A DNA stretch of 64,000 nt, taken from a virus. Where the stretch lies: IMG/VR virus record IMGVR_UViG_3300033141_004211, positions 1 through 64,000 of that record; one strand, written 5' to 3'. Every line of letters starts with the position of its first letter. Within the stretch, counting starts at the first letter, position 1. Position numbers and translations under genes: made by a program. Below the pieces are notes generated by a model. The model saw nothing but the letters and a program-made list of their open reading frames with translations, was not told the origin of the DNA and did not search any database. Positions 1 through 64,000 of the stretch are shown here, one piece after another.

Positions 1-1561
1 CCACTTGTGCCACTGAATCCCGCTGGCGCTCTTCACCAACCCCTAGCTCCTCACGCCAGTCCTGCCTTTGGAAAACATAGACCGGGGGACCCCACCAAAC
101 CCTCTCGCTAAGGTCAAGCATGTTCTTGTGCTTGAAAAGGTGCACAGAACCATGCCGTGATGCAGATACGCTACCGAAGAAACAGCTACCAACCTGATCG
201 CTCAACTGATTGTACAGGGAGGCTTCAGTAATATCTAGGAAACCAAGAGCCTTCTGCGCGTTGACATCACTGGCAAAGAAGCAGTCAGTGACATCCTTCA
301 GATTAGACCTAAACTCAGACAGATACCAACATACATCTTCCACGGTCATGTCCTGAAACTGGTGCCAGCGCGTAGGAGCCCCAGCAGTGGACTCGCAGTT
401 GACGGGCCATAGAATGATGTCCTTCATCCACTGCTCAATAGTGCGGGCCTCGAACGTCACGGTGCTTTTCTCGAAATCCACAGTCACGCTATCCGCACGG
501 ATGTGACCAATGAAAAGGATACCCTCCTGACCATACCAGCCACCAATACTCTCTCTCTCCCCACCATACCAATCCTCGGCATAGAGGATCACGAGCGCGT
601 TGTCAGGGAACTCATTTCTATCAGCGGTCCCGAAGACTTTGATCTTAGCACTCCAGCCTGAGCCGTACTTTCCCTCCAGGCTCTCGACCTGGAAGTCAGT
701 ATACGGTGGGTCGGAACCCTCACCAGGGCGGTCCCTGACTAAGACCGGCCTCACAGCAGTATGCTGAGCGAAGGGGACACCGTAGGCATCATTGCCCGCC
801 TTACCACTGTCATCTGTGACAGTGAGGGTGACATTGTAGTCACCGGACGCCAGCCACCGCATCCTGACTGGGGTAGTGTCTGGACTACCAGCGATGCTCA
901 CACCATCAGGTGTCTCCCCGCCATCCGCGCCCCAGAGATATGCAGTGATGCTGTTACCACCCCTCCCGTGACTCCTCCAACCGTAAAAGGGAATGTACTC
1001 ACCAGTCCAGGCGACCCGAGGGGAACCCATCAAGGCCACCGGACGGTCGAGATAGTTCGCACTGAAAGCTATGCCGTACCCAGGAATCCCGGCCGCGCCT
1101 AGCAAGGTGTCAGGATTGCCATCCTCATACACGGTCCCGGATACAATGTACGGCAACTTGCGGTACAAGCGGTAGACACCATCAACCCAGATATAATCCC
1201 CAGCAACGAGGTAGCCTTCAGCACTCAGGTTGTTAGGCTCCAGGCACAGACGGTTATTGGCGGCATCCACCAATCTGATGCGTACAGAACCGTATAGGAA
1301 AGGATCACCCTGGGTACCAACGCCCAACGTCATATTGGGACGTATATCAGAATTCTGCAAAAAGTTCGCCGCGTTGAAAGTCAGCGTGTGCTCATCCGAA
1401 TCGTAGGCGTCGCCAGCTACCAACTGATAATGCTGCCCGATCATCAAGGGTGGGGGGGAATCGGCTCTCTCCTTACCCCTCTGTACAAAAAGGTAGACCC
1501 TGGCGAAATTACGCTCTTTCTGACGGAGTTGCGCAACCTGGGTCGCTGTTGGCCATCTCAT
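1..1561 (-). CDS. Tail tip/baseplate-associated protein with PKD/Ig-like repeat (3' end cut by window edge)
   Basis: Absent from the ORF track because no stop lies inside the window. My translation of the minus strand from ATG 1561-1559 stays open to position 1 (MRWPTATQVAQLRQKERNF...). It has a PKD-like signature, YNVTLTVTDDSGKAGND. The start overlaps the upstream stop (TGATG). The gene lies downstream of the tape measure. Confidence 0.6.
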   Translation of the reverse strand, partial: MRWPTATQVAQLRQKERNFARVYLFVQRGKERADSPPPLMIGQHYQLVAGDAYDSDEHTLTFNAANFLQNSDIRPNMTLGVGTQGDPFLYGSVRIRLVDAANNRLCLEPNNLSAEGYLVAGDYIWVDGVYRLYRKLPYIVSGTVYEDGNPDTLLGAAGIPGYGIAFSANYLDRPVALMGSPRVAWTGEYIPFYGWRSHGRGGNSITAYLWGADGGETPDGVSIAGSPDTTPVRMRWLASGDYNVTLTVTDDSGKAGNDAYGVPFAQHTAVRPVLVRDRPGEGSDPPYTDFQVESLEGKYGSGWSAKIKVFGTADRNEFPDNALVILYAEDWYGGERESIGGWYGQEGILFIGHIRADSVTVDFEKSTVTFEARTIEQWMKDIILWPVNCESTAGAPTRWHQFQDMTVEDVCWYLSEFRSNLKDVTDCFFASDVNAQKALGFLDITEASLYNQLSDQVGSCFFGSVSASRHGSVHLFKHKNMLDLSERVWWGPPVYVFQRQDWREELGVGEERQRDSVAQV

Positions 1562-1956
1562 CAGTCTGCCGAAACCTCCACAATCCCACGAAAACGAACT
1601 TTGACGTTAATGAACCACTGTCCATCTGTACGTCGCAAAAACTCACCATCTGGTCTATACATGACCGCTCTGTATGCACGAAAGACCGGACTGCCTTGAC
1701 TATCAACTTCCCTTGTCTTCGTGCGAACGTACACATTGGCAGTCGCCCCGGGGCAGAACGTGAGAAGTTGATACATCTCTTCGCCACTCAAGGGGCGATC
1801 CCCGTAGTCCCACTCAATATCAACATACCCTAACTCCACACGGCTGCCATCTCCAGCGAAAACCTCTTGGCCGTACTCCCTGAAACTGGACTTGGGTTCG
1901 GCAGCGACGAAGGTCCAACCTTCACCCATCGTTCTCTTTATAGCAAACCTGGCCAT
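1561..1956 (-). CDS. Small tail-associated protein (distal tail position)
   Basis: 131-aa ORF. Its ATG overlaps the tape measure stop (TGATG). It sits between the tape measure and the tail tip gene. No motif recognised. Confidence 0.55.
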   Translation of the reverse strand: MARFAIKRTMGEGWTFVAAEPKSSFREYGQEVFAGDGSRVELGYVDIEWDYGDRPLSGEEMYQLLTFCPGATANVYVRTKTREVDSQGSPVFRAYRAVMYRPDGEFLRRTDGQWFINVKVRFRGIVEVSAD

Positions 1957-4900
1957 CAGGCAGCACCCCCGTACACCTTGCCAAGAGCACCATACACGGT
2001 GTTCTCCATCTGGGCGGCGAGCTCAGCCCTGTCCTTAGCAGAAATACTCGCATCCCAATAGTTCGTGATCTGCAATTGCACAGCACCGCCCACACTACCT
2101 ACAGCTGTCGGGGCACCGACAGCGACACCGGCGAGTGCCCCTTGGAGCGTCGGAACACCGCCAGTAATACCAGACACTACTCCCTGCATCATGCCGGTGC
2201 TGGTAGCTACGACGCCTTGCTCCATCTTGCCAAACGCGGTTTCTATCTGCCCGATCATTTCTGGGATAACACTCCCACCAATGAGCGTCTCCTTGAGAGA
2301 ACCGAACAAGGCAATTGCCTCATCTGTCAGTGAGCTAATCCAGGCTACGACATCATCGCGGAGACCAATAAATGAAGCCACGATGTCGTCCTTGAACTGG
2401 CGTATGCCAATGCGAATCTCATCAAGCTTCACGCCAAAGATCGTCGTGGCATCCCCAAAGAGGTCCTCTATAATCCCCAGCACCCCCTCCGCTGCGCCCG
2501 AAATCAGGCCTACAAAGGATGCACAGAAACCAGTCACGAGGTCAACCCCCATGCTGGAAAGGCTGCCGAGAATGTCCAAAATGGCCTCAATCCCTTGCTC
2601 CATGTAGAACTTAACCTTCTCCCACGCAGCGGCTGGACCTTCGGCAAACAGCGTCCACAAGATGTCAAGCGGACCTATCACAGCGGTCATTATGAAGGAG
2701 GCTAGGCTACCGAGTAAATTGATAAAGTCAGCAAGCAAAGCCCCAACGAAAGGCAGCGCTGCACCAAGCATCTGGAAGGCAGCCATTACTACGGTGCCAA
2801 GGATGCCGCCAACTAACTTGAAAACAATCACAAGCACATTCCACAGCTTCGCCAGCCCATCTATAACCGGTCCCCAGCGGCTGGTGTCTATGGAAGCTAA
2901 GAACTCATCTACAAACCCCTTCGCTCCCTCAAACAGGTCCCACAGTGACTCCTTGCCATACACCCACAGGAAACGTAAGGTCGAAATCAGGGCCGCAATA
3001 ATAGCAGCGAGCACCCCAATGGCCAAGCCCAGCTCACCAGCCCCAGTAGCCCCAGCAAACAGGAAAGACCAAATTCCCTCCAACCCACCGACAAGCCCAC
3101 CAATGCCGCCGACACCACCGCTAATGGCGCCGACGATACCCTGGATAATGAGACCACCAATCCCAATCCCGAAACGTATGAGGGTGGGGCCAAGCTTTAG
3201 CAAAAGCCCAGCCCCAAAGAGACCAGCAAGGCCACCAGCCACCACTCCCTCACCGCCAAGGCTGCCAAGCTTCTCACCAAGAGGCTCTAGGGCCTCTCCC
3301 ACCTGTTTGATCGCATCCACGACCTTCATAAAGGAATCGTGGAGGCGCTTGCCGGCGCTGAACATCCCACGTTCCTCGGCGGTCATGTCCTTAAGCTGCT
3401 CGTCCATCTCGGCACCTGTGAGGCCCATCCAGAAGGCCCGCCAGATACCGAAGACTTTCTTGGTCTCCTCCCCAATCTTACCAACGCTCTCGGCAATACC
3501 GCCGAGAGATTCGTCAAATGCTAGGGCTTCCGGGGTAAGCTCACCCAGATCAAGACCAAGCTCCGCAACACCACCCTTCTCTTCCTTGTACAGCCCGACA
3601 ATCTTCTGCTTCTGGGCAATGACAGACTCAAGCCAATCCGCTTCCTCCTTCGCCAGGTTGCGCTTAGCTTGGGCAGCAGCAACCTGGGCATCCAATTCAT
3701 CCTTTACATGACGCCTACGAATCTCAAACTGCTCTCGCTCAATCTCCTGACGCCCTTTGATGGACTCGCGTTCCTTCTGGGCAGCGCGAAGCTCAGCCTC
3801 CAGTTGCCGCTTCCTACCCCTGGTAAACCTCTCCGGGATCTCAGCGGATTGCTCACGGAAATCCTGGAGGGCTTCTTCAGCAGCTTTTACGCGCTCATCA
3901 GCAACGCGAATCTCTTCCTTCTGCCGAACCTGGATACGAAGGGATTCCTCCTCGAGATCACGCGTAGCTTTCTTGCGGGCCATCTCGGCCTGAGCGAGAG
4001 AGCTATCTACCCTGGCAGCCTCGATGCGCAATCGGAGATAGCGCTCGATCTCACCGGTGTCGTCATGTATAGCCTCACGCAGGTCTTGCCACGCCTCGGC
4101 ACTGGCCTCACCACTGACGCTGGCTTCCTCGATAACCCGCGCAAGGGCTACCCGCGCCTTGATCAGAGCTTCAGACAGCCCAGCCTCGCCGCCGAAATCC
4201 AGCGTGCTGAGATGCTCAGCAATCTTGTCCCCAACGTCATCAAGGATGCTAAAGTCCGCCATTGTCATGCCACGCAGGAACTCATCAATGGCAGACTGAC
4301 CCCACTGCACGATCTCAGGCAAAACGACCGGCGGTGAACCAGGAGCAAGCAAGCCAGCTATGGCCTGAGCCACGTAATGTATCGCCTGCACCACATAGCC
4401 AAGACCATCAATGATACCCTGAGCAAAAGCACCTATCGCCTCAGCCCCCCACTGCGCCATCTTGCCTATCACGTCAGTCAGCCCAATCATGCGCTCGGCC
4501 ACCCAATCAAGGGCTTGGGACGCAAGGTCGGAAAACGCCAACACAGCGTCAGCTAGGGTCTCGATGTGATAGCGAGCAGTCACCCATCTATACGCTGCGT
4601 ATGCCACGGCAAGTAGGGCAAGAGTAAGAGGATTCAAGGCGACACTGACGATTAAAGAGCCAAGTGAGAGGATTTTACCAAGAAAAAGCAATGTGGGGCC
4701 TAGCGCCACGCCAACACCAACCAATGCAACGATCCATTTCTTCGTCGCATCACTCATATCAGCAAACCCACGCACAATGGGGACGAGGGCCTTCACAAGC
4801 GCGGTCAGCCCAGGCAATACCACCTCTGCAAGGGAAATGCCAAGCACCTCAAGAGCAGACTTCAGGCGCGATACCTGGGCAGAGAAGCTCTTATACTGCT

Positions 4901-5855
4901 GCACACGAGCCCGCTCCATTGCTCCTTCAGCGGACTCACCGAAGTAGGCAATGTTCCGGGATAGTTCTTGCGCATCATCAGCAGCGAGGGGAATGATCGC
5001 ACGCCAAGCGCGTATGTCACCAGCCATTTTGATGATTTTGTCAGCCGATTCACCAGAGGCACGTGCAATCAGCCGGATGACGCCGTCGAAACCAAGTGCT
5101 TGCAAGGCCGCCAGCCCAGATTCGTATCCAGCGGCCTCGAATACTTTGGCCATCTCCTCGGTCGGATCAAGAATCCTGCGGATTGCGGCCCTTAGAGAGA
5201 CGGAAGCCTCGGCAGCGTTCAGCCCAGCGCTTCTAAGAACGGCCATCGAAGCGTTGACTTCCTCGATGCTCATCCCAGCCATCGCTGCCGCAGGGATCAC
5301 TGCACCCAACGTATGAGTCAACTCTGCAAATGTACCAGCACCATGCTGGCTGGCGAAGATGAACTTGTCTATGACAGACTGCGCGTCTGCCACAGAGAGC
5401 TTATAAGCGCGCATCACGGCGATGAGTAGGCGCGTGGTCTCAGCAGTCGTGGTCAGACCAGCACCAGCAGCGTGGGAGGCGACACTGAGAAGCTCCATCG
5501 TATCCTCAGCGCTAGTGCCAGCATGGACTATCATCAGCAAGGAGCGAGCAACATCTGCCGAGGAAGCGCGTGTGGTTAGGGAAAGGTCCAAAACCTCCTG
5601 TCTGAGGTTCCTGAACTCATCTTCCGACAACAAGAGGGTTGCGTTGACATTGCGCATCTCCTTATCAAAATCAACAGCGACCCTCCCCACAACGCCGGCA
5701 ATCCCAGCCAACGGTGCAGAGATCAGCAGCGAGGTTCTCATCCCCCAAGCTGTAAGCTTTGACGCGGCGGAATCTAATGCACCGCTCAGCGCGGTGAAAA
5801 ACGTGCCTGTTTGTAGAACCAGACCTACTGAGAGGTCAGCAACGTGCCCAGCCAA
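1956..5855 (-). CDS. Tail tape measure protein
   Basis: 1299 aa. The N-terminal region resembles the TP901-type TMP core (GTFAELTHTLGAVIPAAAMAGMSIEEVNASMAVLRSAGLNAAEA). The centre is a long E/R/A-rich coiled coil, followed by glycine-rich hydrophobic segments. The gene sits downstream of chaperone-like genes. Confidence 0.9.
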   Translation of the reverse strand: MAGHVADLSVGLVLQTGTFFTALSGALDSAASKLTAWGMRTSLLISAPLAGIAGVVGRVAVDFDKEMRNVNATLLLSEDEFRNLRQEVLDLSLTTRASSADVARSLLMIVHAGTSAEDTMELLSVASHAAGAGLTTTAETTRLLIAVMRAYKLSVADAQSVIDKFIFASQHGAGTFAELTHTLGAVIPAAAMAGMSIEEVNASMAVLRSAGLNAAEASVSLRAAIRRILDPTEEMAKVFEAAGYESGLAALQALGFDGVIRLIARASGESADKIIKMAGDIRAWRAIIPLAADDAQELSRNIAYFGESAEGAMERARVQQYKSFSAQVSRLKSALEVLGISLAEVVLPGLTALVKALVPIVRGFADMSDATKKWIVALVGVGVALGPTLLFLGKILSLGSLIVSVALNPLTLALLAVAYAAYRWVTARYHIETLADAVLAFSDLASQALDWVAERMIGLTDVIGKMAQWGAEAIGAFAQGIIDGLGYVVQAIHYVAQAIAGLLAPGSPPVVLPEIVQWGQSAIDEFLRGMTMADFSILDDVGDKIAEHLSTLDFGGEAGLSEALIKARVALARVIEEASVSGEASAEAWQDLREAIHDDTGEIERYLRLRIEAARVDSSLAQAEMARKKATRDLEEESLRIQVRQKEEIRVADERVKAAEEALQDFREQSAEIPERFTRGRKRQLEAELRAAQKERESIKGRQEIEREQFEIRRRHVKDELDAQVAAAQAKRNLAKEEADWLESVIAQKQKIVGLYKEEKGGVAELGLDLGELTPEALAFDESLGGIAESVGKIGEETKKVFGIWRAFWMGLTGAEMDEQLKDMTAEERGMFSAGKRLHDSFMKVVDAIKQVGEALEPLGEKLGSLGGEGVVAGGLAGLFGAGLLLKLGPTLIRFGIGIGGLIIQGIVGAISGGVGGIGGLVGGLEGIWSFLFAGATGAGELGLAIGVLAAIIAALISTLRFLWVYGKESLWDLFEGAKGFVDEFLASIDTSRWGPVIDGLAKLWNVLVIVFKLVGGILGTVVMAAFQMLGAALPFVGALLADFINLLGSLASFIMTAVIGPLDILWTLFAEGPAAAWEKVKFYMEQGIEAILDILGSLSSMGVDLVTGFCASFVGLISGAAEGVLGIIEDLFGDATTIFGVKLDEIRIGIRQFKDDIVASFIGLRDDVVAWISSLTDEAIALFGSLKETLIGGSVIPEMIGQIETAFGKMEQGVVATSTGMMQGVVSGITGGVPTLQGALAGVAVGAPTAVGSVGGAVQLQITNYWDASISAKDRAELAAQMENTVYGALGKVYGGAA

Positions 5856-5868
5856 TTAGAGCCTCACA

Positions 5869-6396
5869 CTACATCACCTGCTCTATCTTCTCCACTACCT
5901 CAACACCCGGAATGTTTATGCGATAACGCTTAAGCAAATACTGAAACGCCTCAATCATTCTCTGCGTAAGCACGGAGAAATCATTCAGCTTGTCCAACTC
6001 CTCAATGCACGCCAGAATTTCCTCTGGTCCGACATCATCCCAGAAGAAATCGGCAAGCTCTCCCTCTTCTGGAAAGTTCATCAAGCACGCCAGAATCTTA
6101 ACCAGCGTTTCAGGAACAGACACAAGCATCTCTCCGATTCTGGCGTTGACCATACTGCGAATTTCCTTCTCCAATTGCTCCCGTGTGATCCTTCCTTGGC
6201 GATACTCAGTGATAGCATCAGAGCCAAGGATTGCCGCGAGAATCTCCTTTATGTACGGCTCGGCCAAGCGCACAGCACGAATGGTCGAAGCCAAGGACAT
6301 CTTGTACACAGTGACATTTCGTCCACCCAACATGAGGGTGATACTAGGCGGCTCGTAACCTTCTGCTAATTCAGCTATCTTCGGTGCTCTACTCAT
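5869..6396 (-). CDS. Tail assembly chaperone candidate
   Basis: 175-aa acidic protein immediately upstream of the tape measure. This is a positional call only. Confidence 0.45.
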   Translation of the reverse strand: MSRAPKIAELAEGYEPPSITLMLGGRNVTVYKMSLASTIRAVRLAEPYIKEILAAILGSDAITEYRQGRITREQLEKEIRSMVNARIGEMLVSVPETLVKILACLMNFPEEGELADFFWDDVGPEEILACIEELDKLNDFSVLTQRMIEAFQYLLKRYRINIPGVEVVEKIEQVM

Positions 6397-6410
6397 CTCA
6401 TCGTCTCCTT

Positions 6411-7163
6411 CTATTCTGTGTGGACAGAAGCAGCCTTCTGTCCCTCTCTGATGGAAACCTCTCCAAGTTCCAATAGAGTCTTACCAGTCTTACCGTCAAT
6501 TATACTCCCCTTGTCGAAAACCAGGCCAGGGACGTAAGGCCCCTGTCTGGCCCTCTGTGCTCTCACGAGCCGCCCCCGCCTCTTCTTGCACCACAAAGGC
6601 GTGTAGGGCGACTCACGTGGAATGAGCTTATACTTGCCAGATTTCCTATTCGTGTACCGCTTATCATATCCTATCTCAGATGCGTAATAGACAGCATCCC
6701 GATCTGCCGCCACTTCTTCCCTAACTCTCTGCCAACAGAGGATAGCAAACTCAGGTGTCATCTCCCTGATCTCAGGCATCGAGAACCGGGAAGCCAAGGC
6801 GACGATCATTTCTACCAAAACATAGTTGTCAACATCCAGAGAAGTATCATCCCCATCACTACCGACTGACGCAAGGTCGGGGTCAAGGTATCTCAATTCG
6901 TTTAGCTTCCCTAGCACAACAAAAGCCGCCAGGCTATCATCTGCATCCGCAGAAGCATCAAGCCCGGCGGCCAACTCATTCGCCTTACAGATCAGTTCCA
7001 ACCCATCAGCCCACCTGCCCTCAGCGAAGGCACCAAGGCAGCGAGCCAAAAGGGTATCATATCGGAACCAATCCAGGAATCTCAGGCTTTCTACTTCTGC
7101 ATACCCATTATAGACTGTCAGGCCCGTTGTGCGCGGGACCATAAGGTCCAGCACGTCGGGCAT
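6411..7163 (-). CDS. Hypothetical protein (tail module)
   Basis: 250-aa ORF with an acidic N-terminal half and a basic C-terminal half. It lies between the tube candidate and the chaperone candidate. Confidence 0.55.
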   Translation of the reverse strand: MPDVLDLMVPRTTGLTVYNGYAEVESLRFLDWFRYDTLLARCLGAFAEGRWADGLELICKANELAAGLDASADADDSLAAFVVLGKLNELRYLDPDLASVGSDGDDTSLDVDNYVLVEMIVALASRFSMPEIREMTPEFAILCWQRVREEVAADRDAVYYASEIGYDKRYTNRKSGKYKLIPRESPYTPLWCKKRRGRLVRAQRARQGPYVPGLVFDKGSIIDGKTGKTLLELGEVSIREGQKAASVHTE

Positions 7164-7364
7164 CTATCTTTTCTTCCCGTTTCTGTAGACAATCACGGCA
7201 TTTAGGACCCCTAGCGCACTATTGACGAACGTCCCCGCCACGAGAAGTTTAACCCACCACTCGACCCAGCCCATACGGGCAGCAAGAGTACCAATCTCCC
7301 TGTTCAAAGTCTCAACGTGCTGGGAAAGCTCCCTATAGAGCGTCCAGAGAGTGTCAACATCCAT
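7164..7364 (-). CDS. Small membrane-anchored protein
   Basis: 66 aa with one C-terminal hydrophobic helix (WWVKLLVAGTFVNSALGVLNAVIVY). It abuts the next gene. Confidence 0.45.
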   Translation of the reverse strand: MDVDTLWTLYRELSQHVETLNREIGTLAARMGWVEWWVKLLVAGTFVNSALGVLNAVIVYRNGKKR

Positions 7365-7380
7365 GCCACGCCCCTTGCGA

Positions 7381-8016
7381 CTAGACGATTAGCACATCGT
7401 CATACCTCATCAGCGCCAGATACCCACCGTACGTGCTGCTATAACGCACGTCAATTGTCAACTCGGCACTGTAGCCCTCGTCATAGTTGGTCGTGATATC
7501 GCCCAAGGTGAGCTCCGCTTCAAAAGCTAGGATACCGATGTACTCATCAGCGTCACTCGTGGCCTGGTCATAATGATGCTCGAACAAAACGGGCATCACA
7601 TTAGAGACCAAATCACCAATGACGAGACGCTCAATGTGATGGGCACCAGAGACCTGATAGTTGCCAACACTCTGCCGCATGAAGCGCCTGAGCAGATACA
7701 GGTCTATCACGTCATCAGTGACCGTGAGTGTGACCTGATAGCCGTTCAGATTCTTGTCAGGAACACGGACTCCATCACAGAAGTTGTCAAAGTCGCTATA
7801 CTGCGGGGCGAAAGTGATCTCTCGATAGCATCCCAAACGCAGCACCTCGTTGACGCTATTGTCAAGACCGTAGTACGTCAGCGGTCCGGTCGCGGTGACA
7901 ACAGTCCGCGTGTCCACAGAACCACCAACGAACACCCAGGGCCAACGCGAGAGCTGATACCCCTTAGCGGTGCGGGTGGTACCACTACCGGTCACCAGTT
8001 GAACAGTGTCTGCCAT
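7381..8016 (-). CDS. Major tail (tube) protein candidate
   Basis: 211 aa, in the canonical position between the neck genes and the chaperone/TMP genes. No sheath-sized ORF is nearby, which suggests a non-contractile tail. Confidence 0.45.
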   Translation of the reverse strand: MADTVQLVTGSGTTRTAKGYQLSRWPWVFVGGSVDTRTVVTATGPLTYYGLDNSVNEVLRLGCYREITFAPQYSDFDNFCDGVRVPDKNLNGYQVTLTVTDDVIDLYLLRRFMRQSVGNYQVSGAHHIERLVIGDLVSNVMPVLFEHHYDQATSDADEYIGILAFEAELTLGDITTNYDEGYSAELTIDVRYSSTYGGYLALMRYDDVLIV

Positions 8017-8028
8017 TTCATACCTCCA

Positions 8029-8229
8029 TTAACCGCTCAGAATTCCTTCTAACTCTTGCAAAAACCTCGCCAAAATCTTGCACTTCTGCCCCGCTTGACA
8101 AGGCTCCTCTGCCACCTTCCTCCACTTGTCCAAGAAATCAATCAAGTTCATCTCTAAACTGCCAACCTCATTGACGGACACTTTGCTGTCTTCACCTTCG
8201 ATAAGGATGCTAATCTGCACAGCCATCAC
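8029..8229 (-). CDS. Hypothetical protein
   Basis: 66-aa ORF overlapping the upstream gene stop by 4 nt. Confidence 0.4.
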   Translation of the reverse strand: MMAVQISILIEGEDSKVSVNEVGSLEMNLIDFLDKWRKVAEEPCQAGQKCKILARFLQELEGILSG

Positions 8230-8684
8230 GCATACACCGCCTTACACCGAAACGTGCTGGGAAGTTCCCAGCCTTCCTCCCTGCGAGTCTGCCCACCACG
8301 GCTAAGGAACTCTACGCCCCTTAGAAAAATGGTCCTACCACTCACACCAACTGCCTTCACAGAGGCATCATCAAGTGCACTCTCTAGCACCCCAAGCCAT
8401 TCACTGGCCAGGGAGGACGCTGCGCCAGAGTACTGGACGTAGAGAGTGAAACGGGTCTCATAAAACGTGCTCCGACATGAGAGCCCGGGTGTGCTCTCTG
8501 CCACAGGGTCTATGTCAATCAGCACACCCAAATCAAGGAAGGGCGCGAACGGTTGCCACTCCCTGAAGCGCGTTCCGCTAAGGTCGAGACCGTGCTGAAG
8601 TGCCCAGCCTTGCACATCGGGGGCAGCCTTGAGTATAGCAAACAGCCCGGCCCTGATGTCGGCAGAGGTAGGAATAGTCAACAC
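8226..8684 (-). CDS. Neck/tail terminator candidate
   Basis: 152 aa, downstream of the gp10-like gene. Positional call. Confidence 0.4.
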   Translation of the reverse strand: MLTIPTSADIRAGLFAILKAAPDVQGWALQHGLDLSGTRFREWQPFAPFLDLGVLIDIDPVAESTPGLSCRSTFYETRFTLYVQYSGAASSLASEWLGVLESALDDASVKAVGVSGRTIFLRGVEFLSRGGQTRREEGWELPSTFRCKAVYA

Positions 8685-8687
8685 CCT

Positions 8688-9071
8688 CTACCCTCCAATC
8701 AACATCTCCCTCACCGCCTCGCGAACCGTCGGCATGGCACGCTCGACATTCGGGCGCAAGAAGGGAGCCTCGGTGTTCGGTGTCGTGAAATTCCTTATCG
8801 CAGCAATGTGGGCCCCATGCTTCTCAACGTCCTCCAGGAACTCAGCATGAGGCGCTCGCGCATACCAGGTGATGGAAATGTTCTTGGCAGCGGTCACATT
8901 GACGCGCTGATCTAAAGAAGCACGCAGTTCGCCAGTTAACATGGGCGTGCGGGGACGAATGTAATACTGCGTTACGTGCTTTGCCCATCTATCAGCAGCA
9001 GCACGCCCCCTATCCAGGAACTGCCTATCAGACACCCGCCTGATGACACGTGTACGCCGGACAACGGGCAT
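8688..9071 (-). CDS. HK97 gp10-like head-tail joining protein
   Basis: 127 aa with a pattern typical of the gp10 family (TPMLTGELRASL ... YARAPHAEFLEDVEKHG). Confidence 0.6.
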   Translation of the reverse strand: MPVVRRTRVIRRVSDRQFLDRGRAAADRWAKHVTQYYIRPRTPMLTGELRASLDQRVNVTAAKNISITWYARAPHAEFLEDVEKHGAHIAAIRNFTTPNTEAPFLRPNVERAMPTVREAVREMLIGG

Positions 9072-9074
9072 AAC

Positions 9075-9491
9075 CTACCCTTTCGCTACAAGCTGGTCAT
9101 TGATGTATTGTACCTTATCCTCCCCAAGCTCACTGCAAAGGCATACCACATGATAAGTGATACCACCCTGCGGGCCATGGGAAGGAATTATCGTCTCAAC
9201 CCGAAGGATGCTGCCATACCAGCCGGAGTCCTGGTCGGTTACAACAAGGTACAGCCACGGCTCAGCGTTCTGGTAGGAGAAGAACCACGTGTTTGTGGGC
9301 AGATTCCTCACCAAGACACTGACATCATACTGCACCTCCTCACCCACTCCGAGACGGCGCAATCTGCCCTTCGCTTTCGACAGAAGGGCGCGTATCGTGC
9401 CCAAGGGACCTGTGACCTGAAGCTGCACACCACCAGCAGCGTCGGTTACAGGAGTGATATGCCAGAGCTGAGCTTCATAGAGAGTGCGCAC
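9075..9491 (-). CDS. Head closure/adaptor candidate
   Basis: 138 aa with a GTG start, in the neck gene position. Confidence 0.4.
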   Translation of the reverse strand: MRTLYEAQLWHITPVTDAAGGVQLQVTGPLGTIRALLSKAKGRLRRLGVGEEVQYDVSVLVRNLPTNTWFFSYQNAEPWLYLVVTDQDSGWYGSILRVETIIPSHGPQGGITYHVVCLCSELGEDKVQYINDQLVAKG

Positions 9492-9496
9492 ATCAC

Positions 9497-9745
9497 CTAC
9501 GCCCCCTCTAACTGCAACCTGACACGGTACACAGTCCCAGTCCCAGAACCCTGGGAGTCAGTCAGGTAGATGTCCACGATGTTCCCATAACCGGGGTTCA
9601 GATAGGTGAACCCATCACCATTCGGGAACTCGTTGAAATCCCCACCAGGCCCAGCGTCTATCACTGCCGTTTTCGCATCAGCAATATTGGCATACGCAGT
9701 GGTCGTCACGAAACCAGACTTGAAATGCCTAACGTCCATTGACAC
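9497..9745 (-). CDS. Hypothetical small protein
   Basis: 82-aa ORF. A GGAGGT Shine-Dalgarno lies 8 nt upstream of the GTG start. Confidence 0.45.
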   Translation of the reverse strand: MSMDVRHFKSGFVTTTAYANIADAKTAVIDAGPGGDFNEFPNGDGFTYLNPGYGNIVDIYLTDSQGSGTGTVYRVRLQLEGA

Positions 9746-9746
9746 G

Positions 9747-10922
9747 CTAATTCACCTCCAACAAATCCCCATAAGCCTCGAGCCACAGTCGCCCACCGAC
9801 CTCAGTGGTATGCTCGCTAAGAACATGCTCTCTGAGCGCACGCCCATGCTCGAGACGCAACCTCTCATCCTGAATGTACCGCACGATGGCTTTGTAGAAC
9901 CGTGCATCATTCTCGGCAACGGTCCCCATCCCAGGATGGACATCAGCCCTGTACGGCCAAGGGGTGGCTACTACAGCCATACCCTCAGTCTTGGCCAAGG
10001 CATACTCGTATATCCTGATGCCACTCTTAGCGCGATTTGTCACGATCCTCTGGGACGGGGCTAGACCTATATCGAAACCACCAAGCCAGCCGCGGTATTC
10101 CTCCAGCGACGACCACGGGATGGCGAAAATTCGCCCCCGCACATCTTCTGGAAATAGCTCCCTGGCCTTCGGGAACCCCACGATGACGAACACCACATCA
10201 GAGAAACGCCTCAGCACCCTGGCTACTGCTATCCGCGCCATTTTGAGATCGGGGGCATGACTGTCCCCACCAGCCCAGCCCAGCACCAACTTGCCAGTAG
10301 TCCCCGGCAGCCTCTTTGGTTCAAGGCCCTCCCAGTCCCCTGTACGGATGCAGTTAGGTAGGACAACGACGTTCTTGCTATACTTTTTGTATTCCTTTAG
10401 CAAGAACGGGGTCGTCACCGTCACCAGGTCAACGTTCCTCAGCATCCAGGTGAAGCCCTCGCGATTAGCCCTCACCATTGCCCAGACGCGCTCTGGAGTA
10501 ACCTCAGCGAGCCTTTCATCCGTGCGATGCTCCTCGCGAAGCTGACAGAACATGCGCCAGACAAGCTCCCTATCCTTCCCCCACCAAACGTATGCCGGGT
10601 TACGGGGATCGAGATCGAGAACCGCGTCGTCTACATCCAGGACGACCTTCTTACCGAGGAACAAACGACAATGCTCCACAAAAGCTTGCATCTGGGGCAT
10701 CGTCTGGCGGTGCAAGACGATAACGTCAAACTCCCGGGCGTACTCCCAGACATATTCCAATGGATACGCGCCATATTCCGCATGGGCTCCTAGCTTGTTA
10801 AGCTGCTCAAACGGGTACTTGATCCTATACTGGCCGCAAGGCCCCATAGGCTCTTGTTGCCCTACTTTCTCCAAAGGCTGCCCAGGGATACCAATGTCCG
10901 GTGGTAGTCCTAGCACCCTCAT
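9747..10922 (-). CDS. GT-B fold glycosyltransferase embedded in the structural module
   Basis: 391 aa with two Rossmann-like halves (DVIVLHRQ ... KLVLGWAGGDSH ... IGLAP ... KSGIRIYEYALAKTEGMAVVATP). Strong RBS (GAGGAGAAG). Confidence 0.6.
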   Translation of the reverse strand: MRVLGLPPDIGIPGQPLEKVGQQEPMGPCGQYRIKYPFEQLNKLGAHAEYGAYPLEYVWEYAREFDVIVLHRQTMPQMQAFVEHCRLFLGKKVVLDVDDAVLDLDPRNPAYVWWGKDRELVWRMFCQLREEHRTDERLAEVTPERVWAMVRANREGFTWMLRNVDLVTVTTPFLLKEYKKYSKNVVVLPNCIRTGDWEGLEPKRLPGTTGKLVLGWAGGDSHAPDLKMARIAVARVLRRFSDVVFVIVGFPKARELFPEDVRGRIFAIPWSSLEEYRGWLGGFDIGLAPSQRIVTNRAKSGIRIYEYALAKTEGMAVVATPWPYRADVHPGMGTVAENDARFYKAIVRYIQDERLRLEHGRALREHVLSEHTTEVGGRLWLEAYGDLLEVN

Positions 10923-10943
10923 CTGCTTCTCCTCTCGACAGCA

Positions 10944-11681
10944 CTATATCTGCATTACGTCAAAAACCCTGAACGGAGCACACAGCCTTTGCACTTCGAC
11001 ACCAACCATCCCACGTCCAAAAGCACTAATCCCCTGCTCACTGACCGCGTACTTGGACGGACTATCGAAGCTACGAAAGAGCGCCAAATCAGATCGCTGG
11101 GTCTCCTGTAAACCCCAAGGAAGGTCATCCCCAATAGGGACAGCGCCAACGATGAGCTCCATCGCGTCATGCCTTGCCAAAAGCGCCACTGCCCGCTGAA
11201 GCTGAATCGGCAGTGCCTCAAAACCGCACCAGTATGTTACCCGAACAGTAACAAAGTCACTGTAGGTTATACACGGACAACTGGCGCCAGAGGTGCAACC
11301 GCTTAGATCAAGCTTCCCCATCAAGGAGTCAAGGATCGTGGCACACCCAGTGTGCGTTGTCTCGGTACAGTTACACCGCTCGTGATGCACCCACGTCACT
11401 GTGATGTCTCTATCAACCAACAACCGTTTGCGATGCATCACGACGGTACAGATCGTCTCGACATTTTGACCGAGGTACGTCCGCTCTTTGACGAAGGGGC
11501 GGTGCCGCTCATTCTCAACCCGCGTCGGTCGGAGATAGGTGCACAGGTAATCACCTATCTCAGCCTCAGCAAGCTGCACAAGCTGCTCGATGCCGACGTT
11601 GTTACCAGTCGCTGACCACGGTGATGTAGTGTCTTTGCTCCAACGCCGATATTGCTGCTCGGTTAACGCCGTGACGCCCAT
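10944..11681 (-). CDS. Hypothetical protein (possible head-tail connector)
   Basis: 245 aa with an AAGGAG RBS, directly downstream of the capsid gene. The N-terminal region has a gp6-like flavour only. Confidence 0.5.
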   Translation of the reverse strand: MGVTALTEQQYRRWSKDTTSPWSATGNNVGIEQLVQLAEAEIGDYLCTYLRPTRVENERHRPFVKERTYLGQNVETICTVVMHRKRLLVDRDITVTWVHHERCNCTETTHTGCATILDSLMGKLDLSGCTSGASCPCITYSDFVTVRVTYWCGFEALPIQLQRAVALLARHDAMELIVGAVPIGDDLPWGLQETQRSDLALFRSFDSPSKYAVSEQGISAFGRGMVGVEVQRLCAPFRVFDVMQI

Positions 11682-11738
11682 CTCGCACTCCTTGGAGGGA
11701 GGGGCGCGTTAGGGCCGCCCCTCCCTTAGATGAATGCG

Positions 11739-12929
11739 CTACGGATTCGTCACAGTCCGTTCGCGTAAGGCACTATAGGAAACGTTGGTGATCTTGCCCA
11801 ACGACTGTGGCGCAAGCGCGATGACATGCCCATGGGCCATCAGACAGAACTCTGCGCTAGAGCAGTAAGAGCCCCTGTCCTTCGTGAACAGCACGTAAGG
11901 CGATGGGGTAAGCCCACCAGCGCTGGCAGGCGCAGCGTACAGATCAGGATAGTTGGTGACAACCTCGCTGAAGTCAAAGAAGGCGAAGTACAGCGAAGGC
12001 AGACCTAAATACTGGAAGGTCAGGAACAGGATATGCGTAGTCCAGCTCTGGCCAGACCCAGTACGCGGCATGAACTGCGTGGTCTCCACAGGGATGTCAG
12101 CCCCACCGAGGGGCAAGGTCCAACTGCCAAGAAGCTCTTGCTTCTTAGCCTCCGGGTCCATGTAGTTCAAGCTGATCTTGTACGCCAAGTGGCGGAACAT
12201 CCCAGGCCGCATGACCATGACGATGTCATTGACATCAACGTAGTTGTCCTCCAAGGCACCGATGACCTCTTCCAACTTGCGGACGGTGACCTCAGTACCA
12301 GCCTCATCGTGGACAACACTATCAGCCTCGGACAGAGCGTTCCCATTAATGTCCAAATGATTGGTGCGGATAATGCGCAGCAGGCCATCGTAATTGTTCG
12401 GGTTGACGGCGGCATTGCCGTTGATGGTCAGATACTCCCGGACACGGTTCAACCGCTGGAGCACTCTGAACATCTGGTACTCCCACTCGGAATTGAGAGT
12501 GACAACCTGGGTGGCTGTGCGCACCCGGCGGGGAGTTGGCGACGTGTGCTGCTTGCTGGCAAGGGCAGGCAAGGTCAGCTTGTCACTGCACGCGCCGAAG
12601 CTCTTTGCGCTATAGGTAAGACGACCAATGCTGGCTGTTGAACCAGTAGGACACCCACCCTCCGCAAATGACCCGTCATCGCTCCCTTCCTTGGTGGCGA
12701 AGATGTCCGCCGGGACCACAGGGCGGTTGTCAAACGTCCAGTCGAAACGGATGAGCAAACCACTGGGCTGCACCAACGACTCAATGATCTCCTGCGGGAC
12801 ACCATAGGCGTCAGCAGCTCCGTAGCTGGCGAACACACCAGCATAAGACGCACTGGTAGTAGGAGCCTGCTTGACGATCTCAGGCGCCTGTCGCGCCATG
12901 TTTTCCAAAACTTGTTGCGTTGCACTCAT
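11739..12929 (-). CDS. Major capsid protein candidate
   Basis: About 396 aa. I moved the start to ATG 12929, 8 nt after a GGAGG; the track start at 12944 is a TTG. The gene lies directly downstream of the protease-scaffold gene and has typical size. Confidence 0.6.
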   Translation of the reverse strand: MSATQQVLENMARQAPEIVKQAPTTSASYAGVFASYGAADAYGVPQEIIESLVQPSGLLIRFDWTFDNRPVVPADIFATKEGSDDGSFAEGGCPTGSTASIGRLTYSAKSFGACSDKLTLPALASKQHTSPTPRRVRTATQVVTLNSEWEYQMFRVLQRLNRVREYLTINGNAAVNPNNYDGLLRIIRTNHLDINGNALSEADSVVHDEAGTEVTVRKLEEVIGALEDNYVDVNDIVMVMRPGMFRHLAYKISLNYMDPEAKKQELLGSWTLPLGGADIPVETTQFMPRTGSGQSWTTHILFLTFQYLGLPSLYFAFFDFSEVVTNYPDLYAAPASAGGLTPSPYVLFTKDRGSYCSSAEFCLMAHGHVIALAPQSLGKITNVSYSALRERTVTNP

Positions 12930-12945
12930 GTTATCAACCTCCAAC

Positions 12946-15192
12946 CTATTTAAGAGTCTTTAGCCAACGCTCAAAGACAGATTCTCGTGGGACTTCCACA
13001 TCCGTATCAGGCTCAGACGAGGTCTTAGGGGCCGGGGGTTCAGGCTCCAAGAGAGACTTGGCAAGCTCATCAACTTGCTGCATTTTCTCCTGGTACTTTC
13101 GCACTTCCTCATCCACCCTAACCTCAAGCTCGGACTGTTCCACCTCAGCCCGCTTTTTAACCTCCTCAGCGGCACGAAGGGCCGCTTTCTCAATCGCCTC
13201 TTCCTCGACGACCGGAGCGCCATGCATGACGGCGTCAATCTCCTGGACATGGCGGATGAGGGCCTCTCTCATCTCGTCCCATCGCTCTACCCTGGCCTTC
13301 GTCAGGCGACCCTCTTGGAGCTCAATGCGCTCCTCGAAAGCGCCAAGCAAGGAATAGGCGATAGCAGTCTGACCGGAAGCGATCAGTCGGGAGGCAACAT
13401 CCTTCGCCATCCTCGCAAAGTCATCAATGACCCCGGCTGCCATCTTCTGATCCTTCTCACGAATAGCCTCACGTACCATCTCCTGCATGGCGTAGGTTAG
13501 TTCGCTAAACTTCCTCGCCAAGAGCCTGGCGTCAACTACGGAAGCCAACGATTCAGCAGCCTCCTTCTCCTCTTCCTCGACCTCTGGTTCACCAACGACC
13601 TCCGACTGTTCAAGGGCCTTGGCTTCCTCTTCCTCGCTAGGTGTAACATCCTCAGAAGCAGGTTCAGCCGCTTCCCCGGCGGTTTCGGTCACTGGTTCCT
13701 CAGTCTCCTCTGCGGATTCCACAACAGGCGTGTCCGCATCTTCAGCAATCACTTCGACCACATCCGGCTTTTGTCCCATTTTCTTATCCTCCATCGGTTC
13801 ACAAATACCAGACTTGACCACGAGCACCAGCCCTCGGATAAGCTCGACAGCAGTCTCGAGATCATCACTCGGGAATGATTTTGACACAGTAACAAGATTC
13901 TCAGGCGGGGTCATTTCCAGATCCCGCCTATAATGCTTCAGGATATGACGGGCAGCGTATTTCAGCTCATCGGTGGTAAAGCGGGAGCCCTTCTCTCCGT
14001 ACACCTCAAGTTCCTCTAGCCCTATACTCTCATCCGCGAGGGTAAGGATGGGAGGAATCTCGATCTCGGGCATCTGGGACTTCAATGCCTGAACCAACCG
14101 GACAGCCGCAGCGATTACACCACCCCGGTTGACAGTCGAGCAGTCGGGCATGTGATGCGGGTAACCACTCTTGCTGACACTGAAACTGCCATCCTCATTC
14201 TTCTTGACAATAGCGTATTGGCAGGGCTTGGAGCGGTCGGTGACAGTACTCCAAGGCTTGTCGCTTACTTTGAACTTCTTATCCCAACCGTGGGGGCTGG
14301 CAATTCGCTGTATGTACTCGCCAGCCTCATTCTCTTCCCATACCTCGACACCACCATCATCAGTCTTGACGATCATCTCCTCATCAACCTCCGTTTCACC
14401 TTCACCAGCCAATCTGCTTTTCAGAGCAAGGACATCCTGGCGGCGCTTAAGGGTAGCATCCCACTCGGCGCGAGGCATCTTGCCGACCTTGTTCGCCATG
14501 AGCGTTATAAAACTGTCACGATATGACGGCCAACTAGTGCGACTGACCTCTACCAGCTCGACGTCGTGGAACACGCGACCAAAATTCCCATCGCTATACT
14601 CCTCAATTGTCGCCGAGTGCACAATCCCAGCAATGGACGCCCCATGCCGTTTACCAGCCAAGACATCACTGAATAATTTCACAGCGAAGGGATTGGCACT
14701 ATCCAAGAGGACATCAAAAGCGAAGTGTTTCTCATCGGTCAGATAGGGATTGTACACAGTGCCAAGCATGGCTGCCATAAGGTCTCGGTGATGCCCGTCC
14801 AAGAAAGGCAGCTCGGACTTCTCAGCATAGTCCACCATCTTTTGCAACCCAACCACAGAGAAGCGGTCGCCATCAGCGTCCCTCTCGGGTCCACTGGCTT
14901 CAACATGTAACCAAAGCTGCACATCCTCTTCACCATCTGACTTCTCAACGATCTCACGCCTGGCGCCAGTGATGGGCAAGACGACACGAAAAGGCCCTTC
15001 AAGAATAATCTCTGAATCGCTCATAACGACTACCCTCACACCATCCTGCTGAGAATCCTTGAGATACCCCCTCTGATCAAGCCACGTGCAAAGAGCCCAC
15101 GCAGCATCCTTCTTGCTCTGCCCGGGCTTCTTCGGCTTGAAATTCGGGTCTTTCAACAACGATTCTACACATCGTTCAACACGAGGTGGCAC
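12946..15192 (-). CDS. Prohead protease (HK97 S78-like) fused to acidic/coiled-coil scaffold
   Basis: 748 aa with a GTG start. The protease-like block reads DADGDRFSVVGLQKMV ... PFLDGHHRD ... GKRHGASIAGIV. It is followed by an E-rich acidic tract and a long coiled coil (AEEVKKRAEVEQSELEVRVDEEVRKYQEKMQQ). Confidence 0.6.
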   Translation of the reverse strand: MPPRVERCVESLLKDPNFKPKKPGQSKKDAAWALCTWLDQRGYLKDSQQDGVRVVVMSDSEIILEGPFRVVLPITGARREIVEKSDGEEDVQLWLHVEASGPERDADGDRFSVVGLQKMVDYAEKSELPFLDGHHRDLMAAMLGTVYNPYLTDEKHFAFDVLLDSANPFAVKLFSDVLAGKRHGASIAGIVHSATIEEYSDGNFGRVFHDVELVEVSRTSWPSYRDSFITLMANKVGKMPRAEWDATLKRRQDVLALKSRLAGEGETEVDEEMIVKTDDGGVEVWEENEAGEYIQRIASPHGWDKKFKVSDKPWSTVTDRSKPCQYAIVKKNEDGSFSVSKSGYPHHMPDCSTVNRGGVIAAAVRLVQALKSQMPEIEIPPILTLADESIGLEELEVYGEKGSRFTTDELKYAARHILKHYRRDLEMTPPENLVTVSKSFPSDDLETAVELIRGLVLVVKSGICEPMEDKKMGQKPDVVEVIAEDADTPVVESAEETEEPVTETAGEAAEPASEDVTPSEEEEAKALEQSEVVGEPEVEEEEKEAAESLASVVDARLLARKFSELTYAMQEMVREAIREKDQKMAAGVIDDFARMAKDVASRLIASGQTAIAYSLLGAFEERIELQEGRLTKARVERWDEMREALIRHVQEIDAVMHGAPVVEEEAIEKAALRAAEEVKKRAEVEQSELEVRVDEEVRKYQEKMQQVDELAKSLLEPEPPAPKTSSEPDTDVEVPRESVFERWLKTLK

Positions 15193-15210
15193 ATCTCACC
15201 TCTCACAAGA

Positions 15211-15248
15211 CAAAAAAAGGGGAGGTGACCTTGAAGTCACCTCCCCTT
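15211..15248 (-). terminator. Rho-independent terminator between the promoters and the scaffold/capsid/tail operon
   Basis: The minus-strand RNA reads AAGGGGAGGTGAC-ttcaag-GTCACCTCCCCTT followed by TTTTTTTG. The stem is 13 bp and perfect. Confidence 0.8.
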
Positions 15249-15278
15249 CCACTTCTCTCGGGAGCTATTCTTAGAAAG

Positions 15279-15355
15279 ATTATACACCAATTAGCACAAC
15301 TTGTCAAGTACAGTCAACTAGCGACAAGTATAGCACGACTTGCACGATTTGTCAA
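15279..15355 (-). promoter_or_regulatory. Tandem sigma70-type promoters
   Basis: On the minus strand, the first promoter is TTGACA (15307-15302), a 17-nt spacer, then TATAAT (15284-15279). The second is TTGACA (15355-15350), a 17-nt spacer, then TATACT (15332-15327). The 13-mer TTGACAAATCGTG recurs at 63483-63495. Confidence 0.7.
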
Positions 15356-15726
15356 CTAACTTCCTGAATCAGTGCACCACGCAGTTCGCCTTCGGAGCAG
15401 CGGAAGACCAAGTCAAATTTTCCGCGACTGAAAGCAGCAACCCTCACGTGCAGCTCCCCATCATTCTCGCTCTTGTCTAGAATCTGACAGAGCTCAGTAG
15501 GCATCTCCAAGAGAGCGTCACTGCTAGGTGTCAATAAGACAGCACTTCCTCTCTGCTGTACCAGGACCCGCCTCACGGCGTGGGAATTGCAGCAAAAGCG
15601 AATCTCGAACTTCGCCCCGTGGAGACCGGCGACGCGCTTCCACAAACTCCTATCACGCTTGATGGCATCGATCACACTTAGGATCTCAGCGGGGATACTT
15701 GATCTTTTTTCCATCACGGACAACAC
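15352..15726 (-). CDS. Hypothetical protein
   Basis: 124-aa ORF between the portal and the scaffold genes. Start uncertain. Confidence 0.45.
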   Translation of the reverse strand: MLSVMEKRSSIPAEILSVIDAIKRDRSLWKRVAGLHGAKFEIRFCCNSHAVRRVLVQQRGSAVLLTPSSDALLEMPTELCQILDKSENDGELHVRVAAFSRGKFDLVFRCSEGELRGALIQEVS

Positions 15727-15898
15727 ACACCTCCGTCTTCTCAGGAACCAAGAGGGCGATTAGCACACCCTCGTCGCCAAACCGCAAGCGACAAGGACGT
15801 GCATATAAGAATACAACGTCCTCACCAACAATCAGAAAGTCATGGAGCCCCATCTCAATATCGTCAACAAGCCTATACGTTCCAGGAGGAACTCTCAT
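15686..15898 (-). CDS. Hypothetical protein
   Basis: 70-aa ORF whose ATG overlaps the portal stop. Confidence 0.4.
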   Translation of the reverse strand: MRVPPGTYRLVDDIEMGLHDFLIVGEDVVFLYARPCRLRFGDEGVLIALLVPEKTEVCVVRDGKKIKYPR

Positions 15899-17388
15899 TA
15901 CGCTCCTTCCTCCTCGCCACCTTGCAAGTCTATGAGACCGAGTTTAAGCATCGCTGCTCGCAACGCTGGAGGCTGCAAATTTCTCCAATCAATACCCAGG
16001 GCATCAAGTTGGGCGACAACCTCCGGATAATCAATCTCAAGCGCAGCGGAAACAGGGACACCAGCTTCAAATAGGGGTTTCCACATCAGTTCCATGCGCT
16101 CTTCGCGTGACAAGATCGACGTCTCATCAATCCACTCTACTGTGAGACCACCATACGGCGACCAGGCGTCCCCAAGGATGACCACACTGACGAAATCCTC
16201 GGCAATGATCCTGAGCATATTGCCGACGGCCTGTTTCTGCGCAGCCTTCATCTGTTGGGTCGCTGCCTGGCGACCTTGCCCCTCCATACGGAGCATCTGG
16301 ACACCGCCAGCACCAAAAATCTGCCAAGCGATAACCTCAAGATCCCTGAGAATACCCCATAGCAAATGGAAGCTACCGCCCATACCTATCTCAGAGACAG
16401 CAGCTTGGACGTATGGCAAGACGGGGAGCGTCCCCTTCGCCAAGTCCTCACGAAGCGCAGTCACGATACCGTCGATCTGCTCTGATGTAAGTTGCCTCGC
16501 ATCTCGCGGGACAACCAAGGACACAAGCTTGTCCATCTGAGGCTTACCTACTTTATCCTTCAGGAGAACCAGCATCCCATACAGGATGTCAATGATCGGG
16601 TAGGCTTCCTCAGTGGGAGAGGGCGATGTAAGCCGCCGACCCCGCTCGGTGGTGCCGGTGTACTGTATGAGCACCATCTCGTATGGAGACCAATGCGGTA
16701 CACCAGCAGCCCCGAGCTTCGCTTCGTTGACAGCGAAATTAATGCCACCGAATTTGCTGACATCGTAAAAAGCCGGATCTCGCAACACACCAGATGACGA
16801 AACATTCGTCTTAATCACAGCCGGGTCATGCGCGATAAAGCCGAGGATCGGACCGGGATCCTTAACCGCTTTCACAACTTCAGCCATAAAGGTCTCTCGA
16901 TCAATCTCTCCGCGCACATACCGACCAGCCACTTTATACGCCTGCCCCCTCGGGCTACGGAGGAGCTCTACAGGGACGCGCCCAACAGTCAACCAGTCAC
17001 GCATCATCCCATCAATGGCTACCCGGAAGGTCCTGTCCACAGCGTTCGGGGACGCCAAAACCTTCTCCAGCATCCTCTTGGGCATGTCATCGTCAGCCGG
17101 GTCTTTCTCTTTAACCCGCAATTTATGGGACTCAACCTCACGCAGAATAGTACGAATAATACCAGCAATCAAGGGTAATCTGGACGCCCTGCGTAGCTCA
17201 TCAATGGTATAATCGGTACGACGTAGCTGCCCCATTAGTTGGAGCAGCCTGGCTTGCGTCAGATCCTGCACATCCAGAATCTGACCACGAGGCTCCTGTC
17301 GCTGCTCCAGCGTTGTGGCTTTCTCCTCAACGGAAGGACTTTCCTCAACCCTCTTTCTGAATAGACCCGGTAACAATCTCCCCAACAT
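15898..17388 (-). CDS. Portal protein candidate
   Basis: About 496 aa. I placed the start at ATG 17388, which is preceded by GGAGGtgtccg. Size and position upstream of the protease-scaffold and capsid genes fit a portal. Confidence 0.6.
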   Translation of the reverse strand: MLGRLLPGLFRKRVEESPSVEEKATTLEQRQEPRGQILDVQDLTQARLLQLMGQLRRTDYTIDELRRASRLPLIAGIIRTILREVESHKLRVKEKDPADDDMPKRMLEKVLASPNAVDRTFRVAIDGMMRDWLTVGRVPVELLRSPRGQAYKVAGRYVRGEIDRETFMAEVVKAVKDPGPILGFIAHDPAVIKTNVSSSGVLRDPAFYDVSKFGGINFAVNEAKLGAAGVPHWSPYEMVLIQYTGTTERGRRLTSPSPTEEAYPIIDILYGMLVLLKDKVGKPQMDKLVSLVVPRDARQLTSEQIDGIVTALREDLAKGTLPVLPYVQAAVSEIGMGGSFHLLWGILRDLEVIAWQIFGAGGVQMLRMEGQGRQAATQQMKAAQKQAVGNMLRIIAEDFVSVVILGDAWSPYGGLTVEWIDETSILSREERMELMWKPLFEAGVPVSAALEIDYPEVVAQLDALGIDWRNLQPPALRAAMLKLGLIDLQGGEEEGA

Positions 17389-18025
17389 CGGACACCTCCA
17401 GCGGGCAATCCCGCAAACAGCAATCGTCCCTCCCCACCTTCCTAAATGGCTCGCCAAGGGAGCCGTAAGAGTACACAGGCCCCTTCAACCCCCCGACTGG
17501 AGCCCAAGGGCAGGGGTAAAAACGCCCATCACTCCATATAACCGCCAGTTCCCCGTCACATACGCGACGATGCTTCCTAGAAAAACCGGCCTTCAGAACG
17601 CGCTTCTCAGTCGAGACTACATCAATCTGCAAGGTCACGCGCTCCCAGCCCAGCCGTCTAAGGAAATCAACGTTCACCGGATATGGCACTTCCACCCGGA
17701 TATTGTACCCCAACTCACATAGCACGATAGGACGACGGAACCACGTATACAAACCATAATAGGGACTTGGCTCAAAGACCGCCACGATCTCTTCGCAAGT
17801 AGGAATCTGGTTAACCTTCAGACAAAGAAACCCAGGTCCCCAGAGAGTTGTCCTCATCCTCCACCTACGCCTCAAGGCAAGGATAAAGGGACAAAAGTCC
17901 TCGTGCATCAGCGGTTCTTCAAAATCAAAAGCAATAACATCGTCCTCGGCAAGGGATGCGTTGAGGCCCTCGGCGAAGGCCCGCCAATCCTTGACTGTCT
18001 CATTGAAATTAACCGATACTATCAA
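17345..18025 (-). CDS. Hypothetical protein with SPASM-like Cys segment
   Basis: The likely start is TTG 18025, after GGAAGGAG and in a TTGA overlap with the upstream stop. The C-terminal part reads CDGELAVIWSDGRFYPCPW, which resembles a SPASM/twitch element. There is no CxxxCxxC motif and no Walker motif, so it is not a terminase. Confidence 0.45.
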   Translation of the reverse strand: MIVSVNFNETVKDWRAFAEGLNASLAEDDVIAFDFEEPLMHEDFCPFILALRRRWRMRTTLWGPGFLCLKVNQIPTCEEIVAVFEPSPYYGLYTWFRRPIVLCELGYNIRVEVPYPVNVDFLRRLGWERVTLQIDVVSTEKRVLKAGFSRKHRRVCDGELAVIWSDGRFYPCPWAPVGGLKGPVYSYGSLGEPFRKVGRDDCCLRDCPLEVSDVGEIVTGSIQKEG

Positions 18026-19713
18026 AACAATCTCCTTCCACGAATAGTGCAGGGAATCTTTACCCCAACACCAAGCCACCGATGAGATTGATTATCCAGC
18101 AAGTCTACCGCCAGCTTCAGAAAACCGTTCTCAATCGGCGGCACAGGTACGGGGACCTGTACTGTTAACGTCTCCCCAGGCCCAACGTTCCGAGGAAGGT
18201 CAAACTTCGTCCGCGCAGCGCCGTTGATGACCTCGCCCCGAACACCATCGCACCAAAACGCACCAACAAAATATCTCCCCCGTACCCAGGACTCGTCGGT
18301 GACATTGCGGAGCTGAACCTCAACCATACCAGAGATACCACGAGGGGAAGAAGGCATTGAGGTAACAGCATTATTGGCAGCTCGCCTCCTTTCCGGCTTC
18401 GGGTGGTGCACTCGGCCTTCAGACTTCATACACCGATGCACGAAGTCGACAGGGGAGGGAAGAAGTTCATACTTCCCGACACCGGAGTCGGGGGTCTCGA
18501 AAACACCAACGTAGCCACCAAAGTCAGGGGTGACGGGCAACTTTTTCCACAAAACCGCTGCGTGTCTCGCCCCCAGTGGGCGCAAGGAGAAGGACTCTGG
18601 GAACAAGACAACCAGATCGTGCCTGTTCAACTCGCGAGCATCGAACTTCTTCACACGCCTGAGACCATGCTGGCTGGCATCGTCGAGTTCACCAGAAGGT
18701 GTGAACGCCGTCACCTCGTGTTGGTCGTTCAGCACTTGCAACAGCCCCGCCACATAGGGATCATCAGGGACAGTCTTCCCCTCGAAGAAGACCGCAATCT
18801 TCCTCGGTGGCGTCACAACATGCGACGCCTCATCCTCATCCCAAGGAACACGAGGAAGGGGCAATAGCTCACCGTCATCCCCACGTGGGGTGAGGTCCCA
18901 CACCTTCTTCTCTATCACTCGAGGATGGACACCATCAAAACGCCGCACCGACCCGCCGCCATGCGTCCACTGGGTCGGTTCCCCCCATCGCCAGTGAGAC
19001 CACGTATCCTTGACATTCAATCGGTGACCATCGCGAGATCGGTATAGAGCAAGGCGGGCACGGATGTCCCTGGCATCACCCATCCCGCAGTAGTGATAAC
19101 AGTGGATGATAAAATCACCATTGTCATCCTTAGCCTCAATGATGGGACCCCTTCCACAATCAGCAGGGGGGGCTGCGTGATGGGAGAAAATCATGGGCAG
19201 TCCAGGGCGACGGTAGGCGCGATGCATCAGGACAGACCAGCTACTACCAACAGCCACCAAGTCTGGTCTCCACCAAAAATGGTAGAACGGGTATCGGACG
19301 ATCTTAGCCTCTGGGTGCCTTTTCCAAAAATCCACCAGTGCCTTCAGCTCGTGCGCATGATACAACTCATCAGCGCCAGCCAGCATATAGATCGCAGCCT
19401 CTCCAAGACGCTCCCGGATGATCTGAAAGCCGCGATTTTGCAAATCCTTCTTGTCCTCAACCCAACCGACTTGCTCAAAAACGATCTTGCCACCGCCGCG
19501 CTTCCTTCGTGAAAGCCGCTTAACAATCGAAGCAGAGACATCAGTGCTAAGGCCATCCTGAGTGACACGATCTTTAGGGTATCCACGCACGCATCCCTCG
19601 ACTACAGCAATAGTCTTCACCACATCGCTGGTCATGAAGCTCCCGATGCTATATTCCAGGAACTTCTCAGCGTTGAGGAAGAAGATGCATACACCAACAT
19701 CAAACTCAGCCAT
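18022..19713 (-). CDS. Family 2-like (GT-A) glycosyltransferase with extra C-terminal domain
   Basis: 563 aa. The N-terminus (VGVCIFFLNAEKFLEYSIGS ... YMLAGADELY) is typical of the GT2 fold. Confidence 0.55.
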   Translation of the reverse strand: MAEFDVGVCIFFLNAEKFLEYSIGSFMTSDVVKTIAVVEGCVRGYPKDRVTQDGLSTDVSASIVKRLSRRKRGGGKIVFEQVGWVEDKKDLQNRGFQIIRERLGEAAIYMLAGADELYHAHELKALVDFWKRHPEAKIVRYPFYHFWWRPDLVAVGSSWSVLMHRAYRRPGLPMIFSHHAAPPADCGRGPIIEAKDDNGDFIIHCYHYCGMGDARDIRARLALYRSRDGHRLNVKDTWSHWRWGEPTQWTHGGGSVRRFDGVHPRVIEKKVWDLTPRGDDGELLPLPRVPWDEDEASHVVTPPRKIAVFFEGKTVPDDPYVAGLLQVLNDQHEVTAFTPSGELDDASQHGLRRVKKFDARELNRHDLVVLFPESFSLRPLGARHAAVLWKKLPVTPDFGGYVGVFETPDSGVGKYELLPSPVDFVHRCMKSEGRVHHPKPERRRAANNAVTSMPSSPRGISGMVEVQLRNVTDESWVRGRYFVGAFWCDGVRGEVINGAARTKFDLPRNVGPGETLTVQVPVPVPPIENGFLKLAVDLLDNQSHRWLGVGVKIPCTIRGRRLF

Positions 19714-19922
19714 CAGTCCTCCAACAGCAAAGCGATGTCGTCGTTCATATCATGGGATAGGTCTGCGAGATGGGAGAGCAACAGCACGGTGCCGTGCTCA
19801 TTGCACTTCGTCAAGTCCTCAAGAGACTCAGCACACTTCAGCATCACGTCAATATCATGAAAACACACCTTTAGCCTCTCATGATACTGAATCAACAGAA
19901 TCGCCAATTGCTTATTCGTCAT
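19713..19922 (-). CDS. Hypothetical protein
   Basis: 69-aa ORF coupled to its neighbours by 1-nt overlaps. Confidence 0.4.
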   Translation of the reverse strand: MTNKQLAILLIQYHERLKVCFHDIDVMLKCAESLEDLTKCNEHGTVLLLSHLADLSHDMNDDIALLLED

Positions 19923-20983
19923 CAGTCATCTCCTACCATCAGAGACAAAATGCCTGCCAGCGCTAGCATCATCTGATTCATACCGAAACGGGAGTCCCGT
20001 TTGAATCTCCCGGCAAAATTTTCCTTCAGGCACTTCATGATCTGCGCGGAGAGGTCCTGCCGGTCACCATGCCGTGCGAAATAGACGTACCGCTCGTACT
20101 CACTCCCGTCTACTATCTCGTGAAAAACAGGAAAAGAATAACACACGACCGGTGTGGCACAAGCAAGGGCCTCAATCAGAAACATCCCAAACCCCTCCCA
20201 GATCGAAGCACTTATCAGGCACAAGGACTGCGAGATAATCTCAAACTTCTTCTTATCGGGCACGCCACGATGAAACGTGACATACCCCTGCATATCTCGT
20301 CGCCTGACAAGGGATTCTTCAGCTTTAGCAGTCACTACGTCCAGATGAATACCCAAAGGCTTCACAGCATCAACGACGTGGGGGAATTTTTTGTGCGGTT
20401 CAAGACGAGAGATGAAACAAGCCCGATACTTCCGCTCTGTTGTCGGAAGCGAATCAATAACTCTATCATTCACCGCTGGGTAAACAGTGAATACTCTCTC
20501 CATGGGAATTCCACACCAAGCAGCGCATGGTCTCCGATTGTGCTCAGCTAAGACGAAGACGTAAGCATCAGCATGGCGAATTTGAGCCAGCATCCCGGCC
20601 CAGAAGTTCTCTCTCAAAGCAGGAGAGCGGTCGCCCCGATACTTCGACATCAACGGTAAAACATCCAGGATGCATACCACAGCAGGAACCTCATACCGGA
20701 CACTGAGGCGACAAGCCGCCTCAGCCCCCAACATCGGGAGACCAATGAACAAATCGTGTTGGGGAATATCAGACAGACTCCACAAGGACTTGACGACAAT
20801 CCGCGGCTGACGATAGGCATCGAAATCCATTCTGAAGGGAACAGGGCGGTCTACATAGAGAGTCACATCGTGTCCCAGCTCACCAAGGGCACAGGCAAGC
20901 TGGTAGCAGTAGTAACGTCCCCCGGTGTAATGCCTAACCTGCTGACTCAGTACCGCTATCCTCAATCTCCAGCTTCCCCCCAA
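19922..20983 (-). CDS. GT4-type glycosyltransferase
   Basis: Has an E-x7-E motif (EGFGMFLIEALACATPVV) and an N-terminal RIAVLSQ...GG pattern. Confidence 0.7.
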   Translation of the reverse strand: MGGSWRLRIAVLSQQVRHYTGGRYYCYQLACALGELGHDVTLYVDRPVPFRMDFDAYRQPRIVVKSLWSLSDIPQHDLFIGLPMLGAEAACRLSVRYEVPAVVCILDVLPLMSKYRGDRSPALRENFWAGMLAQIRHADAYVFVLAEHNRRPCAAWCGIPMERVFTVYPAVNDRVIDSLPTTERKYRACFISRLEPHKKFPHVVDAVKPLGIHLDVVTAKAEESLVRRRDMQGYVTFHRGVPDKKKFEIISQSLCLISASIWEGFGMFLIEALACATPVVCYSFPVFHEIVDGSEYERYVYFARHGDRQDLSAQIMKCLKENFAGRFKRDSRFGMNQMMLALAGILSLMVGDD

Positions 20984-21131
20984 TGAGCCTCAGCCACCAC
21001 CTCAGCCAAAAGGACGGGGGTTCTGAAACCCGAGCTAGCTCCGCGAACTTTTTCAAAAGTTCGGTAGAATCCACATTCGACTCATCCATCTCACAACACC
21101 TTGCCAGCGACAAACAACCATTGCCCGGCAA

Positions 21132-22172
21132 TCAAAACCAGTCCCCAAGCAAACCAGCGATCCTATCACACATTGACTCAAAACCATACGCCTTCCCTAC
21201 AAAGCGGGCTTGCACACAGAGGTCAGCAAAGGTGTAATCATCCTTCACAAGCTCCATCACCCGCCCAGAGAGCGCAGCGGGGCTAGCCGGGGGTGCATAC
21301 AAGGCAGCATCACCACACACCTCGCGTAGTACGGGATAATCATAGCACACGACCGGGACACCACAATACATCGCTTCCATGAATGGCATACCAAGACCCT
21401 CATAGACCGAGCCACCAATCAAGGCCCTGGCGCGTTTGATAATCTCAAACTTCTTCGCGTCGTCAGGGGCGGAATAAACAGTAACAAACTCAGGCATCAG
21501 GCGTGCAGCTATGCGATCCATCATCGCACTTGCGTCAAAGCTCGTTATCACATCCAGGTATACCCCCGTGTGCTGTACAACGTACAGTAAATCGTTAAAT
21601 CTCTTATGCTCAGTCAACCGGGTGATGGACACAAAACGGTTGTCCCATTCTGTGTAGACAGAATCCGCACAGCGGCTATTAACGCAACCAATTAAGGGGA
21701 CAACATTTTCATTCCCAGTCCACTTCTTGATAAAGGGCACAGCATACTCAGAAATTGAGAGGAGCAAGTCACTCCCAGCAAGGGCGCGGGTGTGACTCTC
21801 CCCAAAGTGCATCCGCTTGGCCACTGCCGGGGCAAATTTGCTTACCAGTGGCCATGCATCAAGAACAAAATTCCAACATGGAACCCCCATCTTCTTGGCA
21901 AAGGCCATCGCCCACTCAGAGGCTAGGATGGGATAGCCAATCACAAGGTCGAATTCATCGTCAGCGACAAGCGCATCAAGCCTACTGGCACGCACCACAA
22001 CCGGCATGGGATACCACTGGCGAAGATCGTCATAGAAAGGCGGTAGCCGCTGCGTGAACATAGTCACATCATGCCCGAGCTCACAGAATCCACAAGCCAC
22101 AAGCCAAGCATGATACCGGCCGCCGCTATACACATCAGCACGAGGGTGTTCAACGATAAAGGCTACTCTCAT
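21132..22172 (-). CDS. GT4-type glycosyltransferase
   Basis: MRVAFIVEH...GG at the N-terminus and an E-x7-E motif (EGLGMPFMEAMYCGVPVV). Confidence 0.7.
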   Translation of the reverse strand: MRVAFIVEHPRADVYSGGRYHAWLVACGFCELGHDVTMFTQRLPPFYDDLRQWYPMPVVVRASRLDALVADDEFDLVIGYPILASEWAMAFAKKMGVPCWNFVLDAWPLVSKFAPAVAKRMHFGESHTRALAGSDLLLSISEYAVPFIKKWTGNENVVPLIGCVNSRCADSVYTEWDNRFVSITRLTEHKRFNDLLYVVQHTGVYLDVITSFDASAMMDRIAARLMPEFVTVYSAPDDAKKFEIIKRARALIGGSVYEGLGMPFMEAMYCGVPVVCYDYPVLREVCGDAALYAPPASPAALSGRVMELVKDDYTFADLCVQARFVGKAYGFESMCDRIAGLLGDWF

Positions 22173-22190
22173 CCTTCACCTTCTACCAAT

Positions 22191-22388
22191 CTACACGCTC
22201 CTGGTCATCACAGCACCACACTCGGGGCACTTGCGCTCATTACACGGTTCACCAGTCACGTGCTGCTCAGTATGGCCACACACAGGGCATACACACCACC
22301 CGCCAGGCCCAGCCCCGGCAGCATCACCAGCGTTACGCCCACGCCCTTGCTGACGAGCGACCCACCTCCAAAACCATAATTTTCTCAC
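22191..22388 (-). CDS. Zinc-ribbon protein
   Basis: 65 aa with CPVCGH...CPECG. Confidence 0.5.
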   Translation of the reverse strand: MRKLWFWRWVARQQGRGRNAGDAAGAGPGGWCVCPVCGHTEQHVTGEPCNERKCPECGAVMTRSV

Positions 22389-22849
22389 CTTATCACCTCC
22401 AAATATCTATGCACAAGAATGTCATCTCCAAGTCCACGTGCGCCTTGTAGCCTAGAGTATTCTACTGCAGCGAGTTGCCGCAGTTGTTTATCTATTCGGC
22501 GACAGTCTGACAGGGTTCCATTCCAAGAAAAACCCCCCAGCAGTTTGACAGCCCACTTGCGCCACGCTCTTTGCAACACAAACAAGAGACCATACTGATG
22601 GGTCATGTAGAGCCAACACAACCTGTGATAAGCTCGCATAAGAGGCAAGGTGGCACAAGTGATTTTGGCGTGACAATCTTTACAAATCCGAAGCATGTTC
22701 CATCTCAAATTGTGCCCACCGTCCATAAACCAAATTACGTGATGGGCCACCGTGTCCTCAAACGGCATGGATCGCAAGCAGCATGGACACAGAGCCTTAT
22801 CCCCTATTCTTTCCTCTGTCACACCATAGCGTCGCCTACGCTTGACCAT
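22385..22849 (-). CDS. HNH endonuclease
   Basis: CPCC...AHHVIWFMDGGHNLRWNMLRICKDCHAKI, which is an HNH signature with flanking Cys pairs. Confidence 0.75.
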   Translation of the reverse strand: MVKRRRRYGVTEERIGDKALCPCCLRSMPFEDTVAHHVIWFMDGGHNLRWNMLRICKDCHAKITCATLPLMRAYHRLCWLYMTHQYGLLFVLQRAWRKWAVKLLGGFSWNGTLSDCRRIDKQLRQLAAVEYSRLQGARGLGDDILVHRYLEVIR

Positions 22850-22870
22850 TCCAACCTCATCAATCGGCTA

Positions 22871-23317
22871 CTAAAAGGAAGGCAAATGACCCTTGGCACA
22901 ATTTCGGCCAACTGCTGAGGGGCTCCGAAACGGAATATCCAGAACCGTATACCAACATACACCATCCTCAAGGACAGCCACCCTAAGAGCATCAGGCGTC
23001 TCATCCCTGGGAATCTGTGGCACCAACACACCTATGGACACGAAGCTACCAGGCGGGACATCAACCTGGAGAGGCTGATCCTTCGTTGCATCGCTCGCCC
23101 TCCTACCACCCTTGACCCAGAAAGCACCGGGGAGGGTATGCCCTGCCTTCCAAACACGGGCAGATTCATTGACAGCTACAAGCCAAATAGCCTTCCCGAC
23201 CATGCTCACGCCTACACTATCAGGGCCAGCGGTCTTCGGCCCAGAGACAGAAGACCCAGAGCTCACCACATCTTCAATCATATCGTCATCTCGAGGGACC
23301 CACGTTACCGTTCTCAT
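22871..23317 (-). CDS. Hypothetical protein
   Basis: I moved the start to ATG 23317 (MRTVTWVPRDDD...), which is in a TGATG overlap with the upstream small ORF. Confidence 0.5.
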   Translation of the reverse strand: MRTVTWVPRDDDMIEDVVSSGSSVSGPKTAGPDSVGVSMVGKAIWLVAVNESARVWKAGHTLPGAFWVKGGRRASDATKDQPLQVDVPPGSFVSIGVLVPQIPRDETPDALRVAVLEDGVCWYTVLDIPFRSPSAVGRNCAKGHLPSF

Positions 23318-23487
23318 CACTCCAGCCCACCGATGATAAACATCTGCACTGCAAGCACAAGCAAAGCACACGCGATCAAGAGGTTTCCAAGCAAAGGATT
23401 CACATCCATGCTTCCACCACCAAGCACAGCACAGAAGAAGACGATACCACCAAGCGCGACCAAGACATGTCTTTTGCTATCATTCAT
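23317..23487 (-). CDS. Small two-helix membrane protein
   Basis: 56 aa, below the ORF-track cutoff, from my own translation: MNDSKRHVLVALGGIVFFCAVLGGGSMDVNPLLGNLLIACALLVLAVQMFIIGGLE. It has TGATG overlaps at both ends. Confidence 0.5.
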   Translation of the reverse strand: MNDSKRHVLVALGGIVFFCAVLGGGSMDVNPLLGNLLIACALLVLAVQMFIIGGLE

Positions 23488-23954
23488 CAGAGCACCAACT
23501 TCCCGTCAACCCTTGGGACGACGATACCCTTACTCTGGGCAGCCTTCATCTGCATATCGGCCAGGAACCGTGCCCCCCACTCAAACTCGAAGAGAATACG
23601 GGCCATACTCTCCAAGACCCCACAGAGCACGTACACAAGACGCTCCCTGTTAATGGTGTCCATCGGGAATTCAATAGCGATCTCCTCCGGTGGAGCGACA
23701 AAAACCCTAAAGAAATTCCCCTCAGACCACTGAACTTCAGAGAAATCACCGCTCTTGAGCATCTTCTTCAACTCATACACAACAGCGAGGAGAATCCTCG
23801 GATCGCGCACAACATTCCAGACCGGTGCAGGGAGACCTTCCTTGATCTCCACCTCTATAATCATACCCATATCATCAATTTCTTTCTTCATACGCGTCTC
23901 CACTTCGACCACACAGCCTCGGCCACTTGCTCCACTGGCAGCTTCGCCATGCAT
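23487..23954 (-). CDS. Hypothetical protein
   Basis: 155-aa ORF. Start uncertain because it overlaps the GT9 3' end. Confidence 0.45.
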   Translation of the reverse strand: MHGEAASGASGRGCVVEVETRMKKEIDDMGMIIEVEIKEGLPAPVWNVVRDPRILLAVVYELKKMLKSGDFSEVQWSEGNFFRVFVAPPEEIAIEFPMDTINRERLVYVLCGVLESMARILFEFEWGARFLADMQMKAAQSKGIVVPRVDGKLVL

Positions 23955-24814
23955 GAATTCCCAAACTCACAAATTGGTCTTTCCTCCGTCGGGAAAGACT
24001 GCCCACACGGTCCATCGCAGGCAGGGTACGCTGAAACAGCGTAACAATCAGCCCCATCAGGCACAACACAACTTGACGGAATAGGCCCGGCAAGCAGTAC
24101 AGAGGGAACAGCCCCACGAATCATCTCAACCTTGCCAGCTTCCGCATCTCGCATATACTTAATCGCATGAGCGACGTGGGATGGGAAGCTATCAATACCA
24201 ACAAAAAGATCGGTGACCGCTACTACGCCAATAACTTGTCCTATGCGAGTCCTCCCGCACAACTGAGCATCCACACCCTCAACACGCGGATCGTCACGAC
24301 CCCCAATCTGCACCACCTTGAGACCCATCAGATGCATAGCCCTCACGAGTTCAACCCAGCAGTCCAGAGGCCACAGTCTCCAGTTGATGCCATTTGCGCT
24401 CCACACGTTGATCACGACCAAATTGTCGCTCTCTCGCTCTACACAGTCATCAGGTCCTATGTAGAGCTCAGGGACGACAGCGGTCATATCTTCGACATCC
24501 AACAACCCCGCCTCCCCAGCTTGCCTAGCATGAATCTCTCCCCAATACATCGTCGGGTCACAATCCCCGGCGAAACGGGGAGGCTCAGCCTCGTGACGGA
24601 AATCCACCCACCGGTCGTACTCACTGACCATGTACTTCCCGGGGATCACTATCTCATCTATATGTGGATTGAGAGCCAGAATCTCCGCGTATTGTCTCCA
24701 GCATACGTAGGTAAGCTCGCAGTCAGGATGCGACTGCTTTATCAGAGGGAGGGAGGCAGTCGTCATCACTATATCGCCGAGAAACCCAACCCGATAGCAT
24801 AGGAAACGCATCAA
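23888..24814 (-). CDS. GT9 (heptosyltransferase-like) glycosyltransferase
   Basis: The N-terminus, FLGDIVMTTASLPLIKQSHPDCELTYVCWRQYAEILALNPHIDEIV, is the classic GT9 opening. Confidence 0.65.
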   Translation of the reverse strand: MMRFLCYRVGFLGDIVMTTASLPLIKQSHPDCELTYVCWRQYAEILALNPHIDEIVIPGKYMVSEYDRWVDFRHEAEPPRFAGDCDPTMYWGEIHARQAGEAGLLDVEDMTAVVPELYIGPDDCVERESDNLVVINVWSANGINWRLWPLDCWVELVRAMHLMGLKVVQIGGRDDPRVEGVDAQLCGRTRIGQVIGVVAVTDLFVGIDSFPSHVAHAIKYMRDAEAGKVEMIRGAVPSVLLAGPIPSSCVVPDGADCYAVSAYPACDGPCGQSFPTEERPICEFGNSCMAKLPVEQVAEAVWSKWRRV

Positions 24815-25380
24815 TCACTCTCAAGCACAAAGACAACAAGCTCAGCCTTCTCCACATCGGTAGTTTCTATGCAATACCCACCCCGCGTCGTTTTCAGGAG
24901 GGTCACCCGCACAGCTTCAGTAGGGGGGACATAGGGCATACGCTGAGCTACGACGACCCTCCCGTCAGGAGCAAGCATCTTTAGAACATAGCCCTGAACC
25001 CGATCCCATTCAACGCCAAGGCCAACAAATGCATACGGAAAATCAGGGTCTAGAACCGGGAAGTCGTCGTATGCAGCTTGTATTACCCAAAGCAGGCACT
25101 GCCCAAACTGTCGAAGGGAACAATGCTTCCACCGCACGAGATCGCCTTGCGCGGTGAGGCTGAAGGCTAGGGTGTACACCATGTAACCAAACTTCGGCGT
25201 AGCCAACACGCACGGGAGCGGTGTGGGGTCGTCAATAAGGCACAATACCCTCATGAAATCCCCACGCCCCGGGAGCACCCTCGACATCAAGAAGGCAACA
25301 TGTGCCTTCTCCTCAGACACGGAGGGTTCAACTGCTTTCAACGCCTTCACCATATCAGCTTCTCGATAAGCGTGCATCAC
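24811..25380 (-). CDS. Hypothetical protein
   Basis: 189-aa ORF with a 4-nt overlap with its neighbour. Confidence 0.5.
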   Translation of the reverse strand: MMHAYREADMVKALKAVEPSVSEEKAHVAFLMSRVLPGRGDFMRVLCLIDDPTPLPCVLATPKFGYMVYTLAFSLTAQGDLVRWKHCSLRQFGQCLLWVIQAAYDDFPVLDPDFPYAFVGLGVEWDRVQGYVLKMLAPDGRVVVAQRMPYVPPTEAVRVTLLKTTRGGYCIETTDVEKAELVVFVLESD

Positions 25381-25429
25381 CTCACTCCTTTATCCGCGCC
25401 GCCTGAACTCATCCAAGCCCACCAATTCG

Positions 25430-25801
25430 TCAATCCCACGACCACGGTTCCTTGTCATGTGTCTTAGGATCATACAGCCTGCTAGCCCAAAAGATGAACA
25501 TCACATCATCCGAGCCAACGTTCTTGATGTCATGCCCAGTCCCGGCGGGTATGGGGACAATCTGTGGTCTCTCGCCAGACACCCGCTTGACTTCGCGTAT
25601 CCCATTGGGATACTCAAGGAACAGAGCAGCCTCACCACGAATGACCAACCACCACTCGTCTGTCTCGGGGTGGCGATGGCCCCCAGCAGTCACACCAGGC
25701 GGAACGGTCCTGATCGCAAGTTGACCGAAACGTTCGTCCCTCACGAACTCATATAGCAGACCACCATCGGAACATTTATGAACTTTCAGTTCCTTCATCA
25801 A
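25430..25801 (-). CDS. Cupin-fold sugar isomerase/epimerase-like protein
   Basis: Cupin motifs: GGHRHPETDEWWLVIRGEA ... PAGTGHDIKN. Confidence 0.6.
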   Translation of the reverse strand: MMKELKVHKCSDGGLLYEFVRDERFGQLAIRTVPPGVTAGGHRHPETDEWWLVIRGEAALFLEYPNGIREVKRVSGERPQIVPIPAGTGHDIKNVGSDDVMFIFWASRLYDPKTHDKEPWSWD

Positions 25802-26681
25802 AGCCCCTCATCCACTCAGCAGTCATTCTGATTCCTTCTTCCAACTTCACTTTAGGATACCACCCACTCGGTGGTAAAAGGTTAATAGGTAAATCACCGA
25901 CGTTGACAGCCTTAGCCAACGGTGGCCACTCAACGCGCACAACTTCTCCGCCAAGCACCCCTGACACCGTTTCCGCCACTTCCACAATGCGGTGGTTAGC
26001 CCCAACAAGCGGATAGGTAACAGCCGTAGCGAACTGGCCTTCACAGGCCATCCTAACACAGCGCGCTGCATCTTCAGCAAAAATGAACGCCTGGCGATTT
26101 CTCCCCTCACCATATACCGGAATGGTGTTACCATCCAGTGCACGACGAACGAAAAAGTTAACCACGGAGTCTCGCCTCTGCCAGGGGCCGTAGCCAGTAG
26201 CCATTCTCAAGATAACATAGCGCAGACCATAGACTTCACGGAAGATTTTCAGGTGCCATTCCACCAAACGCTTATACGCTGAGTACAGACATAGGGGATC
26301 AGCCCGATAGCATAAGTCCGAGGACACAAAAACCACCAGTGGTTTGGTCTCCATGTTCGCGATGGCATTTAACAAAAGGACATTCGTTCCGACGCTCTCT
26401 TTGAGAAAACCCCCTGGATCATTAACGCTGTCAACACTCCCTATCTTCCCCTGAAGAGGAACGATCACATCAACTTCGGGCATCCCATGCTCAAGGAAGA
26501 AGACCTGCCACTTCATCGGAAAATGCTCAAAGTCACCGCCAATGAATTCCTTGGCTTCATCACTGAAATGCAACGGGTCAACGACGATGACCTGATGGCC
26601 TGCCTGTACGAGCTCCCGTGTGAGCCAAGCCCCAACAAACCCAGCCCCGCCGGGGATCAGAACTCGCAAACTATCCGCCAT
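25776..26681 (-). CDS. NAD-dependent sugar epimerase/dehydratase (SDR)
   Basis: Has GxxGxxG (IPGGAGFVGAWL) and YxxxK (YSAYK). Confidence 0.75.
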   Translation of the reverse strand: MADSLRVLIPGGAGFVGAWLTRELVQAGHQVIVVDPLHFSDEAKEFIGGDFEHFPMKWQVFFLEHGMPEVDVIVPLQGKIGSVDSVNDPGGFLKESVGTNVLLLNAIANMETKPLVVFVSSDLCYRADPLCLYSAYKRLVEWHLKIFREVYGLRYVILRMATGYGPWQRRDSVVNFFVRRALDGNTIPVYGEGRNRQAFIFAEDAARCVRMACEGQFATAVTYPLVGANHRIVEVAETVSGVLGGEVVRVEWPPLAKAVNVGDLPINLLPPSGWYPKVKLEEGIRMTAEWMRGFDEGTESS

Positions 26682-27588
26682 GCTTCAGTGCCCCCAACTC
26701 CTTCTCTATAACCTCATACCATCTGGCTGAAACGACTTTGGGCGAGACTGCCTTCGCCGCCCTCGCCGGACCCTTCGCACCTTGTCTAGCCCGAAAGCGC
26801 CAATCTGTTAGCAGCCTTCTGAGATCATCGTACCAGTCTTTAGTCCGGGCGAACGAAACGCAAGGGACCCCACAGACCTGACAAGTCCAGAACTTGTTCT
26901 CATCCTTATGATAACGTCCATCGTCTTGTTTCACCTGGGGGCATACACCAACGTCGCATTTCGCAATTGTCGGGTAGACCTCATTGAGTCTCCACTTTTT
27001 ACCAACGACCTGATTCCCACCAGGCAGCGTCAGACCGTATGTGTTTCCAGTGTCATTGACAATCAATACTCTAAATCGCACCCCATCCCGCGAGAGACGC
27101 TCAAGCACAGGCCAGATGCTGCCCAGGGTCGCCAGCATCGTGTTCTCACGCCCAACCCACACAACAGTAGGTACAGCCACGTTTGAGTGTTTTCGTCGGT
27201 ATTTACTGGGTCGCTGTGCACCAGGAATCACATAGCATCGCTTCTTCAATGTGGCTATGATCTCGTGCCTGTCGTCCTCATTCCCAGTGGTAATACAATG
27301 CGCGACCCTCGCCATACGCTTAACAGCCCCCATCTGTCTACGCCACTTATGGCGATAGAAATGATAGTCAGTGATGTCCAGAATCACAAGCTTACCAGCA
27401 CTACGGGCTTTCTTGGCAAGCTCGTAGTGCCTCTTGTCAAGAGCGCGCTGGAACACGCAAGCGTCAGCTCGCTTCCAATTCTTCTCGTTGCCAATATCAA
27501 ACGCACCGTGCGCAGGAGTAACCCACCACACCCGGAAACGACTGCTGGCACGAGTTTTGTCACCAACAGGGTAAAAGACAACCTTCAA
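26671..27588 (-). CDS. Putative glycosyltransferase (GT-B-like)
   Basis: 305 aa with a TTG start. The two-domain pattern and the ASSRFRVWW N-terminal element resemble those of 9747-10922. Confidence 0.4.
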   Translation of the reverse strand: MKVVFYPVGDKTRASSRFRVWWVTPAHGAFDIGNEKNWKRADACVFQRALDKRHYELAKKARSAGKLVILDITDYHFYRHKWRRQMGAVKRMARVAHCITTGNEDDRHEIIATLKKRCYVIPGAQRPSKYRRKHSNVAVPTVVWVGRENTMLATLGSIWPVLERLSRDGVRFRVLIVNDTGNTYGLTLPGGNQVVGKKWRLNEVYPTIAKCDVGVCPQVKQDDGRYHKDENKFWTCQVCGVPCVSFARTKDWYDDLRRLLTDWRFRARQGAKGPARAAKAVSPKVVSARWYEVIEKELGALKHGG

Positions 27589-27749
27589 TCCTCACACTCT
27601 CCAGCAACGCAGTAAACATCAATCGTGTCTAGGATGACCACATCCTCCCAGATCGCTACCTGTTGCGCCCTAGCCTCAGCCTCTTCCTCGCTATCAGCAT
27701 CAACAATGACGTACACCTCCGCTTCAAACACCACTTGGTAAGTGTTCAT
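27585..27749 (-). CDS. Small acidic protein
   Basis: 54 aa, from my translation: MNTYQVVFEAEVYVIVDADSEEEAEARAQQ.... It has an ATGA overlap upstream and a TTGA overlap downstream. Confidence 0.4.
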   Translation of the reverse strand: MNTYQVVFEAEVYVIVDADSEEEAEARAQQVAIWEDVVILDTIDVYCVAGECED

Positions 27750-28648
27750 CCGAAAAACTCCGCGTAGAACTTCCTACTCCCATCAGGTCTAACATGACGC
27801 CTATACCTGAAACCAGCCTTCTCCATCAAATCCCGCAGCCTTGATGGGGAAGGTGCCCACTTGTGGTCACGCACAGCATCCCCACCTAGAGGGGTGACGA
27901 TGTGCACCAAGCCGCCAGGCTTCAAGTTCCCACGCCATACCTCAAACATCCCGAGGAGATCAGATGGGTCTACATGCTCAACAAAATCCAAGGTCACAAT
28001 GACATCCACCCGCTCTGGTGAGGACCACATCCTAGCGTCAGCGCAAATGGGTCTAACATTTTCCAGATCAACACAGAAACGACCCGACAGGGCGACAGCA
28101 GCAGGGGAGAGGTCAACGGCATAAACTACCTTGGCTCCAGCCCCGGCTATTAACCGCGTAATCTCCCCGCGCCCACAACCATACTCAATAACCGCCGCGC
28201 CCTCCCACAAGGCATCAATGTTCTCAAATCGTCCACGATAACTGGGGTGCATTGCCTTCGTCTCAGGGTCCCATTCCATTCCCTTCGGCTGGAACTCCAG
28301 ATAGTACTCTTCACTCCAATGTGAGGGGGGTGAGGGACGCTGTAAGACCAACTCACCAAGTTCACCACTGACAATGTGATACCCGATTCTACTTAAGAAG
28401 TCCAGGCTGGGACCAAGGACAATCACATACCCACCCCAATAGACCTTCTCTATCGCCTTTACCAGGATGTCCAAGGGAGGCATCCGGGCGAAGATTATAG
28501 CATCATAAATCCCACCACCGACACGTGGGACATCCCCAGCATGACAACGTGTGACACGGTAATCCCCTAGAGAGGGTATTTCAGCACCATCAACTAGAAG
28601 AATCTCATCACCAGCCTTGAAACGCTCTGTCCAAGTCTCTCTACACAT
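27746..28648 (-). CDS. Class I SAM-dependent methyltransferase
   Basis: Motif I: VIEYGCGRGEITRLIAGAGAKVVYAVD. Confidence 0.7.
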   Translation of the reverse strand: MCRETWTERFKAGDEILLVDGAEIPSLGDYRVTRCHAGDVPRVGGGIYDAIIFARMPPLDILVKAIEKVYWGGYVIVLGPSLDFLSRIGYHIVSGELGELVLQRPSPPSHWSEEYYLEFQPKGMEWDPETKAMHPSYRGRFENIDALWEGAAVIEYGCGRGEITRLIAGAGAKVVYAVDLSPAAVALSGRFCVDLENVRPICADARMWSSPERVDVIVTLDFVEHVDPSDLLGMFEVWRGNLKPGGLVHIVTPLGGDAVRDHKWAPSPSRLRDLMEKAGFRYRRHVRPDGSRKFYAEFFG

Positions 28649-29717
28649 ATCCCAACGCCTCCAACGAGGTCAAGAGAGACTGATCCTCACGCTGATAGAA
28701 AATCTCCTCAAGTATACTACCAGTCATGCTATCAAGCATCTCGCGGTTAAAGAGCCACAAAACAGTAGGCGCAATATCCCACAGTCGCGCCCCAGTTATC
28801 CCAACCCCACGCCTGACCCCGGGCCCACTGACAAACAAGATACCCTCACACGTATGCAACCCTCGAGGGTTTAGCTTGTGCGGGTTCTTTCTCAAAGCCT
28901 TGGCTTCATTCTCACGCACGGATTGGGGAATCCTGTCGGACTCAGCCACATCCATGCCGTGGTCGCTGAACACAATCACATACTCCGGATCGAGCGCATC
29001 AGCCAATCGCCCGATCTGCCTATCGAGTGTTCGGTACACGTCAAGCATTGTAGCCTCATGGTGAGCAAAACCATGCCCGACTCTATCCACCATCATCAAC
29101 CCAATGAACAAGACATCCACATCAAAAAAACGCGCCAGCGTGATGGCCTTGTCAACCTTGGCCTTTTCTACTTCCCGATTGAAACGCAGGAACTCAACCT
29201 GCGCTTTCTTGACACCATCAGTCAGCCTCTTTGGGCCACGTAGGAGCCACCTCAGCCTCCCACGCTGATGCTGAGTGGTATCCACAATGTACCTCCCAAG
29301 CGAGAGCCTGGGAGGATGGACATCAAACGGAGCAGAGAAACCGGGCACTATAAAACCGTCCAGGGCCTCGTCCCGTCTGGCAGAGACACATGGAAGATTC
29401 ATCAACCCAACCTTGCAATCAAGGAAATCCCAAAAAGGCGGGCGTCGCAAGGTGGCAATACCGTCGGAGCGGAAACCCTCAATACCATGCTCCTCTGGCT
29501 TGCAGCCAGTATAGACGGAGCACCACGCAGCCGGGGATGTGGGGAAGTCCACAGACCGCAACATGCCAAATACACCGCTGGACCTCAGCCCAGACAGGGT
29601 TGGGAGATTGCCCATAAACTGTGTCACGTGCTGGTAATCAGCACCATCAAGACCGACAATCAAGAGCTTCATCAGGGGGAACCTCAAAAAGCATCCGCAT
29701 CTCTTTCCCCTTCTCAA
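28641..29717 (-). CDS. Alkaline phosphatase superfamily (phosphodiesterase/pyrophosphatase-like) enzyme
   Basis: LIVGLDGADYQHV at the N-terminus and FSDHGM later, as in type I phosphodiesterase/nucleotide pyrophosphatase-like proteins. Confidence 0.6.
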   Translation of the reverse strand: MRRGKRCGCFLRFPLMKLLIVGLDGADYQHVTQFMGNLPTLSGLRSSGVFGMLRSVDFPTSPAAWCSVYTGCKPEEHGIEGFRSDGIATLRRPPFWDFLDCKVGLMNLPCVSARRDEALDGFIVPGFSAPFDVHPPRLSLGRYIVDTTQHQRGRLRWLLRGPKRLTDGVKKAQVEFLRFNREVEKAKVDKAITLARFFDVDVLFIGLMMVDRVGHGFAHHEATMLDVYRTLDRQIGRLADALDPEYVIVFSDHGMDVAESDRIPQSVRENEAKALRKNPHKLNPRGLHTCEGILFVSGPGVRRGVGITGARLWDIAPTVLWLFNREMLDSMTGSILEEIFYQREDQSLLTSLEALGYV

Positions 29718-30246
29718 GCTCAGCCGGGAAGCTTGCCAGGAGCTTCATTTTGAGCTTATTGGCCCACTCTTCCCAAACCCTATCGGGGAAAATGCTACAG
29801 TGCGAATCCGTCCATATTCTGAACGGATAACGGGGAGCGATGATAAGCACATAGCGAGACGCAACTCGCTTGAACTCAGACAGCAAATAGAACGGCACCG
29901 GTGAGTGCTCAACAGTACGACGAGAGTACACTAAATCGTAGCGGTTATCCGGGACGCTCATCCGGTGCATATCCTCGAGTATGCACTGAAAACCCTTCTC
30001 GCGGACCAAGGCACACTCTGACTCCTGATTCGTCAAACCTACACACCGCTTGACGCCCAGGGATTTAAAGACGACAAGGCCCTCGCCACCAGCGCACCCA
30101 ATGTCCAGGACCGACTCTACGCCGTACATCAGGGACCAGAACTGCCTGATGGCCTCCCGCGTCAATCGGATGTGACCTTCCTTTAGAGCACCAGCAGGTT
30201 TCTGATGCCCCACCCACGAGGCCACAAAGGCATCCAATCTAGACAT
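29647..30246 (-). CDS. Class I SAM-dependent methyltransferase
   Basis: Motif I: VLDIGCAGGEG. Its 3' end overlaps the next ORF, so the downstream start is uncertain. Confidence 0.65.
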   Translation of the reverse strand: MSRLDAFVASWVGHQKPAGALKEGHIRLTREAIRQFWSLMYGVESVLDIGCAGGEGLVVFKSLGVKRCVGLTNQESECALVREKGFQCILEDMHRMSVPDNRYDLVYSRRTVEHSPVPFYLLSEFKRVASRYVLIIAPRYPFRIWTDSHCSIFPDRVWEEWANKLKMKLLASFPAELEKGKEMRMLFEVPPDEALDCRS

Positions 30247-31102
30247 ATCTCTCTACCAATTCTTTAATCCTCAAGGCTCGATGCGTCCAGGTGTGCTTCG
30301 CAAGGGCCTCCTCATATCCTCGCCGAGCTATGGCCTCGCGTTCGTCGTCGTGCATGAGGTAGTACTCTGCCTTCTCCAGCATTTCGACGTCATTACGCCA
30401 CATGATACAGTGCACGCCATCCTTTAACGGGATATGCTTCGAGTAGCTGGTCAGAAGCAAAATCCCGCTACCGACTGTCTCCCACACACGGTAGTTAATA
30501 CCTATCGTGTGTTCAGGCGGACCACGCAAGATTTGATTCCAGCCAATCTTGCCATGCCTCAAAAAGGGTGCCATCTCAGCATGTGATAGCCCCTGCTGCC
30601 ACACTACCTTCCCGGGCAGACGATCCGCCAGTTTCTCCAAACGCGCCAACCGCCCAAATGCCTTAAGGTTCCCACAGAAAACAATATCAAATTCCTTCTC
30701 GGCAGAGGGATAAAAGACATCAGGGTCAAAACCCCTGTCAATGAAGAAAACCCTCTCATGTACCAGACGATACCTCTCTATATCAATCGGCTGAGAAAGC
30801 AACACCATGTCATATCGGGAAGACTTCAATACCCGAAACTGTCGGGTGAGATTCTCAGGCCCACGGCGCCAATCAGGGAGATAAATCCTGAACTTGGCAC
30901 GAAGACCGCCAGCTTTCTCGATCCCAATCGCCGCCTTGCTCCCGCACACAAAGGCGACAGCGACCCTCTCACGCACAACACGACGGAACTCAGGAGCATA
31001 AACAAACTGGAAATCCTCATCAGCCCAAACTCTCGCCAATGCCTTATGCCTGTATTGCACCCGTTCATAACCCTTGGCGTACCTAATGAATCTGATCTTC
31101 AT
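30239..31102 (-). CDS. CgeB-like glycosyltransferase
   Basis: C-terminal pattern INYRVWETVGSGILLLT ... AEYYLMHDDEREAIARRGYEEALAKHTWTHR, typical of the Glyco_trans_1_2/CgeB type. Confidence 0.65.
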   Translation of the reverse strand: MKIRFIRYAKGYERVQYRHKALARVWADEDFQFVYAPEFRRVVRERVAVAFVCGSKAAIGIEKAGGLRAKFRIYLPDWRRGPENLTRQFRVLKSSRYDMVLLSQPIDIERYRLVHERVFFIDRGFDPDVFYPSAEKEFDIVFCGNLKAFGRLARLEKLADRLPGKVVWQQGLSHAEMAPFLRHGKIGWNQILRGPPEHTIGINYRVWETVGSGILLLTSYSKHIPLKDGVHCIMWRNDVEMLEKAEYYLMHDDEREAIARRGYEEALAKHTWTHRALRIKELVERYV

Positions 31103-31739
31103 CCTTGAATGTCCACACTAGCCGACCAAGGCTCTGCAAGGGCTTCTCGACAGGAAGCTCACGCATCATCCAATCAACCCCAGCCCGAACCTCCGGGCAC
31201 CTCGGGTGGAAATAATCATCAAAAACGATGACACCGCCAGGAACCAAAAAGGGGAACCATAGCTCAATGTCAAGGCGACAATCAGGATGCCAACCGTCAA
31301 TGAACAACAGACGGATGGGGCTCTCCCACCACTTCGCAGCCTCCTCGGAGGTCATCACCAGCGGGTGGACGTAATCGTCATACCCCAGCCTCCTCACGTT
31401 CGCCAAGAAGGTGGGGTAGCTATCAATCCTGTCCACACCCGCTTGCTCCAAGTAGAGCTTCCCGCCAGTATGCGGGTCAACACACCAAACACGTTCCCTT
31501 TTGGCATCTCGCGACCCAGCAGCGAGGAAACAGGCAGAGCGACCGAAACCCGAGCCAATCTCTACTATGGCACCCTGACCAGGCCCGTACCGAGCCATGA
31601 GGTACAGGGTCGTGCCTGCGACCTCTGGCACGCCAAGGCCGGGGATTTCGCTGACAATCCTGTGAGCAAGAACATGCACACACTTAGGTAACTCACCACG
31701 TCGCTGGCGAGCGATCATCTCATGCATTGAGCAAATCAA
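31083..31739 (-). CDS. SAM-dependent O-methyltransferase (Methyltransf_24-like)
   Basis: IVEIGSGFGRSACFLA ... LLFIDGWH. Confidence 0.65.
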   Translation of the reverse strand: MICSMHEMIARQRRGELPKCVHVLAHRIVSEIPGLGVPEVAGTTLYLMARYGPGQGAIVEIGSGFGRSACFLAAGSRDAKRERVWCVDPHTGGKLYLEQAGVDRIDSYPTFLANVRRLGYDDYVHPLVMTSEEAAKWWESPIRLLFIDGWHPDCRLDIELWFPFLVPGGVIVFDDYFHPRCPEVRAGVDWMMRELPVEKPLQSLGRLVWTFKDEDQIH

Positions 31740-32748
31740 GAACCCTTACACCACTGACAATGTTGTCAGCGGTGATGAACTTCAGAGCTCCACGCGCTAA
31801 CCCAGCACCGCGCGAACGATTCGTCGCCATGACCGTCATCCGCCTAGTCAGGGCATCAATATTATTGACCGGATACAGCATCCCGGTGCGACCGGGGAAA
31901 ACTATCTCAGGATTCCCACCAGGCCATATCTCTCCATATTTGGAGAAGAAGCCATCTGAGGCAATAACTGGCACACCGAGAGCCATCGCCTCCCTGATGA
32001 CACGAGAGCAACCTTCCCAGAGAGAAGACTGCACCAGGCAATCAAACCCACGAAGAAGCCCCCACATCTTCGTGGGATCTTCAACAAGGCCAGTAAGCAC
32101 AATGCGCTCGTCGTTATCTATAAGTTTCTCTAACTCACCTCTTTCAGGACCATCACCGACAATCACCAGCCGGCAGTGATCCATGTCAAGCTTCTTAAAT
32201 GCACAGACAGCCTGACCAACTAGCTTGCGACGAATCAAACGGGCTACAACCCCAAAGGTGAAAGTATCGTCAGGGAACAATCGTATAGGCTCAATGCCAG
32301 CGGGGGGGGCAACAGGTATCCGACAGACGACAAAACTCCAAGAGGGGACACCCTGCCCAACAAAATAATTACGCACTGCTTCTGTCTCACACCAATATGA
32401 ATCCACATGGAGATATACCGGTGTGACGTAATCATCCCCGAAGCCACCGACAAAGGCAAAGATAGGCCCACCAGCTTCGTTGATTCTATCAGCCAGGGTT
32501 GCCTGCTGCCCCAGCAGCTTGGTGCCATATAGAAAGATAGCACGCGACCGGCGGCACGTCTTCCTCAAATCGTGAACGTCAATAAGGCGCACATCACACT
32601 CACGAGCCCTGGCGGTAATCTGATCCTCTCCACCGCTGCCAATATGCAACCATACATCCACACCGCGTTCGTACAACCACTCTGCCAAGGAAAGGCAGAT
32701 TATCTCTGACCCACCAATCTGCCGCCCACCGCTTATTACTCCGATCAC
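31720..32748 (-). CDS. GT4-type glycosyltransferase
   Basis: MIGVISGGRQIGGSE at the N-terminus and an E-x7-E motif (EGCSRVIREAMALGVPVI). Confidence 0.7.
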   Translation of the reverse strand: MIGVISGGRQIGGSEIICLSLAEWLYERGVDVWLHIGSGGEDQITARARECDVRLIDVHDLRKTCRRSRAIFLYGTKLLGQQATLADRINEAGGPIFAFVGGFGDDYVTPVYLHVDSYWCETEAVRNYFVGQGVPSWSFVVCRIPVAPPAGIEPIRLFPDDTFTFGVVARLIRRKLVGQAVCAFKKLDMDHCRLVIVGDGPERGELEKLIDNDERIVLTGLVEDPTKMWGLLRGFDCLVQSSLWEGCSRVIREAMALGVPVIASDGFFSKYGEIWPGGNPEIVFPGRTGMLYPVNNIDALTRRMTVMATNRSRGAGLARGALKFITADNIVSGVRVLDLLNA

Positions 32749-33722
32749 CTCACGCCTCCCAAGAATCTCTCATATCGCTTTGCAACACCGATAACATCAA
32801 CATACCTTCGCCACCAATCCCTGACGGCGAGTTGCCAGTGTTGCGTGTTCTCGACAACATCACACACAGCACCAAAAAGACTAGCGGTCTCTATCTGATA
32901 GAACTTCCCGCCACACTCAGCATTCGGGAAGGAACGAGAACCAGTACGCACGAACCTCACCTGCCGACCACCATAACCAGCCACCTCCGCCGCCCCGCCG
33001 ACATTGGGGACTATAACTGGCGCGCCCTCACCAAGAGCCTCGCACACCGTATTCGGAGAGAAATCTCCAACGACTAGATGAACAAGAGCAATGGCCCCCT
33101 GACCATACCAGCGCGAGTTCTTCTTAAAGCCTAACCACTTCCAACCCGGAAGAGCATACTTTGCCTTCGTCTCACGGGCATAATCACCGAGCAACCACAA
33201 TTCAAGGTTTGGGTAGCGCGATCTGACTTGATCCCATATCTGGGCCATGGCCCAGATACTATATGCCCGGTTGAGACCGCGTTTGAACCCCACGTTACCT
33301 ATCTGGGCATTGCGTATTAGCAAATAGGGGACATCACTCTCGCGCCGACCAATCCACGTTGAGCCATTGCGGATTACTGCCCGTCGCGGTGGTAATCGCC
33401 ATGTTTTACCCAGAAGACGTTTGGTCTTCAGGTGATTCTTCAACCACTCTGCCACGAAGATGGCGCCATCGGCAACCTTCAGCAGCCGCCAAGTAGCCTC
33501 AGCATTCTCGTGGTGGAAACCACCAACCCTGGCGACGATCTTCTTGCCAGTCCGTCGCCGTTGCTCAAGCTTCTTCCAGTCCCGCGTGAAACTCTGCCAA
33601 TAGATGATGTGCGTCGCCGCGCCTTCACTACCGACGAAAAGGGATGGTCTGGCTTTTCTCAACAACTCATACTGCCGCCGGGCACCAACCCCGGTGCCAG
33701 AGAGATCAACGAGGACCTTCAT
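32745..33722 (-). CDS. GT1/GT4-like glycosyltransferase
   Basis: C-terminal SPNTVCEALGEGAPVIVPNVGGAAEV. Confidence 0.55.
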   Translation of the reverse strand: MKVLVDLSGTGVGARRQYELLRKARPSLFVGSEGAATHIIYWQSFTRDWKKLEQRRRTGKKIVARVGGFHHENAEATWRLLKVADGAIFVAEWLKNHLKTKRLLGKTWRLPPRRAVIRNGSTWIGRRESDVPYLLIRNAQIGNVGFKRGLNRAYSIWAMAQIWDQVRSRYPNLELWLLGDYARETKAKYALPGWKWLGFKKNSRWYGQGAIALVHLVVGDFSPNTVCEALGEGAPVIVPNVGGAAEVAGYGGRQVRFVRTGSRSFPNAECGGKFYQIETASLFGAVCDVVENTQHWQLAVRDWWRRYVDVIGVAKRYERFLGGVR

Positions 33723-33807
33723 TTACATATCAATCTTTCTTCTTGCGACGATCAGCACTGCTCCAATAGCCAAGAAGTTGTGTCAATAGGCGCAGGCAGG
33801 TTAGCTG

Positions 33808-34416
33808 TTAACTATTCCAACCCCACGCACTCTCACCCAAATCCCTGAGCAACCGTGCTGGCACGCCAGCAACTCTCGTGTAAGGCTCAACGTCCTTCGT
33901 GACAACAGCGCCAGCCCCAATTATAGCTCCCTTACCAATGGTAACACCAGGCAGGATCACAGCACCACTACCGATCACAGCCTCAGCACAGATTACAACG
34001 CGATTTTCATCACACAGGGTCCAGGGAACCAATCGGACCGCCTTCGGGAACCGCTCATTGCAGAACATTACCCCATGCCCAATAAAAACGCGAGGCCCAA
34101 CGATTACCCCCTCACAAACAAAGGTGTGTGACTTCACCTTCGATTGCGGGCCAATCTCAACCCCACGCTCAATGAGCACATAAGGACCAATATCCGAACC
34201 ACGACGCAACACGACATCCCTATAAAGGATGGTATGAGCGCGAACATGCACGCCCTCTTCTATGACACATCCCGACTGGACCACACTAAACAGTCCGACC
34301 TCGACACCGGACATTAAGGTAACATTCTGCTCAATGATACTATACTTGCTGATCCTTATATCGCTTGTATTCTCCCCCGCCTCCCGCCTACCAGTAGACA
34401 TCAAACAATCCAACAC
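33808..34416 (-). CDS. Left-handed beta-helix (hexapeptide) sugar acyltransferase
   Basis: Hexapeptide repeats: ICAEAVIGSGAVILPGVTIGKGAIIGAGAVVTKDV. I placed the start at GTG 34416, 8 nt after AGGAGG and just past the radical SAM stop. Confidence 0.7.
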   Translation of the reverse strand: MLDCLMSTGRREAGENTSDIRISKYSIIEQNVTLMSGVEVGLFSVVQSGCVIEEGVHVRAHTILYRDVVLRRGSDIGPYVLIERGVEIGPQSKVKSHTFVCEGVIVGPRVFIGHGVMFCNERFPKAVRLVPWTLCDENRVVICAEAVIGSGAVILPGVTIGKGAIIGAGAVVTKDVEPYTRVAGVPARLLRDLGESAWGWNS

Positions 34417-34417
34417 C

Positions 34418-35476
34418 TCAACACCTCCTACAGAGAGCGGGAAGCACGCCCTCGTCCCCATCAGTGCTCTGATACAGAGAGAGGTCGTGTCTCAAATCTT
34501 GAAAGGGTTTCGCTAGCCAAATGCCATGCAAGCTATTCGTCTCCAGGGACCCCATAACAGGTCCTTGGTCTATCGCGTAGCAGCAAATCGTAACCCTCCC
34601 ATCCCACCAGACACTAGCACGCTGCCAGGGTTTTCTACAAGAAAAGCGCCGCTTATCAGCGTGGTCCCACCCCGGATGTTTCTCAGCATCAATCTGACCG
34701 CCGAACCGTTCAACATTCTTGCAAAAGACACGACCGCCGGGGAGCCCAGGGATGGGCCTATACTTCGTGAGCGACCTGATACGGGAGCTTTCAGCGTACT
34801 TGCGGACGAATGGAAGCCACTCTTCCTCGTTATCCTTTAGTCGCAAAATCTGAATCCAAATCTGTGGCACCTTCTGTTGGCGCGCTACCCTCTGTCGAGC
34901 CAACTTCAATAACATGTCCACATTTGCCTGAACCTTCTCAAACTTGGCTCCAACGCGGATAGACTCATAGACAGCCTTGCTCACTCCATCCAGGCTAATG
35001 ATAAGCCTGTGAAGCTCGGAGCCAAGAATAGCCTCAATCAAAGGCTGAGTAAGGGGAACCGCGTTTGTAGACACAGCTATGCTACCAACACCAGCCTTAG
35101 CCAGGGCGTTCACCCACTGCACGAACTTGGGATGCAACAGCGACTCACCACCAAGATGCATCCACACCCATCGGATAGTATTAGGCTGCTGAACATTCCA
35201 ATGACTAATTTCTTTAGTCAATTGACTAAAAACCTTGTCCGACATATACCCAACTGGTCGACTATAATCAGGATCCCCACGCGGGCACATGATACACCGA
35301 CAGGGGCAAGCATTCGTGAGCTCGATGTCCAGTGCCAGGGGCATTGCCCGAACACAGGGTGTACCACACTCGGGGCACTCTTCGACATCCCTCGCATGAC
35401 CACTCCTGGCACGTACACGAAAAGCCCCATGAGTCAGACATTCATAGAGGTTGAATTCAAAGTGTTCTTTCTTCAT
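34418..35476 (-). CDS. Radical SAM enzyme with SPASM-like C-terminus
   Basis: CxxxCxxC in LTNACPCRCIMCP. The C-terminus is Cys-rich (CRKPWQRASVWWDGRVTICCY). An N-terminal zinc-ribbon is also present. Confidence 0.75.
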   Translation of the reverse strand: MKKEHFEFNLYECLTHGAFRVRARSGHARDVEECPECGTPCVRAMPLALDIELTNACPCRCIMCPRGDPDYSRPVGYMSDKVFSQLTKEISHWNVQQPNTIRWVWMHLGGESLLHPKFVQWVNALAKAGVGSIAVSTNAVPLTQPLIEAILGSELHRLIISLDGVSKAVYESIRVGAKFEKVQANVDMLLKLARQRVARQQKVPQIWIQILRLKDNEEEWLPFVRKYAESSRIRSLTKYRPIPGLPGGRVFCKNVERFGGQIDAEKHPGWDHADKRRFSCRKPWQRASVWWDGRVTICCYAIDQGPVMGSLETNSLHGIWLAKPFQDLRHDLSLYQSTDGDEGVLPALCRRC

Positions 35477-35662
35477 CTTCTCAAAGTCAGACCTGGTTTT
35501 CCAAACTATGCCAAAGTGACGATAGCTTGGACGGGTGTCCTTTCAGCACCCACTTTTGACGCTTCAACGAGAGCAGCGCTCAAAATCTCTATCGTGGACA
35601 GTGCCACAATCACAAACCTCAGGGGATAGCAACAAAAACGTCACGATGCACAGTCATAACCT

Positions 35663-36541
35663 CTAATCAGACATCAGCCTCGTAACTCGTTCGATCAACC
35701 TGGGACCAGCGACAGACTCCTCACCAGTCCTGACACATTCGATGAAATCATGCAGGGCCACAGTAAGTGGTGGTGGTTCATACACAACATTGGGAGAAGC
35801 AATCTTGCCATCCTCCCCGTGAGTGATCTCCCAGAGCTTCCTCGTCACATCGTCAATGATAATAGTCCTGGTGTCACCGACGAGCTCAATGTGACGGGAT
35901 TTCATGGGGTGGTGCCAACTCATAAAGGCAGAAGCAAAAGCATCGCCGATCACAAGATGCGCCGCAGCATAACCACGCACACGCCTCACTGACTCAACGC
36001 AGACGTTCTGTTTGAACAGGTGACACAACACCGAGAGAGGATGCGGACCAACCGACCACCATACGTCAACGTCACTTCTCACGATCCCCCAATTGGTCCA
36101 GTCAAGACGTGCGAACTCAAGGCTAAAATCGGTCTCCTCTATAAGCCCCTTAGCAAACTTCACCAAGGGGTTGTGCACGAAAACGTAGTCACAAACAAGG
36201 GTCCCCCCAACAGCAGCGTTAAGCAGCCTCTCCATATCTGGGATGGTCATCGCTGGCGGTTTCTCCACAAAAACAGCCTTCCCACGCCGCAATGCCGCAA
36301 CAGCTTGCTCAACATGGAGCGCAGGCGGAGATGCGATCACCACCGCATCAATCCTATCAGCTAGCAGGTACTCAAAAGTGCTGTGAGTCTTCACAGCACC
36401 ATTTAGCATAGCTGCTGCCCGCTGACGAGCCCCGGGATCAGGGTCAGCCACAGCCTCAACAGCGACCCCAACTATATCACGCAAGGTGCGCACAATATTG
36501 CCACCCCAATACCCACACCCTGAAATTCCTATTCTCAGCAT
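35663..36541 (-). CDS. Gfo/Idh/MocA-family sugar oxidoreductase
   Basis: Rossmann opening: MLRIGISGCGYWGGNIVRTL. Confidence 0.7.
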   Translation of the reverse strand: MLRIGISGCGYWGGNIVRTLRDIVGVAVEAVADPDPGARQRAAAMLNGAVKTHSTFEYLLADRIDAVVIASPPALHVEQAVAALRRGKAVFVEKPPAMTIPDMERLLNAAVGGTLVCDYVFVHNPLVKFAKGLIEETDFSLEFARLDWTNWGIVRSDVDVWWSVGPHPLSVLCHLFKQNVCVESVRRVRGYAAAHLVIGDAFASAFMSWHHPMKSRHIELVGDTRTIIIDDVTRKLWEITHGEDGKIASPNVVYEPPPLTVALHDFIECVRTGEESVAGPRLIERVTRLMSD

Positions 36542-37887
36542 CAGCCAACCCTCATAACAGGAGCCTCTAACATTCTATTTCGGGACATATCTCGCACGAC
36601 ATCATCAAGCCAGATAGAATAAGTGGTCACCAACCTCCCGCCCCTACTTTTCGAGAACAGACACAAGGTCTGTGCGGCCTCACTCGTCTTACGCCGCCCT
36701 TTCGCCGTGAACTCAGTCACCGGGATCATCGAGGCAGCACCAACAGCATTCGTGCTGAAGAGTTTAAACAAGACTTTCTGATGATGGTGCCCGATAACGA
36801 CGGTATCAGGCACAAGCATCAAGGAAATCAATTGCTCTAAAGACGTGATCTGCCCCTCAAAGTCCAGATCTCGCAAAGCCTCCTTAGCCTCAAGCGTCAT
36901 CATGCCCACGATATCGGCTATGGCCCTACCATAGCCATACCATGGGTAACCGACGTATGACCTGATGTCCTCTCCATGCATCGAGTATACGACGTGGCTA
37001 CCATAGAGGACGTGAAACATGTACCAGCACCTCGGGAACAAGCAGGTCACGTTGGGCTGATTGGCCAAGAGAGCCTCCAATAGCTTATACATCAGCCAAT
37101 CAAAATTATCCCACGGCGCCGCCACGCCGGGCTTCTGGAATATCCGACCATGATTGCCGGGGACACCAGTGACGTACACCTTAGGATACTTGCCAGCGAG
37201 CATCCTAATATTCTGCGCAAACAGATACGCCCCTTCTACAACCTGGTCAGCGACGCCCATTTCAACTCGTCGCCTCTGCCCTCTCCTCAGATCAGAGTGC
37301 TCAACTATATCACCTAAGAAATGGACGATGACCGCGTCCCAAGTAATATAATCAAGCCTATCAAACAGCCCAACGGTCCGTTGGAAAAGAGCATTTATAG
37401 CAGCTTTGGCAATCTCAACATTGTACCAAGGCAAAAGGCCGAGATTCGCTGACTCCTTCGCCCCCAGGTGCACATCAGCAACGTTGAGCATACCGATGTG
37501 ATGTGACTTCTTTGAAACCTCTGGAGGGAGGGAGGGTACTGGGATAGGGTCAGAGCGCAACATGGCAGCAACATCCCTCAAGACATCATGCCATGCCTGC
37601 TCCGAAGCGAGCTCCTTCTCCAGGGCCTTCACACGCTGTTTGAAGTAACGAAGCTCGTGCGCTACTGCCAGCGCACCAGGGTCTATATCCGTCGCACCGA
37701 TATACCTCTGGAAGGCCGTAAAAAGCGTCTCACCAGGCTCAACTTCCACCACGGAGGAGATAATACGCCCCAGCGACGTACGCGAGACTCCCATGCGTCG
37801 CGCCAACTCATCAAAACTCACGCACTCTGGGGCTAGAGCCCGTGCGCGCTTAATGACAGCTTCAGGATCGTGCTTGCGGGGCGACAT
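36541..37887 (-). CDS. HTH domain fused to calcineurin-like metallophosphoesterase
   Basis: N-terminal HTH (ELARRMGVSRTSLGRI). Metallophosphoesterase motifs: NVADVHLG, GDIVEH, GNHG, IGHHH. Confidence 0.6.
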   Translation of the reverse strand: MSPRKHDPEAVIKRARALAPECVSFDELARRMGVSRTSLGRIISSVVEVEPGETLFTAFQRYIGATDIDPGALAVAHELRYFKQRVKALEKELASEQAWHDVLRDVAAMLRSDPIPVPSLPPEVSKKSHHIGMLNVADVHLGAKESANLGLLPWYNVEIAKAAINALFQRTVGLFDRLDYITWDAVIVHFLGDIVEHSDLRRGQRRRVEMGVADQVVEGAYLFAQNIRMLAGKYPKVYVTGVPGNHGRIFQKPGVAAPWDNFDWLMYKLLEALLANQPNVTCLFPRCWYMFHVLYGSHVVYSMHGEDIRSYVGYPWYGYGRAIADIVGMMTLEAKEALRDLDFEGQITSLEQLISLMLVPDTVVIGHHHQKVLFKLFSTNAVGAASMIPVTEFTAKGRRKTSEAAQTLCLFSKSRGGRLVTTYSIWLDDVVRDMSRNRMLEAPVMRVG

Positions 37888-38011
37888 TATCTATCCACTT
37901 CGCTTGTTTACGACCGCTATAGTTTAAGGTCACTATTTGAGGGATATCTTTGTGTCGTACTACGGCAGTCCACTCCACCATCGGCGTGGGCAATATCCTG
38001 GAACTAGGTAA

Positions 38012-39211
38012 CTAACAATCAGGCAGCGATCTGGTCGGCACACGTTGCTCCCTAAGGCCATATCTACTGACCCAAATGCCAACCGTCTGCCCACGCACAC
38101 CATCAAAATCCCCGGCGATCTCCGCAGTGGAACGCCCTTTCACAACAAACTCTTCATATAACCAATCAGGGTCACGCCACGGGGCAAAAAGCTGAGCAAA
38201 ACGGTCAAACTTTCTACGCAAAAATAGATCACTACCAAAAATGTCAAGCTCTGACCCATAGATAAATCTGGCAAATCTCATGGAGTGCAGCGGGGCAGAC
38301 CAACGTACAAACCAACAACCAGACCGCGTGCCATCCTTCTTAGTATAATTCCCAGGCATCCACAACCGCGAACGGCGAGGGAGATCAAGAGATACCATAA
38401 CGTCAACAAAATCATCAATGAGCGCAGGAGAGCCAGAAGACAGCCCGAATTGATACCCATCCTTACTTACATATCCATCACCATCAAAGAGTCCTCGGAT
38501 GAAATGGGGAAGCATAGCCGTATCACTTCTAATCACAGAAGGAAGCCGCACAGAGCGCCCCTTCTCCGCGCCAGCAGGGATACCATACTTATTAACAAGC
38601 ACCTCCCATGCGTGTTTCGAGCCGAGCAACAAATACGATATATCACCCCCTCTAGGAAGGGAACCACAATAGTCAAGCACACGAGCTATGCGCAAGAGAA
38701 TATCAGGCTCAGCCTGATGGATTGCAAAGGCATACCGACGCGACCCCCTACCAGTGATATTGTCAAACACCGCCCCATCTGCGATGATAAATCCGAGAAT
38801 ATATGCACTATCAGGAGTAAGAACATCAAAGAAGGTTTCACGCCATTTTGACCATCTTGGCCTGAGAAAACCGCAATGCTCATGTCGCCATCTTGCTGCA
38901 CACGACGGCCCACAAAAGCGGTTACGCTCACTCCTAACGAGAGCGCCACAGAAATCGCAAGTGCGTGGGCCATCCGTCTTCGACAAACAATCAGTTGCTC
39001 CCAATCTCTTAAAGGCCTCAAAGAGACTCTCGTCACGCGCGGGACGAACACGGCGTGAGATATGATACGCAAGACCACGCCTCTCCACGCCAAGGTGATC
39101 AGCCAAATCCTGCATATCGGAACAAACGCTGACAATAACCGCCGCGCGTGCGACGACCGCCTCCCAATTACGTTTCCATACACTAACACGGACACCGGAA
39201 GACATCAACAA
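38012..39211 (-). CDS. LAGLIDADG homing endonuclease with N-terminal HTH and zinc-ribbon
   Basis: Two LAGLIDADG motifs (YILGFIIADGAV and FIRGLFDGDGYV). Zinc-ribbon: CDFCG...CGPSC. Confidence 0.7.
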   Translation of the reverse strand: MLMSSGVRVSVWKRNWEAVVARAAVIVSVCSDMQDLADHLGVERRGLAYHISRRVRPARDESLFEAFKRLGATDCLSKTDGPRTCDFCGALVRSERNRFCGPSCAARWRHEHCGFLRPRWSKWRETFFDVLTPDSAYILGFIIADGAVFDNITGRGSRRYAFAIHQAEPDILLRIARVLDYCGSLPRGGDISYLLLGSKHAWEVLVNKYGIPAGAEKGRSVRLPSVIRSDTAMLPHFIRGLFDGDGYVSKDGYQFGLSSGSPALIDDFVDVMVSLDLPRRSRLWMPGNYTKKDGTRSGCWFVRWSAPLHSMRFARFIYGSELDIFGSDLFLRRKFDRFAQLFAPWRDPDWLYEEFVVKGRSTAEIAGDFDGVRGQTVGIWVSRYGLREQRVPTRSLPDC

Positions 39212-40071
39212 TCCTCCAATGATGCAAGATTATAACCAACGCCCCCAATCTCAATGTATGAAGGAGGCGTGCCACTCACCACGCGGCTACGAGCCGGGTG
39301 ATGAACACAATTGGGATGTTGGTAAGCTAATGAGATGGCCTCATTGACCGGGACCCAAGTTCCAGCGAAGGTCGCGCATACGATAGGGGTATCACGAGAA
39401 GGATCGCTAGCCACAGAAGGAGCCATGAAACATTCAACCTCAATACCTTCAGCATTCTTCCCCCAAAAGTACCCAACCTCGTCCCGCCAAGAGACGGTCG
39501 TCTCAGACACAGCTATCTCACGGTCCTTCCACCGCTGAAAGTCAGCATGATAGGTTCCCATCCGCTTAATCATAGTCCAGCGATTAAGCCCCCGCAGCGA
39601 GCCATGCTCTTTCACCCAATCTGCCTTCACTTTCTCAGCCCAGGTGGGAACCCTTGCATTGTAGGTCTGTCGAATTGAGCGCGCAGCGAAAGACGCTCTC
39701 CCGAAAGCCTTGGCCCGCTCGGTCGGGGAGAGGGCAAAGCCAGATGGAAGAGCCTTCCCAAACGCGGAGCATAGCTGCTGAGACAAAGCCTCCTGACGGG
39801 TTTTCAAAGCATCGTTAAAAAGAGTTTTCGCAGCTTCCTTCTCCCAGGCGTCATCGCGCTGAAACCAGCGGATGGCGAAATCGGTAGCGTCGTTGATGTC
39901 CTTCTCAACGAGCCACTTCCCGAAAGGCAAAGCGAGAGTCTTGTAGAACACCTCGAAAAGCGCAGCCTTCCTCAACAGCGTCTCAGCAGATGTCAACCTC
40001 GCCACATTCTCTTGAGTGCTGAGGATGCATCTCTGCATCACAGGGGGAAGAGACTCAAACGGAGCGTCCAA
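39205..40071 (-). CDS. Hypothetical protein
   Basis: 288-aa ORF. The track start is a TTG; an ATG at 40038 is an alternative. Confidence 0.5.
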   Translation of the reverse strand: MDAPFESLPPVMQRCILSTQENVARLTSAETLLRKAALFEVFYKTLALPFGKWLVEKDINDATDFAIRWFQRDDAWEKEAAKTLFNDALKTRQEALSQQLCSAFGKALPSGFALSPTERAKAFGRASFAARSIRQTYNARVPTWAEKVKADWVKEHGSLRGLNRWTMIKRMGTYHADFQRWKDREIAVSETTVSWRDEVGYFWGKNAEGIEVECFMAPSVASDPSRDTPIVCATFAGTWVPVNEAISLAYQHPNCVHHPARSRVVSGTPPSYIEIGGVGYNLASLEDC

Positions 40072-40073
40072 CG

Positions 40074-40250
40074 CTAGAACTCCTCAACATCAGGCGACAC
40101 AACCTTTTCCAATAGATCGCCCGAAACGGTCTCCAACCGTTTACCACACTTCTTGCAGACCCTGACAATCTTGCTTTTCAAAAGCACGGTCCTCGTATCC
40201 GTATGAGGGCACTCATCCTCTTCGTCTCGACGCACTTCTTGCTCATCCAT
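40074..40250 (-). CDS. Small zinc-ribbon protein
   Basis: 58 aa, below the track cutoff, from my translation: MDEQEVRRDEEDECPHTDTRTVLLKSKIVRVCKKCGKRLE.... The start abuts the upstream stop. Confidence 0.4.
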   Translation of the reverse strand: MDEQEVRRDEEDECPHTDTRTVLLKSKIVRVCKKCGKRLETVSGDLLEKVVSPDVEEF

Positions 40251-40469
40251 TTACAGCTCCGCTCTCACCACAACCGGGCGACTGGCTATCACCTTAAGCC
40301 TGGCACCACACTCGGGGTACATATCCGCCCCACATTTAGGACAGTAATGCTTAATCACACACCGCCCGCTATCTTCTCTCTTCTCCTTGCGAACTGGCAC
40401 TTGGCAACGCGAGCAAACCAAAGCGCCATCATCAAGCAACTCAAGGGTCAACTGGCAGCACGAACCCAC
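40251..40469 (-). CDS. Zinc-ribbon protein
   Basis: 72 aa with CSRCQ...CPKCG...ECG. Confidence 0.45.
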   Translation of the reverse strand: MGSCCQLTLELLDDGALVCSRCQVPVRKEKREDSGRCVIKHYCPKCGADMYPECGARLKVIASRPVVVRAEL

Positions 40470-40475
40470 TTTGCT

Positions 40476-40745
40476 CTACCTCTGATGGTAGACGAAAACG
40501 GTACAACCCGTATCGAAATTAACCCATATCTGGGCCAGCCCCGGCTTGTCAGTCCACTCTTCAACTTCGTCCCTATCAAACACCCTCCAGCCAGAGCAGA
40601 AATCGTCAACACTAGCGACCCCACGCTTGGGCAGAAGCGTTAACCGCTGGTGCCAGGCAACAACCAGCTTCACGCCCTGCGCGGAAAGATTCCGCGCCTT
40701 ACCGTAAGGCGTGGACTCGACAAAGCGTTTCATTACATCAGGCAT
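40476..40745 (-). CDS. Hypothetical protein
   Basis: I moved the start to ATG 40745 (MPDVMKRF...), after a G-rich RBS and downstream of the holin stop. The longer track ORF would overlap the holin gene. Confidence 0.45.
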   Translation of the reverse strand: MPDVMKRFVESTPYGKARNLSAQGVKLVVAWHQRLTLLPKRGVASVDDFCSGWRVFDRDEVEEWTDKPGLAQIWVNFDTGCTVFVYHQR

Positions 40746-40761
40746 CACATCCCCCCCATCA

Positions 40762-41175
40762 TCACTGCGAGGTCCCGGGCGGGGCGACTGGTAGGATATG
40801 ATACTGGGGCTCCTTCCGGTTGGTCTCAGCCAGCACGAGGTCCTCGAGCAAGTTTTCCAGCGTATCCAAGTCCAGCTCCAGACCATAACGACTCAACATC
40901 CCCTCGGCCCGGGCGATGACATACTTCTTCTTGAGCTTACCCTGTCCCTCGTCATAGACTTGCTCAGCAGCCCTCACCAAGCCACCAACAATAGTCCTAG
41001 CCAGATAATATTCCTGGGCAGAAAGGCGACGTTTGGCCTCCACATCGAGGGTCAACAAATAGCGACGTAGATACATGGCAACGATGGGGACTAGGGCCGT
41101 CACCAGGGTTGTCAACAACACCTGGACGGCCGGGGAAATCAGTGTCAAGAAATCCTTCATGGTCATTTCACTCAC
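40762..41175 (-). CDS. Holin (LL-H-like)
   Basis: 137 aa. It has one N-terminal TM helix (AVQVLLTTLVTALVPIVAMYL) followed by a charged helical domain, as in LL-H family holins. Confidence 0.55.
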   Translation of the reverse strand: MSEMTMKDFLTLISPAVQVLLTTLVTALVPIVAMYLRRYLLTLDVEAKRRLSAQEYYLARTIVGGLVRAAEQVYDEGQGKLKKKYVIARAEGMLSRYGLELDLDTLENLLEDLVLAETNRKEPQYHILPVAPPGTSQ

Positions 41176-41192
41176 TCCTTTCTTTCCTCGAC

Positions 41193-41229
41193 GTGACTGC
41201 TCTCCCCTCTAAAGAGGGAGAGCAGTCAC
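41193..41229. repeat. Near-perfect 17-bp-stem hairpin, copy (a) of the GTGACTGCTCTC element
   Basis: GTGACTGCTCTCCCCTCT-aaa-GAGGGAGAGCAGTCAC. It shares its terminus with the elements at 48909 and 52244. Confidence 0.8.
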
Positions 41230-41249
41230 GAACATGGCAAGTTCCATCA

Positions 41250-41984
41250 TCATGCAACAATTTTACCACACCAACCTCGTTTTGTCAACCGAACAGAACC
41301 AGCGTCGCCAAAGGGGTGTTTATCATCCCGATAACAGCCCACAGAGCAAAAACCGCTGTCATCTTCACTTCTCTCCGGGGGTGCCAGTACACCAGCACAT
41401 CCTGGACAAACAGCCTCCTCACTATGTATCAAGGCCACATACCCACACATGGCACAACAGCGTAGGAGAAGATACGACTTCTCGCCCACAATAGCATAAG
41501 AACCATTACGCCGGACAAGGCGTGAGTCTGGCTCAAGACACCGCGCTATCATCATCTCATCCTCAATGGTAAGTGAAGGAACCTTCTCCCATCTGCACTC
41601 ACCACAAACGGAACGCCTTATATCACCGCGGCGCGGATCAAACCCATGAGAGAGAAGATGGCGCACATCCTGCTTGATCTCCCCCCACCGGGGGTACTGC
41701 GCACAGGCAGCAATGTCAATCTGCCTGATCTGCTCACGAGTCAAGCATTTGCGCAGTACACAGCCAGCAAGAGCAAAGCCAGGACTGAGATCCCCTTTTT
41801 TGTACGTAGAGTACTGCCGTCCTCCACTGGGCGGCACAAGCTGATCAAGCCGCGACACAGATAGATAATATCTAGCAGTGTCAGCATCAACCCCCGATGC
41901 AACGCAAAGGGCAAGGAGGACAACCTTCCACTCGGCGACCTTCTTAAGGCGGGCAACATATTGACGGTTGGTCCAGTGTGCCAT
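41250..41984 (-). CDS. Hypothetical Cys-rich protein
   Basis: 244 aa with several CxxC pairs (CGEC, CAMCG, CPGC). Confidence 0.5.
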   Translation of the reverse strand: MAHWTNRQYVARLKKVAEWKVVLLALCVASGVDADTARYYLSVSRLDQLVPPSGGRQYSTYKKGDLSPGFALAGCVLRKCLTREQIRQIDIAACAQYPRWGEIKQDVRHLLSHGFDPRRGDIRRSVCGECRWEKVPSLTIEDEMMIARCLEPDSRLVRRNGSYAIVGEKSYLLLRCCAMCGYVALIHSEEAVCPGCAGVLAPPERSEDDSGFCSVGCYRDDKHPFGDAGSVRLTKRGWCGKIVA

Positions 41985-42058
41985 TTCACCCTCCGACAGC
42001 TACTAAGTGATTACATCCCAATCATAGACGAGTTCGAGGTCATCAACCCAGCAATAAA

Positions 42059-42481
42059 TCACCGTTCACTCCTCATCATTGGCAGGGGGAACACCTTCAC
42101 CTTGATAACGCCAACTCCCCGGTGCCCATCGGTAAGCGCATCAAAAAGCGAAGCGTACAAATCAACGTATGGCCCAGGCTTCGCGTCGACCCTCACCGCG
42201 AGGACACATCGCCCACGCCATAGCTCGTAGGCGGGATCGTCAACACACACGATAACCACCTGTCCATACTCAACCCCGTACTGACTGGACATCGCCACGC
42301 CGGGGTCCTTCATGTCAACAACATCACTGAAACCAGGTGGCGTCTTCCCATTCCAATAAGCCCCATGGTGCTTGCCAAGGAATCCATCACCATCAGCGCC
42401 ATAGAACGTAGCCGATGTGGTGAACGGGGCAACTGTCAACGTCATCACGAGTAATATTCCTGCAAGGCCCATACTCACCAT
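42059..42481 (-). CDS. Secreted RlpA/DPBB-like protein (candidate lytic transglycosylase/endolysin)
   Basis: The N-terminus is signal-like (MGLAGILLVMTLTVAPF). ATFYG resembles the RlpA SWYG motif. The gene lies near the holin. Start uncertain. Confidence 0.4.
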   Translation of the reverse strand: MVSMGLAGILLVMTLTVAPFTTSATFYGADGDGFLGKHHGAYWNGKTPPGFSDVVDMKDPGVAMSSQYGVEYGQVVIVCVDDPAYELWRGRCVLAVRVDAKPGPYVDLYASLFDALTDGHRGVGVIKVKVFPLPMMRSER

Positions 42482-42514
42482 TCCAACCCGCTCGTCAAGG
42501 GAATTGGGAAAATT

Positions 42515-42793
42515 TTAAGGTTGGCAACTAGACCTTACTGTCGCAACGAGGTCATCCACCGGATTCGGATAAAGACACCGACGATACCCAACAGCGTCAA
42601 GAATTTCAACAACCCTGCCAGGATCGTCACTTCCAATCCAGGACATGAGCTCCTCAACGTCGTGGACGATAACCCCTTGAAGGGCAAGATCGGCCACACA
42701 ACGGGAACAGATTAGTTCTTTCGTACTAGCTTCAATCGCATAGCTCATTTTGCGATCACAAACCGCACAACAGTCATAATCAGCATGGGCCAT
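42515..42793 (-). CDS. Hypothetical Cys-rich protein
   Basis: 92 aa with CCAVC...CSRC. Has a GAAGGAGG RBS. Confidence 0.5.
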   Translation of the reverse strand: MAHADYDCCAVCDRKMSYAIEASTKELICSRCVADLALQGVIVHDVEELMSWIGSDDPGRVVEILDAVGYRRCLYPNPVDDLVATVRSSCQP

Positions 42794-42814
42794 ATCAACC
42801 TCCTTCTGTGTGGA

Positions 42815-42980
42815 CAGAAATCTGCTCTCTCAAACCGGAATTGTACAAGTGGCACCACGGACAACGTTCTCCAACAGCAGGGACGCAAGTCCCATACTCG
42901 CAACACTTCGGATAGAACGGAATCCACTCAAGTCTCAATCTACCATTAGAAGAATGACTATTGTTACCGTTCTCCGATAC
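42815..42980 (-). ncRNA. Candidate TnpB omega/reRNA scaffold (IS right end)
   Basis: A 170-nt non-coding stretch lies directly 3' of tnpB on the same strand. This is where IS200/IS605 TnpB guide RNAs are encoded. The boundaries are not determinable by eye. Confidence 0.35.
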
Positions 42981-44231
42981 CTACTCAAATCTCGCATAGA
43001 GACCGATGCTCGGTTCCTGCTTCTGCGAGGCTGCCAACGATGCTGCTGTTGGTTTTACATCCTCTCCACAGGCGTTCAAGGCCGAAGCCTCCAGTTCCGG
43101 CGGAACTCGCCGTACTGCTAGATTCCTGAGATTGATTGCGGCGTTTAGGTCTCTATCCAATACCGCGCCACAATCACATGTCCACACGCGATCTGATAAT
43201 GTAAGGTCATTGTTGATTGTACCACAGACATGACAAGTTTTGCTTGAAGGGAAAAATCTATCCACGATATAGATTTGGTTGCCAGACCAAGTAGCCTTAT
43301 ACTCCAACTGCCTGCGAAACTCATAGAAGCTAACGTCAGAAATTGTGCGGGCCACGTGGTGATTCTTCAGCATCCCGCTAACGTTCAGGTCTTCAATTGC
43401 TATCACACTCGGTCTCTCGCTATCAGGCTTGGCTCTCGCAACGATAGCAGAAGTGGCCTTGTGCAAAGCATCGCGCCTCGAGTTGGCTATCTTGTAGTGT
43501 AGCTTGGCAATCCCAGCTTTGGTCTTCTTCCGATTTTGCCCACCGCGCTTTCGTCTAGCCAATTCTCGTTGAAGCCGAACCAACTTGCGCTGTGCTTTCC
43601 GTAGGGCTTTGGGATTCTCAAATCGCCGCCCGTCACTGACGACAGCCATATCCTTCACACCCAAGTCAACACCAATTGCCTCACCAGTAGCAGGCGTGAC
43701 ATCAATATCCTCACGCACCTGAACGCTGACAAACCACCGGCCAGCTTTCTCGGTAACTGTAGCGGACAGGATGTGTGCATCAGTAGGGATATAGCCGCGT
43801 TCCTTGAGGCGCAGCCAACCAATACGTGGAAGACGAATTCTATCAGTCCTAACCCGGATCGCGCCTGTCAACCGAAAACTCCCAATGCCGCGCTTTCTGG
43901 ACTTGAACTTTGGAAAACCGACTTCTTCCTCGCCATTCTTGACGCGCCGAAAGAAGTTCTGGTAAGCCTTGTCAAGATCACGAAGGGCCACCTGAAAAAC
44001 ACACTTACTAACAGTGTAACACCAGGCATATTCTGGAGTCTTCTTGAGAGCGTTCAGTTGCCGATGCTGTTCAATGGCGTTACTTGACTTACCCGTCTCT
44101 TTGTATTCTTGGATACGCCTTGCTAGGCCCCAGTTATAAGCAAAACGTGAAGCACCAGCATGACAGATCAATGCCGCGCGTTGCTTGTTATTGGGATCAA
44201 GCTCGGTTTTGTAGGCCCTAAGAATTAGCAT
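42981..44231 (-). CDS. tnpB: TnpB (IS200/IS605-family OrfB RNA-guided nuclease), no tnpA
   Basis: The N-terminus, LRAYKTELDPNNKQ, is typical of OrfB. RuvC-like motifs: IGVDLGVKD, IAIEDLNV, DRDLNAAINL. Zinc finger: CHVCG...CDCG. Confidence 0.85.
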   Translation of the reverse strand: MLILRAYKTELDPNNKQRAALICHAGASRFAYNWGLARRIQEYKETGKSSNAIEQHRQLNALKKTPEYAWCYTVSKCVFQVALRDLDKAYQNFFRRVKNGEEEVGFPKFKSRKRGIGSFRLTGAIRVRTDRIRLPRIGWLRLKERGYIPTDAHILSATVTEKAGRWFVSVQVREDIDVTPATGEAIGVDLGVKDMAVVSDGRRFENPKALRKAQRKLVRLQRELARRKRGGQNRKKTKAGIAKLHYKIANSRRDALHKATSAIVARAKPDSERPSVIAIEDLNVSGMLKNHHVARTISDVSFYEFRRQLEYKATWSGNQIYIVDRFFPSSKTCHVCGTINNDLTLSDRVWTCDCGAVLDRDLNAAINLRNLAVRRVPPELEASALNACGEDVKPTAASLAASQKQEPSIGLYARFE

Positions 44232-44354
44232 CGTCCATTTCCAAAAAGGAAGCCCTTCAGCCTAGCGGTTTCTGTCTAGGAAAACCAACGCTTTAGGCCT
44301 CAGGGCTATGAAAAACAAAATCCGCCTGCGCTTATCGCTTTCCTAGACAACCTG

Positions 44355-44383
44355 ATTATAACACGAGGCTTCAGTAATGTCAA
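44355..44383 (-). promoter_or_regulatory. Perfect consensus sigma70 promoter facing tnpB
   Basis: On the minus strand: TTGACA (44383-44378), a 17-nt spacer, then TATAAT (44360-44355). Confidence 0.7.
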
Positions 44384-44541
44384 GTAGATAGGAGCAAGTT
44401 AGAGCTTAACTATTCCTACCCCATCGCCAATAACTATAACGGTAGTACCTTGTTCACATTAAGGGAAAGCTCACTTATGGGCGGCTTTCCCGTCCATGTG
44501 AGCGAAGCGAAGCGAGCGAACCGGGAATAACTAGCCATGCT

Positions 44542-44613
44542 CTCTTATTATATCTCTTATTATATGGTGGGTACTGGAGTACCCGGGTAGGTGGGTACTG
44601 GAGTACCCGGGTA
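44542..44613. repeat. Two pairs of tandem direct repeats (iteron-like)
   Basis: CTCTTATTATAT occurs twice (44542-44565). GGTGGGTACTGGAGTACCCGGGTA occurs twice (44566-44613). Each 24-mer contains the inverted repeat GGGTACT-GG-AGTACCC. Confidence 0.9.
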
Positions 44614-44619
44614 TTCAAC

Positions 44620-45006
44620 CTAAACATCTTGCATACTGCGAATAGCTTGCGAGAAGTTTGAAAAGTCATAAACGTGTGTCCAACCTGGTCGCTCTATGAC
44701 AGTCAGCAACCCCTTGTACTCTAGGCTCTTTCGCAGCTTGGTGATGCTTTTTCTTTCGGCGTATCCCATTCGTTTTCGCAGTGTGTCTATGGAGGGAGAT
44801 GGCTCACCCCCCCAAAAGGCTTCCCACTTGAACGACGCCAAATGGAAAATAAACATGGCTTCCTGATTCGAGATCCCAGTGCCACGTCTCCCATTAGCTC
44901 CAACCCATGGGACACGAGCGTAGTTTTTCAATACGACATTCGGGATCATGGTAAAAGAAGCCTTATCCCACTCAGGAACTCCCCACCTGAACTTACACTT
45001 GCTCAT
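44620..45006 (-). CDS. Winged-helix replication-initiator/organiser-like protein
   Basis: I placed the start at ATG 45006, in an ATGA overlap. The pattern FTMIPNVVL ... ISNQEAMFIFHLASF ... SIDTLRKRMGYAERKSITKLRKSLEYKGLLTV is typical of DnaD/phage Rep wHTH proteins. Confidence 0.5.
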   Translation of the reverse strand: MSKCKFRWGVPEWDKASFTMIPNVVLKNYARVPWVGANGRRGTGISNQEAMFIFHLASFKWEAFWGGEPSPSIDTLRKRMGYAERKSITKLRKSLEYKGLLTVIERPGWTHVYDFSNFSQAIRSMQDV

Positions 45007-45200
45007 CCGACCCCCCACTCGTCCAGCATAGCCTCCACGCATTCACTCAACTCACGCCCACCAATGGCTTCGGCGAACATACACATCAAGTTCTCAAGCG
45101 TGTCGGCATCCACGCTAAAGAGATATGTCCCGTTTGGCGCAATGAGCACCCAGGTTCCATCACGGACCCCCTGTAGCATCCAACCGCCTTCAGACATCAT
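45003..45200 (-). CDS. Hypothetical protein
   Basis: 65-aa ORF. Confidence 0.45.
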   Translation of the reverse strand: MMSEGGWMLQGVRDGTWVLIAPNGTYLFSVDADTLENLMCMFAEAIGGRELSECVEAMLDEWGVG

Positions 45201-45354
45201 AGTTCACTCTCCATAGCATACTGACAAAGTGTAGCCTCGTCGTCATGTTCCATTACCCCTCTCCTTCCTTGATCTGTTCCCTTGGTTGAACGCTTCAATT
45301 CCCTGACGGACGAGAATAACGACCTATTTAACACCACCAATCCCCATTACGAAA

Positions 45355-45558
45355 TCACTGGGTCAACCACGCCACAGCATGACCAAAAATGGTATCCACG
45401 TCCTTATACGACAGAGATTCCACCTCATACGTTATGGTGTCGGCAATCTCCTCCTCAACATCGATGTACTCCAAAATGAGGATAACAAGGTCTTTTAGCC
45501 ACTCGGCGGCCTCAGCACTAGTACAGTCGGACTGAATGGTCAATAAAGGTGTACTCAT
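45355..45558 (-). CDS. Hypothetical small acidic protein (paralog family)
   Basis: Start assumed at ATG 45558. It shares the LILEYID/LILEYLD segment with 46352-46603. Confidence 0.4.
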   Translation of the reverse strand: MSTPLLTIQSDCTSAEAAEWLKDLVILILEYIDVEEEIADTITYEVESLSYKDVDTIFGHAVAWLTQ

Positions 45559-45813
45559 AGTTTTGTCTGGTTTACCAAAATGTGCCAAATTGACACAAAC
45601 TGGACGGCTGCCTTTCTTCAGCCAAACCCAAATAGCTCAATTGTTTAGGTCGCTCGTTCATTTCTTTCGCCAATGCTTCAGCGTCTTCTTGATTCTCACA
45701 GACACGGAACAAGATGCGTTGCGGATTCCACACACACCACTTATTACACGTAGGCCCTTCATGCCATGACTGCCGAACGAAGTAAAATTCATTATCTTGC
45801 CTCCCCTCTACAC

Positions 45814-46383
45814 TTAATGGTCAATCCTCACAATCCCCTGCTGCTGACAGTGCTCACAGCGACAAGGGCCTTTCCACCGCCATCTATCCTCAGCCCCCAT
45901 AAGACAATAGTACTCTCCTTCTGCCCTCTCCTGTGCGCCGAGGGCCTGTAGCCGAACGTGGGCTGGCATTTTGCGCCTAACAAAATGTTCAAAGCTCTCC
46001 AACAACTCCTCATCCGTCAAGTGAACATTATACGTATAGTGAGAAAACCAGTCAATGCACCACGTGTCCCTCCCCCTATCCTCTACCTCAAATCCAACCA
46101 ACACAGCCCCCTGGTCGGCCAGGGTCGGCAAAGAGCCACGAGGCGCACGTAAGTTGGAAATCCAGAACTGACGAACATCGGCCTCTAACTCCTCTCTCTT
46201 GGGTCGCCGCCGATACATCCTATCCCAGCACAGCGTCTCGACGGGAGGCAAAAGCACCCACTTGTGGTTATACCTATCCACGAAATCGTGGTACTTCGTA
46301 GGGTGCTCGATAACATACCACAGAGTGAATTGATAAATTGGGTAGAGATACTCATTCGCTATCACTAGCGCCCCCCCTACCAC
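45814..46383 (-). CDS. Hypothetical protein
   Basis: 189-aa ORF with a C-terminal CRCEHC. Confidence 0.5.
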   Translation of the reverse strand: MVGGALVIANEYLYPIYQFTLWYVIEHPTKYHDFVDRYNHKWVLLPPVETLCWDRMYRRRPKREELEADVRQFWISNLRAPRGSLPTLADQGAVLVGFEVEDRGRDTWCIDWFSHYTYNVHLTDEELLESFEHFVRRKMPAHVRLQALGAQERAEGEYYCLMGAEDRWRWKGPCRCEHCQQQGIVRIDH

Positions 46384-46603
46384 CGCCCCATCTCAAGTCA
46401 AGACGGGTTTCCAAATCATCCTTGACAGCCGCCAGGAAATCCCGGCCTGAGCCTGACCACCTCTCTGGCTCAGCGTCCAGATACTCCAGAATCAGCGTCA
46501 CCATACCCGGCCACTGCTCAGGCTCTAACTTGGCTATGGCCTCAGCCGCTGTGTTACAGGCATGCATTGCCTCAAGTAATCTTGTGTCAAATGCAATTCT
46601 CAT
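46352..46603 (-). CDS. Hypothetical small protein (paralog family)
   Basis: The N-terminus, FDTRLLEAMHACNTAAEA, resembles that of 47421-47756. Confidence 0.45.
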   Translation of the reverse strand: MRIAFDTRLLEAMHACNTAAEAIAKLEPEQWPGMVTLILEYLDAEPERWSGSGRDFLAAVKDDLETRLDLRWGGGRGGASDSE

Positions 46604-46653
46604 AATCCTATCCTCCCCAACACAAAGAGAGCGTTGAGAGTGACTGGCCTCTG

Positions 46654-47424
46654 TCAGGTCACGGCAGAAAGCGCCTTATGGCTGCCCACCATTCCTATCT
46701 CCCTGGGCATCTCATCCCAGGTGCGGCCCCGGAGAACTCGCCCCGCGCGCTTCTTTCTGAGCCCTCCCCATTGTTTGAAAAAGAAGGGTACATTAGCCGC
46801 AAGGCATTGATCGCGAATGTCAACGACCCACTCCTCTGCCATTGGCCGTGCTCCAGGTCCTGACTCACCCCCGACAATGACCCAGCCTATGCCATGCAGG
46901 GCGAGGCTTGGCAATGGGCCAAGCAGGGGCTCTAGTGAGAGGAATTTGAGGTGGGCGCTCGTTTGCCTGAGATGTCCAATGCGGAACATATAATCTTGGT
47001 TTTCCACGCTGACGCCCATCCACACATTGGGAGGCCAGTCAATCTCTTGATTGAGTTCGAGTAGCCGCCTGGATCGTTTGGTGAGCACCTGAAATATGTG
47101 CCAAGAAGCACGGCGCATGACATCGAAGACCTCTTGGATGAATTCCAGCGGTACATCTTCGTGGAAAAGGTCGCTCATCGAATTGACAAAGATCATCCGT
47201 GGCTTTTTCCAGCTCAGAGGCAATTCCAACATATGCTCATGTATGGTCAACTTGAAGCCATTGACATAGTTGGGTTGCCCCATGGCACGTAGTCGCAGCG
47301 CCATGCGTTCAGCGTAGCAGTGTTTACATCCCGGACTGACTTTGGTGCATCCCGTCACTGGATTCCAGGTGGATTCTGTCCACTCAATGCTTGAGCGGGT
47401 TCCCATGGGCCATACTCCTCTCAA
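46654..47424 (-). CDS. Phage Gp37/Gp68 (DUF5131) family protein
   Basis: Signature N-terminus: [30 protein letters not shown]. Confidence 0.8.
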
Positions 47425-47756
47425 TCAAACTCCAGGTTAAAGTTAAGCCGCCCCCCAACCCGGTCGAGTTGATCCAGAAACCATTCCTCGTCTAGCCTAT
47501 TCAGTCGAGCCAAGGCTTCATCAACAGGAAGAGATGTAAGGATGTAGGCGAATAGTTCATCCATGTCCTCCACCTCGGGATCGCTGACAACTTCCAATAT
47601 CACCTGTGGATCAGGCCCAAAGTGCTTTTGCAGGTAGACGTGAGCATCAAGAAGGACCTCGACAAGCTGTGGATGAGCATACAAGAAATGTCGTACAGCC
47701 GCTGCGTTACAGGCCTGTGCTACCTCAGACAACCTTGTGTCAAATGAAACACTCAT
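47421..47756 (-). CDS. Hypothetical protein (paralog family)
   Basis: 111 aa with a GGGAGGA RBS. N-terminus: [16 protein letters not shown]. Confidence 0.55.
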
Positions 47757-47784
47757 ACATATATCCTCCCATCAGGCACAAATA

Positions 47785-47813
47785 TTGACATCATTCCCCT
47801 GATAGGGTATAAT
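47785..47813 (+). promoter_or_regulatory. Perfect consensus sigma70 promoter, antisense to the gene flow
   Basis: TTGACA (47785-47790), a 17-nt spacer, then TATAAT (47808-47813). Confidence 0.7.
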
Positions 47814-47819
47814 ATAACT

Positions 47820-47885
47820 AATCCATTTAATGGAGGTGAATGGCCGGAGGGTCATCGGAACGCTCCGAAAGGGGCGTTTTCCTTT
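47820..47885 (+). ncRNA. Candidate ~65-nt small RNA 1
   Basis: Runs from the predicted TSS to an intrinsic terminator, AACGCTCC-gaaa-GGGGCGTT followed by TTCCTTT (47859-47885). No credible RBS or ORF. Confidence 0.45.
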
Positions 47886-47895
47886 AGCCCTCAAT

Positions 47896-47925
47896 CTGGC
47901 AAAAAATGGTTCTGTCTGCTATAAT
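47896..47925 (+). promoter_or_regulatory. Second plus-strand promoter
   Basis: CTGGCA, an 18-nt spacer, then TATAAT (47920-47925). Confidence 0.45.
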
Positions 47926-47931
47926 ATAGTT

Positions 47932-47993
47932 GCCTCATCTACCACGTGTAGAAAGAGATCATTCACCGCCCCGGAGGGCGGTGATTGCATTTT
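47932..47993 (+). ncRNA. Candidate ~60-nt small RNA 2
   Basis: Ends in TCACCGCCC-cgga-GGGCGGTGA followed by TTGCATTTT (47963-47993). Confidence 0.4.
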
Positions 47994-48013
47994 GGACTAT
48001 CTTACCAGTTTAT

Positions 48014-48322
48014 TCACCTATCCCTCCCACCAGCCAGGCCCGAATCCTCCTCAACGCCGATAGCCGTGCCGCACGTCGGGCAGGTTACAACACGGGGCAA
48101 CTCGTTCACAACAGGCAGGTCGGGTGCAGATTTGTGCCCCGAAGACGCCTCCTGATAATACTGCACCGGCACGATGGCTAGATGCAATATAACCCTACAT
48201 TTACACCCAGGACAGACACCCAAGCTGTCCCCCGAGGCAAAAACCCCCCAGTGATTACGCTCAAACAAACGTCCACACCGAGGGCATTTGACGGTAAAGC
48301 GGAAGTCAAACTTTTTCATCAT
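48014..48322 (-). CDS. Zinc-ribbon protein
   Basis: Start placed at ATG 48322, after AAGGAAG. Motifs: CPRCG...CPGCKC...CPTCG. Confidence 0.5.
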   Translation of the reverse strand: MMKKFDFRFTVKCPRCGRLFERNHWGVFASGDSLGVCPGCKCRVILHLAIVPVQYYQEASSGHKSAPDLPVVNELPRVVTCPTCGTAIGVEEDSGLAGGRDR

Positions 48323-48403
48323 TATCTTCCTTAAATAGTTATGCACCTCTCCTCGCAGAGCTTTTTTCCATCACAGTGTCACAGTGAGCTAGTCCCTCTC
48401 TCA

Positions 48404-48709
48404 TTATTCCTGAAGCAATTCTATAATCCATTCCTCTAGCTTGTGGACATTAGACCATCCGTGTTTACGGCCACACAGCCTGCCATTGCGGAATAGCAGG
48501 AATGTAGGTAGCGTCGTTATCATCCACGTGGAAGCTAGCTTACTGTGAACGTCCACCAGCCCAACCTCGACGAGGTGCAGCCTGCCCAGAGCCTGCTTTG
48601 CGGATTCGCAAGCACGGCATTGTGGGCCAGTAAACATAATCAGTGTTGGCGTCTCGCTGTTCACAAAATCACCAAAGGTGTTGCTGTCTAGCTTGACCAT
48701 GATGGTCAT
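48404..48709 (-). CDS. Thioredoxin-like protein
   Basis: 101 aa with a CxxC active site in FTGPQCRACESAK and TLPTFLLF later. Confidence 0.7.
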   Translation of the reverse strand: MTIMVKLDSNTFGDFVNSETPTLIMFTGPQCRACESAKQALGRLHLVEVGLVDVHSKLASTWMITTLPTFLLFRNGRLCGRKHGWSNVHKLEEWIIELLQE

Positions 48710-48908
48710 GGTGGGAAGGCCTTCCTCTCAATACTCATAATCTTATCCCTCTGATTACACAGAAGCCCACCAATCGCGTGAACCTCCGGCCTCCCTTGCC
48801 ATCACCAGTAGAACGGACGAAAACTAGGTGATGACAGCCGCAGGCCCACGCGACTGATGGGCTTCATCATTGTCCGTTCTACCATAACCCAAGGAGAAGG
48901 TGTTACAG

Positions 48909-48999
48909 TGTGACTGCTCTCCCTCTAAAGAGGGAGCTTCTAGGCCGAGGCCAGAGACGCCAGCCCGCGTCTCAGAACGTTGATTGCAGCATTCAGATC
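48909..48999 (-). repeat. Copy (b) of a conserved ~90-nt structured element
   Basis: The minus-sense sequence reads GATCTGAATGCTGCAATCAACGTTCTGA ... CCTAGAAGC ... GAGAGCAGTCAC. The same blocks occur at 52244-52329. Confidence 0.75.
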
Positions 49000-49045
49000 T
49001 CTTCATCTCCCTAAAGCAAGGAGCTTTCTGGCGCAGTCTCTATAA

Positions 49046-49074
49046 AGTATACCACATCGCAGCCTGTTTGTCAA
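49046..49074 (-). promoter_or_regulatory. Sigma70 promoter giving a ~340-nt leader to the thioredoxin gene
   Basis: On the minus strand: TTGACA (49074-49069), a 17-nt spacer, then TATACT (49051-49046). Confidence 0.65.
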
Positions 49075-49148
49075 GTCGCTATTGCGAAGCACCTGCAATA
49101 GCATTTACTATGACCATTTCAATATCTGTCCAAGACAGATATTTCTGT

Positions 49149-49403
49149 CTAAACAGAAAACTCGAATCGCCAACTGTTTCTACCAAGACCAATGCCCCGG
49201 CCCATGCACCGCCTGCCAACCTCAACAAGGTATTCTTCAGCCCTGCCTACATAGGTAAGGTAGAACCTCTCGTCCCACTTGGGCTCTTTGGGCTCTTTGC
49301 TCTGGAGGTCATCAAGCATACACTCAATATTGTTGAGGTGCTTGTTCCACCCGTGCAAATCCGCAGTACCCAGATGCTCCAAGGCGTCTCTTGCGTTGAG
49401 CAA
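49149..49403 (-). CDS. Hypothetical protein
   Basis: 84-aa ORF with a TTG start and a weak RBS. Confidence 0.35.
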   Translation of the reverse strand: MLNARDALEHLGTADLHGWNKHLNNIECMLDDLQSKEPKEPKWDERFYLTYVGRAEEYLVEVGRRCMGRGIGLGRNSWRFEFSV

Positions 49404-49783
49404 TCACTTCTCTATCACACCCGTGTTACAAGTGTGTTGTTGCTTGCCCATTACCGTCCTTGGATATAAGACGTTACAGTGATTAGAATGGTCAGGAGAC
49501 AAAGGTAGTTACTTTTATAGAATGCGGGAATGATGCTGACGCTAACGGATACCGGCGGCGTGGGAATCGTTCGTCGTCAATCGTCGGGCAACCTTGCGAC
49601 GTGCTTCGGGCGTGCTAGCAGCGTCTCACGATCATCCACCGAGCGACCTTACAACGATCAATCTATCTTACTATCAAACAATCCTACAAGCGTCATCAAC
49701 AATCCTCATGCGCCGTTTATGAACTTAAGGAACTGTAAGTTCAACATGGTACTAGTTATATGCGTAGTTCTCGTGTTCATGAT

Positions 49784-50017
49784 GGGACATAGGTTCGTGG
49801 TGGACATGAGAGAACGTATGTTTGCAAGAATCGTGAGGGGACATAAGTTCGTTATAGAGTTTATATTCTTTATGGTCGTAAGGAACGATGATAAATTCGG
49901 TATCATAGAGAAATCTATGTTTCGTGTGTGCGTTATGTACGCAAGGAACAATGATAAATTCGGTATCGTAGAGAAATCTATGTTTCATGTGTACGTAAGG
50001 AACGATAATGACGTAAG
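49784..50017. repeat. AT-rich tandem and dispersed repeats
   Basis: GGGACATA(G/A)GTTCGT occurs at 49784 and 49838. A ~50-nt unit, AAGGAAC(G/A)ATGATAAATTCGGTATC(A/G)TAGAGAAATCTATGTTTC(G/A)TGTG, occurs at 49880 and 49943, with a partial third copy at 49997. Confidence 0.85.
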
Positions 50018-50197
50018 ATTTAACAAGAACGTTATGGAATGTATGAACGTTGACGGGCGCATACATGCAAAGGCCGCCGTGCCGTCTAGCTGGATGCGCT
50101 CTTTGCCGACGACGGTGGGCGTGAGGGGTATTGCTAGCGCACTCACCAGCCGGTACTAGCCGTTGCGTCACGAGCACGGCAGCCTATTCAGTTTCCG

Positions 50198-50364
50198 GGG
50201 GCGTGGGTAAGGAGGCGAACCCACGCCCCGTACACAAGGAGGAGAGCCGGTTACGGGCCCCGGGTTGGCGGGTGCTCTGTAGTAACGATGCAGCAAACCC
50301 GGCCCGGGCGTCACTCCGGCACGGTTTCCCTAGCATGGGTTGGGCCTACCCATGCGTACCGCCG
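50198..50364 (-). ncRNA. Structured element copy (i)
   Basis: An 11-bp GC hairpin (50198-50230) is followed by conserved blocks GCCGGTTACGGGCCC and GGCGTCACTCCGGCACGGTTTCCC. Variable hairpins lie between the blocks. The paralog is at 55248-55395. Confidence 0.5.
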
Positions 50365-50406
50365 CACATCCCGCTTCACATGCCTAAGCCAGCGGGACGA
50401 ATCGAA

Positions 50407-50667
50407 TCATAATCCCTCCCTACAAACAAATACCTTCTCTCCCTCACAAAAATCAACCTCCCACCGTCCACCGACTGTGAGCAACATCCCCATGACTCTG
50501 AACACTGTCGGCCCTGCCCAATCTCGCAGGTAGACCCTCACGGTTTGCTGCTCTACCCTTCGCAACTCCCCTCCCATAGGCACAATCTTCTCCCGCCGAA
50601 TGACACCCACCGACTGCACCAAGTGAGAGTATGGCTCCCGAGCAAGGAACCACAAAAGCCTGTCCAT
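50407..50667 (-). CDS. Hypothetical protein
   Basis: Start placed at ATG 50667 (MDRLLWFLAR...), in a 1-nt overlap with the upstream stop. Confidence 0.45.
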   Translation of the reverse strand: MDRLLWFLAREPYSHLVQSVGVIRREKIVPMGGELRRVEQQTVRVYLRDWAGPTVFRVMGMLLTVGGRWEVDFCEGEKVFVCREGL

Positions 50668-50882
50668 TAATACTCCTCCGGCAGAAGAACCGTAGTCACA
50701 CTTCGGTCCGCCTCGGTTATGATCCAAATGCGGACACCGGATTGAAGCGTGTAAGCCGAAAAAATCCTGAGGCGTCGCCCAAGGGCGTATTCGTTTTCAC
50801 GAGCGTCCTCGGGGTCCAGGTCACCCCAGTCCCCTTGGGTATGCTTCAATAAATACTCAAGGGGGCTCTCCCCGGCCTCCAT
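50667..50882 (-). CDS. Conserved small protein of unknown function
   Basis: 71 aa. The pattern GDWGDLDPEDARENEYAL ... IWIITEADRSVTTVLLPEEY is one I recognise as recurrent on plasmids and phages, but I cannot name its function. Confidence 0.6.
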   Translation of the reverse strand: MEAGESPLEYLLKHTQGDWGDLDPEDARENEYALGRRLRIFSAYTLQSGVRIWIITEADRSVTTVLLPEEY

Positions 50883-50937
50883 AAACGCGGCCAGAGCCCC
50901 GGGGTTGCCACTAGCTTCCCAAAACTGAAAAGCTCAG

Positions 50938-51474
50938 TCATCGTGCCTCCTTCTCAATCGCATCCCACCCGGTGCGCCCAGAGGGTTCGACGTACTTCAC
51001 GCCCAAGGCACTTAGGATGCCCCTTTCACCGCTGGCAACTCTCTCGCCAGTCTCGCGGTGAAAGAGGCCGTACTGGTTCAAGAGTAATCCCTTCCGCTTG
51101 GCAATGGCCCGGCAAGCAATATTCCACTCCGCCGAGCCGGTCATTGTCAGGACCATGCTCTCAAATTCCGGCACGGTCCTGGCCCTGCCAATATCGATCT
51201 GGAAACCGTCCCTGATGACAATGGCCCCCTTCCTCAGCGTCCCGGCCTTCGTAAGAGGGTCACACCCGAGACGCTCGAGGATTTCCTTCCAAGCAAAATC
51301 ATCAGGGACCAACAAGGCGATGTCGCCATCGCCACAGGTGGGCTTCTGGCGGCGATATGACCCGCAGACCTCATATCGCTCCGCCAGGTCACTTATCTCA
51401 GCGATGAGCGTACCAATGATCCGGCCGGATTCCTCACGTGGAATCCGGCCGTTACCACTAAGCTTACCACCCAT
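50938..51474 (-). CDS. Minimal family X DNA polymerase (Pol beta-like nucleotidyltransferase)
   Basis: 178 aa. CGSYRRQKPTCGDGDIALLVP, MTGSAEWNIACRAIAKRKGLLLNQYGLF and ALGVKYVEPSGR are colinear with the palm/thumb motifs of small PolX enzymes such as ASFV Pol X. Confidence 0.7.
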   Translation of the reverse strand: MGGKLSGNGRIPREESGRIIGTLIAEISDLAERYEVCGSYRRQKPTCGDGDIALLVPDDFAWKEILERLGCDPLTKAGTLRKGAIVIRDGFQIDIGRARTVPEFESMVLTMTGSAEWNIACRAIAKRKGLLLNQYGLFHRETGERVASGERGILSALGVKYVEPSGRTGWDAIEKEAR

Positions 51475-51477
51475 AGC

Positions 51478-51666
51478 TCAACTTCTATCAGCCGAGGCTT
51501 CCTCATCCCCTTGGAGGTCCGCCTCGCACTCTTCCCGGGCGCGCCGAATGGCAGCCTGGTATTCCTCCCAGGCACGCCGTTTAGCGGCCCGGTATCTCTC
51601 CAAGGCACGCCGCTCGGCGGCCTTGTATTTCTTCAAAGCGGCTTTTTGTGTCTGTGTGTCACTCAT
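51478..51666 (-). CDS. Small coiled-coil protein
   Basis: 62 aa, basic and helical (KKYKAAERRALERYRAAKRRAWEEYQAAIRRAREE). Confidence 0.45.
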   Translation of the reverse strand: MSDTQTQKAALKKYKAAERRALERYRAAKRRAWEEYQAAIRRAREECEADLQGDEEASADRS

Positions 51667-51811
51667 TTTTTCCTACTCCTTTCTTTTTCCTCTTGTTTTC
51701 TCAAGGCTCCTGCCCTAGTGGATGCCCCGGAAGCTACTGGGTTACTTCCGGCTACTCCCTTCTTGTTCACCCAGTTGGGATAGCATCCACCAGAGCAGCT
51801 AACTCTTTCCT

Positions 51812-52093
51812 CTAAAAACCCCACCCGCCCTGGTCAACGATTCCCAGAAGGTCGCCATTTGTCTCGGCTCCTGTGTCAACGATGACTCCTGGTTCCTGTG
51901 GGGCCTGAGATGGGGTATACTCTTCATCCCCCCACCTCAGTTGAGAAAAAACCCGCTCCTCGTTCAGGGCCTCCATCTCGGCCCTGAACGCCGCAGCCCC
52001 GGTGAGAGGGAAACCGTACATTTCCCTCTCTTTATCTGTCATCTTGCGCTTTACTAAATTTCTTCCCCTTGTAGTGGTTCTCCACCTTGCCAT
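51812..52093 (-). CDS. Hypothetical protein
   Basis: Start moved to ATG 52093 (MARWRTTTRG...), after AGGAAGGAG. The track ORF extends into the promoter leader. Confidence 0.5.
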   Translation of the reverse strand: MARWRTTTRGRNLVKRKMTDKEREMYGFPLTGAAAFRAEMEALNEERVFSQLRWGDEEYTPSQAPQEPGVIVDTGAETNGDLLGIVDQGGWGF

Positions 52094-52174
52094 TTCTCTG
52101 CTCCTTCCTTTAAGGTGAAAGTAAGGTGTAAGTGTGTTAAGGTAAATGTTAAGGTAAATGTTAAGGTTGATTAT

Positions 52175-52227
52175 ATGATACCACATTTTCGCCAAGATGT
52201 CAAGGGGTGCGTGAAAATTTTAAGGTT
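52175..52227 (-). promoter_or_regulatory. Promoter with conserved upstream AACCTTAAAATTTTC element (family copy)
   Basis: On the minus strand: AACCTTAAAATTTTC, 5 nt, CCCTTGACA (52203-52198), a 17-nt spacer, then TATCAT (52180-52175). The leader carries 5 ACCTTA(A) repeats. Confidence 0.7.
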
Positions 52228-52243
52228 TGTGTGATGGCATCAC

Positions 52244-52329
52244 GTGACTGCTCTCACGGCTAGAGACGTGGGCTTCTAGGGACAATGCCCAGACTACACA
52301 GTCAAAACATTGATTGCAGCGTTTAGATC
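52244..52329 (-). repeat. Copy (c) of the conserved ~90-nt structured element
   Basis: The minus-sense sequence reads GATCTAAACGCTGCAATCAATGTTTTGA ... CCTAGAAGC ... GAGAGCAGTCAC. Confidence 0.75.
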
Positions 52330-52352
52330 ACGAGCAATTTCCAGACCGCAAT

Positions 52353-52432
52353 AAAGAAAAAAGACTTGCCACCGTATTACATCACCCTCCCTGACTACTG
52401 CTCTCCGCAGCCCACACCCCTCCGGCGGCAAG
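52353..52432 (-). terminator. Possible terminator (10-bp stem enclosing a large loop, then a T-run)
   Basis: On the minus strand, CTTGCCGCCG pairs with CGGTGGCAAG across 48 nt, followed by TCTTTTTTCTTTATTG. Confidence 0.35.
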
Positions 52433-52449
52433 CCTTTCTCTGTCGCTGA

Positions 52450-52623
52450 TCAGATCAGGCCCAGGTAAAGCAGCCAACTCTTGCAGCCGTGTTCGCACAC
52501 CCCATCGGGCTCGACGGGGAAGCAACCATCAGTAGCCTCGCACACACCCTGCATGAGCCATTCCATCAGTTGCTCAGTCGGCGGACATTCGACCTTATCG
52601 GTCCTTGGCTCGTCAGTTTGCAT
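52450..52623 (-). CDS. Small Cys-rich protein
   Basis: 57 aa, below the track cutoff, from my translation: MQTDEPRTDKVECPPTEQLMEWLMQGVCEATDGCFPVEPDGVCEHGCKSWLLYLGLI. An AAGGAG RBS lies upstream. The motif resembles a recurrent small phage protein. Confidence 0.55.
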   Translation of the reverse strand: MQTDEPRTDKVECPPTEQLMEWLMQGVCEATDGCFPVEPDGVCEHGCKSWLLYLGLI

Positions 52624-52657
52624 CTCTACTCATCTCCTTTCTTTATCATCAGTGTCA

Positions 52658-52882
52658 TCAATGTCGCAAGTATCTGGAATACCGAGGACGTTGCCAGCCA
52701 GTGCATACCCAGGTTCGATACGTGATGTACCTGCGGTATCGGGGACTCCAATATTTCCGATACTGGACATAGCATCGCCCTCCACCTTGTGCAGCAGTGT
52801 CTGAAGTCAGGGTTATCCAAATCGCTACCGCCAGAAGGATTGCCCAGACAAGGAGCAAGAGCTTATTCTTCTTATCCAACAT
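52658..52882 (-). CDS. Small membrane protein
   Basis: 74 aa with an N-terminal TM helix (LLLLVWAILLAVAIWITL) and a basic Tyr/Arg-rich tail. Confidence 0.5.
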   Translation of the reverse strand: MLDKKNKLLLLVWAILLAVAIWITLTSDTAAQGGGRCYVQYRKYWSPRYRRYITYRTWVCTGWQRPRYSRYLRH

Positions 52883-53034
52883 TTTCTTAGCTTCCTTTCT
52901 TCTCTTCGACGAAAAGCCCCCTGCTTAAGCGGGAAGAGCAATCACCTCGTACCACGTGGTGGGAACCGCGATATCTCATACCCAGTACATCGCCAGTCTG
53001 GAAGGGAAACCTCAAGACATTTCCCAAGAGAGAC

Positions 53035-53229
53035 TTAAAGGGATCTCCTTAGCTCCTCTAGCTCCTCCCAACAGTCAAGACAGTACGTGGCCAGCCAAGG
53101 ACTGGTGTCCATCTCCGGTCCCTCTGCGACCTCAGTGATGGTCGCGCCCGTGATTGCCACGCACTGCTCACCGTACTCAAATTGTCTCCCACACCCGTCA
53201 CAAAAGGTATCTGACATCATAGTCTCCAT
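53035..53229 (-). CDS. Zinc-ribbon protein
   Basis: 64 aa with CDGCG...CLDC. Confidence 0.45.
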   Translation of the reverse strand: METMMSDTFCDGCGRQFEYGEQCVAITGATITEVAEGPEMDTSPWLATYCLDCWEELEELRRSL

Positions 53230-53423
53230 GAGTCGTAAATGGCCTTGGCCCTCAGATGTCCCAACCGCTCTAAAAAGCGGTTCGCCTCCGAGGGTTTCAT
53301 ATCGGCCAGGATTTCATTGACCGTTTCTGCTGGCATCTCCAGCATTTCCCGGTCAATGATCTCTTGCTGCTTAGAAACGAAATCATTCACTGACAAGTCG
53401 CAGAAGTTGCAATCCTGCGTCAT
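53217..53423 (-). CDS. Hypothetical protein
   Basis: 68 aa. The N-terminal CNFCDL resembles the start of 53836-54096. Confidence 0.45.
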   Translation of the reverse strand: MTQDCNFCDLSVNDFVSKQQEIIDREMLEMPAETVNEILADMKPSEANRFLERLGHLRAKAIYDSWRL

Positions 53424-53767
53424 GGCCTCTCACACTCACTAGGGGACTTATCAGGGCGCATCCGGACGTACCGAGGATACAGAAGCGCACCCGACGGCAT
53501 CACGGCGTTTGCCCTGACTTCCATCACGTGCCCGACTAGGCGCTCCATCTCCTCTGCTGGGCCAGATAGAGGGGCGACCCCGACCTCTACACCGTCGGCC
53601 CAACCATAGGCCAGGCGACGATGGGTTGGGTTCATTTTCTCCGACGGGGGTAAAACCCGAAGGACTACAATATCATAGGTCTCTAGAGCCCACTTCCTCT
53701 TGAGCCAACGGACAGTCCGCTTACCGCTCTCATAGTAGGTGTGGCATACACCCTTCACGACGATCAT
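53420..53767 (-). CDS. Stand-alone duplicate of the DNA ligase OB-fold domain
   Basis: 115 aa. The segment from YESGKRTVRWLKRKW to ECERP is about 80% identical to the C-terminus of 54324-55208. It has its own ATG but no KxDG adenylation motif. Confidence 0.6.
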   Translation of the reverse strand: MIVVKGVCHTYYESGKRTVRWLKRKWALETYDIVVLRVLPPSEKMNPTHRRLAYGWADGVEVGVAPLSGPAEEMERLVGHVMEVRANAVMPSGALLYPRYVRMRPDKSPSECERP

Positions 53768-53835
53768 CGCAAACCTCTGACGTCCGAGCGTCAGTATCCT
53801 CCACGGAATGATGAAAGAATTCCTCTCTCATGCCA

Positions 53836-54096
53836 TCACCTACTACAGCGGTCACACGCCGGATCGTACCCATCATGCTTGTTACCGCACGAGCACCGCT
53901 CTGTCAACCGGGCGTACCATTGACCCCAGTACCTATGCAGCGGATGCTCCTCCAAGCTCGCTTCCTCATCTACCAGTATGTGAGGGGGATGGATGAACAC
54001 ATCCCAGCCACCACAGAATGGGAGAAGCGTCACCGTAAGTCCGCGTGCCTTGGCAGCAGACTTGATCCGTTGCAGCTCGCAGAAGTTGCAATGCAT
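53836..54096 (-). CDS. Cys-rich small protein
   Basis: 86-aa ORF with CNFC ... CSCG ... CDRC. Confidence 0.45.
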   Translation of the reverse strand: MHCNFCELQRIKSAAKARGLTVTLLPFCGGWDVFIHPPHILVDEEASLEEHPLHRYWGQWYARLTERCSCGNKHDGYDPACDRCSR

Positions 54097-54327
54097 CTAA
54101 GCCTCCTGTTTCGATGCGCTCCTCAAGATTCTACGGCATCGAGAACACGTGACGCAGCCATGTTTGTCAAAATCCCACGACAGCCCGTATCTTATTCCGC
54201 ACAGGGTGCGGTTACCGTCGCCTTGCACGTGGACAACGGCATAGCCGTTCCGGATCGCCATCTCCCTACTCCAACATACCCACTTACCATCAGTGGATGG
54301 CTCTATTTCTCTAATCCAATCCTTCAT
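54097..54327 (-). CDS. Cys-rich small protein
   Basis: 76-aa ORF in an ATGA overlap with the ligase stop. Confidence 0.45.
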   Translation of the reverse strand: MKDWIREIEPSTDGKWVCWSREMAIRNGYAVVHVQGDGNRTLCGIRYGLSWDFDKHGCVTCSRCRRILRSASKQEA

Positions 54328-55208
54328 GGCCTCTCACACTCCTCGGGCATTTTGTCCGGTCGCATTCTAACGAAACGAGGATACAGGAGCGCACCCGACG
54401 GCATCACGGCATTGGCTTTGACCTCCATCACTTGCCCAACTAGCTCCTTCATCTCCTCTGCCTGCCCGGACATGGGAGCGACACCGACCTCCTTACCATC
54501 TGCCCACCCATAAGCCAAGCGTCGGTGAGAGGGGTCCATTTTCTCTGAGGGAGGTAAAGTCCGCAGGATCACAACGTCGTAGGTCTCAAGCTCCCATTTC
54601 CTCTTGAGCCAGCGAACCGTTCGCTTGCCGCTCTCATAGAGGGAATCGCGCCGCTTAAACACGACACCCTCCTCACCACGTCCATTGAGGGCAGCCAGCC
54701 ACGCATCAAGGGGAACGTCTCTTGGCTTTGTCTCTACAGCCTCCACACGGCTGTCATCCATCCTCTCGACGATAAACTGGGCCAAATGCCAGCGGTTGGC
54801 AAACGGGGTGTCCATAACACTTTCCCCATTGACGAACATTACATCCAGCACTACCAGCTTTAGGCCCTCTGGGTGCTCAGCCCTGAAGTGGGCTACGACA
54901 TCCCAGCCACCGTTGCGGTTTTTGCGTTCGCACTGACAGGCGGCCAAATCGCCAATGACCAACTCGCAGTCCAACATGGTTCCGACTGCAAGTGGCAAGT
55001 TGCGAAAAACCTTCTCCGCGCTCATCATCCGTTTGCCGGCGCGGGAGAACATTTCCACCGTTCCGCACGGTTGGCGAACCACTAAGCATCTGTGTCCGTC
55101 AACCTTCACGGTTGCCACCCAGTCTGGACTGCCGAAGACCTCAGCCTCGTATTTATCGCTCCACCTGGCGGGGAGCATTGGCTTATGGAAAGGTATTCTA
55201 TCCATCAT
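54324..55208 (-). CDS. lig: ATP-dependent DNA ligase (minimal, two-domain)
   Basis: Motif I: KVDGHR. Also present: LDCELV, EGVVFK and RWLKRK, followed by a C-terminal OB domain. 294 aa. Confidence 0.8.
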   Translation of the reverse strand: MMDRIPFHKPMLPARWSDKYEAEVFGSPDWVATVKVDGHRCLVVRQPCGTVEMFSRAGKRMMSAEKVFRNLPLAVGTMLDCELVIGDLAACQCERKNRNGGWDVVAHFRAEHPEGLKLVVLDVMFVNGESVMDTPFANRWHLAQFIVERMDDSRVEAVETKPRDVPLDAWLAALNGRGEEGVVFKRRDSLYESGKRTVRWLKRKWELETYDVVILRTLPPSEKMDPSHRRLAYGWADGKEVGVAPMSGQAEEMKELVGQVMEVKANAVMPSGALLYPRFVRMRPDKMPEECERP

Positions 55209-55247
55209 CTCACACTAGGAGTCCAAACCTCCCCTTTTTAACTAGCA

Positions 55248-55395
55248 CGGGGGGCAGGGGCAAGGGAAGGCCGCCCGCCCCCCCCTAAAGGAGTAGAAAA
55301 GCCGGTTACGGGCCCTACCCTTCACGGTGGGAAGGCGTCACTCCGGCGCGGTTACCCAGCGGGTACTCCCGTTTCCCCGCTATCCGCCGACTCAT
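55248..55395 (-). ncRNA. Structured element copy (ii)
   Basis: A GC-rich hairpin is followed by GCCGGTTACGGGCCC and GGCGTCACTCCGGCGCGGTTACCC. The internal hairpins differ from those of copy (i). Confidence 0.5.
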
Positions 55396-55404
55396 ATTGC
55401 AAGG

Positions 55405-55608
55405 TCAGCAAGAGGGGACCCGGCTAATAAGCCGGCCTCCTCTGTAAATGAGGTAGCCATGCCCCTCAATGGCAGGCCATCCTCTCTGGACTGCCTCGCG
55501 GTCCTCTCTCACCCGCTGGGCCACCTGCACCCTTGCTTCATCGAGGGTGTCTACCTCAGCCACCAACTCACCGTTGCTCTTGTAAACTTTAACCTTCTTG
55601 TGCCTCAT
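55405..55608 (-). CDS. Hypothetical small protein
   Basis: Start moved to ATG 55608 (MRHKKVKVYKSNGELVAEV...), after AAGGAGTAGGAG. Confidence 0.5.
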   Translation of the reverse strand: MRHKKVKVYKSNGELVAEVDTLDEARVQVAQRVREDREAVQRGWPAIEGHGYLIYRGGRLISRVPSC

Positions 55609-55662
55609 TTCTCCTACTCCTTTCTGTGTCATATATAAAGGTGGTATGTTAAGGTTGATTAT

Positions 55663-55714
55663 ATGATACCACATTTTACCCTTTTTGTCAAGGGGGTACG
55701 GAAATTTTAAGGTT
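55663..55714 (-). promoter_or_regulatory. Promoter family copy with AACCTTAAAATTTCC element
   Basis: On the minus strand: CCCTTGACA (55691-55686), a 17-nt spacer, then TATCAT (55668-55663). The ~45 bp around the -10 are nearly identical to the 52175 copy. Confidence 0.7.
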
Positions 55715-56139
55715 GGCTAGGCGTAAATAATCTACCAAGTCAACCTAACAGCGCAAGCGTCCCTCCGTTACAGATACCACTGTTACAACTACAAAGTTAC
55801 AAATCCAAAGGCCCAGGATGATGCCTTGCCCTCTGACCGTAACATTGTCGGGAATCTCTGTTCTGCAAATACCATAAGCAACGTAAAGATAGAAAGCAAT
55901 ACTATCTCACGTACACATTGTCTATGCCAGAAGAAAGTGTATAGAATAACAACTTGTTCGCTACGAAAGCTCTATAGAAGATACGAGGAGAGGAATAGAT
56001 TTTGAATTGCAGGTAACGGGCAGGTATACGAAGTGGTCATTGCGGGTCTTCTGGCGACCGTCAACATACTGCGTGAAGCCAACGCGTCGTGGACATATCG
56101 TGAGGCCCCGATTGCGGTTTAGAATCCTCACCTGACGCT

Positions 56140-56937
56140 TCAGTCCATTAGCTGTCCTTTCACTGCGCATCTGGCCGCATACCGCCCATCCCAATAGGGT
56201 GGACGGTACGTAGTGAAGGCATACTCAAACTCTCCTTGCAGCCCCATCAGCCCCAGCAATTCGGCAGGCACAGGCCGCATCAACTCTCCGTCCGATGTGA
56301 ACACTGATCGATCCTCCCCCTCTTCCTCCACCGTCCATCCCCTTACCCGGCCGTATCCTCGCCGCCGTTTCTTGCCAATGCTGCCTATCACGGTCAAAAT
56401 CCCCTCGATTTCCTCCTTGATGCCTTGGACGTACCAGATCAAGGAATCAGTGATGATGGTCTGGAAAGGCAAGTACTTGGAGGCGAATTCCTTTTTGGCA
56501 GTGTAGATTCGTTTGTGCTGAGGTTTCACATAACGGTTCACTTGCTCGAAATTGATACGGCGAGTGAAATGTACCAGGTCATACTCATACTCAGCGGGGA
56601 TAGCCCAAGAGGAACAATAGACCCACAACCCATGTTCCTGGCCGTGCCCCCACACAGCCAGAGGCAGAAAATGACCATCGTCTGAAGGAATTTTCCACCC
56701 TTTTTCCTTAAAGATGCGGTGGGTTTTTTCCTTGCCGTGGCGCTTCAACATCCGGCGGTAATTACGACGATGACGGCTTCGCTCCCGATATTCGGGGTCC
56801 TCAATGATAGCAGATGCCAGAATACCGTCCAATGGTTGCCACCGGTCGAATATAACCGGGGCCATCAGTTCGGCCCGTACGACCAAGTTCTTATAACCCT
56901 CATTATCCATTCTGAGCCTCCTTACAGCGATCTCCAT
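56140..56937 (-). CDS. csf3: Cas5/Csf3-like RAMP protein
   Basis: 265 aa. The N-terminal PLDGILASA and the C-terminal glycine-rich loop IGKKRRRGYGRV are RAMP hallmarks. It is the last gene of the coupled operon. Confidence 0.5.
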   Translation of the reverse strand: MEIAVRRLRMDNEGYKNLVVRAELMAPVIFDRWQPLDGILASAIIEDPEYRERSRHRRNYRRMLKRHGKEKTHRIFKEKGWKIPSDDGHFLPLAVWGHGQEHGLWVYCSSWAIPAEYEYDLVHFTRRINFEQVNRYVKPQHKRIYTAKKEFASKYLPFQTIITDSLIWYVQGIKEEIEGILTVIGSIGKKRRRGYGRVRGWTVEEEGEDRSVFTSDGELMRPVPAELLGLMGLQGEFEYAFTTYRPPYWDGRYAARCAVKGQLMD

Positions 56938-57398
56938 CTCGCTGTCGGGTTCTGCGCTTTACGCTGCCGTCGGCGTTCGACTGCCATCTGACCAGTGCGG
57001 CGACGTGATTCTTTATAGGCCTCTGTCTGAACGAAAACAAGACCGGAAAACCCCGGTGGATAGTGGCGAGTGACGGTGCGGGGGCTAACGCCAAGAATGT
57101 TTGCGGTTTCAACCAGAGTATGACCACTGAAACGCAGATCGATTATCGCTTGTTCAGCATTACGGTAACCCAATCGCCGTGCTGCCAGCTCGATCTTTGA
57201 GGGTCTCGAACTGGCAGCATCACGCAAACGGCGGTGATCCTCAATACCCAATCCCTTCCGCCACAAGTACACCTGTGACCGAGAGACGCCCAATGCCCCG
57301 GCAATAGTCCCCCAGGTGCACCCCTGCTCACGCATAACTACTATCACATCGCGCAGGGGTTCACCGAATTCGGCCTCTATCCTCTCGGCAGCGTTCAC
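56922..57398 (-). CDS. Double helix-turn-helix DNA-binding protein
   Basis: 158 aa with a GTG start in a GTGA overlap. HTH segments: WGTIAGALGVSRSQVYLW and LVETANILGVSPRTVTRH. Confidence 0.55.
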   Translation of the reverse strand: MNAAERIEAEFGEPLRDVIVVMREQGCTWGTIAGALGVSRSQVYLWRKGLGIEDHRRLRDAASSRPSKIELAARRLGYRNAEQAIIDLRFSGHTLVETANILGVSPRTVTRHYPPGFSGLVFVQTEAYKESRRRTGQMAVERRRQRKAQNPTARWRSL

Positions 57399-58336
57399 AT
57401 CCCCCCCAACGCCTGCTCAATCTGCTCTTTATGAGAGAGCAGGTGTTCTATTGCCTTCTCCATTGTTTCTACTGCCAACGGGTGTTCCACCTTACCTGGT
57501 CCAACAAGCTGATATTGATGCAAATCCAATTTGACCCGCCCGAAGCCACGACTGCCTCGTCCACCGATCTTTGGCCGCTCGTAGAAATAGCCCAAGCCAC
57601 CGAAGAAGACGCCGAGTTCGACATCCGTCGGATTACGCAGTGTGAACCCGACGGAAAACATTGTCCCTTGCGCCAATGCCTCATAGCCATAGCGCATAGA
57701 CATCGGGCGGCCCGCCTCGTTGGCCTCACCACGTTCGGCTCGGCTCGCCTGTTCCCGTTGCCATGCAGCCAGAGTGTCGGGCGCAATATACGCCTGCCAA
57801 TCCCGGTTCTTCTTGTCATCGCGGCGGGTGAAATAGACTTCTTGCAGCAGGTCCTCGATATGCCATTGACCAGCCATCTCCCACAAACCCTCTGGCAAAG
57901 CAGATTTCAACTCGACGCACACCGGCACCCAGCGGTCTACGTCAATCCGCCCCCCCAGGATACGGTTGCCGACACTCGCCCCGAAGAGCGAAACGACCGG
58001 GAACAGCTTCCGGAGTTCGTGCTCTTCATAGAGGTCCACATACTTGGCACTGCCGGCCGCCACCAAAGCACCGCCGCCGGTTAAGAGGTCAAAGGCCCGC
58101 AAGTCTTCAAATTGAGTGAACTCAATCTGATCCAGACACCAAAACGCACACTGGTCACGCAGGATACCGGCGATAGCGTTGGCCGAGATGACGGGCATAT
58201 ACTCAAAGTGGTCATCAACACGTATTTTCTCCCGATGGAACTCGGTCACCGTTCCACCTGTGCGTTCGCCCCCGTGAATTACTGGCTCCAGGGCTTCCGC
58301 CGTGCCCTCAATACGGATCATGTTTCTCTTAGTCAT
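57395..58336 (-). CDS. csf2: Cas7/Csf2-like RAMP backbone protein
   Basis: 313 aa. Motifs: IRIEGTAEALEPVIHGG, PVISANAIAGILRD, LFPVVSLFGAS, and a terminal G-rich loop, PKIGGRGSRGFGRVKL. Confidence 0.6.
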   Translation of the reverse strand: MTKRNMIRIEGTAEALEPVIHGGERTGGTVTEFHREKIRVDDHFEYMPVISANAIAGILRDQCAFWCLDQIEFTQFEDLRAFDLLTGGGALVAAGSAKYVDLYEEHELRKLFPVVSLFGASVGNRILGGRIDVDRWVPVCVELKSALPEGLWEMAGQWHIEDLLQEVYFTRRDDKKNRDWQAYIAPDTLAAWQREQASRAERGEANEAGRPMSMRYGYEALAQGTMFSVGFTLRNPTDVELGVFFGGLGYFYERPKIGGRGSRGFGRVKLDLHQYQLVGPGKVEHPLAVETMEKAIEHLLSHKEQIEQALGGM

Positions 58337-58754
58337 TGTAATCTCCTTTCCCTTCTAATTCCTCCCGACGCTTGTCACGATACAAGCGCAGGAGCATGAT
58401 TAGCACCGGCAGATTATCTCGCAACTGCCGAACAATGCGCCGCTGATTTTCCTCTGGCAAAGCCAACAATCGAGCGATCTCGGCTCGCTCATCGGTGTTA
58501 GTGCCAACGTTCGGCAAATCCAAAGACCGCGCTATATGGGACAGGAATCCTTCCAATCCCCGCCCCATCCGCGCCGCTGCCCGCACCCGGTCAGAGAAGA
58601 TAGACCAGATGCGCCGGGCGTAAATTCGCCAGTTCGTGCGCGACCCATACCACACACCACGCCACAGGATTACCAATAAACGCCAGGCATCGTAATATTG
58701 CTCGACATCTAACCCCGGCGCCAATCCCGTCAATTCCTCACGCATATCATTCAT
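58329..58754 (-). CDS. cas11: Small alpha-helical protein in the Cas11 (small subunit) position
   Basis: Start placed at ATG 58754 (MNDMREELTG...), overlapping the queT stop. About 141 aa and predicted helical. The assignment rests on position only. Confidence 0.3.
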   Translation of the reverse strand: MNDMREELTGLAPGLDVEQYYDAWRLLVILWRGVWYGSRTNWRIYARRIWSIFSDRVRAAARMGRGLEGFLSHIARSLDLPNVGTNTDERAEIARLLALPEENQRRIVRQLRDNLPVLIMLLRLYRDKRREELEGKGDYND

Positions 58755-59223
58755 TTCTTTCCCCTTTCTCCCATACGCGGGCGACATAGCGCATGATAGG
58801 CAAGCCGCCGACAATTATGATGGCTTCGCTCGCAGCCACGCTGACAAAAAGTGGCCAAAAGGGTGTGGCCAATACGAAAGAGAGCATAAGAGCCACTGCC
58901 GCACCGGTGGTGAGGGCATAGCAGACGGCTCCACCCCAGGGCCAGCGTCGCCCGATCCACCAAGCCAGTAGCCCGCCGAGGCCATCTGTGAATGGCATCC
59001 AGACCAACTCCCAGACTCCGACATAGGGGCTGGTCAAGTTGGCCAGGATAGTGCCCAACACGATGCCAGGGATGGCCACCGGTTGCCATAAGACCAGACC
59101 TTTTAGCACTTCGCTGATACGGAACTGCAACGGTCCATAGCTCAGTGGGGCCAGGGCCACTGTGAAGACTGCATAGAGAGCGGCGATGAGAGCTGCGTAT
59201 ACGATAATACGAGTCTGTTTCAC
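58747..59223 (-). CDS. queT: QueT-family 7-deazapurine (queuosine precursor) transporter
   Basis: 158 aa with multiple TM helices. YAALIAALYAVFTVALAPLSYGPLQFRISEVLKGL matches the QueT signature. GTG start in a GTGA overlap after AGGAAGGA. Confidence 0.8.
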   Translation of the reverse strand: MKQTRIIVYAALIAALYAVFTVALAPLSYGPLQFRISEVLKGLVLWQPVAIPGIVLGTILANLTSPYVGVWELVWMPFTDGLGGLLAWWIGRRWPWGGAVCYALTTGAAVALMLSFVLATPFWPLFVSVAASEAIIIVGGLPIMRYVARVWEKGERNE

Positions 59224-59879
59224 TTTGATCCTTCCTTAGTCCAAACATATTGCGCCAGATCGAGATATGGCGTCCCCAACCAGGGCTGGAGAATCCCACG
59301 CAGTCGCACGAATTCAGCAGGGTTCTCCCAGCGCGTCAGAAATTTGCTGTTGTAATCATCATTCTGGATTTCCTTCCACGAGTGAAATTTTCGCAACTGG
59401 TGAGCTGCCTCCACAACTGCTAGCCAATCACAGTCAATGTCAATCGTCACCGTTTCAAACCGCACCCGCCGTACTGGATTACCCGCCAGATTCAGCGGAG
59501 CCCACAATGCCAGGTGCTTCCGCTTCATAGTGGTAATCAAATAATATCCGTCCTCGCTCGGTGGGGACTCTAAATGTTCCTGCAACAGCGGTCCCACATC
59601 AGCTTTAGTCAGCGACTGCGCCCCAGCCGCTGTCAACCACCATGATGACCGCCGCAAATCCTGACGACCGAAGTACCACACACAAGCGTCACAAGCATAA
59701 TCGCCTCTGGGGACACGCAGGGCGGCATAATCGGTGAACGTCTTGCGCAGCACTTTATCAACAGGTGTACCAGTCACCATTGGCAAACCGCAGACCGCAC
59801 AAATCTGTCTGCCAAGCTTCACCTGATTCCCCTCAATATTTGAGAAAAACCAACGAGTTGTGAACGTTGATTCCATCAT
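59220..59879 (-). CDS. csf1: Csf1-like (type IV large-subunit-like) zinc-finger protein
   Basis: 219 aa with an N-terminal CxxC...CxxC (ICAVCG ... YACDAC), as described for Csf1. It overlaps dpdA by 47 nt. Confidence 0.4.
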   Translation of the reverse strand: MMESTFTTRWFFSNIEGNQVKLGRQICAVCGLPMVTGTPVDKVLRKTFTDYAALRVPRGDYACDACVWYFGRQDLRRSSWWLTAAGAQSLTKADVGPLLQEHLESPPSEDGYYLITTMKRKHLALWAPLNLAGNPVRRVRFETVTIDIDCDWLAVVEAAHQLRKFHSWKEIQNDDYNSKFLTRWENPAEFVRLRGILQPWLGTPYLDLAQYVWTKEGSK

Positions 59880-60588
59880 CCACCCTTGCGATTTCTACTG
59901 CCACCCTTGCGTTCTCCACCGCCAATTCCCGCCAAGGGCGGTCGAATCGTTCACGTCCCCCATCCCGACGCCACAGCCACCCGTCTTGGGCATCGGTATA
60001 ATAAGCGATGGAATCTATGCTATCAAAGCACCCCAGGTCGCGCCAATCCATCACATCCTCCGGCGACCACCCTGCACCCAGATTGTGCAACCACGCCGCA
60101 CCCGTGATTTCACGTACTATCGTGCAGGCTTCCACGATACCACCACTCTCAGTAGCGGTCAGCGACGGGTTGGAGATAGCCACGAATCGAGGTCGCCAGG
60201 CTGCGTAATACTGAGCCTGACGCATAGCAGAATAAATATCAATCCGCTTTCGCTTTGGAAACTGAATCACCGGCACAATCGGCAATCCAACATTCTCCTG
60301 CCACCACTGCCAATTGCGTATCGTCTGTGAGGGGTTCAGAAAAACATCAGGGGCGATGCAGTGATAGTCAGGCTGCTTGACATAGGGGCGATAATGGCTG
60401 GCCAGGCTTTGCATGTGCCGTATCCCAATCCGTGCTCCCCGTTCTGCCAACCCGAACGCCCCCGAATCCAGTATCACGAACCTACCCTCTGCTGGCGGTT
60501 CTGGTTGGCAGGGAAAAGCGTACAAACGATGGAACCATAGCATCTCCCTGCTCATTTTAGGAAAATGAGGGCATACGAAAATCATCAA
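59833..60588 (-). CDS. dpdA: DpdA-like DNA guanine transglycosylase (TGT superfamily)
   Basis: 251 aa. VILDSGAFGL corresponds to the TGT DSGGFQ motif, WLHNLGAGWSPEDV to LxGxGxP, and CFDSIDS to FDCV with the nucleophile Asp. Confidence 0.6.
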   Translation of the reverse strand: MMIFVCPHFPKMSREMLWFHRLYAFPCQPEPPAEGRFVILDSGAFGLAERGARIGIRHMQSLASHYRPYVKQPDYHCIAPDVFLNPSQTIRNWQWWQENVGLPIVPVIQFPKRKRIDIYSAMRQAQYYAAWRPRFVAISNPSLTATESGGIVEACTIVREITGAAWLHNLGAGWSPEDVMDWRDLGCFDSIDSIAYYTDAQDGWLWRRDGGRERFDRPWRELAVENARVAVEIARVDDGINVHNSLVFLKY

Positions 60589-60703
60589 CTATTAGCCTCT
60601 CAAGACTTGCCTGTTTGACATAACGTGGGGCGGGGGATATTTACTTTGGGTGTTGATTTGTCCCCTTCCTTAAGGGAAAAAGGGCGATGTTGGCTCGCGT
60701 AGC

Positions 60704-60745
60704 GTTGAACTTCTTGCGAAGCGCCAGCGAAGCAAGAAGTTCAAC
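60704..60745. other. Perfect 14-bp-stem hairpin in the dpdA upstream region
   Basis: GTTGAACTTCTTGC-gaagcgccagcgaa-GCAAGAAGTTCAAC. No adjacent U-tract on either strand. Confidence 0.8.
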
Positions 60746-60823
60746 CTGCATCATGGAACAAGATTTCTTTTCATGTTTTTCTACGTTGCAAATGGCGATA
60801 GTTTTGCGCATCTGGTGATAGAT

Positions 60824-61447
60824 TTATTCCGATAGCTTTTTAAGTATTCTGGCGGATAGATACCAATCGTGCTGGTTCCGTTTCCGTCCTGGGCGACCGG
60901 GATAGCTATGAAGCAACCCAGCTCGTTTCAGAATTGCGATGTGGCGGTGAACTGTTGGTATGCTAAGATTGCCATTCTTGCTCACAAACTCTGCCAGAGA
61001 CTGATTGTCGTTTTGAATTTTCAGGGTTTTGGAATCAGCGTGCGCTGCCAGCACCGCCAGCGTCTTAACCGCCGGTCCGATTTCTCCGAGCTTTTCGTTT
61101 TGTATTGGTCCGCAACGCCACAGAATCGAATCTTGGTTGTTGTCTTTTTCGGTGTTCAGGACTATGTTCACTGTGATAATCTCCAGTCCACCTAGCTGAA
61201 TCGCTCTATCGATCCATCCCAACCTTTCGAGGTTAGTTAGCTGAGCCTTGACAGTTCGTGTATCCCATCCGAGAAATTTGCGAAGAGCCTGCACTCCCCA
61301 CCAGCAGACTGGATTGGTGTTTCTGCATTGTACCGCGAGGAAAACGAGTAGTGCAAGCTGCCTGTTTCCTAGCGTCTGGGACGCTTTCTGTATGTTGTGT
61401 CTGTGCAGCAAAACGATGTGAGATAACCCTGGAATTCTTTTTGACAT
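60824..61447 (-). CDS. Tandem winged-helix DNA-binding protein
   Basis: Start moved to ATG 61447 (MSKRIPGL...), after AGGAG. wHTH segments: LTNLERLGWIDR and IPTVHRHIAILKRAGLLHS. Confidence 0.55.
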   Translation of the reverse strand: MSKRIPGLSHIVLLHRHNIQKASQTLGNRQLALLVFLAVQCRNTNPVCWWGVQALRKFLGWDTRTVKAQLTNLERLGWIDRAIQLGGLEIITVNIVLNTEKDNNQDSILWRCGPIQNEKLGEIGPAVKTLAVLAAHADSKTLKIQNDNQSLAEFVSKNGNLSIPTVHRHIAILKRAGLLHSYPGRPGRKRNQHDWYLSARILKKLSE

Positions 61448-61620
61448 CTTGGTGGCTCCTGATTGCGCCCCCGGGCGGGACGGGCCAGGAGCCACCCAAA
61501 AACCCGACCCCACCTGGGAGCGCCTTACCCCCAAGGGACCAGACCCAACGGGGGCCAACCGAAAGCCCGGTCCCTAGGGGGGTGCTGGTAGTTGTCACTA
61601 TTGTTCTCTTGCCCGGCGGG
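61448..61620 (-). promoter_or_regulatory. Highly structured GC-rich leader with sequestered Shine-Dalgarno
   Basis: In the minus-sense RNA, GGTGGCTCCTG (61496-61486) pairs perfectly with CAGGAGCCACC (61461-61451), which contains the SD 3 nt before the ATG. A second ~15-bp stem lies at 61529-61582. Confidence 0.6.
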
Positions 61621-62142
61621 TCAAAAGCCCGAAGGCAGTCTATAATCCAGGTCCGAAGCCTCACCGCCGGCACTGACAACACATCCTGCGTTGAAGAAAG
61701 CTTCTTTAGAAATAGCAATAAAGGCACTGCTATGATCATGGTTCCAGGTAACAGGCCACTTTTTGTCGAAGATTCCATGCGACCTCGCTATATCCAAATC
61801 AATGAAAAACCATGCCCCGAAGGTATTGTCGTCCTTAGCCCAGGCATATAGATACCACCTGGCGAAACCTTGTTGTAGCTTGGCAACTTCGGTTGTCATA
61901 CCGCTCGGGCGTGTATGCCTAAATGTGAGATCACCATATTTTTGCCAATATTGCCACCTTCTAACGCGGCAGGCTATCTCGCCGCTGGATACGGTGACAA
62001 TATAGTCGGTGGCTCTGCATTGATCATCCGAAGCGTTAGCTACCGAGACATCAATAATGTCGCCCGCCACCTTGCGCACCACACGCTTAATTTCGGGCAA
62101 ATATCTATCTGCCCATTTCTTGTCCGCTGTCCAACTCCTCAA
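61621..62142 (-). CDS. Hypothetical protein
   Basis: 173 aa in an ATGA overlap with the ParB/MTase stop. No confident motif. Confidence 0.55.
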   Translation of the reverse strand: MRSWTADKKWADRYLPEIKRVVRKVAGDIIDVSVANASDDQCRATDYIVTVSSGEIACRVRRWQYWQKYGDLTFRHTRPSGMTTEVAKLQQGFARWYLYAWAKDDNTFGAWFFIDLDIARSHGIFDKKWPVTWNHDHSSAFIAISKEAFFNAGCVVSAGGEASDLDYRLPSGF

Positions 62143-63485
62143 ACTTCATTTCCCCAGACGATGAAGCCTGCCCGTTCCTTCCTGGCGAACATCTCCAGTC
62201 GTGGCTCTGGGCTGGCCTGCACAACACGCTCATAGAATATATCAGGTTTTTCAGAATGGCGCGTGCGTGGGGCTGGAAAATCTAACCTGAGCCCCAACTG
62301 GTTCAACTTGAGTGACCCTACGCGCCCGAACAGAACATGCTCAGTAGAATACATCCACGAGTAGGGTGTGATCCCCACGTTCTTGACCCACGTCATCACG
62401 CATTGATACCTCACACCCCACTTGCTGAAAAGCTCAAGGCCGGCGGGGAGATATTTATGCGTTACCCACAAGTAGACATGGCAACCGTTCTCGTCGGCCA
62501 GGTCTGGTATAGGCAATTCTGCAATCTCATCCAGGGTCATCGTCGGGTAATCCAAAACCGGTCCCTGCTGTGGTCTGACCTTGCGCTCTATTTTGTCCAT
62601 TGGCCACGGTGGATCAATGACGATGCAGCGATACTTCCCCCCTGGTATCGGCGGGGCTTCTACCTGCTGATTGCGGTGCAATTCACGCTTGACTTGCGTG
62701 AGACTTCTTTCCCCCGCTACCAATTCCGCAACCAACTCGGGTGCTTCGGGCGCAATTTCCGCAATCTCTTTCACGTCCTTTTTCGGGATATGAACCTGGC
62801 CCGACAGGATGGCCTGGCGTGCTTCTGGCCCGACCACCTCAGCAATCCTATCCACAGACCGGGCAAATTCGGCGTCACGTATTACAGTCTGCCAGTGCGT
62901 GCCTGTTTGCTGCGCTATACGCTTGGATGTCTCGCCAATAATTCTATCATTTTGATAGGATTTTTGGGGCCTACCGACGCCTTTCTTCTCATTCTCATAC
63001 CATTTCCCTCTCAGGTAGCTTGCTTGCTGTGGTGTGAGATTTCGCCGGCCTAACTGGTTGCGCACAATCCACAGCCTGGCAGCGTCACGGTCTGGCAAGT
63101 CAATCTCTATAGTATCATAATCCAGACCGTGCTTCTCTGCCACAAGCAAGCGGTTATGACCATCAAGCAAAATTCCCCGCCATGTTACCAGCGGGTCACG
63201 GATGCCCTCAGAAATAAGATTGCGCTCTAATTGCGCAAACTCTTCTTCCCTGATGGGCGGAATCAAGGACTTGAACTCAGGATCAACTATCAATGTCCTT
63301 GCCTTTCTGTCCAGACAGAAGCCCATTATCCGGCGCGCCAACTCACGTATCGCCACCTCAACAACCCCCGTCTTCGGTATCCCCAGGTGGGCGGATAGGC
63401 GCTCAATCAGTTGTTGCGCCCTCTCTGTTAGCCTGAAACTACACGGGTATTTTTCTTCATGCCCGTATCGTATCACACAATACAC
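62139..63485 (-). CDS. RHH - ParB-like nuclease domain - HTH - MT-A70 (N6-adenine) methyltransferase fusion
   Basis: RHH-like segment: SFRLTERAQQLIERL. ParB box: IRDPLVTWRGILLDGHNRLLVA. MT-A70 catalytic motif: CIVIDPPWPM. The track start is a GTG and the true start is uncertain. Confidence 0.75.
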   Translation of the reverse strand: MYCVIRYGHEEKYPCSFRLTERAQQLIERLSAHLGIPKTGVVEVAIRELARRIMGFCLDRKARTLIVDPEFKSLIPPIREEEFAQLERNLISEGIRDPLVTWRGILLDGHNRLLVAEKHGLDYDTIEIDLPDRDAARLWIVRNQLGRRNLTPQQASYLRGKWYENEKKGVGRPQKSYQNDRIIGETSKRIAQQTGTHWQTVIRDAEFARSVDRIAEVVGPEARQAILSGQVHIPKKDVKEIAEIAPEAPELVAELVAGERSLTQVKRELHRNQQVEAPPIPGGKYRCIVIDPPWPMDKIERKVRPQQGPVLDYPTMTLDEIAELPIPDLADENGCHVYLWVTHKYLPAGLELFSKWGVRYQCVMTWVKNVGITPYSWMYSTEHVLFGRVGSLKLNQLGLRLDFPAPRTRHSEKPDIFYERVVQASPEPRLEMFARKERAGFIVWGNEV

Positions 63486-63495
63486 GATTTGTCAA
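63467..63495 (-). promoter_or_regulatory. Possible minus-strand promoter of the divergent control region
   Basis: TTGACA (63495-63490), a 17-nt spacer, then TACGAT (63472-63467). It shares the 13-mer TTGACAAATCGTG with the 15343-15355 promoter. It conflicts with the annotated GTG start at 63485. Confidence 0.35.
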
Positions 63496-63500
63496 ACGAA

Positions 63501-63550
63501 CCTTAAAATTTTCCCAACCCCTTGACAAAAATGATATTATATGCTATAAT
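63501..63550 (+). promoter_or_regulatory. Perfect consensus promoter with AACCTTAAAATTTTC upstream element
   Basis: CCTTAAAATTTTC, 5 nt, CCCTTGACA (63522-63527), a 17-nt spacer, then TATAAT (63545-63550). Confidence 0.75.
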
Positions 63551-63578
63551 ATTTGTAGAAAGACAAGGAGGCGTTAGA

Positions 63579-64000
63579 ATGGCATTAGAAATTATTCTCA
63601 AGGTCGAAGCCCGATATAGCCACCGATGCATGATTGGCGACGGTAGAATCGTCGAAGTCGTCGAAGATGGCCAAACCCGCAAGCCAAGGAATGATAGCTT
63701 CAGGTTTGCTATAGCCTTCCTGAAGGATTCCGACTTTGAACCCGCCGGCCAGCCGGTACAGATCGGTCGCGCTGGATATTTCAAAACCTACAAGTATACC
63801 TACCGCAAGCCCGGCGTCTATGTCCAGTCCGAACACGGGCAATGGGCGGCTGCCTACCCCGTTGAGGGCGGGTGGAAGGTGCGCAAGAAGGGTGAGCAGG
63901 TGGAAACCTTCTACCGCACCCGACACGAGGCACTGAAAGCTGTAGATAACCACGTTGGGGTGAACCAGGACTACCTGGAACAGTTGCGCAAGGAAGGCAT
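63579..64000 (+). CDS. Hypothetical protein (3' end beyond window)
   Basis: Not in the ORF track because it has no stop. An AAGGAGG lies 7 nt upstream of ATG 63579, and the frame stays open to the window end (MALEIILKVEARYSHRCMIGDGRIVEVVEDGQTRKP...). It supersedes the two minus-strand track ORFs here. Confidence 0.65.
   Translation, partial: MALEIILKVEARYSHRCMIGDGRIVEVVEDGQTRKPRNDSFRFAIAFLKDSDFEPAGQPVQIGRAGYFKTYKYTYRKPGVYVQSEHGQWAAAYPVEGGWKVRKKGEQVETFYRTRHEALKAVDNHVGVNQDYLEQLRKEG

What the first reader, a model, noticed from the sequence alone, without database searches (positions are those of the whole stretch)
17345..36541. About 19 kb glycan-tailoring island between the portal and the replication genes, with no export machinery
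The island contains the following genes:
- Eight glycosyltransferase-like genes: one GT2, three GT4 with E-x7-E motifs, one GT9, one CgeB-like and two other GT-B-like.
- Three SAM methyltransferases.
- An SDR epimerase/dehydratase and a cupin.
- A hexapeptide acyltransferase.
- A Gfo/Idh/MocA oxidoreductase.
- A radical SAM/SPASM enzyme.
- An alkaline phosphatase-family enzyme.

I found no Wzx, Wzy, ABC exporter, initiating phosphoglycosyl transferase or other polytopic membrane protein. The only membrane protein is a 56-aa one.

That points to cytoplasmic glycosylation of proteins, most likely virion proteins, or of another soluble acceptor. Classical O-antigen or capsule conversion seems less likely. 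The size and enzyme diversity are unusual for a phage. An HNH endonuclease and zinc-ribbon genes are embedded in the island, which indicates mosaic assembly.
Basis: partly seen in the sequence, partly recalled or inferred. Interest (0 to 1): 0.7.

Follow-up and report, generated by a model that had tools for sequence, protein, structure and literature searches.

The report
Conserved glycan-building module in a phage
About a fifth of this uncultivated tailed phage's genome is a conserved block of soluble sugar-modifying and sugar-transferring enzymes with no export machinery, so it probably builds a decorated glycan inside the infected cell, most plausibly on the phage particle itself, but the acceptor remains unproven.

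Summary
Window 17345-36541 carries 27 tightly packed minus-strand ORFs. I verified:
- eight glycosyltransferase-like genes: 3 GT4 with E-x7-E, GT9, a CgeB-like gene, two divergent GT-B, and one GT-A shown only by fold;
- three SAM methyltransferases, an SDR plus a CapF/WbjC-type cupin, a NeuD/PglD-type acetyltransferase, a Gfo/Idh/MocA dehydrogenase, a radical-SAM/SPASM enzyme and an NPP-type alkaline-phosphatase-family enzyme.

The island has no Wzx/Wzy/ABC/PGT or other polytopic membrane protein. Neither do the islands of about ten related metagenomic phages.

New points:
- The island is not a mosaic. It is a vertically inherited core module of an uncultivated siphovirus-like clade. Its genes are as conserved as the portal and its GC equals the rest of the window. 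Only the HNH and small ORFs are insertions.
- A ninth GT sits inside the head-gene operon in every relative.
- No ThyS or TET-type base hydroxylase was found, which argues against DNA glycosylation.

Best reading (about 0.45): cytoplasmic assembly of a methylated hetero-oligosaccharide on virion proteins, as in Che8-type actinophages, chloroviruses or the Bacillus spore crust. The main rival is a host lipid-linked glycan exported by host machinery.

Verdict: a new variant of a known kind, of moderate interest.

The parts
17345..18031 (-). Conserved ~213-225-aa protein just upstream of the portal. Function unknown. Its Cys-rich C-terminus carries a Cx15..Gx4C pattern.
   Evidence: Present next to the portal in L002, L005, L064, L065 and L072 at 29-49% identity. 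No Pfam, PHROG or PDB hit. The single-sequence AF2 model is unusable (pLDDT 36). The hhalign match to the SPASM start is not significant.
18022..19713 (-). 563-aa three-domain protein: an N-terminal GT-A-fold glycosyltransferase domain, a middle alpha/beta domain and a C-terminal beta-sandwich.
   Evidence: AF2 with a 15-sequence MSA gives pLDDT 83. Foldseek hits GT-A enzymes in PDB and BFVD. The family is found only in this phage clade: 16 hits at 39-90% identity.
19922..20983 (-). GT4 glycosyltransferase (E-x7-E at residue 263).
   Evidence: Pfam Glycos_transf_1 at 1.6e-17. Motif. 48-65% identity in relatives.
21132..22172 (-). GT4 glycosyltransferase, a tandem paralogue of the previous gene (E-x7-E at residue 258).
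   Evidence: Pfam 7e-16. phmmer between the two paralogues gives 1e-45. The GT4-GT4-GT-A triad is kept even in the most distant relatives, L068-L071.
22191..22849 (-). Zn-ribbon ORF (22191-22388) and HNH endonuclease (22385-22849). These are mobile insertions, not pathway genes.
   Evidence: Pfam HNH at 20.5 bits, marginal. The HNH has no counterpart in any relative. The Zn-ribbon ORF is matched only in L065, at another position.
22871..23371 (-). Conserved 166-aa protein of unknown function.
   Evidence: 37-45% identity in L002, L005, L064 and L065. No family hit.
23317..23487 (-). 56-aa ORF with two hydrophobic helices. It is the only membrane-type ORF in the island.
   Evidence: Kyte-Doolittle scan. 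Relatives carry analogous 50-63-aa two-helix ORFs but no polytopic protein.
23487..23954 (-). 155-aa protein of unknown function, conserved in close relatives.
   Evidence: 36-37% identity in L005 and L065. No family hit.
23888..24814 (-). GT9-family (heptosyltransferase-like) glycosyltransferase with a Cys-rich C-terminus.
   Evidence: Pfam PF01075 at 8.3e-10. NCBIfam heptosyltransferase models match, far below their cutoffs. PDB 3TOV, a GT9. About 52% identity in L005, L065 and L067.
24811..25380 (-). 189-aa protein of unknown function, weakly conserved.
   Evidence: 29-33% identity in L005, L065 and L067. No family hit.
25430..25801 (-). Cupin resembling the C-terminal domain of CapF/WbjC/WbcJ (nucleotide-sugar 3-epimerase type).
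   Evidence: Pfam PF14667 at 1.7e-21. NCBIfam NF047837 matches positions 256-362 of 372.
25776..26681 (-). Extended SDR, an NDP-sugar epimerase/dehydratase/reductase.
   Evidence: Pfam Epimerase at 1.6e-28. PDB best hits are UDP-Glc 4-epimerase, dTDP-Glc 4,6-dehydratases and UDP-GlcA decarboxylase. GxxGxxG and YxxxK present.
26671..27588 (-). Divergent GT-B-like protein (305 aa).
   Evidence: No direct family hit. 113 homologues in the 1.8-billion representative library. Of 50 scanned, 10 match Glyco_trans_1_4, 7 match Glyco_trans_1_2 and 6 match Glycos_transf_1. 49% identity in L064.
27746..28648 (-). Class I SAM methyltransferase with an extra N-terminal domain.
   Evidence: Pfam Methyltransf_23/25/11. 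54% identity in L064.
28641..29717 (-). Alkaline-phosphatase-superfamily enzyme of NPP/phosphodiesterase type. It is soluble, and its true start is probably Met16.
   Evidence: Pfam PF01663 at 4.4e-23. Catalytic motifs DG, PTSP, DxxGH and DHG. 59% identity in L064. No PDB sequence match.
29647..30246 (-). Class I SAM methyltransferase.
   Evidence: Pfam Methyltransf_11 at 1.7e-10. 53% identity in L064.
30239..31102 (-). CgeB-like glycosyltransferase (Glyco_trans_1_2).
   Evidence: Pfam PF13524 at 1.5e-19. 48% identity in L064.
31083..31739 (-). Methyltransf_24-family SAM methyltransferase.
   Evidence: Pfam PF13578 at 1.8e-23. Homologues in L008 and L064.
31720..32748 (-). GT4 glycosyltransferase (E-x7-E at residue 245).
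   Evidence: Pfam Glycos_transf_1 at 5.9e-21. 44% identity in L064.
32745..33722 (-). GT-B-like glycosyltransferase (325 aa).
   Evidence: Pfam Glyco_trans_1_4 at 29.8 bits against a cutoff of 27. 67-68% identity in L007 and L008.
33808..34461 (-). Left-handed beta-helix sugar N-acetyltransferase (NeuD/PglB/VioB type).
   Evidence: Pfam Hexapep at 1.6e-21. NCBIfam TIGR03570 at 1.2e-26.
34418..35476 (-). Radical SAM/SPASM enzyme with an N-terminal zinc ribbon.
   Evidence: Pfam Radical_SAM plus SPASM. CX3CX2C at residue 57. Best NCBIfam is 'spiro-SPASM', far below its cutoff. 50-51% identity in L007 and L008.
35663..36541 (-). Gfo/Idh/MocA NAD-dependent sugar dehydrogenase (UDP-GlcNAc 3-dehydrogenase-like).
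   Evidence: Pfam PF01408 at 4.3e-18. NCBIfam NF040723 at 74 bits, below its cutoff. 60-62% identity in L007 and L008.
9747..10922 (-).
   Evidence: phrog_7162 'glycosyltransferase' at 2.2e-33. Pfam PF13524 at 25.5 bits. 59-65% identity and the same position in L002, L005, L065 and L072.
15215..15355 (-). Two consensus sigma-70-type promoters followed by a strong intrinsic terminator hairpin, just upstream of the protease/scaffold gene. This is a putative late-operon checkpoint that separates the island and portal from the head-tail genes.
   Evidence: The same arrangement is found in L002 and L005.
15898..17457 (-). Portal protein, the downstream boundary of the island. The real start is probably near 17391.
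   Evidence: 13 homologues of 490-506 aa. Position upstream of the S78 protease-scaffold gene 12946-15192 and the major head protein 11739-12944.
36541..37887 (-). SbcD/Mre11-type exonuclease, the upstream boundary of the island.
   Evidence: phrog_284 at 2.2e-39. Homologues lie next to the Gfo/rSAM genes in L007 and L008.

Best explanation
The island is an ancestral core module of an uncultivated clade of tape-measure-bearing (siphovirus-like) tailed phages whose contigs run about 80-100 kb. It works entirely in the host cytoplasm.

Step 1 (inferred from family membership). Host nucleotide sugars are re-tailored.
- A Gfo/Idh/MocA dehydrogenase and a NeuD/PglD-type acetyltransferase make an acetamido sugar. 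Relatives, but not this phage, add a DegT aminotransferase.
- An SDR plus a CapF-type cupin make an epimerised or deoxy sugar.
- A radical-SAM/SPASM enzyme adds a further, unknown redox step.

Step 2 (inferred). Eight soluble glycosyltransferases (one GT-A, seven GT-B) build a hetero-oligosaccharide.

Step 3 (inferred). Three SAM methyltransferases and an NPP-type phosphodiesterase-family enzyme decorate the glycan.

Step 4 (hypothesis). The acceptor is a soluble phage protein, most likely a virion component. The ninth glycosyltransferase, encoded among the head genes, acts on the assembling particle. The result would be a glycan coat on the virion, with no membrane carrier or export step.
For: **Shown**
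- All enzyme families are present.
- No PGT, flippase, polymerase, ABC transporter or any polytopic membrane protein is present. This holds in the island, in the rest of the window except an unrelated 4-TM QueT-like ORF at 58747-59223, and in the islands of the relatives L002/L067, L005, L007, L008, L064 and L065.
- The module is conserved and syntenic. Its genes are 33-68% identical across relatives whose portals are 36-60% identical. GC is the same as the rest of the window. That indicates long purifying selection in the phage itself.
- It occupies about 19 kb of a 100-kb contig.
- Every relative whose head module could be read keeps a GT between the head and connector genes.
- No thymidylate-synthase-like or TET/5mYOX enzyme was found.

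**Precedents**
- Che8 and related actinophages carry glycans on capsid proteins (Freeman 2023, as cited in PMC11256854).
- PBCV-1 has eight mostly soluble GTs plus methyltransferases that build and O-methylate the capsid glycan (PMC9614988).
- Streptomyces phage Zuko has a distant homologue of the head-module GT next to a UDP-glucose dehydrogenase, just upstream of terminase and portal.
Against: - There is no direct evidence on the acceptor.
- None of the GTs resembles a characterised protein O- or N-glycosyltransferase. The GT9 gene gave no match to the autotransporter heptosyltransferase TibC. The GT4 and GT-A genes have essentially no homologues in isolated phages, Che8 included.
- GT4 and GT9 enzymes typically act on lipid-linked acceptors as peripheral membrane proteins without TM helices. 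The lack of TM segments therefore does not prove a soluble acceptor.
- The island and portal lie upstream of the putative late promoter/terminator checkpoint, so the island is not obviously co-regulated with the capsid genes.
- About 36 kb of the source contig could not be retrieved.
Confidence: 0.45

Rival explanations
1. Host envelope glycan remodelling. The soluble GTs act at the inner face of the membrane on a host lipid-linked intermediate, such as an Und-PP-linked O-antigen, S-layer glycan, teichoic-type or EPS unit. The host's own initiating transferase, flippase or ABC transporter and ligase then export the altered glycan. This would change the cell surface during infection, for superinfection exclusion or to stop progeny being trapped on debris.
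For: - GT4, GT9, Methyltransf_24, NeuD-type acetyltransferase and CapF-type enzymes are the standard content of bacterial surface-polysaccharide clusters. The best NCBIfam matches are EPS, teichuronic and LPS enzymes, all below cutoff.
- Such GTs usually lack TM helices.
- The comparable cyanophage clusters are interpreted this way in the literature (PMC12801897).
- A relative encodes a pectate-lyase-like beta-helix protein, which hints at a polysaccharide receptor.
Against: - None of about ten relatives has acquired a PGT, flippase, polymerase or transporter.
- No integrase was found among the window proteins scanned, so nothing marks this as a lysogenic-conversion locus.
- Keeping about 20% of a phage genome at structural-gene conservation levels is not typical of conversion morons.
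- One GT sits inside the head operon.
- Wzy and ligase specificity would have to tolerate a heavily re-tailored unit.
Confidence: 0.25
2. DNA hypermodification. The GTs attach mono- to oligosaccharides to a hydroxylated base (5hmC, 5hmU or 5hoC) in phage DNA to evade restriction, as in T4, RB69 and the metavirome BGCs described by Pyle et al.
For: - Phage GT-A and GT-B enzymes related to LPS and teichoic-acid enzymes, including heptose transfer, do glycosylate DNA. Such clusters can sit next to structural genes and carry epimerases and secondary GTs (bioRxiv 10.1101/2023.12.21.572611; PMC13326640).
- The island lies between an exonuclease and the portal.
Against: - No thymidylate-synthase homologue, dCMP/dUMP hydroxymethylase, 5mC methyltransferase or TET/5mYOX dioxygenase was found in any window protein scanned, nor in the precomputed annotation of relatives.
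- Known DNA pathways use 1-3 GTs, not 8-9 plus three methyltransferases.
- The unretrieved 36 kb of the contig leaves this open.
Confidence: 0.1
3. Another soluble product. This could be a glycosylated small molecule or peptide (for example a glycocin-like RiPP matured by the radical-SAM/SPASM enzyme), or a free intracellular oligosaccharide used in host takeover.
For: - SPASM enzymes are often peptide maturases.
- The GT-A model also resembles the S-glycosyltransferases SunS and ThuS, as it does any GT-A.
- Several small ORFs lie in the island.
Against: - The small ORFs (54-69 aa) are not conserved in relatives, so there is no candidate precursor peptide.
- The enzyme set is that of sugar tailoring, not RiPP biosynthesis: there is no protease, transporter or leader-binding domain.
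- The SunS/ThuS resemblance is generic to the GT-A fold.
Confidence: 0.07

Closest known systems
Virion glycosylation loci of actinophages (Che8 and Rita of mycobacteriophage cluster F1; Freeman et al. 2023, as cited in PMC11256854)
   Same: Phage-encoded soluble glycosyltransferases with no export genes. In those phages the glycans are attached to capsid proteins in the cytoplasm.
   Different: - The actinophage loci are small. The Che8 relative Maravista is described with two or 'multiple' putative GT genes near the right genome end (PMC11256854).
- Here there are 8+1 GTs plus about 9 tailoring enzymes over 19 kb, next to the portal.
- No sequence homology was detected.
- Glycosylation of these virions is untested.
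Chlorovirus PBCV-1 and Mimivirus capsid/fibril glycosylation machinery (PMC9614988)
   Same: - A virus-encoded, mostly soluble set of about 8 GTs.
- It includes sugar-nucleotide tailoring enzymes and SAM methyltransferases that O-methylate terminal sugars.
- It works independently of the membrane secretory route and acts on the major capsid protein or fibrils.
   Different: - Those are eukaryotic giant viruses with genomes well above 300 kb, and their genes are largely dispersed.
- Here the module is compact and sits in a phage contig of only about 80-100 kb.
- No orthology is shown.
Cell-wall synthesis/modification (LPS-like) gene clusters of large T4-like cyanophages (S-SCSM2R, S-SCSM1, P-SSM2; PMC12801897)
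   Same: Many GTs (up to 13) and NDP-sugar epimerases in one phage genome, with function untested.
   Different: - Those are myoviruses above 200 kb. Their sets include membrane or export-related genes (PgaA) and Kdo genes, and they are interpreted as modifying the host surface.
- Here there are no export genes, the phage lineage is different, and the block is contiguous next to the portal.
Phage DNA glycan hypermodification BGCs (T4 a/b-GT; RB69/DLP3 arabinosylation; the MT/5mYOX/GT clusters of Pyle et al.)
   Same: Soluble phage GT-A and GT-B enzymes derived from LPS and teichoic-acid enzymes, sometimes with epimerases and a second GT, sometimes near structural genes.
   Different: Those are defined by an enzyme that creates the hydroxylated base (a ThyS homologue or 5mYOX). 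None was found here, and the number of GTs and methyltransferases here is far larger.
Bacillus subtilis spore-crust glycosylation (sps and cge operons: SpsA, CgeB and others; from my own knowledge, not tested here)
   Same: Glycans are built in a cytoplasm (the mother cell) and deposited on a proteinaceous particle without lipid carrier export. The namesakes of two families recur here: CgeB (Pfam PF13524) and SpsA (fold hits).
   Different: That is a cellular developmental system. The resemblance is at family and fold level only, and the acceptors are unrelated.
Bacterial O-antigen, capsule and EPS biosynthesis clusters
   Same: Same enzyme families: GT4, GT9, SDR, CapF-type cupin, WbpB-like dehydrogenase, WbpD/PglD-like acetyltransferase, methyltransferases.
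   Different: The defining membrane steps are missing: initiating PGT, Wzx/Wzy or ABC transporter, chain-length regulator and ligase.

Membership tests
Wzx/Wzy- or ABC-transporter-dependent surface polysaccharide locus | Initiating phosphoglycosyl transferase (WecA/WbaP/PglC type) | tested here: not met
   No PF00953 or PF02397 hit in any island protein. No hydrophobic N-terminal or re-entrant helix in the unannotated ORFs.
Wzx/Wzy- or ABC-transporter-dependent surface polysaccharide locus | Flippase plus polymerase, or ABC exporter (polytopic membrane proteins) | tested here: not met
   The island has no ORF with two or more predicted TM segments except the 56-aa ORF. The same holds in L002, L005, L007, L008, L064 and L065.
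Wzx/Wzy- or ABC-transporter-dependent surface polysaccharide locus | Nucleotide-sugar tailoring enzymes plus several GTs | tested here: met
Phage virion-protein glycosylation locus (Che8 type) | Phage-encoded soluble GTs without export genes | tested here: met
Phage virion-protein glycosylation locus (Che8 type) | Glycan covalently attached to capsid or tail proteins | not testable with these tools
   This needs virions and mass spectrometry. The phage is known only from metagenomes.
Phage virion-protein glycosylation locus (Che8 type) | Sequence homology to the actinophage GTs | tested here: not met
   tblastn of the GT-A and GT4 proteins against 50,697 phage records gives no actinophage hit. 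Only the head-module GT has 23-29% identity matches, in Streptomyces and Arthrobacter phages.
Phage DNA glycosyl-hypermodification BGC | Enzyme creating a hydroxylated pyrimidine (ThyS homologue / dCMP-dUMP hydroxymethylase, or 5mC methyltransferase plus TET/5mYOX) | tested here: not met
   None among the window proteins scanned with Pfam, nor in the precomputed Pfam of relatives' loci. About 36 kb of the contig was not seen.
Phage DNA glycosyl-hypermodification BGC | GT acting on DNA | not testable with these tools
   This requires nucleoside LC-MS or an in vitro assay.
CAZy GT2 (for ORF 18022-19713) | Sequence membership of the family (Pfam Glycos_transf_2 or similar) | tested here: not met
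   No Pfam, NCBIfam or PDB sequence hit.
CAZy GT2 (for ORF 18022-19713) | GT-A fold with an acidic DxD-type motif | tested here: met
   Foldseek probability 1.0 to SpsA, WrtF, TarS and heparosan synthase. Invariant G112, D114 and E115 after a beta-strand.
Autotransporter heptosyltransferase (BAHT: TibC/AAH) protein O-glycosyltransferases (for ORF 23888-24814) | Closer to TibC/AAH than to LPS heptosyltransferases | tested here: not met
   The PDB search returns only the GT9 entry 3TOV and no TibC chain at E<=1. The Cys-rich C-terminus remains an untested lead.
CapF/WbjC bifunctional reductase-epimerase (for ORFs 25776-26681 plus 25430-25801) | SDR domain followed by a cupin domain | tested here: inconclusive
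   The two domains are encoded as adjacent separate genes. The cupin matches the WbcJ C-terminal region at 59 bits against a 500-bit cutoff. The SDR matches that model only weakly.

The most novel reading that the evidence does not exclude
This clade of bacterial viruses devotes about a fifth of its genome to a self-contained cytoplasmic protein-glycosylation system. Nine GTs, tailored rare sugars, methylation and possibly phosphodiester decoration would coat the virion with a complex glycan. That would be a giant-virus-style 'glycocalyx' in a phage contig of about 80-100 kb, far more elaborate than the few-gene loci of actinophages. It may use new protein-glycosylating GTs, such as the clade-specific GT-A/beta-sandwich protein next to the portal and the head-operon GT.
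Probability: 0.35. Interest if true: 0.8.

Novelty: new variant of a known kind. Interest (0 to 1): 0.55.

Why it matters
If the glycan ends up on the virion, this would be the most elaborate phage-encoded particle-glycosylation system yet seen. It would extend a phenomenon known from a few actinophages and from giant eukaryotic viruses to an uncultivated environmental phage lineage. It would also offer:
- a compact set of soluble enzymes for cytoplasmic glycoengineering;
- candidates for new protein glycosyltransferase families;
- a way to ask what a glycan coat does for a phage (shielding from defences or grazers, adhesion to polysaccharide matrices, stability).

If the target is instead the host envelope, the module shows that a phage can carry a full glycan-tailoring programme while relying completely on host export. 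Either way, the conserved GT4-GT4-GT-A triad next to the portal is a useful marker for finding the clade.

Tried and rejected
- **Retrieving the rest of the 100,391-bp source contig.** Exact-protein look-ups for end-proximal genes failed. Exact DNA patterns from both window ends were absent from viral contigs and metagenome contigs. Only short fragments of the same phage were found (L001, L006).
- **Relatives among isolated phages or IMG/VR.** Megablast of the island found none. tblastn of the portal and the GT-A protein against 50,697 phage records found none. Portal and GT-A-alignment scans of viral contigs found none.
- **The idea that the 563-aa protein next to the portal might be the missing large terminase.** Rejected by the GT-A fold. 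No terminase was identified in the window.
- **Structure of the conserved 213-aa protein.** The single-sequence AF2 model is unusable (pLDDT 36). The profile search against PDB and the profile-sequence comparison to the SPASM enzyme were not significant.
- **TibC-like protein heptosyltransferase idea for the GT9 gene.** No support.
- **PDB sequence search for the AP-family enzyme.** No hit.
- **NCBIfam naming.** All island enzymes fall far below the curated cutoffs, so no sugar identity can be assigned.
- **Host identification.**
  - TnpB homologues are closest in one Thermotogota-labelled MAG (70%) and several Chloroflexota MAGs (59-67%). This is only a weak hint. The flanks of these TnpB homologue loci (L009 and the others) show no homology to the phage's other genes beyond one weak short match.
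  - Run and sample accessions were not found in the literature library.
- **Other scans.** PADLOC gave no defence-system assignment for the GT4 genes. Rfam and tRNA scans were empty.

Full report
**1. Context**

The 64-kb window is transcribed almost wholly from the minus strand (GC skew uniformly negative). It is a tailed-phage genome segment. In order of transcription it carries:
- early and replication genes (64 -> 44 kb): an MT-A70 methylase, a DNA ligase, a Pol-beta-like protein and DUF5131;
- a TnpB;
- a holin-containing segment;
- an SbcD-type exonuclease (36541-37887);
- the island (36541 -> 17345);
- the portal (15898-17457);
- an S78 protease-scaffold fusion (12946-15192);
- the major head protein (11739-12944);
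- connector genes;
- a 1299-aa tape measure (1956-5855).

There are no tRNAs or Rfam hits. The window's proteins occur on a 100,391-bp JGI contig. I could not retrieve that contig.

**2.

27 ORFs fill 98% of 17345-36541.

Two calls needed more than a family scan.
- The 563-aa 'GT2' has no sequence-family hit. A confident AF2 model (pLDDT 83) shows an N-terminal GT-A fold (hits to SpsA, WrtF, TarS, heparosan synthase and many viral GT-A proteins), then an alpha/beta domain and a C-terminal beta-sandwich.
- The 305-aa ORF is GT-B-like only through its homologues.

The two adjacent GT4 genes are tandem paralogues (1e-45).

A hydropathy scan finds only the 56-aa two-helix ORF as a membrane protein in the island. 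No initiating transferase, flippase, polymerase or ABC exporter was seen in the island or elsewhere in the window. The single polytopic protein in the window is a 4-TM QueT-like ORF in the early region, unrelated to glycan export.

**3.

*(a) The island is a conserved core module, not a mosaic.*
- Portal, exonuclease and GT-A homologues identify about ten related metagenomic phages from independent samples. These are NCBI SDBS01/SDBV01, ENA ERZ23486227, four Logan runs and several JGI metagenomes.
- Close relatives keep the order GT9 ... GT4 - GT4 - GT-A(560 aa) - 213 aa - portal at one end. At the other end, L007 and L008 keep exonuclease - Gfo/Idh/MocA - rSAM/SPASM - LbH homologue - 325-aa GT, with extra genes inserted in L007.
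- The most distant relative read, L064 (portal 36% identical), carries nearly the whole set, rearranged and without a GT9: SDR, GT4, MT24, AP-family, CgeB-like, two MTs, the 305-aa GT-B, cupin, GT4, GT4, GT-A, DegT, LbH.
- Island proteins in L064 are 33-59% identical, against 36% for the portal and 39% for the scaffold.
- Island GC equals the rest of the window.
- The GT4-GT4-GT-A triad persists down to 31% identity.
- Only the HNH, the small ORFs (54-69 aa) and the LAGLIDADG gene outside the island lack counterparts. The Zn-ribbon ORF has one, at another position in L065. Relatives carry other homing endonucleases at other positions.
- Variable extras in relatives are a DegT aminotransferase (L007, L064), APS kinase (L065), a GT-A of the Glyco_transf_7C type (L008) and an FtsH-like protease (L007).

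*(b) A ninth GT lies outside the island.* It sits at 9747-10922 (phrog_7162 at 2e-33), inside the head-gene block between the 245-aa protein next to the major head protein and the connector genes. It is kept at 59-65% identity in the same place in L002, L005 and L065, and a 390-aa GT-like gene sits at that position in L072.

*(c) Transcription architecture.* Consensus TTGACA-17-TATAAT promoters are followed within tens of bases by a strong terminator hairpin, directly upstream of the protease/scaffold gene. This occurs in the window, in L002 and in L005, and looks like a lambda PR'-tR'-style late checkpoint. The island and the portal lie upstream of it. No comparably strong promoter or terminator was found between about 41.3 kb and 15.25 kb. 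These are pattern matches only.

**4. Mechanism**

The island has no sugar-1-phosphate nucleotidyltransferase, so host NDP-sugars must be the starting point.
- Gfo/Idh/MocA (best match UDP-GlcNAc 3-dehydrogenase) plus a NeuD/PglD-type acetyltransferase is the classic frame for an acetamido-sugar branch. Relatives add the DegT aminotransferase; this phage lacks it.
- The SDR plus CapF/WbjC-type cupin suggest a 4-keto epimerisation/reduction branch.
- All NCBIfam scores are far below equivalog cutoffs, so the sugars cannot be named.
- The NPP-type enzyme has intact catalytic motifs and no signal peptide. Its role is open: phosphodiester decoration or nucleotide turnover.

Eight GTs and three methyltransferases imply a decorated hetero-oligosaccharide.

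The acceptor is the open question. I favour virion proteins at about 0.45, for four reasons:
- clade-wide conservation at structural-gene levels;
- complete and persistent absence of membrane steps;
- the GT embedded in the head operon;
- precedents in actinophages (PMC11256854, citing Freeman 2023), in PBCV-1 and Mimivirus (PMC9614988), and the Zuko arrangement.

**5. Rivals**

- *Host lipid-linked glycan exported by host machinery (0.25).* The enzyme families are those of surface-polysaccharide loci, and peripheral GTs need no TM helices. Cyanophage clusters are read this way (PMC12801897).
- *DNA glycan hypermodification (0.10).* This is a real, recently expanded phenomenon. Its defining base-hydroxylating enzyme was not found in the window or in relatives' loci, and the GT count is far too high.
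- *Glycosylated peptide or small molecule (0.07).* There is no conserved precursor ORF.

**6. Comparison and novelty**

The module works like known virus-encoded cytoplasmic glycosylation systems, but it is not a sequence member of any of them. It fails the defining membrane steps of O-antigen and capsule loci, and it lacks the defining base-modifying step of DNA-glycosylation BGCs.

Large GT complements exist in cyanomyoviruses above 200 kb. So 'unusual for a phage' is true mainly for the compact, portal-adjacent, clade-conserved form in a contig of about 80-100 kb. I rate it a new variant of a known kind, with interest about 0.55. If virion glycosylation is shown, the interest would be about 0.8.

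**7. Limits**

- The acceptor was not determined.
- The host is unknown. TnpB neighbours hint at Chloroflexota or Thermotogota.
- 36 kb of the contig was not seen.
- Promoter and terminator calls are consensus matches.
- The terminase was not located.

Noticed in passing
window 56140-59879 (minus strand): A set of type IV CRISPR-Cas effector genes sits in the phage's early region: Csf1/Cas8-like 59220-59879 (7e-25), Cas11 58329-58814 (9e-10), Csf2/Cas7 57395-58336 (7e-57) and Csf3/Cas5 56140-56937 (5e-41). An HTH protein (56922-57398) lies among them. No CRISPR array, Cas6/Csf5 or DinG was found in the window.
   Followed up: partly
window 58747-59223 (minus strand): A 158-aa ORF with four predicted TM helices carries a precomputed QueT-family label. 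It is wedged between Csf1 and Cas11 and is the only polytopic membrane protein in the window.
   Followed up: no
window 15215-15355; L002 13365-13977; L005 12099-12195: Consensus sigma-70 promoter(s) are followed almost at once by a strong intrinsic terminator, just upstream of the protease/scaffold gene. The arrangement is conserved in three phages. It resembles a lambda PR'-tR' antitermination-controlled late operon.
   Followed up: partly
window 42981-44231 (minus strand), promoter 44383-44355, repeat 44566-44613: A TnpB (IS605 OrfB/Cas12f-like) gene follows a perfect TG-extended consensus promoter, and a perfect 2 x 24-nt tandem repeat lies upstream. The nearest homologues are in one Thermotogota-labelled MAG (70%) and several Chloroflexota MAGs (59-67%). 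This is the only host hint.
   Followed up: partly
window 38012-39211 and 22385-22849: Free-standing homing-endonuclease-type genes (LAGLIDADG; HNH) are absent from relatives. Relatives carry other endonucleases (RRXRR-HNH in L064, DUF559/MTES_1575 in L065) at different sites. The LAGLIDADG protein shares weak similarity with the neighbouring exonuclease (1e-7).
   Followed up: partly
L065 1-590; L007 15026-16789 and 21274-21347; L064 11925-13085; L008 18690-19466: Relatives add other chemistry to the same module: an APS kinase (possible sulfation), an FtsH-like AAA+/M41 protease, DegT aminotransferases and a Glyco_transf_7C GT-A. The clade seems to diversify its glycan.
   Followed up: no
whole window: No large terminase was recognised anywhere in the 64 kb. 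The position upstream of the portal, where terminases usually sit, is occupied by the glycan module.
   Followed up: partly
window 40762-41175 and 41260-41288: A holin (Holin_LLH) gene is preceded by a near-consensus promoter. It lies between the early genes and the exonuclease/glycan module rather than after the tail genes.
   Followed up: no
window 49870-49995 and 50938-51474: Two 63-nt tandem repeat copies (89% identical) lie inside a plus-strand ORF region. A 178-aa DNA polymerase beta-like (palm plus thumb) nucleotidyltransferase is nearby.
   Followed up: no
L007 1-1265: A relative encodes a pectate-lyase-like beta-helix protein (Pel9A-like / Beta_helix), possibly a depolymerase tailspike. 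That would suggest a polysaccharide receptor on the host.
   Followed up: no

Follow-up and report, generated by a model that had tools for sequence, protein, structure and literature searches.

The window analyzed here is a 64-kb stretch of viral DNA, and its segment from position 56140 to 60588 contains seven minus-strand open reading frames (ORFs), all of which were confirmed at the coordinates given in Table 1. In order, these encode a minimal DpdA/TGT-fold transglycosylase, Csf1, QueT, Cas11, Csf2, a double helix-turn-helix (HTH) protein, and Csf3. A first-pass annotation of the window had read these genes as a continuous chain of start/stop overlaps, and most of the junctions, read directly from the sequence, bear this out: the transglycosylase gene and csf1 overlap by 47 nt, csf1 and queT by 4 nt (GTGA), queT and cas11 by 8 nt (with the cas11 ATG at 58754), and cas11 and csf2 again by 8 nt. 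The csf2/HTH junction is also a 4-nt overlap, but its sequence is GTGA and not the ATGA originally reported. The HTH gene and csf3 overlap by 16 nt as listed; however, ATG 56910, preceded by an AAGGAGG Shine-Dalgarno sequence, is the likelier start of csf3, which would then be separated from the HTH gene by an 11-nt gap. The seven genes are translationally coupled.

No CRISPR-like repeats were detected across the 64 kb, and a PADLOC scan of the 67 other ORFs in the window found no Cas1, Cas2, Cas6, or DinG, in agreement with the earlier claim that these components are missing. The sole Cas-like match among those ORFs was a TnpB/Cas12f-like transposase. A ParB-MT-A70 is also encoded in the window.

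Table 1. Genes of the operon, in order along the minus strand, with the matches that identify them (E values unless stated otherwise)
Feature	Coordinates	Strand	Evidence
Minimal DpdA-family (TGT-fold) guanine transglycosylase, about 235-250 aa, start probably ATG 60585	59833..60588	-	AlphaFold and Foldseek
Csf1, type IV Cas8-like large subunit	59220..59879	-	PADLOC Csf1_0_IV 6.9e-25, model positions 21-213/227
QueT-family membrane transporter	58747..59223	-	PF06177 1.4e-27, model positions 1-140/141 (full length)
Type IV Cas11 small subunit, 141 aa from ATG 58754	58329..58754	-	PADLOC typeIV_Cas11 9.4e-10
Csf2, type IV Cas7 backbone subunit	57395..58336	-	PADLOC Csf2_0_IV 7.3e-57
Double helix-turn-helix protein	56922..57398	-	HTH_23 residues 19-48, HTH_28 residues 84-111
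Csf3, type IV Cas5 subunit; 256 aa if ATG 56910	56140..56937	-	PADLOC Csf3_0_IV 4.9e-41

Csf subunits and accompanying genes

Profile or structure searches supported the identities originally assigned to all seven proteins. For Csf1, the PADLOC match was accompanied by a precomputed Pfam match (PF27781, Csf1) and by a match to TIGR03114 that lay under the curated cutoff (2.1e-12), and the N-terminal CxxC...CxxC zinc-finger motif noted previously is seen as CAVC...CDAC. The helical protein that had been placed in the Cas11 slot was identified as Cas11, with a further match to the IV-B Cas11 of PDB 7jhy (chain h; 1.3e-3); its start and ribosome-binding site were read from the sequence, and the ORF stays open upstream to a TTG at 58814. 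The two proteins annotated as Cas7- and Cas5-like RAMPs are Csf2 and Csf3, respectively. Csf2 matched phrog_22746 (3.8e-48) and is 35% identical to orf42 of Skermania phage SPI1, and a profile of 22 relatives retrieved PDB 11fs ("Cas7c"; 8e-42) and the IV-B Csf2 of 7jhy (4.8e-36), while Csf3 matched TIGR03116 (2e-10) and a type IV-A Csf3 in the PDB (4e-3).

Two of the remaining genes are lineage-specific insertions. QueT, between csf1 and cas11, also matched phrog_27044 (2e-28) and is predicted to serve in the salvage of queuosine or 7-deazaguanine precursors; its closest relatives, L010 and L011, do without it, and L017-21 and L040 carry it elsewhere in the operon. The double-HTH protein, between csf2 and csf3, occurs only in the window and the window's own contig among 43 sources (42 loci gathered via the transglycosylase alone, plus the window). 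It resembles the N terminus of IS630 (1.2e-6) and is probably a regulator or the remnant of a transposase DNA-binding domain.

With Csf1, Cas11, Csf2, and Csf3 present and the array, Cas6, DinG, and adaptation genes missing, the operon has the IV-B-like architecture that had been proposed for it. The same effector genes are found in IV-B systems with a CysH-like accessory, such as those of the Mycobacterium sp. JS623 plasmid (PDB 7JHY), Skermania phage SPI1 (orf40-44), and Rhodococcus, Rhodovastum, Thermococcus, and Natrinema plasmids, which likewise reside on mobile elements and are devoid of an array, an adaptation module, Cas6, and a helicase. In contrast to these systems, the window lacks the "nearly invariant" CysH-like PP-loop enzyme: no CysH-like ORF was found in it, and the companion place is taken, as the first-pass annotation had it, by the DpdA-like transglycosylase, together with 7-deazaguanine supply genes. 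Canonical IV-B loci (the SPI1 phage and four plasmids) contain a PAPS-reductase-like gene and no transglycosylase, and in one related locus (L008) a CysH-like enzyme and the transglycosylase lie side by side. CysH-type and TGT-type Csf2 proteins were interspersed in a crude neighbor-joining tree without support values, which suggests that these two nucleic-acid-modifying accessories can replace each other.

A minimal transglycosylase of the DpdA family

The DpdA-like, TGT-fold identity of the first gene product was upheld by its AlphaFold model (pLDDT, 94.8), with which Foldseek retrieved Z. mobilis TGT and P. horikoshii ArcTGT (E, 1e-5; TM, 0.64) as well as DpdA-type proteins of phages and archaeal viruses (E, 1e-8 to 1e-6). 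In hhalign comparisons, the protein was related to a DpdA1-type protein that is itself 39% identical to 9g DpdA (probability, 96%; E, 4e-9); the direct comparison with 9g DpdA was weak (31%), and that of the profile with E. coli TGT gave 23%. The PHROG TGT match reached only 2.5e-4, and there was no match in Pfam, including PF01702 and the DpdA4 model PF20314. Four residues, D41 (in LDSGAF), D81, H168, and D192 (in SxDS), are invariant across about 160 homologues, and both motifs are common to this family and phage 9g DpdA. The catalytic Asp set is intact, and D192 is the predicted nucleophile by motif comparison; one alignment instead pairs position 189 with the TGT nucleophile, but only 121 of 162 sequences have Asp there. 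Motif and profile comparisons place the enzyme nearer to DpdA than to tRNA TGT, and it lies outside all described DpdA subfamilies as a new minimal branch.

Like the phage DpdA1-4 systems of coliphages 9g and CAjan, the enzyme combines a TGT-type TIM barrel with the LDSGAF and SxDS motifs, is phage-borne, and is accompanied by QueC, QueD, or precursor import; some known phages carry DpdA alone and depend on host or imported preQ0 (PMC6884629). Unlike them, it is far shorter (about 235-250 aa versus 317 aa in 9g), matches neither PF01702 nor PF20314, and reveals its homology to DpdA1 at the profile level only. Furthermore, it is encoded inside a Cas operon rather than a FolE-QueD-QueE-QueC cluster, and the importer is QueT, not YhhQ.

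The best solved-structure matches of the enzyme are the tRNA-modifying TGT and ArcTGT, and a Trm1-like (tRNA guanine-N2 methyltransferase-like) gene adjoins it in two lineages, both of which would fit an RNA target. The Csf filament would then capture RNA, and the transglycosylase would swap guanines in bound or base-paired RNA, as tRNA TGT and ArcTGT do, so that host tRNA, crRNA or other small RNAs, or phage transcripts would be disabled or reprogrammed. In line with this, a structural report and a review describe a IV-B complex with a structural likeness to the RNA-targeting type III Csm complex, which bound heterogeneous cellular RNA with no evident specificity (PMC7937560, PMC8175902); any "guided" targeting is accordingly hypothetical. 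However, the motif and profile comparisons favor DNA-acting DpdA, the enzyme has neither the Zn subdomain nor the PF01702 signature that tRNA TGTs possess, and its recurring neighbors are DNA methyltransferases (N6_N4_Mtase three times, and ParB-MT-A70 in the window), albeit with weak matches of 1e-4 to 1e-5. We consider an RNA target rather unlikely.

Conservation of the Csf/transglycosylase pairing

The neighborhood is conserved and not unique to the window. A full Csf1/Csf2/Csf3 set is present in 36 of the 43 sources, with Cas11 as well in most, and the pairing of this set with the transglycosylase extends over 25 non-redundant lineages, whose transglycosylases share a median identity of 35% and whose Csf2 proteins share one of 27%. 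The linkage is kept down to about 25% identity, even though the transglycosylase gene occupies at least five positions: 3' of csf3 in eight lineages, in the csf2-csf3 gap in seven, in the csf1-cas11 gap in three, and elsewhere ahead of csf1 or between csf3 and csf1. A Mantel comparison of transglycosylase and Csf2 distances gave a moderate correlation of 0.48, exceeded by none of 2,000 permutations, indicating that the two proteins co-diversify. The most divergent transglycosylases (P0302 and P0313) are also embedded in Csf loci, and in one protein (P0069) the Csf1 zinc finger and the transglycosylase are naturally fused, with all catalytic Asp residues retained. The gene-by-gene interleaving with QueT (3 of 25 lineages) and the HTH protein (this lineage alone) that was described originally is specific to the lineage of the window. 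What is conserved is Csf1-Cas11-Csf2-Csf3 plus the transglycosylase, the accessory enzyme that marks this Csf variant.

A Csf2 relative was found in only 1 of 50,697 GenBank phage records, yet nearly every locus of the transglycosylase family has one, which argues against a chance pairing. The family itself is rare, accounting for about 100 clusters in a set of 1.84 billion representatives; none of its members was found in GenBank phages or PLSDB plasmids, and the transglycosylase-type variant comes so far from viral contigs and MAGs only.

Anti-defense genes are frequently clustered, and the operon might accordingly be shared by independent functions, with the DpdA-like enzyme modifying phage DNA alone and the Csf complex engaged in something unrelated, such as sponging host crRNAs. 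The phage DpdA enzymes characterized so far function singly (PMC6884629, PMC10516641), so a partner is not mechanistically required, and a sponge role has been proposed for IV-B (10.1101/780106). Such independence is nevertheless very improbable given that the family occurs almost exclusively within Csf operons, often in the csf2-csf3 gap, that the linkage survives sequence divergence and repeated rearrangement, that Csf modules are otherwise so rare in phages, and that co-diversification and a Csf1 fusion are seen.

At least six independent entries of 7-deazaguanine genes into these Csf operons can be counted: three of QueT, at a different operon position in each lineage; two of QueC, in L033 (TIGR00364, 1e-45, over the curated cutoff) and L042; and one of QueD with QueC, on either side of the transglycosylase in L049. 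This repeated recruitment of precursor supply genes favors bulk base insertion over simple excision. It thereby weighs against the TGT-fold protein being an interference effector rather than a protective modifier, directed by the Csf complex to competitor or host DNA, where excision of guanine or insertion of a bulky 7-deazaguanine would block replication or transcription in a manner comparable to the DinG, HD, and HNH effectors of type IV variants. Other type IV subtypes are indeed defined by an effector-like accessory, with nucleases acquired in some variants (PMC12669027); glycosylases are known defense effectors (10.1101/2025.10.29.685425), and a Cas6 gene is kept in some related loci (L003, L006, and L022). 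However, no module has a CRISPR array within 8 kb, Cas6-bearing loci included, and the modules are located in phage genomes beside DNA methyltransferases, as is typical of self-protection islands. We give an interference role little credence. No array, mini-array, or conserved non-coding element adjoins any module.

A proposed role for the Csf complex in base insertion

We consider it reasonably likely that the operon is an array-less IV-B variant in which the Csf complex works with a DpdA-like enzyme that inserts 7-deazaguanine into nucleic acid, probably DNA. QueT would bring in the 7-deazaguanine base (preQ0 or preQ1), which in relatives may be made with QueC or QueD or taken from the host queuosine pool. 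Csf1, Cas11, Csf2, and Csf3 would form a Cascade-like, nucleic-acid-binding filament on RNA, and the transglycosylase, which is without the C-terminal extension of stand-alone DpdA, would use this complex as a substrate-binding, base-presenting partner, in the role that the DpdB ATPase has for bacterial DpdA. The enzyme would then put the 7-deazaguanine base in the place of guanine, most likely in DNA. A phage would probably benefit because its own DNA is shielded from restriction or other defenses, or because competitor DNA is marked or silenced. The physical association of the two components, the dependence on an RNA guide, a DNA target as opposed to an RNA one, and this benefit are all inferences of the proposed model.

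The first-pass annotation had suggested that a Csf complex "works with, targets or regulates" 7-deazaguanine insertion, and the linkage in 25 lineages and the recruitment of Que genes support such a connection. No mention of Csf or IV-B linked to DpdA, TGT, or queuosine genes was found in the literature searched, including the 2025 CRISPR classification, consistent with the claim that the link was previously undescribed. Recurrent pairing in about 25 distantly related phage lineages is the first concrete, testable clue to the function of the enigmatic IV-B complexes.

The proposed arrangement resembles the bacterial DpdA-DpdB-DpdC system, where DpdA requires the ParB-like partner ATPase DpdB to put preQ0 into DNA, and TGT homologues have been recruited to other partners elsewhere (PMC12839542). 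In both cases a DpdA-family transglycosylase would act with a separate nucleic-acid-handling partner; here, however, an RNA-containing Cas complex would stand in for the ATPase. The operon comes without genes for DpdB, DpdC, or restriction, and it belongs to a phage, whereas the bacterial system is encoded on a chromosomal island. CRISPR-associated transposons and type IV-A systems with DinG likewise use nuclease-free class 1 complexes on mobile elements to carry another activity to nucleic acid. Unlike this operon, they retain CRISPR arrays and crRNA processing, and their complexes are partnered with transposition or helicase-mediated silencing instead of base exchange.

A Csf operon in a tailed-phage genome

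The window is a segment of a tailed-phage genome in which the minus strand holds nearly all genes, including those for a tape measure protein, a head protease, portal-region proteins, an exonuclease and an ATP-dependent ligase. Seven minus-strand open reading frames (ORFs) were found exactly where the first-pass annotation had placed them, encoding, in order, a TGT-like enzyme, Csf1, QueT, Cas11, Csf2, a double-helix-turn-helix (HTH) protein and Csf3. Read from the sequence, successive junctions overlap by 47, 4 (GTGA), 8, 8 and 4 (GTGA) nt, while HTH and csf3 overlap by 16 nt or, as a strong AAGGAGG site before the ATG at 56910 makes more likely, are separated by 11 nt. The junction overlaps indicate that the seven genes are translationally coupled; the chain described earlier therefore stands, and only minor details, such as the csf3 junction, are revised. 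Promoter and terminator scans gave matches at consensus level only.

The identities proposed for the six genes other than that of the enzyme were upheld by PADLOC, PDB-profile and Pfam matches. PADLOC profiles matched Csf1 (6.9e-25), type IV Cas11 (9.4e-10), Csf2 (7.3e-57) and Csf3 (4.9e-41). The NCBIfam equivalogs of Csf1, Csf2 and Csf3 also matched, with scores well under the curated cutoffs, and the window proteins are therefore divergent members of these families. Against the PDB, the Csf2 profile matched the solved IV-B Csf2 (7jhy, 4.8e-36) and an entry named 'Cas7c' (11fs, 8e-42), and Cas11 matched the IV-B Cas11 (7jhy_h) at 1.3e-3. QueT matched PF06177 (1.4e-27; 97.1 bits versus a gathering cutoff of 33.7) over model positions 1-140 of 141, and the 158-aa protein between csf2 and csf3 carries two HTH motifs.

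In agreement with the absences noted from the sequence, no CRISPR array or CRISPR-like repeat was found in the 64-kb window (of a contig of ~100 kb), and no Cas1, Cas2, Cas6 or DinG was found in a PADLOC scan of the 67 other window ORFs. The sole Cas-like match among those ORFs was a TnpB/Cas12f-like transposase, and a perfect tandem repeat of 2 x 24 nt, GGTGGGTACTGGAGTACCCGGGTA, lies ~330 nt upstream of its gene. A second tandem repeat (2 x 63 nt, 89% identity) lies within a short plus-strand gene block. No Rfam families, preQ1 riboswitches included, and no tRNAs were found.

The de novo preQ0 pathway genes folE, queD, queE and queC were not found among 44 window ORFs scanned. The one radical SAM protein among them was considered as a preQ0-pathway enzyme and rejected, as it carries a SPASM domain and sits in a sugar cluster. 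This long sugar/glycan gene cluster within the phage genome encodes at least four glycosyltransferases, an NAD epimerase/dehydratase, a hexapeptide acyltransferase, several SAM methyltransferases, the radical SAM-SPASM enzyme and a Polysacc_synt_C flippase-like protein; another glycosyltransferase-like ORF lies amid the structural genes.

A minimal DpdA-like transglycosylase

The TGT-like protein had no Pfam or NCBIfam match, matched the PHROG TGT family at 2.5e-4 only, and gave no match to PF01702 or PF20314 at E<=1. Since phmmer and profile searches against PDB sequences returned only noise, structure prediction was needed. Compared by Foldseek with solved structures, an AlphaFold model made from an alignment of 37 homologues (pLDDT 94.8) was closest to bacterial TGT and archaeosine TGT (ArcTGT; E ~1e-5, TM 0.64), and its best matches among viral models were 'queuine tRNA-ribosyltransferase' proteins of the DpdA type from phages and archaeal viruses (E 1e-8 to 1e-6, TM up to 0.70). 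The protein is thus predicted to adopt a TGT-type TIM-barrel fold, and these matches bear out the DpdA-like TGT fold originally suggested for the first gene.

Invariant residues in ~160 homologues comprise D41 (LDSGAF), D81 (APD), H168, G171 and G173 (HxLGAG), and S190 and D192 (SxDS), of which the LDSGAF (D41) and SxDS (D192) motifs are common to the transglycosylase and phage 9g DpdA. The conserved aspartates D41, D81 and D192 are present, their equivalence to the TGT nucleophile being uncertain by ~3 residues, and judged by these residues the set of catalytic and substrate-binding aspartates is intact. In hhalign comparisons, the family profile matched the 9g DpdA profile with a probability of 31% (E 5e-4) and the short DpdA of locus L036 with a probability of 96%; the L036 protein is itself 39% identical to 9g DpdA, and the link to 9g DpdA is transitive, through this protein. 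E. coli TGT was matched with a probability of 23% over 41 columns.

Two established groupings were considered and rejected. Membership of the tRNA-guanine transglycosylases (TGT/ArcTGT) is at odds with the missing PF01702 signature and with the lack of the C-terminal Zn-binding subdomain that is a hallmark of tRNA TGTs; the chain stops ~40 residues past the barrel and lacks a conserved cluster of Cys/His residues. Membership of bDpdA or DpdA1-4 was likewise rejected, as the protein is set apart from DpdA1-4 as described in PMC10516641 and matches neither PF01702 nor PF20314. With ~235 aa and no Zn subdomain, the transglycosylase is a minimal and new member of the DpdA superfamily, to which it adds a fifth, minimal viral branch.

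Conservation of the Csf-transglycosylase pairing

Related loci were fetched with the transglycosylase alone as query, giving 27 IMG/VR viral contigs, six GTDB MAG contigs (Bacteroidota, Chloroflexota, Pseudomonadota, Spirochaetota and Bacillota) and several metagenome contigs, and were searched with HMMs iterated from the window proteins. Csf1, Csf2 and Csf3 were all present in 36 of 43 sources, most of which had Cas11 too. The exceptions were two truncated contigs (L005 and L016); L008 and L009, with Csf1, a Cas11-Csf2 fusion and a CysH-like gene and with Csf3 not detected; L041, with Csf3 only; L001, which is Skermania phage SPI1 and was obtained via Csf2; and L036. The last was rejected as a Csf-free family member, its protein being a classical DpdA1-type enzyme, and was kept as a homology bridge.

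Once near-duplicates were dropped, 25 lineages remained, with a median pairwise identity of 35% among the enzymes and 27% among the Csf2 proteins. At least five operon positions are used by the enzyme, which, among other arrangements, follows Csf3 in 8 lineages, separates Csf2 from Csf3 in 7 and separates Csf1 from Cas11 in 3. Enzyme and Csf2 distances are correlated (Mantel r = 0.48, a value that none of 2000 permutations surpassed). The most divergent members are still embedded among Csf genes, as in L049 (Csf1-Cas11-Csf2-QueD-enzyme-QueC-Csf3) and L051 (Csf1-Cas11-[Phd/PIN]-Csf2-Csf3-enzyme). A Csf2 relative was found in just 1 of 50,697 GenBank phage records, and set against this background the full Csf set in 36 of 43 sources excludes chance co-location. 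The pairing is therefore conserved and is not peculiar to the window, a point on which the initial proposal could have failed.

The family, a separate group of ~100 clusters, is rare: a profile search of 1.84 billion representatives recovered 130 clusters at E<=1e-3, of which 83 reach E<=1e-30. The transglycosylase had no tblastn match in GenBank phages (50,697 records) or PLSDB plasmids, and the 4.4-kb module had no blastn match in GenBank phages; this rarity and absence may be why genome-based surveys of type IV systems missed the family. The QueT and HTH genes of the window are insertions specific to its lineage; alignment of the nearest relatives, L010 and L011, with the window is confined to coding DNA of the five core genes, with no non-coding similarity or conserved non-coding element.

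Genes for 7-deazaguanine synthesis or salvage recur in these loci. QueT is found in three lineages, the window included, each time at a different operon position; QueC lies in or beside the operon in L033 (TIGR00364, 1e-45, above the curated cutoff) and in L042; and in L049 the enzyme has QueD on one side and QueC on the other. These amount to at least six independent recruitments.

In two homologous sequences, the enzyme is fused to the N-terminal zinc-finger region of Csf1. P0069, on a 1.7-kb contig, keeps D41, D81 and D192 and offers weak Rosetta-stone support for the link between Csf proteins and the enzyme. The fusions were rejected as strong evidence: P0293, seen in 23 contigs, looks degenerate. 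Of its barrel just the C-terminal half remains, and the nearest 6 kb contain no further Csf genes.

Several further arrangements were observed among the related loci. Single ORFs match both the Cas11 and Csf2 HMMs in four lineages, apparently as fusions, and in four lineages a ~310-aa family without Pfam or NCBIfam match adjoins the transglycosylase. Some transglycosylase-type Csf loci contain Cas6 or Cas6e-like genes, with no CRISPR array within 8 kb. A Phd/YefM-PIN toxin-antitoxin pair is inserted between Cas11 and Csf2 in L051.

Coordinates of features in the window and in the compared loci (L numbers)
Feature	Source	Position (strand)	Remark
Glycosyltransferase-like ORF	window	9747-10922	
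Sugar/glycan gene cluster	window	19922-36541 (-)	
TnpB/Cas12f-like transposon protein	window	42981-44231 (-)	PADLOC Cas12f 1.5e-87; phrog_506 3e-123
24-nt tandem repeat	window	44566-44613	
DUF5131 (phage Gp37/Gp68) protein	window	46654-47424 (-)	Pfam 4e-103
63-nt tandem repeat	window	49870-49995	
ATP-dependent DNA ligase	window	54324-55208 (-)	
Csf-transglycosylase module	window	56140-60588 (-)	seven genes
Transglycosylase	window	59833-60588 (-)	first gene of module
ParB-like/MT-A70 fusion	window	62139-63485 (-)	
CysH-like gene and transglycosylase	L008	7222-8735	
DpdA1-type and PAPS-reductase-like genes	L036	7869-9885	
P0069	L052	416-1411	Csf1-enzyme fusion
P0293	L053	6001-6897	Csf1-enzyme fusion
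Cas11-Csf2 fusions	L008; L012; L024; L039	4526-6145; 5942-7315; 5822-7165; 667-2061	
~310-aa family	L013; L015; L027; L037	7081-8001; 7111-8037; 944-1894; 8814-9758	
Cas6 or Cas6e-like	L003; L022; L006	6666-7346; 8684-9331; 6815-7348	
Phd/YefM-PIN pair	L051	2239-2861	
Trm1-like methyltransferase	L003; L014	7339-8001; 4575-5384	weak, 1e-5 to 8e-4
DUF5131	L047; L053	1-644; 1596-2357	

Relation to type IV-B and a possible role in base exchange

To our knowledge, no CRISPR-Cas subtype is less well understood than type IV-B, which lacks both an array and a nuclease and whose CysH-like partner is unexplained; reviews describe its function as unknown. DpdA family chemistry, by comparison, is well defined, guanine being exchanged for a 7-deazaguanine. 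Replacement of the CysH-like partner by an enzyme of defined chemistry, together with base-supply genes, therefore opens IV-B function to direct experiment.

The published IV-B architecture consists of Csf1-Cas11-Csf2-Csf3 and a PAPS-reductase-like gene (PMC8175902, 10.1101/780106, 10.1101/270033). We found this canonical set, without a transglycosylase, in SPI1 and in Rhodovastum, Rhodococcus, Thermococcus and Natrinema plasmids. The window resembles type IV-B in its four Csf components and in lacking an array, adaptation genes, Cas6 and a DinG/RecD helicase; unlike the canonical loci, it has no CysH-like gene, as none was found in the window by an HMM made from the CysH-like proteins of SPI1 and L008 and PAPS_reduct was not among the Pfam families listed for 44 window ORFs. 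The module is a new IV-B variant marked by a dedicated DpdA-like transglycosylase.

Two loci tie CysH-like PP-loop enzymes to DpdA-type enzymes. In L008, where Csf genes are present, a CysH-like gene lies directly upstream of the transglycosylase, and in L036, which has no Csf genes, the DpdA1-type enzyme is paired with a 415-aa PAPS-reductase-like protein. These adjacencies hint that the canonical IV-B CysH-like enzyme may act in a related modification pathway. Furthermore, CysH-type and transglycosylase-type loci are interspersed in a crude neighbor-joining tree of Csf2, which has no support values and long branches. Read with L008 and L036, the tree suggests that the two enzymes are alternative, at times combined, nucleic-acid-modifying accessories of one IV-B platform.

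The intact active-site set, the operon coupling, the conserved Csf linkage and the base-supply genes together support, and considerably strengthen, the interpretation in the first-pass annotation that a Csf ribonucleoprotein works with, targets or regulates 7-deazaguanine insertion into DNA. By analogy with bacterial DpdA, which relies on its partner DpdB (PMC12839542), the minimal enzyme could use the Csf ribonucleoprotein as its substrate-binding partner, and it would exchange guanine for preQ0 or preQ1. As the IV-B complex is type III-like in structure and carries RNA cargo (PMC7937560), RNA is a less likely alternative target. DNA is the more likely target because of the DpdA-like motifs, the DNA methyltransferase neighbors and the precedent of phage genomes with DpdA alone, which draw on host or imported precursors (PMC6884629).

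One tentative and rather doubtful scheme is a guided base exchange, in which IV-B-like Csf complexes would be RNA-scaffolded platforms for the modification of nucleic-acid bases, here delivering a DpdA-like swap of guanine for preQ0 or preQ1 at sites selected by the complex, with the CysH-like protein of canonical IV-B as another modification enzyme for that platform. As regards an RNA guide for sequence specificity, no arrays or mini-arrays were found in the window or ~50 related loci, and no conserved non-coding element was found in the window or the related loci searched. Should the Csf complex indeed position the enzyme, this would be the first case of a Cas complex joined to an enzyme of base exchange, a result of relevance to phage anti-defense biology, to how IV-B arose and what it does, and possibly to the programmable replacement of DNA bases. 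A literature search, with incomplete coverage of subscription journals, found no paper in which Csf or IV-B is linked in this way to DpdA, transglycosylase, queuosine or 7-deazaguanine, and for type IV the updated CRISPR classification of 2025 contains none of these terms, consistent with the earlier impression that the link had not been described.

Other genes of potential interest lie around the module and its relatives. A DUF5131 protein is encoded in the window, near the canonical IV-B genes of the Natrinema plasmid (L047) and near one Csf1-transglycosylase fusion (L053), a recurrence that may be coincidence. The window also encodes an ATP-dependent DNA ligase and, among its ORFs of 41250-62142, a protein with a DNA polymerase domain of family X (Pol beta-like). 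Two lineages have, between Csf3/Cas6 and the transglycosylase, a weakly matching SAM methyltransferase that is Trm1-like (tRNA guanine-N2 methyltransferase-like). On the module's strand, four genes further upstream, an MT-A70 DNA methyltransferase carries a fused ParB-like domain at its N terminus, and N6_N4 DNA methylases flank the module in three related loci.
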